A stretch of 63,393 nt of DNA, counting the filler, from Lenisia limosa (lineage: Eukaryota; Protista; Breviatea): the NCBI GenBank assembly GCA_001655205.1. It is 12 parts of 12 records of this genome, joined end to end, with 100 filler letters (N's around TTAATTAATTAA, not from the genome) between each part and the next. Parts side by side here need not be neighbours in the genome. Positions count along the whole stretch, not along the records: positions 16,225 to 27,159 come from LPNZ01006841.1; positions 27,260 to 29,361 come from LPNZ01005383.1; positions 29,462 to 35,766 come from LPNZ01004071.1; positions 35,867 to 38,087 come from LPNZ01011452.1; positions 38,188 to 39,256 come from LPNZ01002819.1; positions 39,357 to 46,962 come from LPNZ01009536.1; positions 47,063 to 49,228 come from LPNZ01005238.1; positions 49,329 to 60,878 come from LPNZ01010110.1; 4 more parts are not named here. One strand, given 5' to 3'. Made by a program: the position numbers and the translations under genes. Of the stretch, positions 1 to 63,393 are shown in pieces (within the stretch, counting starts at the first letter, position 1; the number at the start of each line of letters is the position of its first letter). A model generated the notes under the pieces. It saw only the letters and a list, made by a program, of their open reading frames with translations, ran no database searches and had not been told where the DNA came from.

Positions 1-3000
1 CGAGACTTATCACTTATCGATGGGAGCGCTGCCGAAGACCCAGACCTCTCCTTCGTCCCGATCACCATTATTGAGCCTCAACCAATGGAAGTGCGAGGCG
101 TTGTTTGGTATTGATTCAATGACCTAGGCTTCACTTCGGTTTGAAACCCACCCAAATATCGTTAGCTTTCGAGGATTTATCGAGAAATTCAGTCATTTTT
201 GAACCGAAGTGAAGCCCTATAGATAGGGCTTCACTCCGATCTAGAAACTTGCTGAATTCCCGTTAAATTATCGATAAGTCATCGATAGGTTTCGTTAAAT
301 TATCGATAAGTCATCGATAGGTTTTTTGTAACGAAGTTGAGGACTAGAGAGAAATAATTCGGAAAATGATTATCAATAAAGAACGCTCCATTTTATTTTT
401 ATGATATCTTATTTTAACCAATTTAGGAATCTGCCATCTCCTCTCCCCAAAAGTATGCCGTGTGGTTGTGGTTGTCCATTTACTCTGACTGAGAAAAGTC
501 CTAACACGGGGGTTATTGAAGTTAGTTAATCGTGTAGGGCTTATCGTGATCAGTGGTATAGTATTGCTTCTATTTGTGTTATTTTTATGACAGACATTTA
601 AACTCAAACAACCCCAATTTTGTAATTCGACTAAAACCATACTACTAGGGCTTCCCTACGGTCCGAAAAAGACGTCAAATATCAATATTTATCGAGGATT
701 TATCAAGAAATTTAGTCTTTTTGGACCGTAAGGAACACCCTACATATAATAAATACCCCATTTTGTTGAGTCCTATTTGTTTTTTTTTACTTTTAGCACG
801 CTATTGTTAATTGTTTAATGACATCTGTGCCAATCTTCTGATTAGAGAGCCTTAAAACTTGACCAGAACAGGGATTGTTTGGATTTGATGATCAAAATTT
901 TTGAACTAAAATTTTGGATTTTAGGGCTCAGCTAGGAATATGCAATTATTATGGTTTGGAGACCTGCTTTGACCCCACCCAGGAGCCCCATCGAGCACCC
1001 CATACCTTCCGTCATCCCGCGATACGCCGGAGTAGGGCAGGTGGGGGGGGGGATGTTATCAGAAGAATCCGTCCACAGATACCCCTAAACATTTTTATGG
1101 GCTTCTAGCCAACAGTCAATTTTGTGTCTTTGTTTCATGTATTTTTTTCCTTTTTGTTTATTCACCTAGACGATGTCGCCATTTGGTCCGGACTCCGTAC
1201 CTCCCTCAGGTGAGCGAAATAACATATTGCCAAATATGCGCTATTTGTTATGGCTTTCCACCCATTTCCACTTATGGCTACTTTTTCGACTTTTATTTTA
1301 TAACGTTCCCCCCTTCCTGTTTTCCCCCTTTTTAGTATGGCTTTCCCCCCTTTTGTCGTGTTCTTGATGGGGAGGGGGATCGGAGGAAAAAGATTGGTGG
1401 AGAGGCATATTTTAACGAAGATGCCTGGGGGAGGGGGAGCTTTGTTGTAATCATATCATATACTACAACTCTCCAACACGCCTCAAGTATGGTCCTAGTG
1501 TGTATTTATTTCCCTAATCTCAAATCAATTCATATATTATTGAACAATCAAAACTATGGCTGTATAACTCGACTATTAGGGAGGCAACTGGCTGTGTCAC
1601 CTATGCCCTTCAAGCCTGTTGCGAAAGAACCAAAGAGTGATCATGTGACAGAAGAGCCCAAGAATGCTAAAGAGCTGAAATCTGATGTTGATGATGTGAA
1701 GACCAATGGGATTGATGGTGTTAATAAAGAGGATGAAAAGAGTGATACAAGCAAGACTCTTGAGAATCATGAAGCACCAACTGAAGTAAAAGAGTCAAAA
1801 CCGCTCATAGCTAAGGATGAAGAAGGTGCAGTTGAAGAGAAAAAGGAAGACGCGATACAAGATGGGAAGATTAAAGAAGAACAGAAGGTAGAAAACAGGG
1901 AAGAGGAACAGGGAAAACACGAAGAAGTTGCAACATTGGGCACTACCACTAGTCCCTTTGAGGTCACTGCCATTGAAACCTTGTCCCTCACTGAAGCGTT
2001 GGACAGCATTGAATCTTCACAAAAGTACGGCAGTCCTGGATCTGCATTCAATATACATAATAACCCATTTTCAATATTATAGTCCCCCCNNNNNNNNNNN
2101 NNNNNNNNNNNNNNNNNNNNNNNNNNNNNNNNNTTAATTAATTAANNNNNNNNNNNNNNNNNNNNNNNNNNNNNNNNNNNNNNNNNNNNATACAGATTCA
2201 GTTCAGTTTCTGAAGCAATGGCTCAACTACCAAGTTCACAACTATCCGTATCCGAGGTGAGGTTGTACAGAGTCATTATATTGTGTGATATTTGAGTGAC
2301 GATTATATGTTGATGCCCACCCAACCTTGTCTTTTGTTTCTTGATTACTCTTCAGTTAGATCTGCGCTCGGATCCTGTGGGAGGGCTCCTCGAAGCTGCA
2401 AAGAACGGTGAGTGTGCTTAACTTGGCGAATACTCCATATCAAAAAAAAACGTAATGAAACTATGGCGATTCTGCTTCTGAATTCAACAGAGAGGATTGT
2501 GGATCTATGAGTAGAATAGAAACACAAGATGATCAACAGATAACAATGTGACTTGTGTATTATTATTCAACTATCATGCGCAACCAGACTTTATTAAAGT
2601 AAGTAATACAAAATAAAGGAGCTCCGACATGATAATAAAGCGATAGTCATAAGGAATCACACAGTGTTATGTATTATTGTTTTTAGTGAAATCCGAAAAT
2701 ATGATAACGCTGATGTACATTGAGTTTTTTATTACTATTATATATCTCTTTAGGAGACGTTAAAACACTCCAAGCTGTTTTGGAGAAGGGTATTGACCCG
2801 AATTGCCTCCTATGTAACAAGTATGGTGTTATGGTATTATCATTATTGTATTTCGCGTATTTTTTACCCTTCATAATATTTCTCATTGCTCAACAATTGC
2901 TCATTAAGATGCTGATGAAATAGACACATCTCCCCCCTCGTGCTTGCAGCGATGTGGGGACGCACAGAGTGTGTCAGATTCTTATTGGTGAGAGAATACA

Positions 3001-3433
3001 GGGGGGGGGGTATTCATTTCTATTAAAAAGGATGAAAGTATTGCCAATCATTGATAATTCATTATCATGATTTTTTGGTCTGAAAGCAAAAAGGAAGTAC
3101 GCAGTAACAATTATCTTTACTGATTTGCAAGTATATCATTTGAGGTGCATATTTAATCAATTGGCCGAGAGATCATTTGAAATGTTTTTGTTGCCATTTC
3201 TCACCCATTTAGTACTATGATGCCAACAAGGATGCAACAGGTGAGGCAATAACGAAATTGTATAAAAAATTGAATTGTATCAGCCGCTGGTTTTAGTGGT
3301 ATATCCTCATAATTTAGTGTTTTCTTTTGTGACTTTTTAAGATCCGGATGGTCTGACAGCGCTGCATTGGGCTGAAAAAAATGGACACATGGACGTGGTC
3401 GAGATTTTAACGACAACGCAGATATCACGATGA
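1..3433 (+). CDS. Multi-exon ankyrin-repeat protein with Pro-rich and Glu/Lys-rich N-terminal region (5' partial)
   Basis: Phase-consistent exons ...IPRYAGVGQ|TMSPFGPDSVPPS|GRQLAVSPMPFKP...(E/K-rich exon ~1578-2030). Ankyrin motifs follow: GGLLEAAKNG|DVKTLQAVLEKGIDPN, SPLVLAAMWGRTECVRFLL, DPDGLTALHWAEKNGHMDVVEIL; stop TGA 3431-3433. Spans a scaffold gap at ~2090-2189. Confidence 0.7.
126..218. mobile_element. MITE family B copy (partial second copy follows)
   Basis: aggcttcacttcggtttgaa...gaaccgaagtgaagccct. Confidence 0.85.
647..741. mobile_element. MITE family B, subfamily with TIR AGGGCTTCCCTACGGTCC
   Basis: agggcttccctacggtcc...ggaccgtaaggaacaccct, same core as family B. Confidence 0.8.
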
Positions 3434-3929
3434 TCGTAAACGTGTGTGTGGTATATTGGATTGTTATCTATGGTAATGTAGTGGTATTGTTTTAGGTTTG
3501 TATATTAAGATGTATTGTGATGTGGTACTGAAATTGGTGCACAAAACAGCAAGGGGGCAGTAGTCTGGAGATTTATGGTTAAAAGATGTTACTTTACCCC
3601 ACTCTGAACCGACGCATTGGCGAAGCTGAGGAGTTGGGGCGTTAGTTCAGAGTGTTTGAACCAGTTGTTGGGTTGTACCGTATATGACCATGATGATTGA
3701 TGAAGTGTCAAGTGGGAGTAGGTCCAAATTACCGTATTTGGATAGTTTATTTCTTGTCCCCTACCATATCCGAATTCGGTACCAAATTCCCTCACACATT
3801 CCCATACCTCTCTGACGCTCCATCTTCCTTAATAACACATTTCAAGTGAAAGTGAATTTGAAATGGTCCCCTTATAATCCAATTCCTTATATATCCGCAT
3901 TTTTCAACATTCACTGCTTTTCATTGATA

Positions 3930-6900
3930 AGTGACCGGTGATAGTGTCCAACCTGTTAGGTATAATTTACCTCAATTACACTCCTCCTGCTATATAGAAC
4001 ACATTCACCATAGTTCTTGTGGCTGACGACACCCCCATCAGTTCACCTTTATCTGACAAGTACCGCGTGAGAAGTTCTCAATTACTATAAAATGTATTTT
4101 CTGATAACAACCTAGCGGCTCTGTACGAATCATATGCCCTGTTGGAAAAATTGGTATTTCACCTCAGTTCATGAAAAGACGTTCCAAAACGGAAGTGGGT
4201 GCATATACTTACATACATGATTAAATTTCATGTAGATATTCATTAGAAACTAACAACACGCAGAATTTACAAGTTGTCACCTTTTTCAGTCAACACAGGA
4301 CACACTGGTCTCTCAAGGAACTTTTCCTCTGGTTCAATGTAAGTGTTAACAACATTCTCTTTTTACATCCTCATAACATCAATATCATTTAGATTTATTG
4401 TTGATATTAATTGTTTTTAGGTGGAGTGGTGCAAGCGGTATGTCAGTAAAAGTGGTAGTGGCACTGAAAGAAAACGAACTGTCACTTCAGAAACTCCAGC
4501 ACTTGGACTACCTGTAATTATTCAACTTTTAGAATGGAGGCTTCCTGATGGCTTACACTATTACTGCCATGGAATTCAAAACAAGACGAGGTATGGTCTT
4601 GGTTTCGCTAACAAGTTCAGCCTCAATTGCAGTAGGATCAACACAGTGACTGACGTGCCCTAGTTATCCATTGTGGTTATTGTCGAGTTTGTATTCGTTA
4701 TTTAAATAAGTTTGCTTGACTGTTTCTTGATTTTTTAATGTACTTAATAATGTCAAATGACAGTTGTTAGACAAAGCATAAGATTTTCATCCCCTTAAGG
4801 GGGATTGACATTACCTCTTTCATGAATCCACTGTATACTACCATCCAGATTATTATATACGTAACGGCCTAAATACACTGTGGGATCCCTGGCGATCCTT
4901 AACTGTCGAACAAATCCTCTTCAACTCACCTTCGCCTCTTCGAGTAAACTATAATTAATAGAATCTTGGATTATTACATAATTACATAGTAACAGCACGT
5001 AATAAGTTGATGAGTCATCATTGTCCAATTGTATCCGAACATTGTCCATTATGAGTCACGAATTTCCCTTTTGGGAATGTTCTCACTGTATTCATATCTT
5101 GAGCTTTAAGATTCAAGTTGAAATACAATTTGGTTTAATTGTTGAGATTCACCAACTTACTCAATGATGCTTTAAATAACAATATACTATGTTGGCCGCT
5201 CCAGAAGTAAGGTCTACAAATCATGGTATGGTTATGCTTGTGTACAATAATAAATTATCAGTAGGAAAGGAAGCAGTTGTGTATTTGACTTATCTTGAGT
5301 TGCGCCATACTTGAAACAAAACTGATATTTATTTGACTTGTCAATTTTATTACTCCCAGAAACAGGAACCAAAGTGTTGGGTACCGCACACTTGTCATGC
5401 CCTCTCTATGACGAAGCTTTGGTAAGAAGGAGGCTGGTCAATCAAAGTGACATCAGATGAAATAGGTACGGTATTATCAGAAATTTGTGAATTTTAAATT
5501 TGATCTTCTCTCCATTTAGAACTTTATCCAAGAACAATTGACCAACACAGCCTCGACTTGAGTTTAATACCTCCTCTCATGAGGACATTGTCAATGACTA
5601 TGATGATGATACCTTAACACGATCTTCCTCAGTGAGGGTTTTGGAGTCAACAGTCAAGATATGAAATTAATACTGAATTTTTTTATGATTGTTGTGACAG
5701 AAAATACCACATATTTACCTAAATGAAGGTAGTACTTATATCATGAAGAATTAGCACAAGTACATAATAATATAAAAATACATGCATTATAAAATATGAT
5801 ATTTAATTGTGTGTAGGTTCTGGACCAAGAATTTTGCTTAGCAGCGTCAACACGAATGCAGATCTTAGACCCATGGAAGTGTGGAGTTACATAATTTAAT
5901 GTACCAATTCACACATATATCATTTATCTATTTAGAAATGTCCCTGGAATAGAGAACACTTTCAGCCAGCTGCAGTGAGTTGTTACTGTCTATTTACTAC
6001 CTTGATACATCAAATCCCCAATTGAAATAATACTTTAGTGAGATTTCCAATATCGTTCACCGTATGAGCAGCCAAGTCCCGCATGTTCAAATTGATGATG
6101 TTGGTTGAGTTCAAAAACTATTAACAGATAATATATTAGACAATATTTAATTTGGAGGAAAAGCCCTAAATTCAGTGCAGTAATTTTGTTTGCAGTCAAA
6201 GAGACCTGTCAAAATTGTTATATTTGTTTTTTTTTCTTATTTATCTAGGGTAATAGAGCTCAACTTGCGCGAATGAGAGACCTTGTGGAAAATGTTAACA
6301 AACAAGTTAGTAATATTGATTGTTCTAATTGACGGTCCATTTCGAATCATGAGTCACTTATAAGCTCCATTAGTTTTGGCACACATCATTACAACACTAG
6401 GCAAAAACCTGTTCCAATAATGTCTGCAATTTGGTAAAGTCAACTGTAGCTGATCTGTGCAGTGCTGGAGAAACAAATGTAAGCAATATTCCAAAACTAA
6501 GTATGAAAAGGCAATATCCAAATATGTTGCTTTGATTGTATGAAAGTAATATGTAAAACTATCAGATACATTATTGGCTTCACGGTTATAGGACATTGAG
6601 TGTGTCAGTGCAGGGGTGGATGTCTTATCTATGACGCTGAATGTGGCCAATCCCTCTCCTCGTTATCTTAGCAAATCTGGCGTAAGTTAAACTAATAAAC
6701 ATTTTACATTCCTTCTGTGCATGTAATATCATTGCCAGTCACGTGCAACTAGTGAAGAACTATTTCCGGCCAATTTCAAATCAATTCACGTTAAATCTGC
6801 AATGTAAGCCCATTAGTCAATACAACTGTGTGGTATTGTGGTACATTATAGTGATCTTGATTCCATTTTGACAGTTGTGATTTTGCCTAAAAGAAGCTAC

Positions 6901-8110
6901 TATTATATACCTCTATACTTGTGACATTTTAGGTGTATTCTGAACAAGCAAACAGCCTTAGTGAAAAACAAAGATATTCAGAACCCCATTGACGGTTTAA
7001 GCCCAATTCTGGAACATAAATCAAGATCGGGAGGTAGAAGATCGGAATAAGTCACATTCCAGACAACAAAAGGAGAATAAAAATGAGCAATTTGACAGTT
7101 GACATGGCGGCTGTTGATAGTTCACCATCATTTACCCCATCGCCGATCACACCACCGCTGTTCACTCCCCCGGTCCTAGTAGGTATGAAAGCAGTATTGT
7201 AGTAGGAGGCTGTTGCCGTACGAGTAAATAGTTTTACATCTTCAGATAATGTATTGAAACTCATTGAGGAAACAAATGCAGGAGATCCAACGTTTATAGC
7301 TAGAGAAGGCCAGGTACCCAGGGATTGTACTTACCAACTTCCACTATGTGGCAAAAAGAGTTGTATAGAATATTTTTCATGTTAATATTAAGAAATCACA
7401 ACTTCGATAACTTAATGAAATGTTTTTACTCCCAGAAACTCGTTGCAGCTATTCGGCATTTTAGGTGGTCTAAAGCCAACCTTATTGGAACCGAAAGTGA
7501 GCTCAATTGGACTTTATTGTTCGGGTTTCTATTCTCTGAAATTGGCAGCTTAGTTTACCAAATGACCATTCAGTACCTCTTCAAGCATCCAATGATGTTA
7601 TTACGCTGATCCAGGCCATTTCACGTAAAATTGCTTTGTGGACAGCACGCCGGCATGCTGAGCTAATTGAACAGTCTCTCAAGTTATCAACAGATATCAG
7701 TAACCTTCTGAGGGAGTCCAAAGTGGGAGGGTTTGAACATGATATTTGTCATATGACTACAAACTTACAAATCTCTCATTTGATACTGTTTGCATTTACA
7801 GTATCGTGTGACATAATTCTAATATACTATATGTAGAAAAATTGTCAAGACTTAGCAGGGGTCAGTATTTGCATGTACATTTCGCTTCACCTCTCTACTT
7901 CAGCTTTGATGAAATGTAGAATCAAGATATTGACATATCAAGTATCAATACCTTTGTCCACGACTGCATCACTTGGGTATGTAAAAAATCAAATTGTTGT
8001 GGGTTGACATTTTTTAGATTGACGATATTATTTTGTTCATTTGCCCCTACACAGACCTCCCAAAAGACCCTGTTCTGAGTACAAATGGGCAAGCGGCCGT
8101 TAATGGATAA
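3930..8110 (+). CDS. Probable N-terminal exons of the RasGEF gene (or an adjacent upstream gene); includes a helical-bundle-like segment
   Basis: Series of GT-AG bounded open exons on + (e.g. IVLVADDTPISSPLSDKYR, KLVAAIRHFRWSKANLIGTE, ITLIQAISRKIALWTARRHAELIEQSLKLSTDISNLLRESK) with no obvious gene break before the REM domain. Start codon not resolved. Confidence 0.5.
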
Positions 8111-8409
8111 AAACCTGTGAATACCATTGCTTACCTTCTAGGTTTTGTTGCAAAGCCCATCAATCCAAGTTTGACAAATGAGTACTCAATTCCCTCCAAT
8201 ATTCGGACTTCAAATGAGTTAGTAACTTTCAAGGTTTGCCACACATTTCAAACATCAGTATATGGCACCAACCTTAATAGCTTGATTTACTGTGTGTACT
8301 AATCTGATTGTTTAGTCATCCCCAGCCAACAAAAAACCGGGATACAATGGTTTGTGGTATTTATAATGCGCTTTTAAGTGAAAACATGAATCAACAAATA
8401 CTCATCACT

Positions 8410-11400
8410 TCCAGACTCCAGAGCTAGTTTGGCTGGAACATTTGACTACCTTGTGCGATGTTGCACTGAACCGTCTTCTCAAGGTACACATTACAACCAC
8501 TATTTTACTTTCTTTTGTTCAGAAATTAATGAATTATTTTTAGTGTTCACCAAGCTGAGTAATTTCCAAACTATCTACTTCACATCCACTCTTATTTGTC
8601 AAAGCAACCATATTGTAGATTTTTATAATCCAATTTATGGTGCTATTTACTTTGTGAAGATGCTGAGGAGTTCCTGTTGATGGTGGGTCTCACGTCGCCC
8701 CTCTACATTGATAGTGATATCATTTGTCAAACTATTGCTGAAAGGTAAGTAGTGTGTTGTATGGCTATTCGTTATGATGTCTTAAGGCCATACTCACTCT
8801 TCTTTTTATAACACATTAGACTGTCAGAAACATGCCAAACTCTCAAAACAATTGGATCCCAAATGAGGTATAAAGAGTACCAGTACCAAATGCTGATTTA
8901 CATGTTGAGATGTTTAATTCTCATTACTCAATCATGGGAATAGTGTCTTGAGTTTATGTGGAAATCACATTAGCGAAATAAGTTCTTTTGTTGAGATAGT
9001 AAGGACTGATGATTGTTTCATTACTATCTCAATCTGTTGTTTCATTGATTATTTTTTGACATTAATAGAAACAATACCGCATCAGCTGACGGACTTACGA
9101 GTCCGAAACCGTCCTCAAATGCGTCAGTGATATTTCAAGATTCAACTGCAAGGTAGGTGGTCATCTGATAATGTTGTTCCATTTTATGAGGTGAAATTTT
9201 TGAAATATTATCATTACTAGTTTTAACCATTCTACAGGGATAGTGCTCGCGAAGCAGTGTACCTTGCACTCAAACTGATTATAACATATTGCACCCAAGG
9301 TGAAAGATCATTGTCAAGCTCAAATGGAGCCATCCTTCGACAATCAATTCAGGTATAATGTTGAAAAGCACTCATTAATTTTAACGAATTGTTTTACAAA
9401 ATCAAATTTCTGTTTATGACTTGGAGAAATCAATCAATATATCTATATGGGTTTGATAGAGTTTGTTCTTTCTTGTTATAATACTGTCTAGATTATATCT
9501 TCAATAATGATTTAGAACCTCAATAGCCTGGGTAACATCATCCCTCACGAATGGAAAACTCTCACTGAACAAGCTGTTGTCAATGTTTGGAGGAGTTTAT
9601 TATGCTCCATGATTGTGATCATTATATGAGGGAAAGTTGTAATGTGTTGATTACGATGAAGATTACTTTCTGTCCACTTAGTATATTATATTTTAAAGGA
9701 TAAGAGTGCGCAAAAGGAATTCTTTTGATTTTGTGCCTATCTGATTAACAATTTCGAATCTTCAATCATATTACATCAAAGATAGGTTACTTGGTCAATT
9801 TTTCAGGTCACAGAACGGGAACTTGAACTGGTATTGACATGCCCCACTCGACTCCTCCATGTAAATGTCAATATCTGGTATGTATTGCTAAAATCATGAA
9901 AATGGTCCATTTCATTGGAGTATTGGAGTATTCCTTCCATAGGATGATCTAACTATTTAGCGGGTGTAAGGACTGTCCCGCTCATGCCATTGCGATTATC
10001 GACCCTTCCACTACAGTCAGCCAGCTTATTGAGGGGCTTGCTTACAAGCTGGCTCAAAATGAAAACTCCGTAAGTTTAGACAGAAATTATGAAGAGACTC
10101 ACTGTTTAGCCTCAAGTTTCAAGATCCAAATGTGCATGTGGCAAACGTTCTAATTGTAACCAGCTGTGCCAACAAGTTGGCAACAGCGTTTTATAAGTTG
10201 TAAATGATATTATTTTTGTACTTCACCGTCTGAATTACACAAATTAACCTCCCGAGTCATGAAAAAAATAAGAAGAAATACCCATTTTTGAAGACTTAAC
10301 AATTGTAGGCATACAGGGGCCTCTGCTTCTGTTCTTGTGTACACTCCATTGTGATACCTGATTGTGATGGTGACGAAATAACACCATTACACACCCCCAC
10401 CAATATTGCTGTAGCGCGTAAGTTGGCTTTAATCGCATCGAATGTATATAATTGATATCCACAACCGGTAAGGTTGTCGGTTATCAATCTTTGTGACCTG
10501 ATTTGATATTGAGTCGGTAGCAAAAATACTGTTTAGCAAGTATCTTGAAAATTATTTTTGCTTTGAAACTATTTGAAACTAAAGTGAAGCACTAACACAA
10601 TATATATTTTACAGACAAGAACTATTTTACAATAGATTAATGCTTCATTGATTTTTGACTTGTACAGAATCTCCATATATGACACCGATATCTACACCAA
10701 ATATGAAATGGCAAAAGACACCAAATGACATCTTGAGAAGTCTTGAACAAATGACAGGTAGCATGAAATTTCTCTGTAATTGCTTTTTCCTATATTGCGA
10801 ACTCATATTTTAGAGGACATGAACACTGGTCTAGACTCCTTGGATAGCATTCATACCGACGCCACAGAGGATTTTGAGGAATCTTTTAGAACATCTGGGG
10901 GCATGAGTCTTGTGAACGGTAGGTATAAGTTGCTTAAATTACTTGGATCCCAGGGTGTATCAACCGTAATATTAATACCCCAGGAAAAACCGTTCTTCTG
11001 CTTAACGGCAGTGCATTTCCATGGGACTTTGGTCCTGATAGTGTGCTCAAATTTCAGGTATTTCTACAATGAGTATGAAATAGAAAGTGAAAAGCCGTCA
11101 GTGTTATTGTAATTAGCCTCTATGATTGTAATATAGCTCTTCTAAAATTAGTCTTAATTTTGTATTCTTATAATCAAATAACCTCACTTTTGATTCTTTT
11201 TAGACCTTCCCCAAAAACACAAATCTTCTTGCTGGGGTGCGACTATACAATAAAACGAAATCCTTTGCCAAATCAGCAACTCCCGAAGGCAAGCTTTTTG
11301 GGGAATGGTCTAACAATCATATATAGTCGTATTCAATAATGTACCCCAGATTTTGGGTTGTAGATTTCAGTCATATTGCCCAAACGTTTACTAATTATCA

Positions 11401-13410
11401 TTTGCAATGTCTTAACTTACAAGGAAAACAGCCTCTTATAAGAGCATTCAAACACTACCCGCCAGAGGTTTGTTTTTAACATTTTATTTCTTATCATACC
11501 TAAACCATGGTCTAAAAATATTTCTTATTAAAAATTCAACAATTTAGAGTGTTGCACACACTTTAGCGTCACACTCTCACATCATCTTCCTCAAAGTTTC
11601 GGTGTGTATTGAAATCCAACAGGGTTGAATCAAATGCTTTATGGAAATACCATTAATCATGAACATTAAGTCATTTCACGCTTAGCTATCTAGCCTTGGG
11701 AGTTACTTCGGTCCCACAACACTACTGACTTACAAAATAATGCACCAACTGTGTCCATTCTTATCGATTGTAAGTACATATGATACTATATTATGCGCAT
11801 TCTGGCTTCATACTTTCAATTTGAGTTCATGTATATGTATCTTTGAAATTGTTGACCCATGTAGCTACACGAATATTGTTATTAACTACCAATTATTTTA
11901 CATTGAGAAGAAACTCTATCAGTGCACTATCTGTTCCCTCTTTTGCTGATTAGACAGGTTTTAACGAGATTTGCCTTTGGGTTATTGAAACTATTTTGGC
12001 GCGACCCACTGCCAAAAGCCGAATGCAGGCTGCTGTGGTCTTCCTCAGAATCGCAAATGAGGTAGGGATAGTGAATCAGTGATAGAGTCAATTGAAATTA
12101 GTAATATGTTGAACTCTAAATGAGATTCCAATTGGTGCAGATCATGTTACCTACTTGATCATCTCAACTTATTTAAAACAAAAGTTCATTACAACAATGC
12201 TTCTATTTTTCACAAGAACAACCCTCATCTTCCAGTCCCTAGTTTTGCGAGACTTCCACTCCTTGGCAGCCATTGTCACGGCCTTAGTGTCCGCTCCAGT
12301 TGACCGGCTACTTAACTCGTGGCAAGACAAATACTCACACGTGAGTAATGCAGTTGTCCGTATACGATGTATATCTCCCTATACTGCCGATTCAGGAAGT
12401 TGTACTATTTGAGCTAATGTCTATGTGATACCTGTGAACCCACTGAAAATGTAAAAGTTGATATATTACTCAAATATATGGTAACCCTCTAGTCATTGGA
12501 ACATCTGGTGAGTATCATTTCTCCCCAACGGTCTTATAAAAACTACCGGCTTTTGCTGTGTAACGGGTACGTGGGGGCCTCTCGAATTGCCGGGACATTG
12601 TTTTCATTTGGGTCATTAATCTAACAATCTACTTGTACCAATAGCAACGGATAACCCCATGTCGCCCTAATAAGCAGCCAACGTCCCACCGTGCCGTTCT
12701 TCTGTGTATACCAAAGTGACCTGACTTTTGTTAACGATGGCAACCCAAGCATAGTCAATGGTGCTATCAACATCGCCAAGTTCAGGCTCATATATGCTGT
12801 AGGGAATGTGATTCGTTTCTTCTCACATATTCTGTGAGATTGCTTTGAGACTATAGAAAACTTGGGAAATCACAATCCACTCAACTTTTAGATCCAGTCT
12901 GAAGTTCGGTTCTTACAATCCGGATCCTACCCCTGCCAAAACCTGTAAGAATACGGTTATTTACAACACAACGGCGCATCGACTTGGGATTCCTTTCATA
13001 CATTTCTTCAAATTTCCATCAAATTCCATGGGATTCCCATGTAAAATATGGGAATTCCAATGTTTTTACAAGAATCCAAGTCGATGCGCTGTAGTGTTTT
13101 TTACGGATACTTGATGGCACACTTATCTATGATCAATGATTCAATGACCCTCTAGCGTCGTGTATAAGGATATTGTCAGAAGGAAAACGTTCACTGTCGA
13201 GGTGGGTTGAGATGACAATATTCATGCTCCTTTGCTCCCATCCATTCTTCTTACGGATTTATCAACCGGTTAGCACATTGACGACCCCCACCCCCCTCAC
13301 TCCATTCAACTCGGGTACTTGCAATAGCCCCTTATTCCCTTCAGAGCATGCCCCAAGCAATGGACCGATTGTACCGCTATTCGCTCACAATTAAACGGCG
13401 AAGCAAATAA
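8410..13410 (+). CDS. Ras-family guanine nucleotide exchange factor (RasGEF_N/REM + CDC25 catalytic domain)
   Basis: REM-like LAGTFDYLVRCCTE. CDC25 motifs FNEICLWVIETIL...RMQAAVVFLRIANE, LRDFHSLAAIVTALVSAPVDRLLNSW, LVSIISPQRSYKNYR, PTVPFFCVYQSDLTFVNDGNP...INIAKFR and terminal DRLYRYSLTIKRRSK*; stop TAA 13408-13410. Confidence 0.9.
12965..13097. repeat. Intronic foldback (about 25-bp inverted arms) in the RasGEF gene
   Basis: gcgcatcgacttgggattc (~12974-12992) versus gaatccaagtcgatgcgc (13072-13089). Confidence 0.75.
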
Positions 13411-13630
13411 GTTGCTAGCATTACTGTAATTGACCGCTGTTTCAAAATTTTCAGTGTTTCATGTTTTGTTTCTTTTATTTTTTTGTTCAGAGGCAAGTGT
13501 GTGATGTTTGGTTTTAGATTTAGTGTTTGCAATTCTCTTAAAGTGTACACCCACAACACACCCACGACCCACGACACATGCATGACTCCTCACTATCCAA
13601 AAGCTGCATGTACCTGCAGCCGCTCGAGGC

Positions 13631-14693
13631 CTACTGCGCCGCATTGGACTGAGGGTTTGGGTCAGCCAAGTCGGCAATGTTGACTTTTGGCTGAGTAACA
13701 ATAGCTGCAGTGTCAATAAAGAGCAAATAATGCGGGGCTTCGATCATTTAATTTTTGCCAGACCCGGATGGAAACAATCAGTGTGCTGCTCCTAAAAGCT
13801 TCACCCCCCCTCCGCCTCACAGTCATAAAACAGTTTCAAGTTGCCAAGACTAGGGCTCCTGCGCTTCCTTTTAGTCTTTTTGTCCTCCTTTTTCTCGGGC
13901 TCTTGGGCCCGATTCGGGCTAAAATGTAACAGCTTGTGGGTGAAATTCTCAATGCCAATGCTTATTATTTGTCAAGCCTACACAAAGAGTTCCCCTATGA
14001 ATATCTTGTTAATATTGAAACTTTATTTTAAATCCCAAGAAACACTGATCTGAATCACAATACAAGCCCCTCTCTCCCCCCCCCCCNNNNNNNNNNNNNN
14101 NNNNNNNNNNNNNNNNNNNNNNNNNNNNNNNNNNNNNNNNNNNNNNNNNNNNNNNNNNNNNNNNNNNNNNNNNNNNNNNNNNNNNNNCTCTTTGCCTAAA
14201 CATTATCACTGCCAAAGGAGACGGCCATACATACCGGTGTGTTGACGGGTGTGACAGCAGGGGTGCGAAGAGGAGTACCTAAACCGTTGAGATGGTGACC
14301 AGCGAAACATTGAAACTGACCTGTTGTTTACCTCAAAAAAGAATACTGTTTAACAAAATAATAAGCTCTAAGAAAAACATAAACCCCTTGTACTTTGCTG
14401 AGGCTTGGGAGTGGGAGTGTTCTTGGGGGTGACTTGAGGGGTGACATTGGGAGTAGCGTTCTAAATCAATAAGGACTATGCATTGGGCTGGTTAGTGTTG
14501 AAAATTTTTAACATCTGAGACGAATGAAAACAAAACCAAAGAATAGCATGATTAACATGAATACAAAGGCCCCTCAACCGCGGCTTGTTTCGGAGAAGTC
14601 ATTTGAGGCTTGGCTGACGGGGTGCGCGCGGGGGATGACGGTGCCTGGGGGGCCATTCGTCTTGCTTGAGGCTTGGACTCGGATTTCGCGGCC
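13631..14693 (-). CDS. 3' part of an unidentified Pro/Thr/Lys-rich protein (5' lost in gap)
   Basis: Minus-strand exons with splice signals: ...APSSPARTPSAKPQ, NATPNVTPQVTPKNTPTPKPQQ, GTPLRTPAVTPVNTP, QEPEKKEDKKTKRKRRSPSLG, final DTAAIVTQPKVNIADLADPNPQSNAAQ* (TAG 13633-13631). Confidence 0.55.
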
Positions 14694-14960
14694 NNNNNNN
14701 NNNNNNNNNNNNNNNNNNNNNNNNNNNNNNNNNNNNNTTAATTAATTAANNNNNNNNNNNNNNNNNNNNNNNNNNNNNNNNNNNNNNNNNNNNCTTGACT
14801 TTGGTCCAAACAATACCGGTAAAAGTTCGGTTGCTTTCTTGAATTATCTCTTTTTTTGTACTGAAGTAAAACTCTACTAACCAGTGACCATTTTATTATT
14901 ATCTTTTTCAAAACATGATCTTTTTGAAAACACTGGTTTTACTTTTTTACAGATTCGCAA

Positions 14961-17900
14961 ATGTCCCTCGAGTCTGACGATGATGAAGAAGAACTCTCGG
15001 AAGAGGTCAAGACCTTGATGAACTACTTATCGAAAAACGCACTCAATTCAAGGCTGCTTGCGAAGTATGTTGAGGGATGTTTTATTGAAATTAGTTTAAC
15101 CCCCCCCCCCNNNNNNNNNNNNNNNNNNNNNNNNNNNNNNNNNNNNNNNNNNNNNNNNNNNNNNNNNNNNNNNNNNNNNNNNNNNNNNNNNNNNNNNNNN
15201 NNNNNNNNNNNNNNNNNTTTGCAGATCGGAGTTTTTGGAAACTTTCCTCCACAATTTTACAAGCTATTTGGAACCCTCCCCGGTGGCTGCTGTGAGTGGA
15301 TTATTAGCTTTAAAGACTGAATTTCCCCTAATCCTCGATAAATTTCGATATTTTTCTGGTCTTTTTTTGTATCAATGTGAAAGATATTTCTCGCAGATTC
15401 ATGACAAATTCAGTCTTTTTGAACCGAAGTGTAGCCCTACTTGGACTGAATCCCACCATCCTTCCTTATTAAAATTTTTCAACATTTGTACCACTTACCC
15501 CATAGAACAAGGTGCCGACAGTGACCATCCCCTTGCCTGTTCTTGGAGAAGCTATGGAGCAGCTGCAGCGAGAACTGGCCGATTTTGGCGAGGCTGAGGT
15601 AAATGGGAAGTTATAGATACAGTGATAGGGATAATACTTGACCAATTTTCCATCTCTTTTTTTGTTTTGGAGTTACAGATTATTTTGTTCGTAATGAATA
15701 CGTTTACGCCAATATTCTTNNNNNNNNNNNNNNNNNNNNNNNNNNNNNNNNNNNNNNNNNNNNNNNNNNNNNNNNNNNNNNNNNNNNNNNNNGACTGTCG
15801 CTCATGACAGAGTGACCCATGCCAGAAAGGAGGTTGGATGGGGGAGTGATTATTGTAATATAACTAGTACTATATATGTACATTTGCTTCCAATTCAATT
15901 TAGTTCAATTATCACACCACATAATGAACAAGGTTTGGGCTTCACTTCGGTTCGAAAATGATCGGTTAATCATCGACTGTTTTCGAGGGTTTATTGGAAA
16001 AATTCAGTCTTTTTTTTTGAACCGAAGTGAAGCCCAAGACAAAATTACTTAGAAAATTCCATTAATAACGAACAAGGTCCTACATCTCCGCAATTTGCGA
16101 GTTAGAGATTCTGAGACATTGAGTNNNNNNNNNNNNNNNNNNNNNNNNNNNNNNNNNNNNNNNNNNNNTTAATTAATTAANNNNNNNNNNNNNNNNNNNN
16201 NNNNNNNNNNNNNNNNNNNNNNNNTGGCCTCTGAAGTGTCCCAAATGTCGGCATTGGGCCAAAAGGCCAAACAGGCCCGTACCCCCAGGAAAACAAGAGT
16301 GGGAACTATTTTTTTTTCCCTGGGAGGAGGCTAGATAGTGTATTAAAATAATCTAGGAATATCACTCAGGAAACCAATTTCCTTATTGTGATGACCAAAA
16401 ACGGAAAACGCTCCGGATTTTATTGTTGTACTCCTTGCTTTAGATTTGCACTACTTTTGCCATTTTTCTCGTGGGGAGTCCTCATTGCGTTTCCTTATAA
16501 TTTAGATGGAGAAATCTGACTCCAAACAGAGCCTCAGAGGTAGGGGTAATTCTAGTGGTTAAAGTTTCGCTATCAATTCGTATTAGTTGCACATAAATCT
16601 ATACGTGTTACTTTCCTTTGATTCTGATACACATTTTCAATGGACGCATTTTTGAAGTTGACCCTTGTCTTCTTCCTCTTCTATAAGTTGAACTTTGCCC
16701 AAGAATTCGTCATTATTCACTTCAGATTCCACCGATGATTGGTCCGCTAAAATCGCCCAAATGGAGGCTGAAATCTACAGACTCAACTCTTCAAATAAGG
16801 TGGGCTCAGAATTTTTGACTCTGATGGAGAATCAGCTTTTTCTAAATGCGTCGATACAAAATTCTTTGTTGTCTTCTTCGTCATATTTCCAGAAGCTCAA
16901 CCTGGAATCCGAGAACCTCAAAGCGTCCAACATGGCTCTGATGGTCCAAGTCAATGAAAACGGTAGCAGGCTAAAGCTTTTACAATCCCTGTATACAACT
17001 AGTTATAGTATGAAATCTATGAGTCAATTACTTGACGAGCATTGCTCCTTTTTGGGTCCGTCATTCCTAATCCGCTTTAGAAACACGACAAAAGCCGTGG
17101 AACCGAGTTGCCGGAGGGGAGAACATTAATGACCTTTCGCCTGATGAAGTGCGAAGTGTTGAACGAACATGTCACGAACAGGTGGGGGAATTGGGCATGT
17201 GACTTGGGAGCANNNNNNNNNNNNNNNNNNNNNNNNNNNNNNNNNNNNNNNNNNNNNNNNNNNNNNNNNNNNAAATCTCATTCTGTTTTAGGAAGAGCTT
17301 ATTAAGGGATACCAAAAGGAAAATGAGAGACTTCTTCAAAAGTTCAAACAGGTGAAAGGGTGTGACTATATTTTCCTGATAAATGCCTATTTCATGATGG
17401 ATTTTTGTTATTTTAAAAAGAGAAATGAAAATGGAAGAATATTATTATAATACTCACACCGCCAGGCTGAAAAAGAGGTCTCACAGTTCAAATCGAGCAT
17501 GTTCAGACAGACAGCAGGCCAGACATCGGAAGTCGTCAATCTTAAGGACAAGCTGGAGGCAACCCTTGCTCAAGACTCCGCTCTTATGCAACGATGGTGG
17601 GTGACTGCCTTCGTGATATTATGATTTTTCTCTTTTAGAATACATGATCTTTCATCAACCATAAGCAGTATTTATTCTATAACCTTGAATAATCTGGATA
17701 CTGCCATTAGAAATTACATCTCCTTGATCTTTTTGTTAAGTAATATGTAGCCCGTAGTATTATATGTTGGGTGTATTTGTCATACACACACCCATCACCT
17801 CCTTCCTCCCAGCACCACATTGGAGCAAGACCTACGTACCGCGAGATCCGACGCCAAAATGCGCGAAGACGCGCTTCAGTTCGAACTTGATAAAGTTGGA

Positions 17901-20900
17901 GGGGGGTCAGGTCTTTGAGGAATGAATAACTATCACAAAAAAGATGAATTTACAACTCCATTAAAAAGAAAGCTAACAACCCCTCCAGATTCGTGTTAAA
18001 TGCCGGGATGCTGAAACGAAATTGACAACTATCCGCTCCTCCTCCGCCGCCGCGGACCTTGAGCTCCGCAACCAGGTAGGTCATCGGTGCTGTCTTTGTA
18101 GCATTTTTGATCCCCAGTTCACCCCCTCCCCCCTTCAGCACGAAAAGGATCTGCTGGATCTTAAAACGAAACATGCTGCGGAGGTCCAGGCACTAAATGT
18201 GAAAATAGACTGGTTCAGAGACAATGACAAGATTGTGACCAAGGTTGGACATTCACTCATTACTGTGCTATTGGGATACCTTGGGATTAACACACCATCT
18301 CTCTCTTTAGGACTCATTGGGAAAGAGCTAACCGCATAAACAATTGAACATGGGACCTCACCCTTTTCTTTAGAATGAAACCGCAATTACCGACCTTCAA
18401 GCTACTATAGCCCAGCAGCATGAAAGATTAGTGGCGGCAGGTATGCAGAGATAGAGGGGGGTGGGGATGCTTGGAGACTACTATTAATATCCCATGTATT
18501 TTGATTGTGGTTTTTTGTGGATATTTTTTTTATAAATATCATATGTATTTTTTTTGTTGTTCTCTCTCAACTTAGTGTGATGAACCAACACCATCATTAG
18601 TATGATATGACTTGCTCTTAGACTCATTTACATGTATCTTAAAAAACATTTCTATCCAAAAGTGATAATTATTCCCCCTTGTTCTGTATTCTTACCCAAT
18701 CACACAATTCAGGCTTGGAGTCAGGCAAACCATCCATGACAGCTCTCCAGGCAAACGATGCCGTCAAAAAGGCCCAAAACCTGGTAGGCTGTCTATGAAG
18801 TCGACGGAATCTGAAAAGGCCACCGCTGTTCACCTTAATCTATATATTCCCTAACCCCCCGAAGGCGGCCAAGGAGTCACGACGAGCCAAACAACTTGAG
18901 CAGAACGTTGCCGACCTTGAGGAGGCTCTTGCGTCGAAGAATCCAAATGCGCTCCCGCTGATGCTTCGAGCTAATAGGCCTTCTTTTGTTGGCGGCGGCG
19001 GGGGGGTTGTCATAGTCCTGTTTAATTTTTCTTTTCTACATGTTACTCTGTAGTCTGTATTCATGGCTCAGGAGGTGGGTATCAATGTCATGAGTTCTAA
19101 GTACTTTTGGTCCTCATAATCATCTCAGCCTTTAGCACCGCTTACCTCTCAGGATGACGACAGCAAGTCGGCCTACCTCAAGTCCCGAGTGGAGACTCTC
19201 GAGAATGAAGTCGCGACCGCGGATGACCGTCATGGCCTTGTGGGGAGGAAGTGTGATGTAGCTTTGTGAGGGATATTAAGTGTCGTGGAGGGGGATTGGG
19301 AGCAACGTCAAGGAAAATATATGCTTGCTTTGTGGCACCCCCCCCCCCCCNNNNNNNNNNNNNNNNNNNNNNNNNNNNNNNNNNNNNNNNNNNNNNNNNN
19401 NNNNNNNNNNNNNCCTTCGCGCTCTAAAGCAAGAACACGAGAAAGTTCGGGCGCAATACGAACTCAGGTTTGCTTTTTGGCTCTTCATCTTCTAATATCA
19501 ATAATATAGTTTTTCAATACTATTGTAGTTTTACAGCCCCTTCTGTGATCTCATTATTTCAGAATTAAGGACCTTCAGGCAGGCAAAAAGACCCCTACAC
19601 CACAGGTACTTTTTTCTTGTTAAAATGCCAAACAGTCTTGTTTCATATGATTTAAAGTCATCATATTTATTACCACCATTATTGCTCAATAATTAAGTTG
19701 CCATCCAAACTCATCCTACACCTACAACATAGTTTGTTAATTACCCTTTCATCACCATCGTAGGCGGTCACATTGAAGCGCCAGCTGGAGAGTACCAAGG
19801 TATGAGGGACATGTTACACCAGCCACATAACGTTACGTCATACCGCAGATTATCGTGGTGATGTATTATAGGATTCCTTTGTATCTTTCATTTCTTCACA
19901 TAAACTTACTAGTACAAAGTGTTTCGGTTCTTCCATGATCTACAGAAAATTCTAGATAAACATTTCTTAGGTTTCTCTCTTTAACATAACCACGTACTAA
20001 CTCTGCCAGTCACAATACGAACACAAACTCAACATCATGGAAGCAAGGCTTAGACAGTCTCAAAACTCCAACAACACCCAATCCACAACTTCAGGTTTGT
20101 CAACTGGTTTATCTGGTGTTACGTTTTTTATCATAATGTATATCATTACGTCTATGGAAAATGGTGAACTAATGAATTGAAATTTATGATTGTCCGTACA
20201 AAGATATTCCTTTTGGTGCGCTGGAATGATGGGATGTGGTGCAGAAGCGACTGGTCTGGGCTTTGTTTTGTTGTTACCAACCCTCGTGTGTTGTCAGCCA
20301 ACAGAGCTGATTTGGGCTTTTTTTTTGTTTCATAAATTTTCCAATTNNNNNNNNNNNNNNNNNNNNNNNNNNNNNNNNNNNNNNNNNNNNNNNNNNNNNN
20401 NNNNNNNNNNNNNNGGGGGTCATTTTGGTTTCAACTTCAGTCGCGTTTGGTTCGGATGCATCAACCAACTTCTTTTCCGTTCCCATTTCTACAATTTTGT
20501 GGTTACTTTGACGTTCATTTTGTTCTTACTCTACCCCAGCGTTGCTGAAAGAAGGGAATTGCACAGGTTGAGGCAAGACGTCCGTGACCTGAGTGCTCAA
20601 ATGTGGGGTACCGTGTCAATATCTGGCTTCCCTGCTACCCAATAAATGACTTAATTTCTCCTCGATAATTGTCGTTGTGTTGTCCTCATTGTATTCAAAT
20701 TGAGAATCCCCTGTTTGCTTTCATAAATGTTATCATGCCTTTCATTGCTCCTCTCTTCTCTTTTCTCACCATGCAGTCCTTCTGAGCTTTCTCCTAATCT
20801 TGATGGTGACGGTAAGCTGGAATTAACAATGATTTGAGCGTACAATTTGATGAACACTAGTACATTGAATAACATAACATTGAAATGATAAGCATCCCTC

Positions 20901-23900
20901 TTTCAGTATAAGAAATATTTGATACTTTCTTGGGATATTACTGGGTAGAACAAATAACATTGATGTTTACTCACCCCCTATAGATACAAGACGCCTTGTC
21001 TCGTCTCTTCAATTTGCTCTCCTGAGGGCGCAAGATGAGGTCAGCATCATCTCTTCACTCTAAGTAAATATGAACCAGATATTCGTGATAGGATTTTCTC
21101 ACTCTTAGTGTTATCAATTGGGGATTTTCAGTCAAAATGTCACTGATCGTATCAAAACCTCCATTCTCATCGTTTTTCTGCTTCGCTGATAGAGAAAATA
21201 CTTACATATGATGCGTATACTAGATGTTATATTAAGTTTTATGGTTGAAGTTGAAAGTCACATTTCAGACCACACGACTGAAGAAGACCAATGCCAGTCT
21301 GCAGTACGCCCTCTCGTTGATCACCCCTCCTGATGGTAGGTGTTTTTTGAAGCTTTTTTGTTTGTTTCTTCGTTAAGCATAGATTATTCAACTTGGGGTA
21401 AATTTAACCATGTGCATTTTGACATATTAGGCACATCGGCCGCTGCCACGCCGGCGACACCGTCCACACCCCACACCCCTCATATGCTTGCTAATATGTC
21501 GCCCACTCCTCCAAGCCCTGCAGTACCCGAACGAGCCGTTCAGAACCAAATAGACTCGTCTCAGGCCATTCAGGTGATATGGAGTGATATAGTCAAAATG
21601 ATTTCTTACATTTTGATATTTGAAGAATAGTTTTGAACTTCTTTTTTTTTTTTTTTTTNNNNNNNNNNNNNNNNNNNNNNNNNNNNNNNNNNNNNNNNNN
21701 NNNNNNNNNNNNNNNNNNNNNNNNNCGGTTCAATATCCTATTTTAACGTTATGGAGGACATTTTAGCAAGAGAAAGTCTTATTTTGATTTACCATTTCTT
21801 TATATGTAAATCACCTCGCCATCTCAAGTCACCTTCACAGGAGCTGCAAAAGCGTCATCTTGAGGAGATCTCAGAAAAGGAGAAAACCATTGCTAAGCTC
21901 AAAAAGTGGGTGATGGGCTTGAAGATGTTTTCAATATTATGCAAGGGGGTTCTCCCCCCCCCCCCACCTAAAAACCATGACTTCTCCCATTTATTATGAA
22001 TTGTGATGGTTTGACAGTATTAAATCCCTTTTCATTTGAGATATAAAGACCATGCTTGTGCCTTTTTCTCACACCACACAGGGAGAAGGCGTCTCTTCGT
22101 GAGGAATTGGAGCGAGTTGAGCAACTTGCCGCTAATATGCAGAGGGAGCTCGACCAAACTAACGCGACGCCAGTNNNNNNNNNNNNNNNNNNNNNNNNNN
22201 NNNNNNNNNNNNNNNNNNNNNNNNNNNNNNNNNNNNNNNNNNNNNNNNNNNNNNNNNNNNNNNNNNNNNNNNNNNNNNNNNNNNNNNNNNNNNNNNNNNN
22301 NNNNNNNNNNNNNNNNNNTGGTGAGAAAGTTCCTATCACGAAATAATCAAAATACCAAAGCAAAAACCAAAAAAACAAAAGCGCTTATGAGACATGAGTA
22401 CCCAACGTTGAAAATAACTTGTGAAGAGATGGGATATGTAATTCTTGAACGAATTGGAGTCACGGGGAGGTCATATCACACAAAATTTGCATCATACCCA
22501 CCAGTACAATAGAAAACACCAATGAAATATCCCTATTTTATTATCTCCATCTTAACCTCGCAGATGGCTTCAAAACTTCGCCAGCTTGTCAACAGGGTGT
22601 CCGAAATGGAAGACCTCCACCGCAAACGCNNNNNNNNNNNNNNNNNNNNNNNNNNNNNNNNNNNNNNNNNNNNNNNNNNNNNNNNNNNNNNNNNNNNNNN
22701 NNNNNNNNNNNNNNNNNNNNNNNNNNNNNNNNNNNNNNNNNNNNNNNNNNNNNNNNNNNNNNNNNNNNNNNNNNNNNNNNNNNNNNNNNNNNNNNNNNNN
22801 NNTTTTTGACATAATATCAATAATGACTACAACAATAATACACACAACCTCCTCAGCGTTTGTGTTTCCTTTGTGACCCCCTCTATTTTTGTTAAAAAAA
22901 ATTTTTGTTGTTTTTTAATGATTATTTTTTCTGATATTTGTTGTCTGTTTGTTGCTTTTTTTATTATTTTTATTGCCATCACCCCCCCCCCCAGGAGCTA
23001 GTGGCTTCAGCCCAGTCCGATGCAGCGTTGGATGTCGCCTCTTTGAAACTCCGGCACCAAAGAATGATCGATGTGAGGGGGAGGAGCATGGAGGATGGAA
23101 ATATACAGCAAATTTTTGACATACTAGTATTCTCAGAAATTTCCTCCTTTTGGGGTTACAAGCTTCTTTGTTTTCTATTTGTTATTTTGAGGGGCTTCAC
23201 TTCGGTTCGAAATAAGACTGAATTTCTCGATAAATCCTCGAAAACTATCGATATTTTACCGGTATTTTTCGAACCGAAGTGAAGCCCTAGTTAATAGTGC
23301 GAATTCTTGAATTGAAACCGAGGGTATCAATTCGCGTACTGATTCTCAAATTCTCTAATGATATTGAAACGATGACCCCCAAGGCCAAAGACCAGGAGCT
23401 AAGGGAGGCCTTGCAGCATTTTGAAGAGCTCAAGCAACAGGTAGGTTACGTTGGCTGCTTTCTACTCATTCTTAAGAATCAAGATTATTAATAGTGAGAG
23501 GCTTCCCACTCCCATCTCATCCTCCATCATCACGATGCATTTCATCACCCTTATTTCTCTTCCTTGTTATAAATTTCCATCACTTCTTTAGCTCCAGCAG
23601 CCAGCACCAGTAGCTCTACCTCTCCCAGCCCAGGTACTATTGGGGATACTAATCAATTTCTCGAGGTTGAAATAAGAACATACAAATTGGAATATGTCTT
23701 TTGTATTCTTTTTATTATGATCTTTCAACTGGTTCAATGTTTTAGTTGTTCCATAATTCCATACTGACTCCCTCCCCCCCAGTTGCCGCAGACTCCGCCT
23801 CATCGGAGCCCTCCCCCCGCCAATCTTACTCCAAGCCGGGCTGCCAAACTAATTGCTGATGCTGCACATGATGGTTGGGAGGGGGGTGTGAAGGTCATTG

Positions 23901-24087
23901 TGTTATTCGATTGGCAACTTCATCTCAAGCTCTTTGTTTCACGCAACCAGGCATTGACCCAGGACTTTCATGGGCAAAATTGAGTAACGGTCCGCCCCCA
24001 AAGGTGCTAGATGCCTGGATGGAACCGCCCTCGAGAGATTTTGACATGTGGGAGCGTACTTTTTATGTTTCTCAGAGACACATCTAA
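14961..24087 (+). CDS. CEP162: CEP162/QN1-like centriolar coiled-coil protein (about 25+ exons)
   Basis: Exons in the order I recall for CEP162: EELIKGYQKENERLL, KIDWFRDNDKIV, RRAKQLEQNVADLEEALASKNPNALPLML, YLKSRVETLENE...LRALKQEHEKVRAQYELR, LRQLVNRVSEMEDLHRKR. Recognised from memory of the family, not by search. C-terminal exon structure uncertain. Confidence 0.75.
15937..16035. mobile_element. MITE family B copy
   Basis: gggcttcacttcggttcg...gaaccgaagtgaagccc. Confidence 0.85.
20215..20346 (+). mobile_element. Introner-like repeat family A copy (CEP162 intron)
   Basis: gatgggatgtggtgcagaagcgactggtctgggctttg...aaccctcgtgtgttgtcagccaacagagctgatttgggcttttttttgtttcataaattttccaatt, running into an N gap. 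Confidence 0.75.
23191..23288. mobile_element. MITE family B (~95-100 bp, TIR AGGGCTTCACTTCGGTTCG), full copy
   Basis: ggggcttcacttcggttcgaaa...ttcgaaccgaagtgaagccct; conserved core gactgaatttctcgataaatcctcgaaaactatcgatat. Confidence 0.9.
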
Positions 24088-24321
24088 ATTCAAGCTCCAA
24101 TCATCTGATTATGATACTCGAATATTTCAAATAGTATAGCATATGCATATGATGATTTATTGTTTTCTGATAAAGACATTGTTGCTTTGCCTTTTTCTAA
24201 TTGACTAGGTCCCCCTAAAATGTTGTACCATGGTGTAAATTAGGTTGTTTCTTGTACTATTTGTGATTGTATATTTATTTGAAGCATTAAACAGATGACG
24301 AATCTATTCGAACTAAGCAGG

Positions 24322-27159
24322 TTATAGTTCGAGAAAATTGTCACGGATATCCGAACCTAAATTTATGGTGACGTTAGCTTTTACCTTTTTACTAGATTTA
24401 AAATTTTTGGTTAATATGGATATCATAAACGTTTCTCTTATTTCAATATTAGTTTTGTATTAATTACTTCTTAAATGACATAAATAAATCAGGCAAGTTA
24501 CGCTTGGTTTCATTTTGTCCTTCGACAGAGCCGGGAACTATATCGCGGGGTAAGATCTTCGTTATCCCTTTTTCAACACCGCCTTGCTCTAAAGAAAAAG
24601 CTGTTCCTAACTGAAAAATCGCCGCTGTTCACCCCTTATCGAATTGTCTATTACTGAAAACACTAAAGAATAGTCAAACGATGCATTTCAACGTATAGCA
24701 CTATTGAGAGGCCTCAACTACTTCCCTTCTCGCCTTTGAAATCTGAACATATTACTTTTGGAGAACAGCCTTCACTCCACTCGCACCAGTAAAAGTAAGT
24801 AAAACATTCTCATACCCCCCCACTAATTCAGGGTCACATGCCGCTGGGGTGGTCATTTCAGTGGCATAGATACAGACGACGTCCTCCTCCATATACGCCA
24901 TTTCCCATTCCAATCCGCACTTCAACCTCACCTGCTGGTTAAAAGAGAAGGATAAAGTCCCGCCGTGAGTTGAAAGCTTTAGAAGTCTATGTGCAGACAT
25001 CATGTTGATACCAGGAAAGAGAAACAGAAAGTCACCCCCTCCCCCACAGTCAGGTTCCTTATCACGCCGTGCCAGCATTTGGTTCCATCATCAAAGACCA
25101 TGCGGCTGTTGTTGTCTTCAAAACGTCCCCATTTTCCTGGGGCGTTACCAAGGAATTAGGATAATTAGCATGTTTCCATTTAAGACATTGTGAGCTAATC
25201 AGTCCTCGTTAAAAGGAGGTTCTTGTATAATCATTGAAATCAATACCATGTTCTATCATACCAATATTGGTATGGCCTTGTTTGGCATGGTCAAACATAG
25301 TCACCTTGTAGTTCTGGTCTCCTGTCCTCTGAAGGGTCAAATCAAATAACCCAAGATGATTTCATACCAACAAATGATCAAGATAGCACTGAAAATAATC
25401 AATATTACAAGCGGTATGCTCTGCTATTATTGGACTCTGGTGTGGCACCAACTCTTTCAAGGGTTTTTCCCTTCAAGGGAAGATACGCATTATCTGGGCC
25501 ATAGTCCATTTCTACATAGTAAATGCATGAATTAACATAATAAAAAAAACCCCGATTAGACTACATCATACTATTAGACCGCATTGACTACAAACCCATA
25601 TCCCCATATGGTATGCGAATGGGTGAAGCACAAAACATGCTATCGTTAAAATGAGAGAATGGGTATGTATGATATTGCACATGCACTGTATACTGGATCC
25701 ACATTCTCCCCAACCGATATCCTTAGTTCGGTCTCTGATAGTAGCAAGGGCGTTATTAATGACCTCGTCAATGTCGTTGACTTTAGTTCTTGCGTCTTCG
25801 GCAGCTGCATTGTTACAATATTCGACTTTTGTTTTGAGCCAAAACCTTCCATTAGACTATCATATAGTATACTATTAGGTAATCATTTGGAGGCCTGTTT
25901 TGGAGATACTGTTAGTTGCGAAACTATGAACGAAGCCGTCCACATCAACACGCGTTTTCAGGAATACTACTTACCTCAGCAACACGCCTTCATACCTTGG
26001 ATAGCCTGGTCCTCCTCGGCTTCATTATATTCGGCATCAACTGGTGCGGGTTGCTCCAGATCAACGTCAGCTAAGTTGTCCCATTGTTCCTGATGTTCCT
26101 TTTGCTGTTTGGTCAATAATGGCAAAAAAACGGAGGAATATGAGAGGAAAAACGCCAAGTCTTATCCAATAAATCACCTTATCTTCGTCCAATGCCAACT
26201 GCCGGGTCTTCTCTTCCTCTTCTGTGAATTCTAATCTAATAAAACATGCATCTAAGTTTGTATGAGAAGAACCAGGAAAGTGAATTAAAAATATGAATAA
26301 TAAAAACCTCAAATTCAGCTTATATGAGTAATATGTTGAATATTCAATAGTTTGCACTACCTCCACCAACCGTGGCCCTCAGTCTGATCAAGAGGAATGC
26401 CTCGCTCAGCTAGAATGGCCTCCCATTTCTCGTTGAACGCTACAAAGGTTAAACAAAATGCGATCCATTCTTGAAGTTGTGAAAAAGATAAGAGTTATAT
26501 GTAAAATAGAAAATACGAAGACAACTGTGATGCTTATCAAAATTTCTTAAAACATCCACATGAACCAGCCAGTATTCCTAATATGACACAATCCAACTCT
26601 CACATTTTGCTGGTTCTTGTGGTTCAATAGTGGTTTCTTTGTTCTCCTCATCAATAACAATTTCTTCAACAACATCCTTGATACAGTTAATGGAGAAAAA
26701 AATCGTCGAATATGTTCATTTTTATGTCGCAACGACATGTATCCATTAATACTACAAATAATATAGGACAGCATGCCTATATACCTTGAATTCAACTCGG
26801 GGAACAAAACCAGAGGCAACGAGCTCCTTCTAAAAGTGTAAATTAATCTGATCCTAATTATCCTTTTGTTTTTGGATCATTCATGCTGTTCAAGAAAGAA
26901 GACAGTCATGATCTTGCTATTAATGAACACAAGATACGAAGAGGCACTATAATAGCCTAAACCTGATACTGAATTGTACACCAATCTGATGCAATATATT
27001 ATAACAGCCATGTTCTTAACAAACCAAAATAAGACATATCAAGACCAGGCATACTATAATGGGACCAGTATCGCTCACCTTCTCCTGGATGCGCCGCCGA
27101 AGGGTCTCATTACTATCACGAAGAGTGCGGGCAGCACGTGCCTCAGTTTCAGCTGGTGT
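24322..27159 (-). CDS. PRKCSH: Glucosidase II beta subunit (PRKCSH-like, MRH domain); N-terminus lost in gap at 27160
   Basis: Acidic/coiled region, then GPDNAYLPLKGK, YKVTMFDHAKQGHT, GKWGRFEDNNSRMVFDDGTKCWHG, VRLKCG...EEDVVCIYATEMTTPAACDP (MRH domain). Spliced C-terminus ...SDIRDNFLEL* (TAA 24324-24322). Confidence 0.85.
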
Positions 27160-27429
27160 NNNNNNNNNNNNNNNNNNNNNNNNNNNNNNNNNNNNNNNNN
27201 NNNTTAATTAATTAANNNNNNNNNNNNNNNNNNNNNNNNNNNNNNNNNNNNNNNNNNNNAAAAAAAAAAAAAAAAAAAACTGAAAATACTGCATCACTTT
27301 ATATTAGTTACATATTATGAAAATCCTTTTAACAGGAAACAAAACCTGACTTCACCTTTTAGTAAGAACAGAACAAAAACACTCAAACATAATTACGCAT
27401 AAATTGAGCAAAATGCTTCACTTTTTTTC

Positions 27430-28600
27430 AGATCGCCTTTACTATGGAAACTGAAACATCATATTGGACTCTTCTTGGCTCTGCTTCACTGAATTTTGTA
27501 GTAAGAAATGTTTTTTATCTGACGAATTTCGACCCTTTTGCTTGAGATCACTCAAAATATGACATTTCTCATATTTCATCGTGTAAAATATGATAACTCA
27601 TATCCCCTCGACGCAGACCTCGGAGACATACTATAGTATATGATATGTATATCATATTGTATGATCTCAAAAATATTGTACCACTAAATCTCCGTGTTTA
27701 TACTTTGAATTTAGTAACCAAGATAAATAAAACAAACAGTATATTGGATCTGTGGTGAATGATGATGAATTTGAACAGCAATTTCGAGAAGAAAATGTTC
27801 AACACATCCCTAAAAATGTAAAAAAGAATGAAAAATTAAAAAAGTTGGAGCTTACACATAAATTATTCTGTAATATTTCTTTCGAAATAATTAAGCCTAG
27901 TATATACAATATATAAAATCTTCGATGTGGAACTAAGCAGTCAATTGTACAGAAGATGATTCATGGGCTTATTGAAGAGTATATCTGGGGTTCCCAACTT
28001 GTTTTCCTCTTACATTCCAGTCTGCCTTTGAATAAAAGATTTTAAATACACTGGAAAGAAACAGTCACTGGTTGTGCGTAGTCACAATAGAAATCCCTTA
28101 AATATTGTGTTAAAACACCAAAAAGGTGAAAAAAAAAAAAAATGAAACCCTAAAGTTGGAACATCCCCCTGAGTCGGAACACTTTTATTCTACCTGAATG
28201 GATACCCTGCAGAATTATCCCGGTGATTTTAATTACTTACGCATTTTATTCTGCAAAACCAAAAAAAAGGACAGAATCATCTTAACGCTTGCTTAGTGAT
28301 TCAAGGATACTTCGATGATATTTAGTAAAAACAATCCTTGTTAAAAGACTTCTGAAGGGTAGACCTTCTCTTTGACTTGATTAGGTTCTTTTTATGATAA
28401 AAGAAGATTTGCCAAGCTAGCCTCTCAAGGGCCTGTGTCAAAAGTTTGAATTGTTGATTTCAAGTGTGGTATCACTCGGGATACATGTACACACTAGGCT
28501 AACGATCCCAAAGATTTGTTGCGCAAAGAGAAAGACCATGCAAAAGGGACGCTTCATAAATATAAAAAGACCACTTCACTTCAGTTCAAAGTGAATTAAA
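27430..28600 (+). pseudogene. Decayed, stop-ridden coding relic, possibly a transposon-borne Ulp1/C48-type peptidase
   Basis: Broken frames QYIGSVVNDDEFEQQFREE...LIEEYIWGSQ and ILNTLERNSHWLCVVT (resembles the catalytic His motif of C48 proteases), with several in-frame stops. Confidence 0.3.
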
Positions 28601-29519
28601 TAACAAAACAAATTGAGATTTCTTCTGGCATAATTTACTGCTTACTATGAAGAAAATATCACATTTTGCGTCAATTTGTGAACTAGAAATCACACAATCA
28701 GGGTACATCTCAAAACCGTCACAGTTTTTTAAAACCGGGAGCATATATCATAGAGAAAAAATGCCATATGGTCCACGAGAGGATATGGCTGAGTGATTTT
28801 TTTAAAAAAAATTGATTATGCCTCGTTCGTAACTTTGAACATCCGAAAATAATCAATTTTAAAAAATCACAACCATCTACGATGTGTGACGAGTAGATCT
28901 GAGCAACTAAACCACAAGGGGAATGATTGGAAACGTCGGTTATTCGGTACGTCTTTAACATTTCAAGGTTATCCGTTCTGTTAATATTGGAGTTCATTCA
29001 AAAAACTATGTACATATATATGTTGTGCCGTTTAGTAAAACTGAATAAAACAAAAACAAAAATCTTGAAATTCAAATTTATCGGAGTTCATATAGTTCAA
29101 AAAGCTCAAGTTTATGCTGCTCACGCTCCTAAACTCCGTTTTTTTTATTTTTTTTGGTGATTTCTTTCATTGTTGTATGCCATAATTTCCCTTTTCATAA
29201 CAAAAAATAGAACAACAAAAGAAGTTTGGAAAAGAAATTTATTTATCATACTTTATATATAAAAAACAGCAAAATCATATACTAACACACAAACTGAAAT
29301 ACAAGCTACACCGTCAGCGTCATCGTGCAAGCTTCTTGAGCCGACTTGCCTTCAATTTCGTNNNNNNNNNNNNNNNNNNNNNNNNNNNNNNNNNNNNNNN
29401 NNNNNTTAATTAATTAANNNNNNNNNNNNNNNNNNNNNNNNNNNNNNNNNNNNNNNNNNNNATTAGATTATAGTATAGTAGTCATTCACGCAATCATTTG
29501 CCTTACCACACACCCAAAC

Positions 29520-31432
29520 CTTAGTAGCAAGAGATTCATCCACGCCCTCGCCTCCCGCTGTATTGAGCGCTATCGAGACCACTGCCGGGATCCAGGACTG
29601 GGGGGAGGGGGGAGTAAAATTGGACAATTTATGAAACAAAAAAAAGCCAAAATCATCTTTGTAAAGTGAGAGCAATATGAGTGGTGCAGTGTTCAACCTT
29701 ATCGAGACCGGGGGCTATTTGGAAATCAGTCTTTTTTAAAACCACAGTGAAGCCCTAGGTACATACAATATACATGTAACCTCACCTAACATTACGGATA
29801 AAACATAAGTAACCCTTCTTATTGTAACCGCGACAAATCCTGATACGATTTACTAAAGTCAAAGCTCAATGCCCGTGTCAGGACTTATCGTATCAATGTA
29901 CAGTGACTAGGACAAGTCTTAACCGATTTGCTGTGTGATTGTCAAGAAAAATCGGTCAAGACTTATCCTGGTCACTGTATATACGTACATGGAAAAACAC
30001 CTCCCCTTCAAATATGGTTATACAAATAAACCCCCAACATGAGGGATGAGAGCGACGGAAGTGAGGCGGTGTAGTATGGAAAGTCCCAAAAGAGGAAGGC
30101 GATTGTTGGGAGCTTCGCACGCGGTGCGGGATACGGCAACGAGAGGGGCGATCTTGGGATCTATAACAGATAAGCGAATACATATAATTATCGTTATGTA
30201 GTATATTTATACAACCTTGTTTTATTTGTCACCTGTGTCTTGAATAATAAGTATATAATAAACGAGAGGGGCGATCTTGGGATCTTTAACAAATAATTTA
30301 CACTCGGAGAGTAGTAATATATTACATAAGGGGGGCGATCTTTGGATCTCATTGGGGCCATTTGACAGATGTTCAACGAAGCTTCGTCATTCAGTCTTTC
30401 AATGTGATACCAAAAAATACGAAAATTTGTACCGTATATGATATATACAATTGTTCTCGGACCCCATCCCCTCTATATAGTAACATTATGTATATATTTG
30501 AAGTTGCCTTCTGACCTACCCTACCTAGCCAAAAAAGCGTAATATATATATATCTATCGATATATACATATATATATGACGATGACCCTTGTCAGTGTAG
30601 AGTATACTATATTGTGTGTATACAGTGACCGGGGAAAAATCTACCTATTTCCCCTGTGAAATCACAGAGCAAATCGGTCAAGACCTATCCTGGAAACTGT
30701 AGATCACTACCTCATGACACAAACCTTCATGGTTTTGGAGGGAATGCAGCAAATCACCAACTGCTCCGTCGGCTTGCTGGGGGGGGGGGTAAAATTGGAA
30801 ATTATTGACACCTGAATTTCTCAAAAAATCCTTGAAAACTATCAATATTTTAACGGTATTTTTCGAACGGAAGTGAAGCCCAGGAAGTGTTTGGAGGTTT
30901 GAAGCTTTATTCTAACAAAAAAAAATAAGGTTTCTATTGAGCGGTTTGTAACACAGGAGCTCTGTTTGAAATACCTCTTTAATCTGTTTGAAATCTTTAT
31001 AATCTGTTTTAAATACCTTTTTAATCTGGGGTTGTCTCTTAGCAGCTTGCGAAATGAGGGTCAAATCATCGACGATCGCCCGTAAAGTGGCATTATTCTG
31101 GAGGAGGGTGGGTCAAAAGGGGAAACAGGGGGTTAGAATTAGTGGAGGATATTCTATTTGAGAAGGTAAATATATCAGATAAGCGGGTTAGAAAAATTGG
31201 CACATTTATGAAGCTAAAAAAAAAGCCCAAAAATCAACTCTATTGCCAAGCAACACATGAAGGTTTTTAAATATCCTGTCCAAGATGGACATTAAATGAA
31301 ATAATCATATATCTGCTGAGAATTTAACCATGCTCTAGATCAAGCAACGATATCATATAAAAATGAGGGAGTGGGGAGGGTGTTCATCAATTAATGCCTG
31401 GCAAATTATTAAAGGCTTACCTGAGATGCCAT
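29520..31432 (-). CDS. MON2: MON2-like (DCB domain) N-terminal exons; remainder lost in gap at 29362-29461
   Basis: MASQ|..ATLRAIVDDLTLISQAAKRQP|QADGAVGDLLHSLQNHE|DPKIAPLVAVSRTACEAPNNRLPLLGLSILHRLTSVALIPH|SWIPAVVSIALNTAGGEGVDESLATK matches the MON2 N-terminal pattern (DLRALS.E.K...ACE..N.KL...GLS.LQ.L...DES...K). Confidence 0.8.
29598..29690 (-). mobile_element. Family A 3' part supplying the acceptor (MON2)
   Basis: Minus strand ttttggctttttttgtttcataaattgtccaattttactcccccctccccccag|TCCTGG. Confidence 0.7.
29901..29977. mobile_element. Tc1/mariner-type MITE (77 bp, TA-flanked, TIR CAGTGACCAGGATAAGTCTTGACCGATTT)
   Basis: TA|cagtgactaggacaagtcttaaccgattt...aaatcggtcaagacttatcctggtcactg|TA. 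The CAGTG start and TA duplication are typical of Tc1/mariner. Confidence 0.8.
30623..30699. mobile_element. Second, more diverged copy of the 77-bp Tc1/mariner-type MITE
   Basis: TA|cagtgaccgggg...aaatcggtcaagacctatcctggaaactg|TA. Confidence 0.7.
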
Positions 31433-31805
31433 ATTTGCCACCATCGTGGGGTGGGAGCTAGGGAGACCTCATATCTTGATCAACGAGTAGAATTGTTACG
31501 TCAAAGTTATCTGTGGGTCCAAATGGCCTAAAAACTCGCCAATTAAATTGTTTACTCAAAAATAAAACTGTTTAGCAGGGGAGAAGTAAAGAGGAAGAGG
31601 AAAGAGAAAAAATTGATTACAGGCAAAAGTGAGTAATTTCTCTGTTATTTTAACGAGAATATTCTCTTTTTTAGCATCCGCTTCTTTTATTCCCACCATT
31701 TCTACTTGTCATCTCCATAATCTTATATTTTGACAGTAATATCAATCAGAGGCAAAAATTGAAAGAATCGCTCAGGCTTCAAAACGCCTTACAGATCCCG
31801 TGATA

Positions 31806-34800
31806 ATGACGGTGGATCGCGAGGTGGGTGATGGGTAATCAGTCTTCTATCAGAGCAGTGTGACAGGAGTGTTAATATGTCCGCAATATAAGGGGGACAT
31901 TGTCGGCAACGTGATAAAACTCCCCCCCTTTTGTTCATTCTATTTCCATGAAGCCAATAATGACTCAGTACATTTTTTTTTTGAGGAATTTAATTGATAC
32001 CATCTGAAATTTATAAGCGTGAAATGTTGTTCCAATCAGGTTCGACCACCTACTATCGTAAATCTGCCAACATCAGTTTCATTATCATCCTTTTACTTTT
32101 ACTAAAACTTTTTCGGTTCCACGTTTTTAACCCGTTCTAATTACAATATTGATATGCCACGTACCTATATTACTATTGGGGTGAGGGATGTAGAAGTGTT
32201 TATAGTAAGACTTATTTTCTCAGATTATACACATAATATATATTTTTATTAATATGATGTGTAGAAGTGAGAAATAAGACAAGGTTGTATCTCAAAAAAT
32301 TGCTCTTTTACCATACAGGCGCCGTCACCGGCGGAGAGCTTTTCACAGCAGGAGAAAATGGATGGTGGGTGAGGGGAGTGGGGCCTCGCTTCGGTTCGGA
32401 AAATCACTAAAATATCAATATATTATCGAGAAATGCAGTCTTTTTTCGAACCAAAGAGAAGCCCTAATGGGGAGGCCCTTATTCATGCTATATTATGTGA
32501 CATAATTATATCTGAGTATTTCGGGTCTCAACAGAGTTATTTGGGCTTTGTGTTTGTTTCATTTTCCAATTTTACTCCCCGCAGAGCCCCATGACCTCGA
32601 CATCCTCATGGAGGGGCTGAGCTACACGTCTCCGCCACTTCCAAGTGAATATGCCTCACACTGCTCCCTCCAGTCTGTCCAGCTGTTTGTTAGGTAAGTG
32701 GTTGGTATATACTTAGGGCTTCACTTTGGTTCGAAAATAGACTGAATTTCTCGATAAATCCTCGAAAATTATCCATATTTTACCCGTCTATTTCGAACCT
32801 AAATGAAGCCCAATCATATGTATACACTTCATGTAGTATATCGATGAATGGAGATACAAACAAGCTGTTTGTTAGGTTGTGTTTGATATAATTCATATTA
32901 CTCTGACCTCCCCCCCCCTCCACTCTATATTATTCATCTTAATTTCCTTCATTTTACCCCTACCCTAGACATGGAGCGCGAGTACCTATCAACATTCAAG
33001 ACTTCATTACCGGGCAAGCTATGGGGCTCGGCCAGAAGTACCGCTGCAGCCCACTATACTCGAAAATTAACCCACCAAATAGTACGTTATGATGGGATGT
33101 GGACTGGCCTGGGCTTTGTTTGGAGTGATGGATATGGAGCTACAGAAGTTACTGGCCTGGGTTTTTATTTTGTTCGTGTCTTAAACCCTAGTTTAAGATG
33201 GGTTCGAAAATAACCTGAAGACAAAAGCAAATGGAGTTGCTTCTGAGTTTTTTGTTTCCTATATTTTCTCACTTTTAGTCCCCCAAGTATTACGCTTTTT
33301 AAGATAAGGTAGATACTAACATATAAAAAAAGAGAAATAATACTCATTAGAAATCTAGGGAAACAAATTACCATGCTTCCGTTTTTGAGTATTTATTGAG
33401 AAATTCAGGCTTTTTTGAACCGAAGTGAAGCCCTATTAATTACCCATGCTTTGGGCTTCAGACCCTGAAAAAGCTCTCGATGATTAATCGAGAAAGATAT
33501 TCCTTTTCTGGAGCGAAATGAAGCCCTATTAATAAATCGTAGTTCCCCCATGTTAATTACATTCAGAGGCAGACTCTTCGCCGTCGCCGATTCTCGGGGT
33601 GTGTCAACTTGGCCANNNNNNNNNNTTAATAATTGTTTATCATCTTCCTATATTATGGGTTCCTGTTAGGGCTTTACTTCGGTACGAAAAAGACCGGTTA
33701 ACTATTGGCTTATATCGAGGATTAATCGAGAAATTCAGTCTTTTTTCGAACCGAAGTGAAACACTAGTTCCTATCTTATAATGAAATAATAATTTAATTG
33801 AGAACTATCCGTATTCAGGCTTTTTATTTCGTAAATTTTCCAATTTTACTCCCCCCCCCCCCCCNNNNNNNNNNNNNNNNNNNNNNNNNNNNNNNNNNNN
33901 NNNNNNNNNNNNNNNNNNNNNNNNNNNNNNNNNNNNNNNNNNNNNNNNNNNNNNNNNNNNNNNNNNNNNNNGTTCTTATTTGATTACTTAGGGAGATCAT
34001 TTTAAGGAGGTTCACCATAGCTAGTGTCTCACTCTGTAGCTGACAAAAGGAGGAGAGCTTCAGGCTTATTTAGCGGGTAAACTACTGAGAAAGAGCTATG
34101 CAGGTTTGTGGTGATATCACACTGTTATCTAATAATATCTTACATAAGCGTGATGTCAACAAACTTATTTGGTTTTAATATGTGATACTCCTGTAACTAC
34201 CTATTATTTCTACTCTAACTAACGTTATTTTACATGATGATTTGAATATAGTTGACTGATTGAGTCAGTAATATATCATATCGTATACATGCATGCATGA
34301 TGACATAAATTTCTATTTGTTTTTTTGTTTTTTTTTGTGATAGTGTACGACACCCAGTCTTAATCTATTTTGGGGATTCAATATATAATCTGAGGATACA
34401 AATCAACAAAATTTGGGTTCCAATAAATATATGGGGATATGAATGACCATTCTGATTACTGCAGAGTTTTTGGACCGGAAAGTGAAGAGCTCTTCTGACG
34501 TCTATTACAGAACCACTGAAATCCAACGAACCATTCTGGTAAGGTTTCAGCAATTTTTGTCATTCTAAACATATCATCTGGAATATGTTTTTTATTTTTA
34601 TTTTTAGACTGGGCATAAGATTTTACACGGTCTCTTTCCCAAAACTCCTCTGCAAAAATTCAAAAGAAATGCCAAGACGATTGAGGAAGAAAGTGGGTGG
34701 CTTCATGAACTGTAATAAAGTGAACTGAAATGATTTAAACTAAACGGCTATATATCATATCCTATTTGAAACTGAGTTTGGTTATTATTTTGTTTATATT

Positions 34801-35575
34801 TTTCATTTTACCCCGATGGGATGTAGTTATCAACCCTCATGTGCTTTCAGCCAACAGAGTTGATTTGGTCTTTTTTGGTTTCATAAATTTTCCAATTTTA
34901 AATATAGGTGTATATATATGTATGTATATATGTATGTATATATCTATATATCTATATACATGTATAGTATATGTATATTTAGTAATATGTTAACTCACAT
35001 TAACTGATATGAAATGATTTTTATTTCTGATATGTTGAATACATTTTCTGAAATTTACCAAGTTTTACCCTGGTGGTTCTTAGTTACCTTTAACTGGATA
35101 ACAGTTTTTACAGGGTGTTGTTACTTCCCGCAATAGATATGAATTATACTGATATGAGCTGAACCGATATTAGCTGAACCTATATGAACTGAACTGAAAC
35201 TGAACTGATTTTCCTCCGCATAGACATGTTCCCACGACGGACGGCTTGCAGGCGTTTTGCCTACGAAATGGCAGCCTTTACCAAGCTCCGACTATTTGCT
35301 GATAAGATTGCTGAAAGGTGGGGGCGGGGGTGGCAAGGACATCAGTTTCTGAATGGACGAGTGTCCCTCCTCCCATCCTCCCTTGGATTTTTGGGAATGG
35401 TGTATTGTTGNNNNNNNNNNNNNNNNNNNNNNNNNNNNNNNNNNNNNNNNNNNNNNNNNNNNNNNNNNNNNNNNNNNNNNNNNNNNNNNNNNNNNNNNNN
35501 NNNNNNNNNNNNNNNNNNNNNNNNNNNNNNNNNNTCCCAGAAAGCCCATGATTGATCAGGTGATCGAAGAAAGAC
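31806..35575 (+). CDS. Histidine acid phosphatase (branch 2; ACP2/ACP6/PXYLP1-like), 3' truncated by gap
   Basis: Catalytic motif CSLQSVQLFV|RHGARVP, then QLTKGGELQAYLAGKLLRKSY and VYYRTTEIQRTIL|TGHKILHGLFP. Start position uncertain. Confidence 0.85.
32520..32584 (+). mobile_element. Family A 3' part supplying the acceptor (acid phosphatase)
   Basis: caacagagttatttgggctttgtgtttgtttcattttccaattttactccccgcag|AGCCCC. Confidence 0.7.
32715..32811. mobile_element. MITE family B copy
   Basis: agggcttcactttggttcg...cgaacctaaatgaagccc. Confidence 0.85.
34815..34900 (+). mobile_element. Family A copy inside an acid phosphatase intron
   Basis: caaccctcatgtgctttcagccaacagagttgatttggtctttttttggtttcataaattttccaatttt; not at the acceptor. 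Confidence 0.7.
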
Positions 35576-35865
35576 AGAAATTTGGTTAGTTGGGGAAGAA
35601 GGTGTTTCAAAAGAAGTTTCTATTTGACAATGTTTGTTATACCCTTTAATCCCTTTTCTACCTCCACCCTCCAACCCTCACTCCTGCAGACCCCCTTTTT
35701 TTAACCCTTGAGTTTCCCAAAATCTGAGTGTGAGAGTCGAACCTTAGTTTTTTATTCTTCCATTTTNNNNNNNNNNNNNNNNNNNNNNNNNNNNNNNNNN
35801 NNNNNNNNNNTTAATTAATTAANNNNNNNNNNNNNNNNNNNNNNNNNNNNNNNNNNNNNNNNNNN

Positions 35866-36985
35866 NCAAACTCCGACTCCGTGACTGCCGTCGCTCGCGC
35901 CCACCGCGACCCGGACACTGAACCCACCCCTTGCCCGTCTATACCGTCGCACCCGCCACCGCCGCCGGCTGCCCCATCCTCGCCCCTACGCCAGCGTACC
36001 CTCTTCGCCGGGCCCAAGGACGACTACCACGCCGAGGCCGGCCGGAGGGGCCTTCTCCCTACTACCACCGCCAAGCAACCGCCACGGCCGAGCCCGCCTG
36101 ACGACTCCGCCCGCCCTGGCCCCGCCTATCCAGGCCTTCACGACGTCTCCGCCACCACCTACTTCAACAAGAGCTCCTTCTACGGCTCACTCTACGGGAT
36201 GCCGGCTGCCAACGACGCCATCACCGTTTCCGGCGCAGTAGAGGGCATCTTCGTCGCCGGCCGCCAGCGCAACTACATGATAAAATTTTCGCAGTTCTCC
36301 GGGCGCCCACGCGTCAGTGACCCCGACAACATTATGGCCGAAGTCCCCTCGTGCCCATTGTGTCTCTGGACCCTCTGCCCCCGGCCATGGAACACCTGGC
36401 CGAACTGGACGTGCCCTCACTGCAATCCCGGCCAGTCCCTCGCCACAGCTCGTGCCGAAAGGGCCCCCGTATGGCCAAGCTCACCACCGCCCGACCACGG
36501 CCTTGCTCTCGCCAAGCAATTCCAAGCCTCCGCCAATCTCCGCGGTGTTGCTCTCGTCGCCGTTCGCCGCCATCTCGCAGCCAACACGAAAGGCTCGGTT
36601 GCAAACGTCACCGCAATGGCCACCACCGCCCGTCCCCTGAAAAGGATGACTCCCGCCAGCCCTTACCGCCCCGCTTCATATTGCCAAGTAGGCCCTTATT
36701 TACTTCTTTCCTCTGGGTTATTAATACGTTGCTGAGTTTTTCTTACTATGCTAAGTCGACGTACCTCCCCGCTCACGTAACCAATCTATAGGAATCCCAA
36801 GGCCCAACGCAGGCCTCCTACGACCCCCTCATCGACAACTCCGGCCTCGACGAAGACGACGACGACGACACCGCCTTTATGATACCGGTAAGACACCACC
36901 AACTACTAGCAATATTTTACTCGCGTTACAGTTTCAAAACTGACCCCCCCCCACTCAGCCATCCCCAAGAGCAACGATTACCGCG
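35866..36985 (+). CDS. GC-rich, intron-containing unidentified coding fragment on an isolated contig
   Basis: 284-codon open frame with strongly C-ending codons, donor at ~36688, further exon ESQGPTQASYDPLIDNSGLDEDDDDDTAFMIP with GT-AG ends. Bounded by gaps on both sides. No family recognised. Confidence 0.5.
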
Positions 36986-36995
36986 NNNNNNNNNN

Positions 36996-37828
36996 GTGTA
37001 TATTTATATATTTTTTTGTTGAAGTCATGACGTCACCAACCTCTCTGCCAGTGCTGCCAGTGCTGCCAGGCACTTTTCATTCTCTTTATATTTGTGTAAT
37101 TTCTAACTTAGAGATTTTTGTTTCTGCCAGTGTTGCCAGTGCTGCCAGGCACTTTTCATTCTCTTTATATTTGTGTAATTTCTAACTTAGAGATTTTTAT
37201 CTCTGCCAGTGCTGCCAGTGCTGCCAGGCACTTTTCATTCTCTTTATATTTGTGTANNNNNNNNNNTTATATTTGTGTAATTTCTAACTTAGAGATTTTT
37301 GTCTCTGCCAGTGCTGCCAGTGCTGNNNNNNNNNNTCAGCTTAGCCAAACGACGCCTTTACAACTAGACGCGTAGTCCCTACTCCATGCCGCTGCCCCTA
37401 AGCCCACTTTCCATCTCTTCAATGTATCTTTCTTTTCAACGGAACAACGGCCTACAGTAAAATAAATATTATCCTCAGTAATAGAAGCTCCACCTACTGC
37501 AGCAACACACAACAAAACACCAACATAATCTACAATTAACCACTTTTCATTCTATTTATATTTGTGTATTTTCTAACTTAGAGATTTTTGTCTCTGCCAG
37601 TGCTGCCAGTGCTGCCAGGCACTTTTCATTCTCTTTATATTTGTGTATACTACGAACATACATATAGATATACAAACTCTTCGCTACTATACATATATAC
37701 ATAACTCTGCATACTATGTACTATAGTATACATCATGCTTTAGCTACACACACTACTTTATACTCAACATACAACATATGTATAAAACTATATAATACCA
37801 CATTTCATAATATACACATACTATATAT

Positions 37829-37860
<32 letters not shown>

Positions 37861-37900
37861 CATTATATACGATTAAACATATTAACCATAAAACATAATC

Positions 37901-37935
<35 letters not shown>

Positions 37936-38087
37936 ACATACTATATACACATAATATAACATAATATAACATAATANNNNNNNNNNTGTCACTTTTCATT
38001 CTATTTATATTTGTGTATTTTTATATATTTTTTTGTTGAAGTCATGACGTCACCAACTTCTCTGCCAGTGCTGCCAGTGCTGCCAGG
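36996..38087. repeat. 79-bp tandem satellite with internal (CTGCCAGTG)x3 subrepeat, interrupted by (TA)n/(CA)n microsatellites
   Basis: Unit ctgccagtgctgccagtgctgccaggcacttttcattctctttatatttgtgtaatttctaacttagagatttttgt at 37045, 37124 and 37203 (period 79), plus copies near 37304, 37593 and 38062. A leader gtcatgacgtcaccaac occurs at 37024 and 38041. Confidence 0.9.
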
Positions 38088-38187
38088 NNNNNNNNNNNNN
38101 NNNNNNNNNNNNNNNNNNNNNNNNNNNNNNNTTAATTAATTAANNNNNNNNNNNNNNNNNNNNNNNNNNNNNNNNNNNNNNNNNNNN

Positions 38188-39256
38188 GGTTGGAGCTGCC
38201 GCACTCAGACCCTCAAATTCGCCTTCCCCCCCGGCAACGCGAACGTCTCGTAGTAACGCCCCATCCTCGCCGTCACCATCGCCCTTGAGAAAGGCTCCAC
38301 TCCCGGCCCCGTCGTACGTGGGATTCCTGGAGCTGCCTCACTTTTGGTTCAAAAAGAAATCAATTTTGTGAAAAGACTGAATCTCTCGATAAATCCTCGA
38401 TAAACATCGATGTTTAGTGGTCTTTTTCGGACCGCAGGGAACCCCTAGTATTATATCCCGTTCCAAGGCTCGTTATGTTAGATATTTCTCAATAATACTG
38501 GGAAGTGGATCCGTTCATGATTATCACCCCCCCCTCCCATCATTTCTTAGCCACATTCTTTCTCACCCCCTCAGATCCCTTGATTCATCCACTCCGCCGC
38601 AGCCAGTCCCGCAATGTGGGATTATATCTCTCATTTCTTCATGTATTTGTGCTGTCATATTATTTTACGGCGCATCGACTTTGGGGTTCTCTATTATCAG
38701 TTTAATAGCAATTTAGTTCAACAGCGATCCAGGTCTGTTTCCCCCCAAAAATTGCCAAATGTTGCGCGGTAAGAGGGGTAAATAAAGACAATTCTATAAT
38801 TAATGAAGATACTGTTGAGGATCAAATAATGAAGAACCCAGAGCAAAAAATCAAAATACAAATGGAGGAATAAAGATATGGGATCCTCAAGAGGATACAT
38901 TGCAGTTTATTTCAGTGTTCGCCTCCACTTTTAGGATTAAAAGCTTGAGTCAACTTCTTGTTAGATAATAATTATTGAGGACAATTCCACGTTATCCATG
39001 TATTGGAAGATAATAATTCCCTCCACCTTACCGGCTAATATTTGTCATTTAACAGAGAACATAAAGAGTTCTATCAGTTTCTTTTGGGAAGGACTGGAAT
39101 AATAATGACTCTGCTTCACAACACTCACTTATAGTACTCATATATCATTACTTCTCTTATTTTACTACATCCCTAATTTTATGTTAACTGTTTTCAGAAA
39201 TCACTCTCGATCTGGTGCCAAATCCGTGGTAAGATGATTATACACTCTTTTACCTC
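38188..39256 (+). CDS. Fragment of an unidentified spliced gene between two gaps
   Basis: Open Pro/Ser-rich exon (..PPATRTSRSNAPSSPSPSPLRKAPLPAPS) followed by a GT donor and further short GT-AG bounded segments. No domain recognised. Confidence 0.3.
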
Positions 39257-39807
39257 NNNNNNNNNNNNNNNNNNNNNNNNNNNNNNNNNNNNNNNNNNNN
39301 TTAATTAATTAANNNNNNNNNNNNNNNNNNNNNNNNNNNNNNNNNNNNNNNNNNNNTCTTCAATTACGTCAAATGTGTTAATGTATTTTGAATATTCCCT
39401 AAGATGGCTCTGGAATGTTCCCTAACTACAAGACTGGATGAAGATCTGCAGATTGTCAGATTATCTGTTGATTATCTGCGAATATCAAGCGATCGAGCGA
39501 ATATATTGGAATATAATTGGTGGGAACCGGTGGATAACCTATGTCCCTGATAGAATTTTGGGGGGGGGGGGGGCAAAAAAAGTTCTCTGAGAACTAAACA
39601 ATAAATACAGTAAAAAATAGTTTGTCTGGGGTTCGAACTGAAGCAATCACCAAGGGCTACAGGCGTTTGTGCATGCGTACCCCCATGTTTTTAAGGTAGT
39701 TAAGGGCCAATTTTCCTTTTTTCTTTTCTTCTTTTCTCTGTCCCAACTCTTATCAACTCTCTCTATTATTGCTTGCAAAAACACAAATAATTAAATAAGA
39801 AGTCAGA

Positions 39808-41330
39808 ATGATTAAAGCCATTGTAATCGTGAACAATCATGGCAAACCCCGTTTGTCGAAATTCTACGAACAGATGGTATGCATGTGCTTCACCATTTGC
39901 TTATGAACTTAGAGTGTGGACAAACAGCAAGAAGTGATTGCGACGATGTTTAACCTTCTCGCTAACCGACCCCCGACAGTTTGTAACTTTGTAGATGGTT
40001 GGTGCTTCCTCTCTTCCACCCTCTGAGGCGTCTGTTCTTTAATAAGTCAAAATAAGCAAATAAACGCTTGCTTTTATGTAATAACCCTAGGATCAAGCCT
40101 TCTTGGCGAAGGAACCAAGCTGATCTATCGTCACTATGCCACGTTGTACTTTATCTTCTGTGTGGACTCCAGCGAGTCTGAGCTTGCTATTCTTGACATC
40201 ATTAGGGTGGGATGGCCGTCATTGTAGTGTGTTTCTTTTGTTTAATTCTCTGAAATAAAGGAGATAGTAGTGAGTGAACTTGTAGACACTGTTCACATGT
40301 GACAAGTTAAATATTAGCATACTTCGGATATCGACGGAATATAGGCATAACGGAATATTTTTCTGCCCTTTATAGGTGTATTGTGTTAGAAAATCATCCT
40401 TTTTTCTTTACTTATTCCTTTGTTCACAGTAATGCAAACTGAAGGACCAGGAAATACCCCCCCCCCNNNNNNNNNNTTTCAAATTGTTTTTTATCATTAC
40501 GACCACCATTGAGATTTCTTCGCTTTACTCTGGGGTGCTCCTCTTTGATTTCGTAATACTTATATTATAGTTGTGTGTGTGTGTTTTTTTTTTTTTTTTT
40601 NNNNNNNNNNNNNNNNNNNNNNNNNNNNNNNNNNNNNNNNNNNNNNNNNNNNNNNNNNNNNNNNNNNNNNNNNNNNNNNNNNNNNNNNNTATTCGCTTCA
40701 TAATTATTTTGAAAATGTTTATATTATCATCGAAATTTCCTTCCCCCACTCAATAACCAATTTAGGCCCTTGTCGAGTCAATGGACAAGTGCTTCGAGAA
40801 TGTGTGTGAGCTTGACCTCATTTTCCACTCTGACAAGGTATGAGTCTGGCTGGCTTCCTGTCTGTGAGATAATCTTGTTAATCTTATGATGTTAGAATCC
40901 TAGATTCCTGTTTTGTTTTGTTTTGTTTGTTTTGTTTTGTTTTTGAGGGGGGTTGTGGGTAAGCAAACATGATGAAACCCTCATAGGTAAGAAAAATACC
41001 ATAATATCGAGGATTCAACGTTCCCTAAAGTTATCCGTTCGGGCAGTTTGGTCTACTATCGTGTTACCATATGTATGGGTGCGTCTCTTTTGTTTGCTGT
41101 TTTCCTCCCCCCATAACTATCTTTCAATTAAGCAAACAAATGTTCACAAATGTCACTGTCTGTAGATTCATTACATTGTCGATGAACTAGTTATGGGAGG
41201 TCTGGTTGTCAACACAAGCGTGCAAGACGTGGTGACACATATACAAGCCCAGGTTTGTAATGGAATTGAATACGTTTTGCATTGTAGTTATTTTGGTTTG
41301 ACGATTTAGAACAAACTAGAGAAACACTAA
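39808..41330 (+). CDS. AP3S1: AP-3 complex sigma subunit
   Basis: MIKAIVIVNNHGKPRLSKFYE...KLIYRHYATLYFIFCVDSSESELAILDII...DKCFENVCELDLIFHSDK|IHYIVDELVMGGLV; stop TAA 41328-41330. Confidence 0.95.
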
Positions 41331-41727
41331 AAAAAGTCACATCAATCACAAGACCCCCCCCCCCCTAAAGTCNNNNNNNNNNNNNNNNNNNNNNNNNNNN
41401 NNNNNNNNNNTATTACATATGACAACATATTATTGATATCGTCAAGTGTTCAAGTCAGAGTTAGTTGGGTAATATATCAGTTTTATTAGCAGCATTACAA
41501 ATAAGCGATGAGAGGCGAGAAGAAGGCAACTTTACAAAGAGCTGTTTGGCAAGAGTTACTAAACTAACAATAGCTAAAGCAGTCTACATACTTATATAAA
41601 TCTAAGTAGAAGAATACTGACCAGGATGAAAGTAGAACCAACTTCTTATGTGATAAAAACAATGGAGATCTACAAAATTTTATTTATAAATCCAAAATGT
41701 GCCGGTATCATGTATCGATGGGAAGAG

Positions 41728-42476
41728 TTACTCCTCGGGGCAGACAAGGTCACCAGAGTCGATCTTCTCTTGGAGATCGGTAGGGTGCTCACCGTCAACA
41801 GTGCAGCCAACAGAGAAAGCGGTGCCAAGCATCTAGAGTGATGAGAAACCACTCATTATCAGTTTTGATTCCATACCTCCTTGACGGTGCCAGTGAAAGT
41901 ACGGGCGAAAGACTTGGGTCTCATGACGCGAGCAGCCTCGTAGATCTGCTCCATGGTGACATCACCATCGTGAGAAACTAAAAAGGTGAGACAAAATACT
42001 CTTAAACTCGAATCCATACCGCCCTTAACGGCCTTGCGGTCAATCACGGGCTCCTTGAGGGCCTTGATGATGAGGGCAGCGGCGGTGGGGACGACCTCAA
42101 CCTGAGCCTGACGGTTCTGGATGGTGAGCTTGCAGGTCACACGCTGGCCCTTCCAGTCCTTGGTGTTCTTGGCAAGGTCATCACCAATCTTCTTGGGGGA
42201 CTAAAAACAATGAGAAATGTGCTACAACCTCTAAACAAGTTCAATACCCCGTCCATCCCGCTTACAAGTCCGAGGGGACCGACCTTGGGGGCAAGAGAGG
42301 AAGCACCACCAACCTCACCACCACGAACACGGATGTAGACTAAATATGAGTTAAACACCATCACCTAGAGCTCAAATCACAATTTATAATATCTTGATGC
42401 ACCAAAAACGTAGACAAAAGAGTCTCATCCCAAGCATACTAACGGTAATGGCAGAAGGATCGAACTTAGGAGGCAT
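41728..42476 (-). CDS. RPL12: 60S ribosomal protein L12 (uL11)
   Basis: MPPKFDP...[25 protein letters not shown]|[18 protein letters not shown]...[25 protein letters not shown]...[16 protein letters not shown]...CPEE*. Confidence 0.97.
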
Positions 42477-42726
42477 ATTACCGGCAGAAAGAAAAGGAAT
42501 TAGAAATTTCAAATCAAACGTTAAATAAAACTGGGTGACTGGATCAATATTGTAAATTCCGTGAATTGATTCCTTTTATTCCATTTATCTCCAAATGCAT
42601 GTTCTTTTCTTGCACATGACCCTTTCTCATCTGAAATATTGTTAGTAGTAGTTAAAAAGTTAAAAAAAATATATCATAGATTTGAACTGACGTCTACCTC
42701 TCCTCACCCTTCCGTGCTCAGCAAAT

Positions 42727-45080
42727 ATGAAAGCCTTCCTTGAGTTTTCAGTTGGTGATGCTGCATGTTACAAAGAAGAAATGGATAAGTATGAATAGTA
42801 TTAATAATTTGCTGTTGATTCAATGGATTCATATTTTTTAGGTTCACGCTCGCCGAGCAATGGGTGAAGAATTACGGATCTCAGTTTGGTCTTCCTTTAG
42901 ATATTGAGGTTAGCAGACATAGAGTGGAACGGTGAAAGACCCCATTATAACCTCTTGTTATTTGATAGGAATTCACAGAAGATAATGTGTGGCTCTTTGA
43001 AAGTGTTTACGACGAGTCACACCCGGGCTATGAAGGTTGGTGAAACATTCAGGGGCAAAATTGGAGACATATGCTCCGTTTGTAGCAAAAGAGTAAATTT
43101 TTTTTTCTTTCGGTTATGTTGGTGGAGGATTTATTGATTCTTTTAAAAGTATGGTTTCTACCAAAAATAAGACTCGTTATAGTTTTTTGTATATACTATA
43201 TTGTTATACAAAGCAGTATCAATTGATTCTTTAGGACCTGCACGATCAACGAAACCGGATTCTATCCATGCCGGGCGGATTGAATTTGAACTCTTTGAAA
43301 AGGTCTGAGTCTAGGCTTTTACCGTTCTCTCAGGTCACAACCTTTTCCTCTTTTTTGAGGAATATTATTGAAAGTGACCTTTTTGAGGAATTTTCTCTTT
43401 GATTTCTGATCACTGCGTAGGATGCCCCCAAAGCAGTTGAGAACTTTTCCACACTTTGCAAAGGAGCTGGTCAGCTGGCTGGCTTCATTTCAATACTTCA
43501 AGTAGATCTTAACTTTGATAGTAAAATAATATGGGAAGATATCATTTGCAGTCTTCTTTTTATTGGTGTAATTATTCCCTGCATGCTGCTGGCAAGCTCT
43601 ATCATTAGGCAACTGATTGAGTGTCCAAAAATCCAAATCCTTGATAAACTGAGGACACCTTCCTCCATGTTCCTCATTACCGTATACCCATTTTCAAAAA
43701 CTGAAATCATAGTGCCTGTTCGATGCAATTTCGTCGGGTATATATATCATATCATATGTTCATAAAATTAGTGGATATGGTACGACATACCATCCCTAAT
43801 CAGATTGATTCAACCGTAACTTACCAAATCAGGGGTTTCAAAGAAAACAGGGGCAACGCTACACTACGAAGGATCACCAATGCATCGTGTCATCCCCGGG
43901 TTTATGGCCCAAGGGGGAGATTTTGTGAGAAAAGTTGGAGGGGCATTACATTACCTCTTAAAATATTTGTTGGATATTATTGTTGGGTTTATTGTTTACC
44001 TTGATTATATGACTCAGATCTAGTGCTTTACTCCGGTCGGAAAAGACCAGTGTCGATATTTATCGAGGGATTATCGAGAACTCAGTTTCTTATTGTCGCA
44101 CCCACCCCTCATATCTTATTGTCGCACTCACCCCTCATATCTTATTATCGCACCCACCCCTCATATCTTATTATCGCACCCACCCCTCATATCTACCCAA
44201 GTCAGATTAACAATAAAAACAAATNNNNNNNNNNNNNNNNNNNNNNNNNNNNNNNNCAGAAGCAACCGAAACGTGTCTCACCCTTTAGGACGGAAGTGGA
44301 GGAGAGTCAATCTTCGGAAAACCATTCAAGGTAACAATACCTCTTAAGTGCTTGCTAAATAAAGGTTATTTGTAAACAGCGACATATTTGATCGCTCTGT
44401 CGTACTCATTCAATCTATTAGACGTGTATTCGTTAATCCTTTCGTATCCTATGATCAGGGTTTGCTCTGCTGTAACTTTCACATATCTCACATCCAAGGA
44501 CGAACCCATGGGACTGAAAAAGAAGGTCGACCAGCGTGGCCTTTTGTGTATGGCCAATTCTGGAAAGTTGGCTCTTTGCTTTTGGAGGATTTAGGCCGAA
44601 TTCAGGCTTTTTTCTATAGAAATGCTATTCATTGTTGAAATTCAACGTATCAAGAGGCAGCTGTTTTAATTCACTAGGAACTCCAACACAAGCCAGTTCT
44701 TTATCAGCTTCGCCGCGGCCGCCCACTGCTCTGGGAAACATGTTGTGTTCGGCAAGATGACATCGGGACAAGGTTTGCTGAAAAGTTTGGAGGTGTTACC
44801 TGCATCCCCATGTTCCATTACTTATGTATTCGACTCAATATGTATTAAAATTATATGATTTGACATGATAGTGAGATGAGAGACCCATAACAAAATAAAC
44901 CACACTTGAAATTCTGATAACAATCAATACTAAAATACTTGAGTCGTTTTGGATCAAAGTAAAATCTGCTAGATGCTAACGTTGATATTTGTAGAGGCCC
45001 TTGATAAGATCGAAGCTGTAGGGAGCAAATCCGGGGCTACAGACCAAAATGTCACAATTACTTCATGTGGAGTTTGCTGA
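42727..45080 (+). CDS. Cyclophilin-type peptidyl-prolyl isomerase with N-terminal insertion
   Basis: [10 protein letters not shown]|[48 protein letters not shown]|DE..GL......[11 protein letters not shown]|[16 protein letters not shown]; stop TGA 45078-45080. Confidence 0.92.
44089..44186. repeat. 26-bp intronic tandem repeat, ~4 copies
   Basis: (cttattrtcgcacccacccctcatat)n in a cyclophilin intron. Confidence 0.9.
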
Positions 45081-45930
45081 AACACACGGTGGGATATTGG
45101 GATGTTTGTTAAGAAATTAAACATAAGCTGTATGAACTAAGGACATTACCATTATTTATATTATATGGTGTAATGATATGTAAGGTTTATAAATAGAATG
45201 ACTCGGTTTCTAATTCTGGCTGTTTCTTCGCATTAGTACATCTATGTTGTCACGTTTTTAGAACTCCCGTTTTGGTTTGATTGAAGCAGTGATGACCCTT
45301 CAAACCGCGCCTTATGTGGCCAGTTGAAATTTGATTAGAATGGTACTATTCACAATTTAATTGTATGTTGTTTTGCCCTTGTCTTTTCATGATCTTATTT
45401 CACAATAAGAGAATACCTTTTGTCCATTCACCCCAACCTTCCTGGCTTTTCTCTCATACCCTCCATCCAAATGGTCGGACAAGTTAGAAGTCAGAAAGTT
45501 GGGATTACAATTCGAATACTGCCTGTATGTTCAACAAATGGGCGAATAAGTTGAACTAGTGACACTGTGACAGCCTCCTCGGTGACAACTACTCCGTTTG
45601 TTCAATAGCTGTAACACAAACACAAATATGCAAGCAGACAATATGACATGGGATAGAGTAAACTCTCATGGCGGCGCGGATCAAAATTGGCAAATTTTGA
45701 TACCTTGCCAGTTACTTTGCCTGATATGGTGGTGAACTGCTGATCAACAAAGTCGAAAACTTGGAAAAACTCGCACTGTTCGCCCAACCCAAATACAATT
45801 AAGCAAGCGAGCGAGAAAGCAAAGAAAGAAGGACAAGAAGAAGAAGAGAGGAAGAACAACATTGCACCCATTAATGTAGCTGCACACTGCTCAGTCCCAG
45901 AGACATTCCAGCCATGGACATTGCCACCCA

Positions 45931-48900
45931 ATGAACTTCGCCTCTCTCCCTCGGTCCAGAGAGGCGATAACGGCTTCTAGATCAAGAAGAGGAAGACCAC
46001 CGTCTCTCAACACAAGCATCACCCCCGAACCTCTCTCCCCTCCAGCGGTGATCTCCCCCAAGACCAGTAGTGCCTCGCCCACTTCTCCACTTCCCCATAC
46101 GCCCAATTATAATGCCAGTGCTGCCAGTGATAATGTAGCTGGAACAGCGATGAAAAGCAAAAGTTGGTGTTCTATGCATCTCCATCCTTTCCGTATATGT
46201 CAATCAAGGCGGTCAATAATAATAATTATTAGGACTCTGTGCAGTACTTGATTTATTTCATAATTTGAAGTGAGAGTATTAAATACTGTAACCAGCAAAC
46301 CCCCATTTCTGAACTTCAGACTTAAACAAATGCTGGTGTAATTAGTTTTATTCTTTTGCCCTTATACTTCTCTGCTGCTTCCCCGAGGAGGAGACAGGTT
46401 TCACCTCCCCCTCCCCTTTATTTTGAGAGAAACAGACCATCCAATCAGTGTGTATGTTATTGTTACACTATTTTCAACTATCGTGAGAATTAATGTATCC
46501 AATGTTTCATTTCCATTTTCACATTTGTGAGTGAGAGGAATTTTCGTGACAGGTGAGCCAACTGTGCCTTCCTCTTTTCGATATTCGCTCCATTTGACAA
46601 TAACCTTTCCATATTTGGAAATTGACCTATAAGATGGACGACAAGTGGCCCCTAAAAGCGGTTCTCGAAAGTTTGCCTCCAGCAGTCGAATACCCCATCC
46701 GGTTGGTGGGGCCATAACTGCTATCGTTTTCAAAAGGGATCACTTTTCTTGTCGTGACATGTTATACCATATAATATTATATATATTATATATCATATAT
46801 ATTATTTATTACCCGTATGAAGTGCCAGTGAAACCAAAATCTAATTGAGATGAACCCTCGTGTTGTCTTCTTTTCGTATCGAAAGCGACATATGATCATG
46901 GACATGTCATAAATTATCTGTTTTTAGTTGGTATTTAGCGTTTCTCTTCTCACCCCCCCCCCNNNNNNNNNNNNNNNNNNNNNNNNNNNNNNNNNNNNNN
47001 NNNNNNTTAATTAATTAANNNNNNNNNNNNNNNNNNNNNNNNNNNNNNNNNNNNNNNNNNNNCGAGAGTTATCATAACTTATCGAAATCCTAACTATGGG
47101 AAAAGGGTTAAAATAAGAACGGTATGGACAGGAAAAGAACATTAGGCAGTGATCAGATAACTTTCAATCCTCAAAATGAATTCTCGGTAAATCCTCGATA
47201 AATATCGATAGGAACCATGTCTTTGGAAGAGAAAGTGAAGCTCTACCAGTGATTAAGAATTTGTGTGATTATATTGGTGGCATACAAGCTTATAATACGG
47301 GATTCCCTTTGGTCTGAAAAAGACTGGTCAAACAATTAAGGATTTATCGAGAAATTCAGTCTTTTTGTGACGTACGGAAGCTCTGGTTAAGAGTTAGGGC
47401 TTCACTCATAAAAAGATCGGTAAGCAATCGAAATATATCGATGATTTTGACCGGACGCTTTCACATGTAGAAATGCGTAATGAAAGGAATAAAGGCTGTA
47501 ACACTGACCCTTGTATGATCAATAAGATACTTTATCAATTATACGCTATAATATATCTTCATTCCACCACTCCCTTGCATCAAAATGATGGCGACAGCAT
47601 GGATTGTTGACGAGAAGTAAGGGGAGAAAACCAAAATGACCCGCTACTATACTCAATATGTACAGATGTGAAATAACAACATGAAGTGACACTATATTTG
47701 AACAACTTTAAACTGACCTTGGGTTTATAACATTTTGAAATTATTCTCACTTGGTTAAAATTAACTAAACATTCCATTATTAAGAATTAGGGCTTCACTT
47801 TGGTTCGAAATACCGGTAAATTATCGATTGTTTTCGAGGATTTGTCGAGAAATTCAGTCTTATTTTGAACTGAAGTGAAGCCCTGCAGCACCATGCTGTT
47901 ATTTCCAAAAGCGATTCAACACCCCAATTGCATTACTAACAGTAGCTCCACAAAAAGTCCAGCCTCATCACCCACCTCATCAGGACGGATAAGTTCGTTC
48001 TTTGACGCGCGGTGCTCAACAAGAGCCTTGGATGAAACGAAGATCTAAGAGGTTAACAACCGCAGCCTCTATGTTTGTATCATTGTCTATGAATATGGAG
48101 AAAAAGAAGCAACGAAGGCGTGACAAGGCAACTAAACAAGACAAGGGGCAAACATTAAAAGCAAGACAATCTACCAACCGTTTGGTTATCTCTCTTTTGT
48201 CCTCCTCTGGTGACAATTAGTTCTCTGTTAATTTCACCATCAGCGTCAACATTAATGGCAATGCTCGATTTTGAGTCCTTACGATCACCCATTCCCAAGG
48301 GAAATTGAGAAACGTGGATCTAAATAGCGTCAAAAACAAACATCAAGGTCACCAAAACCCTTCAAACCTCAGGGAAGGCTCCTCCTCCACCGAAGTCGGT
48401 GGTCCTTCGTGGAATCCATTTGCCATCTCCTCTGAACCCGTACGGAGGGATTTTTGTGATGTTATGGGCTTGTGCGGCCTTGGGCTTCGCAATCTCCGCC
48501 TCAGAGGAGTGATACAACCCCTGATTCCTAGGTGCTGGCAGGCTAAGATGGTTACATTAATACAGATTAAGTTAACACTCACTCAAAGAGGCTTGCCATG
48601 ATGAAAAAGGCTGAAATTTTTGATCAGTTTACTGAAGTACAATATAACCGCTTTGGACCAGTATACATTTATGAAAAATATTCAGTTTTTTAAATCGCCT
48701 TCTTTCATCATCTATCCGTTATTTGAATACCTAAATACATCTTCTGTTAATTTCAAGTAGTTATATCCGGATTTGGAGTCAACTCGCCTAGCCAAATGAG
48801 GACCTTTTTCGGGCTATTAGGATTGATCCTGCTCTGGCTCCAGGCCTCTGCTTTCATGTGAGGAATGAGGGAGGGGGAATTGTGGATTTATTCATGTTTC

Positions 48901-49228
48901 CATCAATCAATGTTTTGCTTCAGGAACAATGTCATTTTCACACCCATTTTCCGCGGGGTGATATGATACCACAAATTCGCTCGAGTAATAATTGGCACAA
49001 GTCTAAATGATACTCTGTATACTCGGGGTGAACCCTGATCATATCTTGTGGACGGTCAAAATATTATTGTTACTCCAAAACACAGGCATTACTGTCCCAT
49101 TTTGTTCATATAGAACAGGTATATATCTGTACAAAGTAAATATTATTTTTGTCAAGTGCACATTTTTACTTTGCTAAATGAAAGTACAAAGCGGGTAAAT
49201 ATACGCTCTAATTTCACCCCCCCCCCCC
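45931..49228 (+). CDS. Probable Ser/Pro-rich spliced gene with a hydrophobic (TM-like) segment; strand and structure uncertain
   Basis: ORF 45931-46251 (S/P-rich), later + exons with GT donors including MRTFFGLLGLILLWLQASAF (~48800-48860). Interrupted by a gap at 46963 and cut by a gap at 49229. Some minus-strand splice-like signals also exist. Confidence 0.3.
47789..47884. mobile_element. MITE family B copy
   Basis: agggcttcactttggttcg...gaactgaagtgaagccct. Confidence 0.85.
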
Positions 49229-49328
49229 NNNNNNNNNNNNNNNNNNNNNNNNNNNNNNNNNNNNNNNNNNNNTTAATTAATTAANNNNNNNNNNNNNNNN
49301 NNNNNNNNNNNNNNNNNNNNNNNNNNNN

Positions 49329-52300
49329 CCGAGATCGGCCATAGTAGAGGCCTGGGGGGAGGGTAAGTGACACGAGGGGATTGTGCGATAACAGTTCCAG
49401 AGAGACTGATATAGGGTGGGTGTGCGTGTACACTTTCCGAAACAAACAAAACCCCCACAATCAACCCTGAGAGGGAAGGGGGGTGACGAAGGGAGGAAAC
49501 ATGAGGATGTAAACAAAACAAGAAGGGGATGTGGATTAACAGACTTTCGAGTCGAAATGATGAACAAAGATAACACGAGACGGTTCATCGAGTGTATCAG
49601 AGTATCATTGAGACTTATCGGTCAATATTCACACGAGTGGATATGAAGTATCATATCACAGACAATGAAAGTTCCCAATCATTTCTATTGGCAATACCTT
49701 GAAGTCCCTGGTGGAGGTGGTAGGAGGGCTTCGAGGGGCAGGTACAGAGGTTCTGGAGCGTGAGAGAATAGTGGGGCAATTAATTGAACAATTAATTTTG
49801 AATTGTGAAGCTGGGCATATTTTGATGAGAACTCCTTTTCAGACACTTTATTTTCAATTGATGGCTGGAGAAATACAACGGTGCTCTCTGGCCGAAGCCA
49901 TCAACCCCATCATGCTTTTAATAGATATAAGATGATAGTCAAATATTACACCCAATTATTTGCCTAACAACCCTCGATAAGTATTAAGGTTGCGGTCCAT
50001 CAAAAGTTTGAAGAAAATGATTACTAAAAATCGACATGAACATGTCTGAAATGGAGTTCATATTACACAATGTATAGGGCTTCCCAACGGTTCGAAACAA
50101 GACCGTATATCGATACATTTCGAGGATTTATCTAGAAATACAGTCTTTTTTAGAACGTAGAAAGCACTGTTAACTTCACAATTCAAAATAGATTTATCTT
50201 CAGTCTTCACATTGTTCAAAAAAAAAGACTGAATTTCTCGATATAATCTCGATACTATCGATTTTATTGGTCTTTTTCGACCGAAGTGAAGTTTCTACTA
50301 CCCATACAAAATACTCAAGGCATGTTTACCAATTACATGGGACTAAAACGAAGTCCTCGCCTCACACCTGTTGATTTGGGAGCTGATGTTGTTGACCGAG
50401 CGTATCACAAGGTTTCTGATCAACTGGTACTGCTTGGATCCCTGAATGGTAAGTTGTAGATGGCACCCCCAGGGTTTTCCTATTGTCCGATAAAGCCCGG
50501 TGAAATATCGATATTTATCAAAGATTTATTGAGACATTCGAAGGGAAGTCCAATTGGAACTGAAATATGACGTCATTATTATTACGGAATTAGAAAAAAA
50601 GATGTCTTGGGATGTAGTAATGATATTTTATACAATACCTATTATAGACAATGTGGGCATGAATGTTATTAAATGTCTTGTGGGATTCTGGGCAATCCTT
50701 TTATATGGCTGAATAAAAGCAAACCTTGAACTCTTCCAGACACTTCTCATCGAAAGACTCCACTCCCCATTTCTACGAAATTAAAAAAAGTTCATTTCAA
50801 TTTCATAACACCAAATGCTATTTGCCCATCATCTTTGAATTATGCAATCATGAAACCCATGGTCAAAAATATATTAGCAAATGACTAGAACAGCGTTCAA
50901 CCCCTTATCGCTCACCTTTCCAATCATGGCCACATCAAGGCTCTTGACGGCCTTGTTGACGCCGGACATCACCACGGTGCAGTTGGTGGCCTGTACAATG
51001 ATTGGGAAAAGGAAGATCATGATAAGTAGGGCTTCCTTTCGGTTTTATAAAAAATGTTGGCAAAACGTCGATATTTATTGACAATTATCAAGATCGGTCT
51101 ATATTGGTATCGGGGAAGTCCTAATTAATTGGCAGTTTAGTGTATTAATTGAGCTCATTTTAAGTCTGGCTTCACTTCTGTTTTTGAAAAGACTGAATCT
51201 CTCGATACATTTTCGATAAATATCTATTTAATTTAGTAGAATTCTATGAAAACCAGAAAGACTCCTCCCCCCCACAATTCCGTTTTGTACCAAGGCAATC
51301 GCAGATATTCCGACACAGGACTCAACATCCCCCCATCTTCTTGAGGCGTGAACATAGCCTGAATCATATTAAAGAGGAGGCGTGGGCGAAAATGAATCAG
51401 TGTTAGCCTTGACCTGATGAAGCATTGAAAAGGTTTGAAAATAACCTGAATTAATATCATTTTCATAGTTCAATTATGATGCACCGTTTAAATTAAGGTG
51501 TCATTAAAACCAATTTCCCAATTAATTCAATACAAATTGTGAAAACCTGTTTCATATCATATGATCGAAGCTGGTAAAAGAGTAAATTATTCAGACTTTT
51601 GACCGATATGACTCGAAGTCACTTTGAAATTCTAGTATTTTAGCGGTAAGATGCTCACCCAGAGCTTTCGAAGGCATTTTGAAGGTAAGAGTCGTTAGAA
51701 TTCCACCCATCTAAGCGATAAAAAGTAAAAGAATATCGTTTTAAGACCAAAGTTTCCCATTAAAAATACTTCCATTTCCAATTTATGAATTTTTCCATGG
51801 AATAGTGCTCTTACACATTGATACTGAAAAATAGCTATACATATTCAGTGTGTCACTTCTCATAGTATTATATGATATAAAATAGAGGGGGGGGGGGGNN
51901 NNNNNNNNNNNNNNNNNNNNNNNNNNNNNNNNNNNNNNNNNNNNNNNNNNNNNNNNNNNNNNNNNNNNNNNNNNNNNNNNNNNNNNNNNNNNNNNNNNNN
52001 NNNNNNNNNNNNNNNNNNNNNNNNNNNNNNNNNNNNNNNNNNNNNNNNNNNNNNNNNNNNNNNNNNNNNNNNNNNNNNNNNNNNNNNNNNNNNNNNNNNN
52101 NNNNNNNNNNNNNNNNNNNNNNNNNNNNNNNNNNNNNNNNNNNNNNNNNNNNNNNNNNNNNNNNNNNNNNNNNNNNNNNNNNNNNNNNNNNNNCATACCT
52201 GGGGGCTATCGACACACTGAATCAAGTCGTTCAGCATGGTGAGGTACTAAAACGGGTGAGGCAAGGTGTTATATAAAACAAGGGAGTATCAACTGGCCTT

Positions 52301-55300
52301 GGGAAAGAGAAATAAAACAAAGGGGGTCTGGCCGCCAGTATAGTTTACTATAATATGTAGTGGCCGCTATGGGTCCTGATACAGATACTGAGCTTCTTTT
52401 GTCAATCGTGTCAGGACTTACCTTGTTTTATTTTTCATCTCTATATAATGTATTAACTGGCACAGAGGCACTCGTTATCATAGTGCATGCGGGAGATATT
52501 TGATATTTAAAGACTTTGTCAGAGCATAATTCCAATGGAATATTTATGATCAACAAATAATCATTTCAGCTAGCAACATCCATCCCCCAACTTTGTGCGG
52601 GTTGTCCAGGGTTCCGATAAAGTCTGAAATTCTGAAGGAGTTAAAAAAAGGACATGGTGAAAAACTGACAACATAATACAAAAAAAGAACAAGAAGAACA
52701 AGAAAAGAAGAGGGAGCAGGAGAAGGAGAAGAACAGTAACAAAAAAGCAAGTTCCAGCTGCCACCCACTGTTTGAGGCTGGCATTAGCAGGGATAGTGAA
52801 CTGGTCGTTGGAAACTGCCAAAGACCCCATGTCAACCGTGGAGACATCAATAAAGATCTGGAAATGGTCAATATCATCTATGGTAATATGCCTATGTAAT
52901 TTTATTTTGCATCTCTTGATGTTAGTTTCAATATTTTCTTGTTTTTTGGAAAAGATGACTGGATAAAATGCATGGCTAACGGTTTGGTCCCCGTAACTGA
53001 TAGGGTAATTATATTAAAGAGCCTCAACAATACCTTAGGAGGGAGGGCGCTCTTCCTGACCTCCGGACCAAGCTGGGTGTTTCCACTTACAATACAGAAG
53101 CCCTGTCGGGGGTCAGAGTGTGATATGATATGATACGATATGCATAGTATAGTATATATTAAAATCATATAATATATAGCAATAAGAAATAAAAAGCAAG
53201 GATGTATCTGGCCAAAGTCCACATCACCACGCTTATAAGAGTTATTGAATAATATAGTATTAATTCATCATAGCATTTGCCTTAAAGCTTTGTAAACACA
53301 GCTTTCTGTGTGTCTCACCAGTTTATATTGTATTAATCTACTATGTCTCATGTTTCATAATACAGGAGTCTGATATTGAATACAATCCATTAAATGTGAT
53401 CAGAAGAATGCCCCCACCCTAATCTATATAGGGACGCGGAAGGAAATCCAAGCACTCACCTTGGTGTTAGAACAGGCACTTTGGGCGTCCTCAAGGGTTG
53501 CCGGGTGGATCCACAAAACATCCCCGTCGCCGCCGTAGATGCGGGATCTGATCGGTTAGTAAATGAACTGAACTGAACTGAATCAATTGAACTGAGAATG
53601 AAGAATGTTGAAGAAAAAAAAGTTGCCAGTGTGGTTACTCATAAATGAACTTAATTGAACTATCTGGCCGAAGTCGTCCACACACCAAGAAAGAGTTGAT
53701 AAAAAAAACAACACAAGGTACTAACTATCTGGCTGAAGCCATGTACACCATCATGTTTGTGAGGGGTAAGCTGGAGCACAAATGGCGAGGGCATCAAAAT
53801 CATCACAAAAAGTGAAAAACATTAGGCATCGTGGGGAGTAAAACTGGACAATTTAAGAAACAAACACAATAAACTCTGTTTTAATAAACAAAACAAATAA
53901 AGCCCAGGCCAGTCGCTTTTGCAGCATCCCAAGCGTACGTGGGGGTGAGGTCCTTCAGGAAGCTGGGAAATTCAACCTGGAAAGCATGAGAATTAGAACC
54001 TGTATGAAAGAACTTGATTCGCCTCATCCCCTACCTCCTTAGCCACGCTTAAACAAGGATTTGAATCAGCCACTTCAACTTCAGCAGTACACCGACATCC
54101 GCTTTCTTTCTTACACTGCCAAGATGATTGCACATTATAGTACGTGGTGATTTGGACGGCTTTGATCAATATTGAAACTCACTTCCAAATATTACCCTTT
54201 TAAATAATTAAAAAGTGTGTAGTATAAAATGTCTATGATAATTAAAAAAAAAACAACACTGACAATGACTATATAGAATTAAGAAACACAACGGAATCTG
54301 ATCGAAGCCACATTGTGCTTCACTTTGGTTCGAAAAAAGACTGAATTTCTCGATAAATCCTCCATAACTATCGATATTTTACCAGTCTTTTTCGCACCGA
54401 AGTGAAGCCCTACACATTTCAACAATTTCTAGTCTTCAAAACCGAAAATGTAGAAGCCCAAGAAACTTGAAAAAAAAAAAAAAAAAAANNNNNNNNNNNN
54501 NNNNNNNNNNNNNNNNNNNNNNNNNNNNNNNNNNNNNNNNNNNNNNNNNNNNNNNNNNNCTATCGATGTGTTCCTTGTCTCTTCGGGACCGAAGTGAAAC
54601 CGTAGTAACACACCAGCAAAATCAACAAAACAGCCTTATCACTTTAGCTTCACTTTGGCACGAACAGACCGGTATTTTATCGACAGTTTTCGGGGATTTA
54701 TCGTGGCGAAGTGAAGCAGTACTTTTCTCACCTGGGTTTTAGGGTGGTGTGCAACTGACTTGGCAGCATCCAAAATGGGCCGGTAGCCAGTACAGCGACA
54801 AATGTTACCTGGGAGGGGGGGTAAAATGAGAAAATTATTGAAACAAAGAAAGGCCCAAAATCAACTCTGTTGGCTGACTACACACGAGGTCTCCCCCACA
54901 CAACACAATAACAACAATAAAGCCCCACCATGTAGCGCATCTTCCATCTCCTTCGGGTCCTCAACACCCGACGCCACGGCGGCGTAAGTAGACATCACCA
55001 TACCCGGCGTGCAGTAGCCGCACTGCGTACCGTAGGAATCGGCTATACGCTCCTGGGAGGGTATAAAGAAAGAAAAAAACAATCAGGAAAAAGTCAAACA
55101 TAACTTTGATTGTGGTTATATGGCCCAATAACACCCCTCCATTCTACCCCCTCTCCAACCTGAATGGGATGTAAGCCCGTGCGGGTTGAGCCAAGGCCCT
55201 CAACAGTGATAATCGACTTTCCGTGAATTGATGTGAGAGGCGTGAGGCACGAGTTGATTGCGTGGGTTCTGAGGATATAAACGGAAATTTGTAACACAAA

Positions 55301-56414
55301 ACAAAACCCAGGACTGTACATTATTAGGATAAAATGTATAATATGATACCAAAATACTATATGATATGATATGTNNNNNNNNNNNNNNNNNNNNNNNNNN
55401 NNNNNNNNNNNNNNNNNNNNNNNNNNNNNNNNNNNNNNNNNNNNNNNNNNNNNNNNNNNNNNNNNNNNNNNNNNNNCCCTGGCCACACGAGCGCTTGGTA
55501 CCGTATAGGCGGACCTCATCGTGAATGAAGTTGTACAGGGACAGCGTAGTGGGTGGGGCCTTCAAGGTGTGCTGCGGGGGTGAAAATGGACAATAGAAAC
55601 AAAACAAAAAACCCAAAATCCTGTTGGCTTAACACACGGGTTGAAAACAAATTTTAGACAAGCCCATTTTTTTTGCAACAAAACTGACCCGTAGTATTAG
55701 GGCTTCCCTACAGTCCTAAAAAGACCAGTAAAATATCAATATTTATCAAGGATTTATCGAGAAATTTTGTCTTTTTGGGACTGTAGGAAAGCCCTAATTA
55801 TCAATGACTATTAAATGCGTTTCCTACAAGAAAGTTTTGCGGAGTTGTAAGGCAAAAGATAAGTTGAAAGAGGGTCATCAAATATCCTTTATTAATGGGA
55901 TGAGGTGGACTGCTTCAGCCTGTATCACTTTCATTTCCCATGCTTGCAAATGGTGACCCATATCCACTAGTGATATGATCCTATGACCGACTTTCAAGTC
56001 AAAATGATGAACGAAGATAACACAACGGTTCATCCCGAGTGTATCAGAGTATCATTGAGACTTGTCGGTCAATTATCATACGAGTGGATATGAGGTATCA
56101 TATTACTGCGTGGATAATGATTGTCCATAAGTGTGAAGAAGACCAAAAAAGTGATATGATGTGTCAGATGACACTAGTTACGGACAATCTATTGGAAGAC
56201 ATTCTACATGTTGTTGGGACCCTAAGCACTCTGAATCTACTTATCCTTATCAGATTCCTAATACTGCTTAACACACCAACACACCTTCTTCCCATTGAGA
56301 CTGAAGATCAGAGACGTGTCCCAATCTTGAAAACTGACAGCCTAAGGAGGGGGTGACAGGGCACTGATCAAGGCGGAGTATTGGGACTTATCATTAATCC
56401 CAGCTTACCTTCAT
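49329..56414 (-). CDS. Xanthine dehydrogenase/aldehyde oxidase family: 2x[2Fe-2S] and FAD domains; molybdopterin domain absent (gap)
   Basis: MK|...[10 protein letters not shown]|HTLK...[32 protein letters not shown]...HPIQ|[22 protein letters not shown]|[47 protein letters not shown]. Confidence 0.9.
53830..53938 (-). mobile_element. Introner-like repeat family A copy (XDH intron, starts at donor)
   Basis: Minus strand gtacgcttgggatgctgcaaaagcgactggcctgggcttt...aacagagttt...ttgtccagttttactcccc. Confidence 0.65.
54317..54411. mobile_element. MITE family B copy (two further partial copies to ~54720)
   Basis: gcttcactttggttcg...gcaccgaagtgaagccct. Confidence 0.85.
54809..54928 (-). mobile_element. 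Introner-like repeat family A, copy forming an entire 120-bp intron
   Basis: GTGGGGCTTTATTG...CCTCGTGTGTAGTCAGCCAACAGAGTTGATTTTGGGCC...TTTACCCCCCTCCCAG splits the codon G in [14 protein letters not shown]. Confidence 0.8.
55572..55650 (-). mobile_element. Family A 3' part supplying the acceptor (XDH)
   Basis: Minus strand caacccgtgtgttaagccaacaggattttgggtttttg...tgtccattttcacccccgcag|CACACC. Confidence 0.65.
55699..55795. mobile_element. MITE family B, CCTAC subfamily copy
   Basis: agggcttccctacagtcc...ggactgtaggaaagccct. Confidence 0.85.
55970..56106. mobile_element. MITE-like family D (TIR ~GTGATATGATAC); other copies ~48958-49050 (reverse) and ~49540-49662
   Basis: Shared core ggttcatcccgagtgtatcagagtatcattgagacttgtcggtcaattatcatacgagtggatatgaggtatcata in three places; ends gtgatatgat.../...gtatcatat(c/t)ac are inverted. 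Confidence 0.65.
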
Positions 56415-57236
56415 AATGACGGGAGGAAGAGGCTCAGAAGACCAGGGAAAAGAAGATGAACTTTAAGCCACTATGATATGATAGTTCTACCCCGATCAAT
56501 TATCAAGCTACACTAATTTAACGTCAAAAGCAGACCGCGCAAAAAGGATTTTCCAGCAAACATTGCAGCAAAAACGACCAGGCTAAATACCGAAATAAAT
56601 CGATATAAAATTACAATTTTCACCTTTCAAGCCTTTTTGACTGCTTGCATCTATCAAATAGCTCATTGATCTGAATTATTCCAGTTGGTTCGAAAAGCAA
56701 GGGAAGCAGAAACCCATTTTTGTCAGGTTACTTGCTCCACTCCAGAGCTCCAGGTTAGTTGGTTTGAACGACTAAAACAATAATATTGATTAATTGCAGT
56801 GAAATCTGAAAAGTGACTGGAGTATGATTGAGACCATTCATTACCTTTTCTGGTCGTATTTTTGTGGTTATTCTGGATTTAAGCAACCCATTTGTGTTAT
56901 TTGCAGCGTGTTTTCTATGATTTTTCAACCCCCCCTAGAAATACGTTTGTTTTATAACGCATGATTCCATCATGTTTATCCATTTCAACTCCATGATTCC
57001 CATTTTATCAGTCGCTCACTTCAAATTATCAATTATTTTTAATAGACAAATAAAAACCAATCGCTCCCTTAATATGGCACTAAGGAGCTGGGCAGCCCCG
57101 AGGGTTGGTAATTATGCTTATGGGTGCTCCGATATATATCTCACTGTTTACTGTATTATTATGGTGCTCCGACTTATATCAAGCTTATGTATGCATCCTT
57201 TCGTATCCCTAGATTGTATTTCATGAATTATCCAGG

Positions 57237-60200
57237 ATGGGAGAGCAGGCACCAGACCAGTCAGGGGCCACCTCGAAGTCCCAAATCAAGAAGGAGTTGG
57301 CCAAACAAAGGAAGGCCGCACTGGTATGATGTCCAATAAGACTGAATTTCTGGATAAATATCGATAAATATCGATATTTTACCTGTCGCAGAAAAAAGAG
57401 AAAGCCGAGGCCTTGAAGAGGCGTGAAGAGGAGGAAAGACTGAAACGACTTGAAGATCAAGAGAAGGTTGGGAATATATTGTTTTATTTCTATATTGGCA
57501 TACCCCAGCATTATTTTTATCGAAGTGCTCCTTTTGCCCCGGAAAAGACAGGTAAATATCGAGGGTTTTCGAGTTATCAATCTCTTTTGGACCAAAGTAT
57601 TGCATTAGTTACACTTCAGGTCAAGTCAGCCATGACCATCGAGTCCATGCCGGAGGGTGATGATGTCAAAAAGTTCGAAGTGGAGCATGTGACCAAGGTT
57701 TATGAGGTGAGAGTGGTTGTTTTATGTTATACTATTATATGATATACTAGACATTTAGTGTGTATGATTTATAGATCACTATATGATGTTAATATTTTGA
57801 TATATGTTGATAGAGTATTTAAAATATGAGATGTATGATATTCTCGTTTTTATTTTATTTATTTAATACATATTTTTATTTTTCGGGAACCAGCTTGCCG
57901 CATAATTTGCCAAGCTGTGTACACAGAGTTGTAAAACAAATGATTGGGGGTGGGGGGGGGAATTATCCCTTATAAGCGTNNNNNNNNNNNNNNNNNNNNN
58001 NNNNNNNNNNNNNNNNNNNNNNNNNNNNNNNNNNNNNNNNNNNNNNNNNNNNNNNNNNNNNNNNNNNNNNNNNNNNNNNNNNNNNNNNNNNNNNNNNNNN
58101 NNNNNNNNNNNNNNNNNNNNNNNNNNNNNNNNNNNNNNTAACCGTGTTATTTCTCATTTGAACATATTACTGATGTATGACTGACCATTCAGGCAATTGC
58201 ACCGCATTTCAGCTCTACCAGGTATAAGGTTGGAGGGTTCAAGCTCTACCAGATATATGGCCTGCGCTTTGTTTATTTTGTTGTTCTCAACCCTCGTGTG
58301 TTACCAGCCAAAAGAGTTAATTTTGGGCTTTTTTGTTTCATAAATTTTCCAANNNNNNNNNNNNNNNNNNNNNNNNNNNNNNNNNNNNNNNNNNNNNNNN
58401 NNNNNNNNNNNNNNNNNNNNNNNNNNNNNNNNNNNNNNNNNNNNNNNNNNNNNNNNNNNNNNNNNNNNNNNNNNNNNNNNNNNNNNNNNNNNNNNNNNNN
58501 NNNNNNNNNNNNNNNNNNNNNNNNNNNNNNNNNNNNNNNNNNNNGGAAGTACCTCAATAGACGAAAAGACCTAGTAACCATTGGTAGTGACAGGTGGGTT
58601 ATTTCTCCTATTTCCCTCTTTCACCCTAAAACTCAGGTGAGAAAAGTACTTTGTTTTTGTGGGTGTGTGTAATCTGTTTTTTTTTCCTAGCCTATCGCAT
58701 GCTTTTTTTATATTTCGAAATATCCTTCGTTTATCCCCCCCCCCCCNNNNNNNNNNNNNNNNNNNNNNNNNNNNNNNNNNNNNNNNNNNNNNNNNNNNNN
58801 NNNNNNNNNNNNNNNNNNNNNNNNNNNNNNNNNNNNNNNNNNNNNNNNNNNNNNNNNNNNNNNNNNNNNNNNNNNNNNNNNNNNNNNNNNNNNCGGGGTT
58901 GTGAAGTTATGGAAGCGGACGGGATGAAACTGCCCCATAAGGAAGGTAGATTTGTAGGAGGGCTTTCCTTTTAAGGAAAGTAGTAGTTGATATTATTTCC
59001 TCATTTTTGATACTTGCCTTTTATTTTTCAGGATGGAGCAATCAGCATTGCAGTTATCCATCATTTTGCCAGTGAAGAGAGGCGGGTTGAAGCAGTACAG
59101 GTTAGTTCTCTGGGGGGGAGGGGGGCAACTTTTAACTGCTTTTATCTTTCGTACATTCCCCACCTTCCCTTGTCCTCCTTTTTATTAGAACATCGCGCAC
59201 TGCTGTCTTTGTTTACTCTTTGTCTCAAACAGTTTTTGAGTGTTTTTTTTTTTTCCTCTTGTTTTCTTTTCCCTTTCCAGTTTTTATTATCTTCTATTCT
59301 TCTGCCTGGCGGCACGAAAACTCATGCATTTTGTAGCGTTAATTGGTCACTTGTGATGATTGAGACATAATTGGCATCGTCACTCTGTATCAAGTGTTCT
59401 AACTTAAAACATAATTATCGTAGCATTACCAGCGATAACATGTTGCCCTGGCATCAAAACATTGCATTCCACACCTGTGGTTTTTTTTGAGTAAGATTCC
59501 CAAAGGCGTCAACTGAGAACAGATTTAGCTTGGCAATAAAAACAAAAATATAATGAAACTTACCGTTTATGGATCCCTGTTCCGGACTGGTCGAAAAATT
59601 ACATATATATTCCATCCTGTCCCACAATGGTACTGCAGACCCATCCATAGCACCATATTGGATCAGTCCATCATCTTCTCAATGTCGTGATAACTCATAG
59701 TCGGAGTGTTGGACAAACTTTCCTGAGGTCTTGCCACTACAACAGGAGTGTTGGTCTGGTTTTCCTGTCTCATGCATTTCTCACGAGACCCAAGTGGAGC
59801 TCCCATAATCAGTTTTTTGTAGACACTTCAACTCCTCTTTTTCATGCTAAACTTACCTGAGCACAAGAAGTACAGTATATTCTGATGATATCTAAAACAC
59901 CTGATACATTGTCTTTAGTATTTGTGTTAGTGAGGTGTATTCTTTGTACACATAGTATTTCTCTTAAAAATGTCTTTAGGGATTTGACGTTGTGCCGGAC
60001 AAATTGGGGGGGTCTGAGGGAACGCATGGTGTTGGTAACGACCTCTTTTTCCAGCCTTGCCCTGACCCTACCGGCTATCATGTGATCATGTGTGCCTTTA
60101 CCTTACGGACGTATGTATACGGTATTATGAGGATGGCGGGTTAGAAGTCAAGAGATAGAAGATGAAATGGAAGATGGGGATGGCGGATGAGGATGGCGGA

Positions 60201-60878
60201 TTAGAAGCACTGAGAACGGATGATAAGCTGGGAGGAGATATCAAAGCTGCACTGCGACAAGAAGAGTGTGTCTTTGAGGCAGGTGACGCTATGTCCAAGG
60301 TTGAGTCTATTTTGACCAATTATGGGGCCTCCTTTCACGTTGTCCGGTTGAGGAAAATTTTCATTTTATCCGAAAGAAGCACTTTATGGTGAAGTTTTCT
60401 GGGAGCAAACAAAATAACAGAATTCGTCATTGTTTCATTGACAAATAATATTCTTCAAGTCTGGACTGTGGTCTTCTCTGGATCGCGTCTACCACGACAG
60501 ACAGAGTGTCTGTTGGAGGCAAGTTGAAGAAGTATTTCGCTAATATAAGCATCATTGGATTTAATCTCTTCCTCAAAAGAAACGGCATTATAGACGGGGT
60601 ACCAAAAACATGGCGACAATATTGCTTGAAAGTTGTTGCTCCTGAGGGTAGCGTGACTTTGTCATATCGGACAGACATGATCTTTTTATTCTTTTTTCTT
60701 GGTTGTTACCCCCTCCCCCATTGAAATACTATGCTATGCTATGCCATAGTATATGATACTATAACATTGACTCTTTTGTTGTTTTGTCCTTTTTTCCGCC
60801 CACAATAATCTCACACGTCACAGGAGATTCTGCGTGTGCTGAAAACAGGGTGCACGGCCCTGATATTTGTCTGGGCGC
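57237..60878 (+). CDS. TRM9: TRM9/ALKBH8-methyltransferase-like tRNA wobble uridine methyltransferase (3' truncated by gap)
   Basis: FEVEHVTKVYE|AIAPHFSSTR, KYLNRRKDLVTIGSDR, DGAISIAVIHHFASEERRVEAVQ|EILRVLKTGCTALIFVWA. Confidence 0.88.
58222..58332 (+). mobile_element. Introner-like repeat family A copy (TRM9 intron)
   Basis: Begins just after the donor: ggcctgcgctttg...aaccctcgtgtgttaccagccaaaagagttaattttgggc...tcataaattttccaa, then a gap. Confidence 0.75.
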
Positions 60879-61130
60879 NNNNNNNNNNNNNNNNNNNNNN
60901 NNNNNNNNNNNNNNNNNNNNNNTTAATTAATTAANNNNNNNNNNNNNNNNNNNNNNNNNNNNNNNNNNNNNNNNNNNNCAACCTTGTTTTGATTTATATA
61001 TGATAATGGAAGGCTTCGGCCAGATACAACCTTGTTTTTTATTTATCATGCTGTAGTGATAATGGAAGGCTTCGGCCAGATACCGTCTTAATTCTTATTT
61101 CCCTTATCTACCAATGATATACTATCCCCT

Positions 61131-61221
61131 GGTTCACTTTGGTTCAAAAAAAGACTGAAATTTTCGATAAATCCTCGAAAACTATCGATAATTTACCAGT
61201 CTTTTTCGAACCGAAGTGAAG
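61131..61221. mobile_element. MITE family B copy
   Basis: ggttcactttggttc...cgaaccgaagtgaag. Confidence 0.8.
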
Positions 61222-61398
61222 AATAGTTGATTGATGACCCAAATCCAAATCCAAGATAAGTAAACAGCCCAGAAACACAACCCAGTGAAATATGCACTCT
61301 CATCTTATCCTGATAACATTTATGGTTTTTAAAGCAATTCCCTGCCACCTCCCTTTTTAGATGAGCCCAAGTTCCCTCCCTCTAATATTTGTAGTATT

Positions 61399-63323
61399 TC
61401 CAAGATCCACTCTGAGATCGCCTTCAAAGTCTTCACTGACAGAGTAAGCTTTCAAGAAACAAGAATGATTATATTATATCATTTCTACATAAGTTGAACA
61501 TATGTTAACCACTTTATTGATTATTTTATAATTTTATTCGATTATAGTGGTTCTAAAATATCTTGCCTAAATAAGAGAAAAGTTATGTTAAAACCTTATC
61601 TTGAGTCGATTTAGTTATATAACATCTTCACACATTATTTTATTATTTTTATTTATTTATTTCCCATTGCTTATACAAATGATGTATTAAAACCTGATCA
61701 CATCTTGACTATTCTCAGATTGAAGTGGATGCCCTCAACACCACACGAACAGCCAGTATCAGCTTCCAATTAGGACAGGCCTTTTTCAAGAAGTTCAAGT
61801 GCTATGACCCAATCTCATTTTCTGTGTCCTCGAAGGTCGGGCTGTTTCATATAGTATAATTAACTAGTACATATGCATATGATATGTATTATAATGATAT
61901 GATAATATTAATTCACCCAATTTTAAACAATTCTTCATACTCCAGGCCCTCTACCACGCCGTTCGAGGTTTAACGAACATCGAAGAAGGAGGCTGTCATC
62001 TTCGAATGCGAAAAGCTAGTCCAAACTCTGGCGTAAAGGACAGATTTAGCCTGAATCTGGTTTTGAAAGATAGTGGGGGGGGGGGGGGNNNNNNNNNNNN
62101 NNNNNNNNNNNNNNNNNNNNNNNNNNNNNNNNNNNNNNNNNNNNNNNNNNNNNNNNNNNNNNNNNNNNNNNNNNNNNNNNNNNNNNNNNNNNNNNNNNNN
62201 NAAAATAAGTATAATCATGATTTAGACCAGAAAAGAAGTGTAGACTTGGTCTATAAAGACTATGATGTACCCCCAATGGAGACCCCAGAAGAATATGACT
62301 CTGCTATGTGCATTCATCCTTCGGTAAGATTTGGATTATATGGAGATGAGAAATAATAAAAGGTTGTCTCTGGCCGAGCCTTTTTCAGACTATAGGGAAG
62401 CCCTTTGTTTTTATATTACTGGTTTAAATAAAGTCTTAATTTTTATGTTCCTAGTTTCAATAGTGACTTTACTGTAAAAAACACTAACCGTACAGTTTGG
62501 CTTCCGAAACGTGCTCAACTCAAAAGCCAGCCAGGTACGAATATGCCCCTTTGACACCTTCTTTGCAATTGGAACTTATATTCCGCCCACTCACTCCAGT
62601 GAAGGTCTGTTGAATATAATGACTCTGGTTATGAGCTGTTTTGTTATTTTTATATTCATTGATAAATTGGGAAATTGACAAATTGATAGGAGGAATAATA
62701 CAAGCTGATAAGGTGGTGATTAAGTTATACATTTGATAAGTAGAACATTTTTTAACCAATGGTCATTTGACGAATTGACTCACTATTCAGGTCATTCCGA
62801 CTCGTTCAATAGGGGACACACTGTAATTGCCCAGGAAAGCTTTGTACAGTGAGAGGGGGGTACATTATTTATAATATTTGAGGGGAGGGTGAGGCACGCA
62901 GAAAGCTGTGTGCACAGAGCTGTAAGTTAGGCAAATGATTGGGTGAATTAATATTATACTATCATCCAATATCTCTTAAGCGTGATGGTGTGGACGACTT
63001 CGGCCAGATACAACCTTATTTTTTATTTCTCATTGCTATATCCCCATAGATATGACGTCTGTGACGGACAGGAGTCTTTCATCGTGTCTTCCAAGGAACT
63101 TAAGGTTTGATCTGCGATATATCTGCAAAACTGGTTATACTTGTGTTATTTCGGGGTTTTGTTTTACTCTTTTTTTGAAATCAAAAACAGTATTTTACTG
63201 GGCTACGGAGCTAGGTGGCAATTCCTTATCCCCCTTACTTAATAGGCGATTTCAGGCTTTGCTGAAAACGTTTCAGAGTCCCTCATGATGTACGTGTCAA
63301 AAGCAAGAGAGTTGGGGGGCCTC
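61399..63323 (+). CDS. RAD9: 9-1-1 checkpoint clamp subunit Rad9 (partial; continues past window)
   Basis: ISKIHSEIAFKVFTDR|IEVDALNTTRTASISFQLGQAFFKKF...SSK|ALYHAVRGL, YDVCDGQESFIVSSKELK|AISGFAENVSESLMMYV parallel the Rad9 PCNA-like fold pattern (LSRIGDEL...VNSSRSAY.CF.F...FF; ITFCLKEFR.LL.FAE). Confidence 0.78.
62985..63035. repeat. Short dispersed intronic repeat family C (gatggtgtggacgacttcggccagatacaaccttRtttttatt)
   Basis: Related copies at ~61000-61085 (two), 53185-53235, 53660, 53725, 49870-49915 and 62355-62390, in both orientations. Confidence 0.7.
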
Positions 63324-63393
63324 ACAATGCATATGTCAAAAGCAAGAGAGTTGGGGGGCCTCACGATGTACGTGTCAAAAGCAAGAGATTTGG
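63281..63393 (+). repeat. 39-bp tandem repeat (>=3 units) spanning a RAD9 exon end and donor
   Basis: cctca(t/c)(g/a)atg....gtcaaaagcaagagagttgggggg, repeated to the window end. Confidence 0.9.

Follow-up and report, generated by a model that had tools for sequence, protein, structure and literature searches.

When introns of one genome resemble each other, recent intron gain is the usual reading, and a strand-locked repeat in introns of Lenisia limosa raises the question of whether its family creates introns or alters those already present. In the 63,393 nt of joined genome sequence analysed here, referred to as the window, an nhmmer profile found 14 copies in 6 genes at E<0.02 (Table 1); in the reversed window, which served as a control, the top match had E=2.2. 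The initial annotation had listed about 12 copies in five genes, and all 12 listed sites bear the repeat, although the total had to be raised. The profile added 1098(+), 33225(+) and 49469(-), and an extra remnant at 34773 was recognised by eye. The unit, earlier put at 120-140 bp, is indeed a multi-copy repeat, but it measures ~150 nt in full, and what most copies retain is a 3' piece of 35-130 nt. Copies are 64-87% alike in pairwise comparison. They are coterminal at the 3' end and vary in 5' extent, a pattern that later decay could also yield. The 3' end is a C-run, since 77 DNA contigs run from 58352 into TTTTA and a C-run, and at least 105 DNA contigs differ at 58319. The repeat core has a summed contig depth of ~130,000 against 32-40 for unique DNA; this sum is not a copy number. 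Judged from the DNA contigs, the repeat is an abundant family genome-wide.

All 14 copies are sense to their host gene, with gene strands assigned by eye and from open frames, as had been claimed. The MITEs, in contrast, occur in either orientation, as also described before (16 sense and 14 antisense in a hand tally of 30 of 36 rows, leaving out three opposite-strand duplicates, two without an assigned gene and one fragment). The difference in strand bias, 13:0 for the repeat vs 16:14 for the MITEs, gave p=0.003 in Fisher's test. After removal of the T/C tail, the profile retained nine matches at E<0.01; every one is sense and most are seeds. The sole further match below E=1 was 11604(+) at E=0.68. 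Comparison of the ends revealed no terminal inverted repeats, in agreement with the initial annotation; the MITE-type termini and the two-way orientation of MITEs are both absent. No Rfam family covered any copy at E<=1, no tRNA, 5S or 7SL RNA head was found, and the four copies folded were no more stable than shuffles (z 0.66 to 1.44). With neither an Rfam family nor a stable fold, an origin from SL-RNA, snRNA or snoRNA is unsupported. Neither metagenome nor viral contigs contained the repeat core pattern. A GTRCG start is common to three copies, two of them exactly at donors. The evidence supports a multi-copy, strand-locked, intron-shaped repeat that supplies acceptors.

Table 1. Repeat copies and linked exons in the window.
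Feature	Position	Strand	Remarks
Most complete copy	20216..20346	+	From 5' GT to just short of the C-run; enters N gap
XDH intron, 120 nt, nearly all repeat	54809..54928	-	Interrupts Gly of GNICRCTGY in phase 1; ancestral position
Repeat 3' part at RNA-used acceptor	55572..55666	-	XDH intron 56284-55572; ancestral position
Donor-start copy	53831..53938	-	XDH intron 53938-53548; copy 3' end is not the acceptor; next exon starts 53547
Donor-start copy	33082..33286	+	5' half duplicated; MITE-like fragment; imperfect 15-nt direct repeat at flanks
3' part ending at acceptor	29598..29673	-	MON2-like gene; profile and open frame
35-nt 3' remnant ending at acceptor	30777..30811	-	Joined to a MITE; profile and open frame
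Interior copy	31190..31269	-	Acceptor 92 nt downstream
3' part ending at acceptor	32528..32584	+	Acid-phosphatase-like gene; profile and open frame
3' remnant, C-run at N gap	33818..33864	+	Acceptor ~175 nt further on
Old 3' remnant, then second copy straight after its C-run	34773..34900	+	Intron interior
Copy in TRM9-like intron	58255..58352	+	Preceded by 24-nt imperfect duplicate of exon end; enters N gap
Weak copy	1098..1144	+	25 nt upstream of an acceptor; E=0.006
Weak interior copy, XDH intron	49426..49469	-	E=0.005
XDH exon	54929..55052	-	First residue is 103 of mammalian XDH; introns on both sides common to animal-type XDH
XDH exon, 57 nt, ending LNGKK	56285..56341	-	Fits 56-nt hole in RNA contig

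Among 12 exons tried, Pfam named just the two XDH exons, and single-exon protein searches gave no match for the XDH exons or a MON2-like exon. An RPL12 exon had no match above 88% identity, its named neighbours being plants, algae, fungi and animals, so that no close relative was seen. The names MON2, TRM9, SNW1 and acid phosphatase are tentative and follow the initial annotation and motifs (for acid phosphatase, the RHG motif). Human MON2 exon boundaries may agree, in phase as well as position, with three MON2-like introns; they are not counted as evidence here.

The five acceptors previously attributed to the repeat hold up, one by RNA and four by reading frame. An RNA contig shows the AG at 55573-55572 in use, with the exon beginning at 55571, and the predicted acceptors at 29598, 30777, 32584 and 54809 give GT-AG introns with open spliced frames. 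The donors of these five introns are unrelated. Six copies stop 25-324 nt short of the acceptor, and half of all copies are intron-interior; interior copies that do not reach an acceptor likewise retain chiefly their 3' part. Three copies had been said to start at or just after donors. Those at 33082 and 53938 start exactly at them, with open frames; for the TRM9-like intron, 58229 is a more likely donor than 58222, and the repeat begins ~26 nt downstream of it. For the most complete copy, the N gap after 20346 likely hides the C-run, the AG and an exon; without an exon in the gap, the exons on either side would not be in phase.

Are the introns that end in the repeat new? In 24 of 24 animal-type XDH loci, counted among those in which the upstream exon can be seen and with a search pattern that could find only intron-bearing genes, an element-free intron occupies the phase-1 position of XDH intron 54928-54809. 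The comparison loci are fetched sequences, classed as animal-type by similarity; they form nine clusters with 47-60% identity to the window exon, and the repeat is in none of them. The upstream acceptor is also common to 22 of the 24. The 55572 intron has a phase-0 acceptor 23 codons before GTK..C, the same in both loci compared (L033 and L043). The two testable acceptor-ended introns, both in XDH, thus occupy ancestral positions, which contradicts the proposal that the family built them. The description of 54809-54928 as a whole intron within a conserved motif stands insofar as the intron is nearly all repeat, but its position is shared, so it is probably no gain. The G|GT at both of its junctions, formerly read as a possible target duplication, cannot be taken as one because 11 of the 24 element-free orthologous introns also have it.

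Intron 53938 differs. It is off the animal-type position, with the GT four codons earlier in 19 of 21 loci and no intron in one, within a poorly conserved linker. Since it does not sit at the animal-type position, some intron gain is possible; since the linker is poorly conserved, it could also be a shifted old intron. Like 53938, intron 33082 may represent a genuine gain. Similarity at both ends was seen in none of 45 intron pairs, at the 3' end in seven and at the 5' end in none, the pairs being drawn from the 10 of 14 host introns with both ends defined and scored against a threshold of our own setting. The pair starting at donors with GTRCG fell below the 5' threshold. As a counterpoint, the GTRCG start at two donors fits an intron-shaped unit inserted whole.

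We favour remodelling over intron creation because both testable acceptor-ended introns are at positions common to animal-type XDH. That the ~150-nt non-coding repeat reshapes introns already in place instead of creating new ones, by pairing its tail with the host acceptor tract has, in our estimate, an even chance of being correct. The copies, the strand lock, the C-run 3' end, one RNA-used acceptor and two ancestral positions are demonstrated. The T-run/C-run tail would probably pair with a like tract at the host acceptor, where copy-in would begin. Tail-primed copying, either retro-type or repair-templated, would then proceed 3' to 5' and halt at variable points, leaving 5'-truncated copies, and the upstream old intron sequence would be lost in part or whole, or MITEs would enter it. 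Copying may have used an excised intron RNA as its template, and this would account for the GT at which the longest copies begin. It is conceivable, though we hold this only tentatively, that an intron-shaped mobile element has targeted splice junctions in ancient introns by the thousand, taking the place of the 3' end and in some cases of the whole intron. Under such homing, positions would perhaps have stayed ancestral while one family rewrote the sequence and the C-run acceptor signal, amounting to replacement and not gain, a reading to which we attach similarly limited confidence.

Outside the copies, tracts of a T-run plus a C-run number 19 sense vs 3 antisense, a bias enough for 13 of 13 sense copies at p=0.15. 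Plain C-run targeting, at 50 vs 37, is insufficient as the source of the strand lock. One second copy lies directly behind the C-run of an older one, and both donor-start copies come after C-rich, non-consensus exon ends. In tests set after the matches were seen, the flanking repeat at 33082 outscored 982 of the 985 donor-like controls and 112 of the 114 C-run controls, and the score of that at 53938 was reached by 43 of 985 and 22 of 114, respectively. Local duplication across junctions also occurs at the repeat-free 30350-30138. The assembly breaks at C/G runs, a hint that these are unstable or hard to read.

A less probable explanation is that the repeat is an Introner now aged, akin to IE-A of Micromonas or to fungal ILEs, which entered pre-mRNA as a whole by a splicing-coupled route. 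On this scheme, the genome being intron-rich, most copies would have landed within old introns or at their edges, and deletion between C-runs would afterwards have fused them to the old acceptor; perhaps a minority made new introns, for which 53938-53548 and 33082-33566 are candidates. The GT...AG shape, the sense-only copies without TIRs or unusual fold, the two copies that follow non-consensus exon ends and have their start exactly at the donor, and the departure of 53938 from the animal-type position all agree with such an origin, as do the sense-only IEs, the 32 remnants in conserved introns and the merged IEs reported for Micromonas (PMC3879977). However, remnants as described there are a small minority that has lost both splice sites, whereas here the repeat supplies the acceptors of old introns. 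The absence of both-ends similarity in all 45 pairs and the chiefly 3' remains of interior copies also argue against it, and the poorly conserved linker allows 53938 to be a shifted old intron.

We consider it unlikely that an ordinary non-autonomous repeat inserted at random, with antisense copies purged and deletion between C-runs bringing a copy to the acceptor. Half of the copies are intron-interior, the tail is similar to the acceptor tract that these genes have, and the assembly breaks hint at unstable or hard-to-read C/G runs, all of which would suit it, yet MITEs of similar size are tolerated both ways and not one antisense copy was seen. The initial annotation had offered a sense-retained ordinary repeat as its fallback; the ancestral positions at two of two introns are as it foresaw, but the exact starts at two donors are not easily explained. 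That these introns were built by the family, which would help to explain the high intron density, is highly improbable despite the near-complete repeat intron 54928-54809, because the positions of this intron and of the 55572 intron are shared, the densest gene (~38 introns in a crude model) lacks any copy, and 14 host introns compare with roughly 130-150 in the window, estimated by eye.

An intron that is nearly all repeat at an animal-type position means that family similarity can reflect the turnover of an old intron. Should remodelling prove general across the genome, constitutive splice signals are open to rewriting by a mobile element, and the repeat may have spread the unusual C-run acceptors of this genome. 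It would also offer a tractable test of reverse splicing vs tail-primed copying and constitute a class that both-ends Introner screens throw out by design. An exact-wording search of a limited library turned up no account of a repeat taking over acceptors in this way.

Copies of target-primed retroposons of the SINE/LINE type have a homopolymer 3' end in common and are truncated to varying extents at the 5' end, and antisense Alu tails can act as splice acceptors, making new exons. The present repeat resembles them in its 3' end, its truncation and its tail serving as an acceptor, but differs in having a C-tail instead of an A-tail, no Rfam match and target duplications that are putative; unlike Alu tails, it replaces constitutive acceptors and makes no new exons. 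Fungal introner-like elements are reported to have conserved secondary structure and create new introns (PMC3879977, PMC9860276). The repeat shares with these elements, as described there, the lack of TIRs or TSDs, the genic location and degeneration with age, whereas four window copies fold no better than shuffles. IE-A of Micromonas pusilla is described as forming introns at novel positions, with 463 remnants vs 6,112 elements and splice sites lost in the former (Verhelst et al., 2013; PMC3879977). Both families comprise sense-only GT..AG repeat introns, partial copies in pre-existing introns and nested or merged copies, but the tested copies here end at acceptors of conserved introns and end-to-end matches are absent from all 45 pairs. 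Finally, the repeat is like the Introners of Gozashti et al. (2022, 2025) in being a multi-copy intronic family, and some of their families also lack TIRs and TSDs (PMC9860276, PMC12130899). Their filter, as given there, requires similarity at both boundaries and removes secondary insertions; judged by the copies in the window, it would screen out the present family.

The repeat was present at all 12 sites named in the initial annotation, and a profile built from eight copies gave 14 matches in the window at E<0.02; the reversed window gave none below E=2.2. The unit, about 150 nt long, reads GT, GATGGGATG, GACTGGCCTGGGCTTT, AACCCTCGTGTG, CAGCCAACAGAGTTGATT, then T-rich sequence, a C-run and AG. 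The longest copy spans 20216-20346, and the majority of copies are 3' pieces. As had been proposed, no terminal inverted repeat was found; its fold did not exceed shuffles, and Rfam gave no match. The family is aged, because six cores are only 64-87% identical. All 14 matches lie sense to their host gene, as claimed, and a tail-free profile found no antisense copy in the window, whereas MITEs in the same genes indeed lie either way round (16 sense, 14 antisense, tallied by hand from 30 of 36 rows of the comparison table; Fisher p=0.003, computed on 13:0 for the repeat). The MITEs are about 100 bp long, with terminal inverted repeats and some 30 window copies in both orientations; at loci elsewhere, DNA contigs show MITE ends joined to the 3' end of the repeat. 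A second short family with core GGACGACTTCGGCCAGATAC has 8 matches at E<0.001 (7 sense, 1 antisense); one copy ends at an acceptor, and the start of this second family resembles the 5' part of the first.

Positions of other repeats and genes in the window
Feature	Positions	Strand	Remark
Second short repeat family	62982-63050, 61001-61101	+	core GGACGACTTCGGCCAGATAC
Second short repeat family	53754-53656, 53233-53183, 49913-49869, 62382-62348	-	core GGACGACTTCGGCCAGATAC
MITE examples	23191-23289, 32714-32813, 54314-54412, 55698-55795
Third high-depth repeat	55950-56090, 49540-49650		within XDH introns
Tandem array	36992-38087		79-bp unit, interrupted by gaps
Long open frame	35870-36735	+	unusually GC-rich, unlike surrounding short-exon genes
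RPL12 gene	41730-42480	-	four short introns without repeats

The region was covered by one DNA-like run (X1), from which the window itself may derive, and one polyA RNA run (X2), both from a single study. Within 49329-60878, DNA depth was 32-40 over unique sequence against about 130,000 at the repeat core, a summed depth that does not equal copy number. At least 105 DNA contigs differ at one core position, and 77 extend from 58352 into TTTTA and then a C-run. The family is clearly abundant genome-wide.

The proposal that the repeat's AG is a functional acceptor was confirmed by RNA at one site, 55572, where a contig with an exon start at 55571 shows that the AG at 55573-55572 is used. At 29598, 30777, 32584 and 54809, coordinate-built exon chains gave GT-AG introns and open frames, the support being that of frame, as it is for the repeat's 5' part at donors 33082 and 53938. 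The 53830 copy does not supply the acceptor with its 3' end, since another RNA contig has an exon edge at 53547. Six copies stop 25-324 nt upstream of the acceptor. The copies at 20346 and 58352 abut N gaps, each likely hiding an acceptor, and a phase argument backs this after 20346. Many N gaps open at C- or G-runs (e.g. 14087, 15111, 19351, 33865, 58747), so C-run acceptors and neighbouring exons are under-assembled.

The age of the host introns was assessed at two positions, both in XDH. Exon 55052-54929 is Pfam Fer2_2 and aligns with mammalian XDH starting at residue 103. Scanning metagenome contigs for AG followed by codons of a 12-residue XDH pattern gave 95 loci: 41 uninterrupted, 30 whose fetched DNA does not reach the upstream exon and 24 whose fetched DNA includes it. 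In each of these 24, a GT donor interrupts the same glycine, in phase 1, as intron 54928-54809 does, which shows that the position exists elsewhere and not its frequency, as an AG-anchored pattern finds only intron-bearing genes; 22 also share the upstream acceptor. The 24 loci form 9 clusters whose identity to the window exon is 47-60%. Their resemblance to mammalian XDH marks them as animal-type, and the repeat was not found in them. At the 55572 intron, a 57-nt exon ending LNGKK fits a hole in the RNA contig, and in two animal-type comparison loci (L033 and L043) a phase-0 acceptor lies equally far upstream of GTK..C. By this comparison both introns are old; the alternative, double gain at the same site, is unlikely because three neighbouring introns would need it. 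The organism has no close relative, judging from RPL12 (best identity 88%, matches of mixed lineages). The G|GT at both junctions of 54928-54809, read initially as a possible target duplication, is no more than a glycine codon and is seen likewise at 11 of the 24 element-free introns. Intron 53938-53548, started by the repeat, lies off the site used by animal-type loci (in 19 of 21 the GT comes four codons earlier; one lacks an intron there) and may be a gain, judging by position, which counts against a remodelling of old introns. The XDH exon chain apparently halts at linker gap 49229-49328, and the remainder seems missing or mis-joined; beyond lies, on the same strand, what we take by motif to be an SNW1-like gene. 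Apart from XDH and RPL12, the names given to window genes are putative.

For Gozashti et al. (PMC9860276; PMC12130899), Introners need similarity at both intron boundaries, a rule meant to leave out secondary insertions. By our own threshold, 45 pairs from 10 of the 14 host introns gave similarity at both boundaries in none, at the 3' end only in 7 and at the 5' end in 0. Nor does the family explain the high intron density, to which it had been suggested to contribute, because the gene where introns are densest (5332-13394) has no copy. A crude model gives this gene about 38 introns, of median 84 nt, and a C-run acceptor in 1 of 38. Two gene types can be told apart: this gene has short AT-rich introns free of repeats and a sampled exon GC of 0.45; those in 29462-35700 and 49330-56490 have longer, repeat-filled introns, C-run acceptors and exon GC of 0.55. 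The repeat is a real feature that behaves partly as an Introner, yet lacks two defining features where tested, and the initial interpretation is half right.

The sense lock, the common C-run 3' end and the variable 5' extent are established. The repeat has taken over at least one old acceptor and almost entirely replaced one old intron; genome-wide replacement of intron ends is rather doubtful. We infer, at about even odds, that the repeat tail would pair with host T-run/C-run tracts and that the element would be copied in starting at the tail end. Outside the copies such tracts are 19 sense and 3 antisense (p=0.15 for the sense lock), a bias that can account for the lock; plain C-runs are too little biased (50 vs 37). 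One copy lies directly behind the C-run of an older copy, and C-rich exon ends precede both donor-start copies. In a post hoc test, the direct repeat flanking the 33082 copy stood out, being reached by 3/985 and 2/114 controls, and that flanking 53938, not notable, by 43/985 and 22/114. Imperfect short duplicates of exon starts or ends in the adjoining intron (30350-30138(-), 58200-58265(+)) suggest that local duplication across splice junctions is frequent. A splicing-coupled Introner inserting whole, mostly into old introns with a few true gains, is possible though less probable than tail-first copying; a GTRCG start is common to three copies, two starting exactly at donors. An improbable reading is that the repeat inserts at random, antisense copies being lost and the stretches between C-runs deleted. 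That the family built the introns, as initially held, deserves almost no credence, the two testable acceptor-ended introns (54809, 55572) lying at positions shared with animal-type XDH.

In the article texts searched, we found no paper describing acceptor takeover of old introns. The nearest case is Micromonas IE-A (PMC3879977), which is sense-only, with merged copies and a majority of copies that created new introns; its 463 remnants lie outside existing introns or within them, 32 being in conserved ones. The likeness lies in the sense-only orientation, the partial copies in existing introns and the merged copies. However, the IE-A remnants have lost their splice sites, whereas the tested window copies provide the acceptors of old introns.
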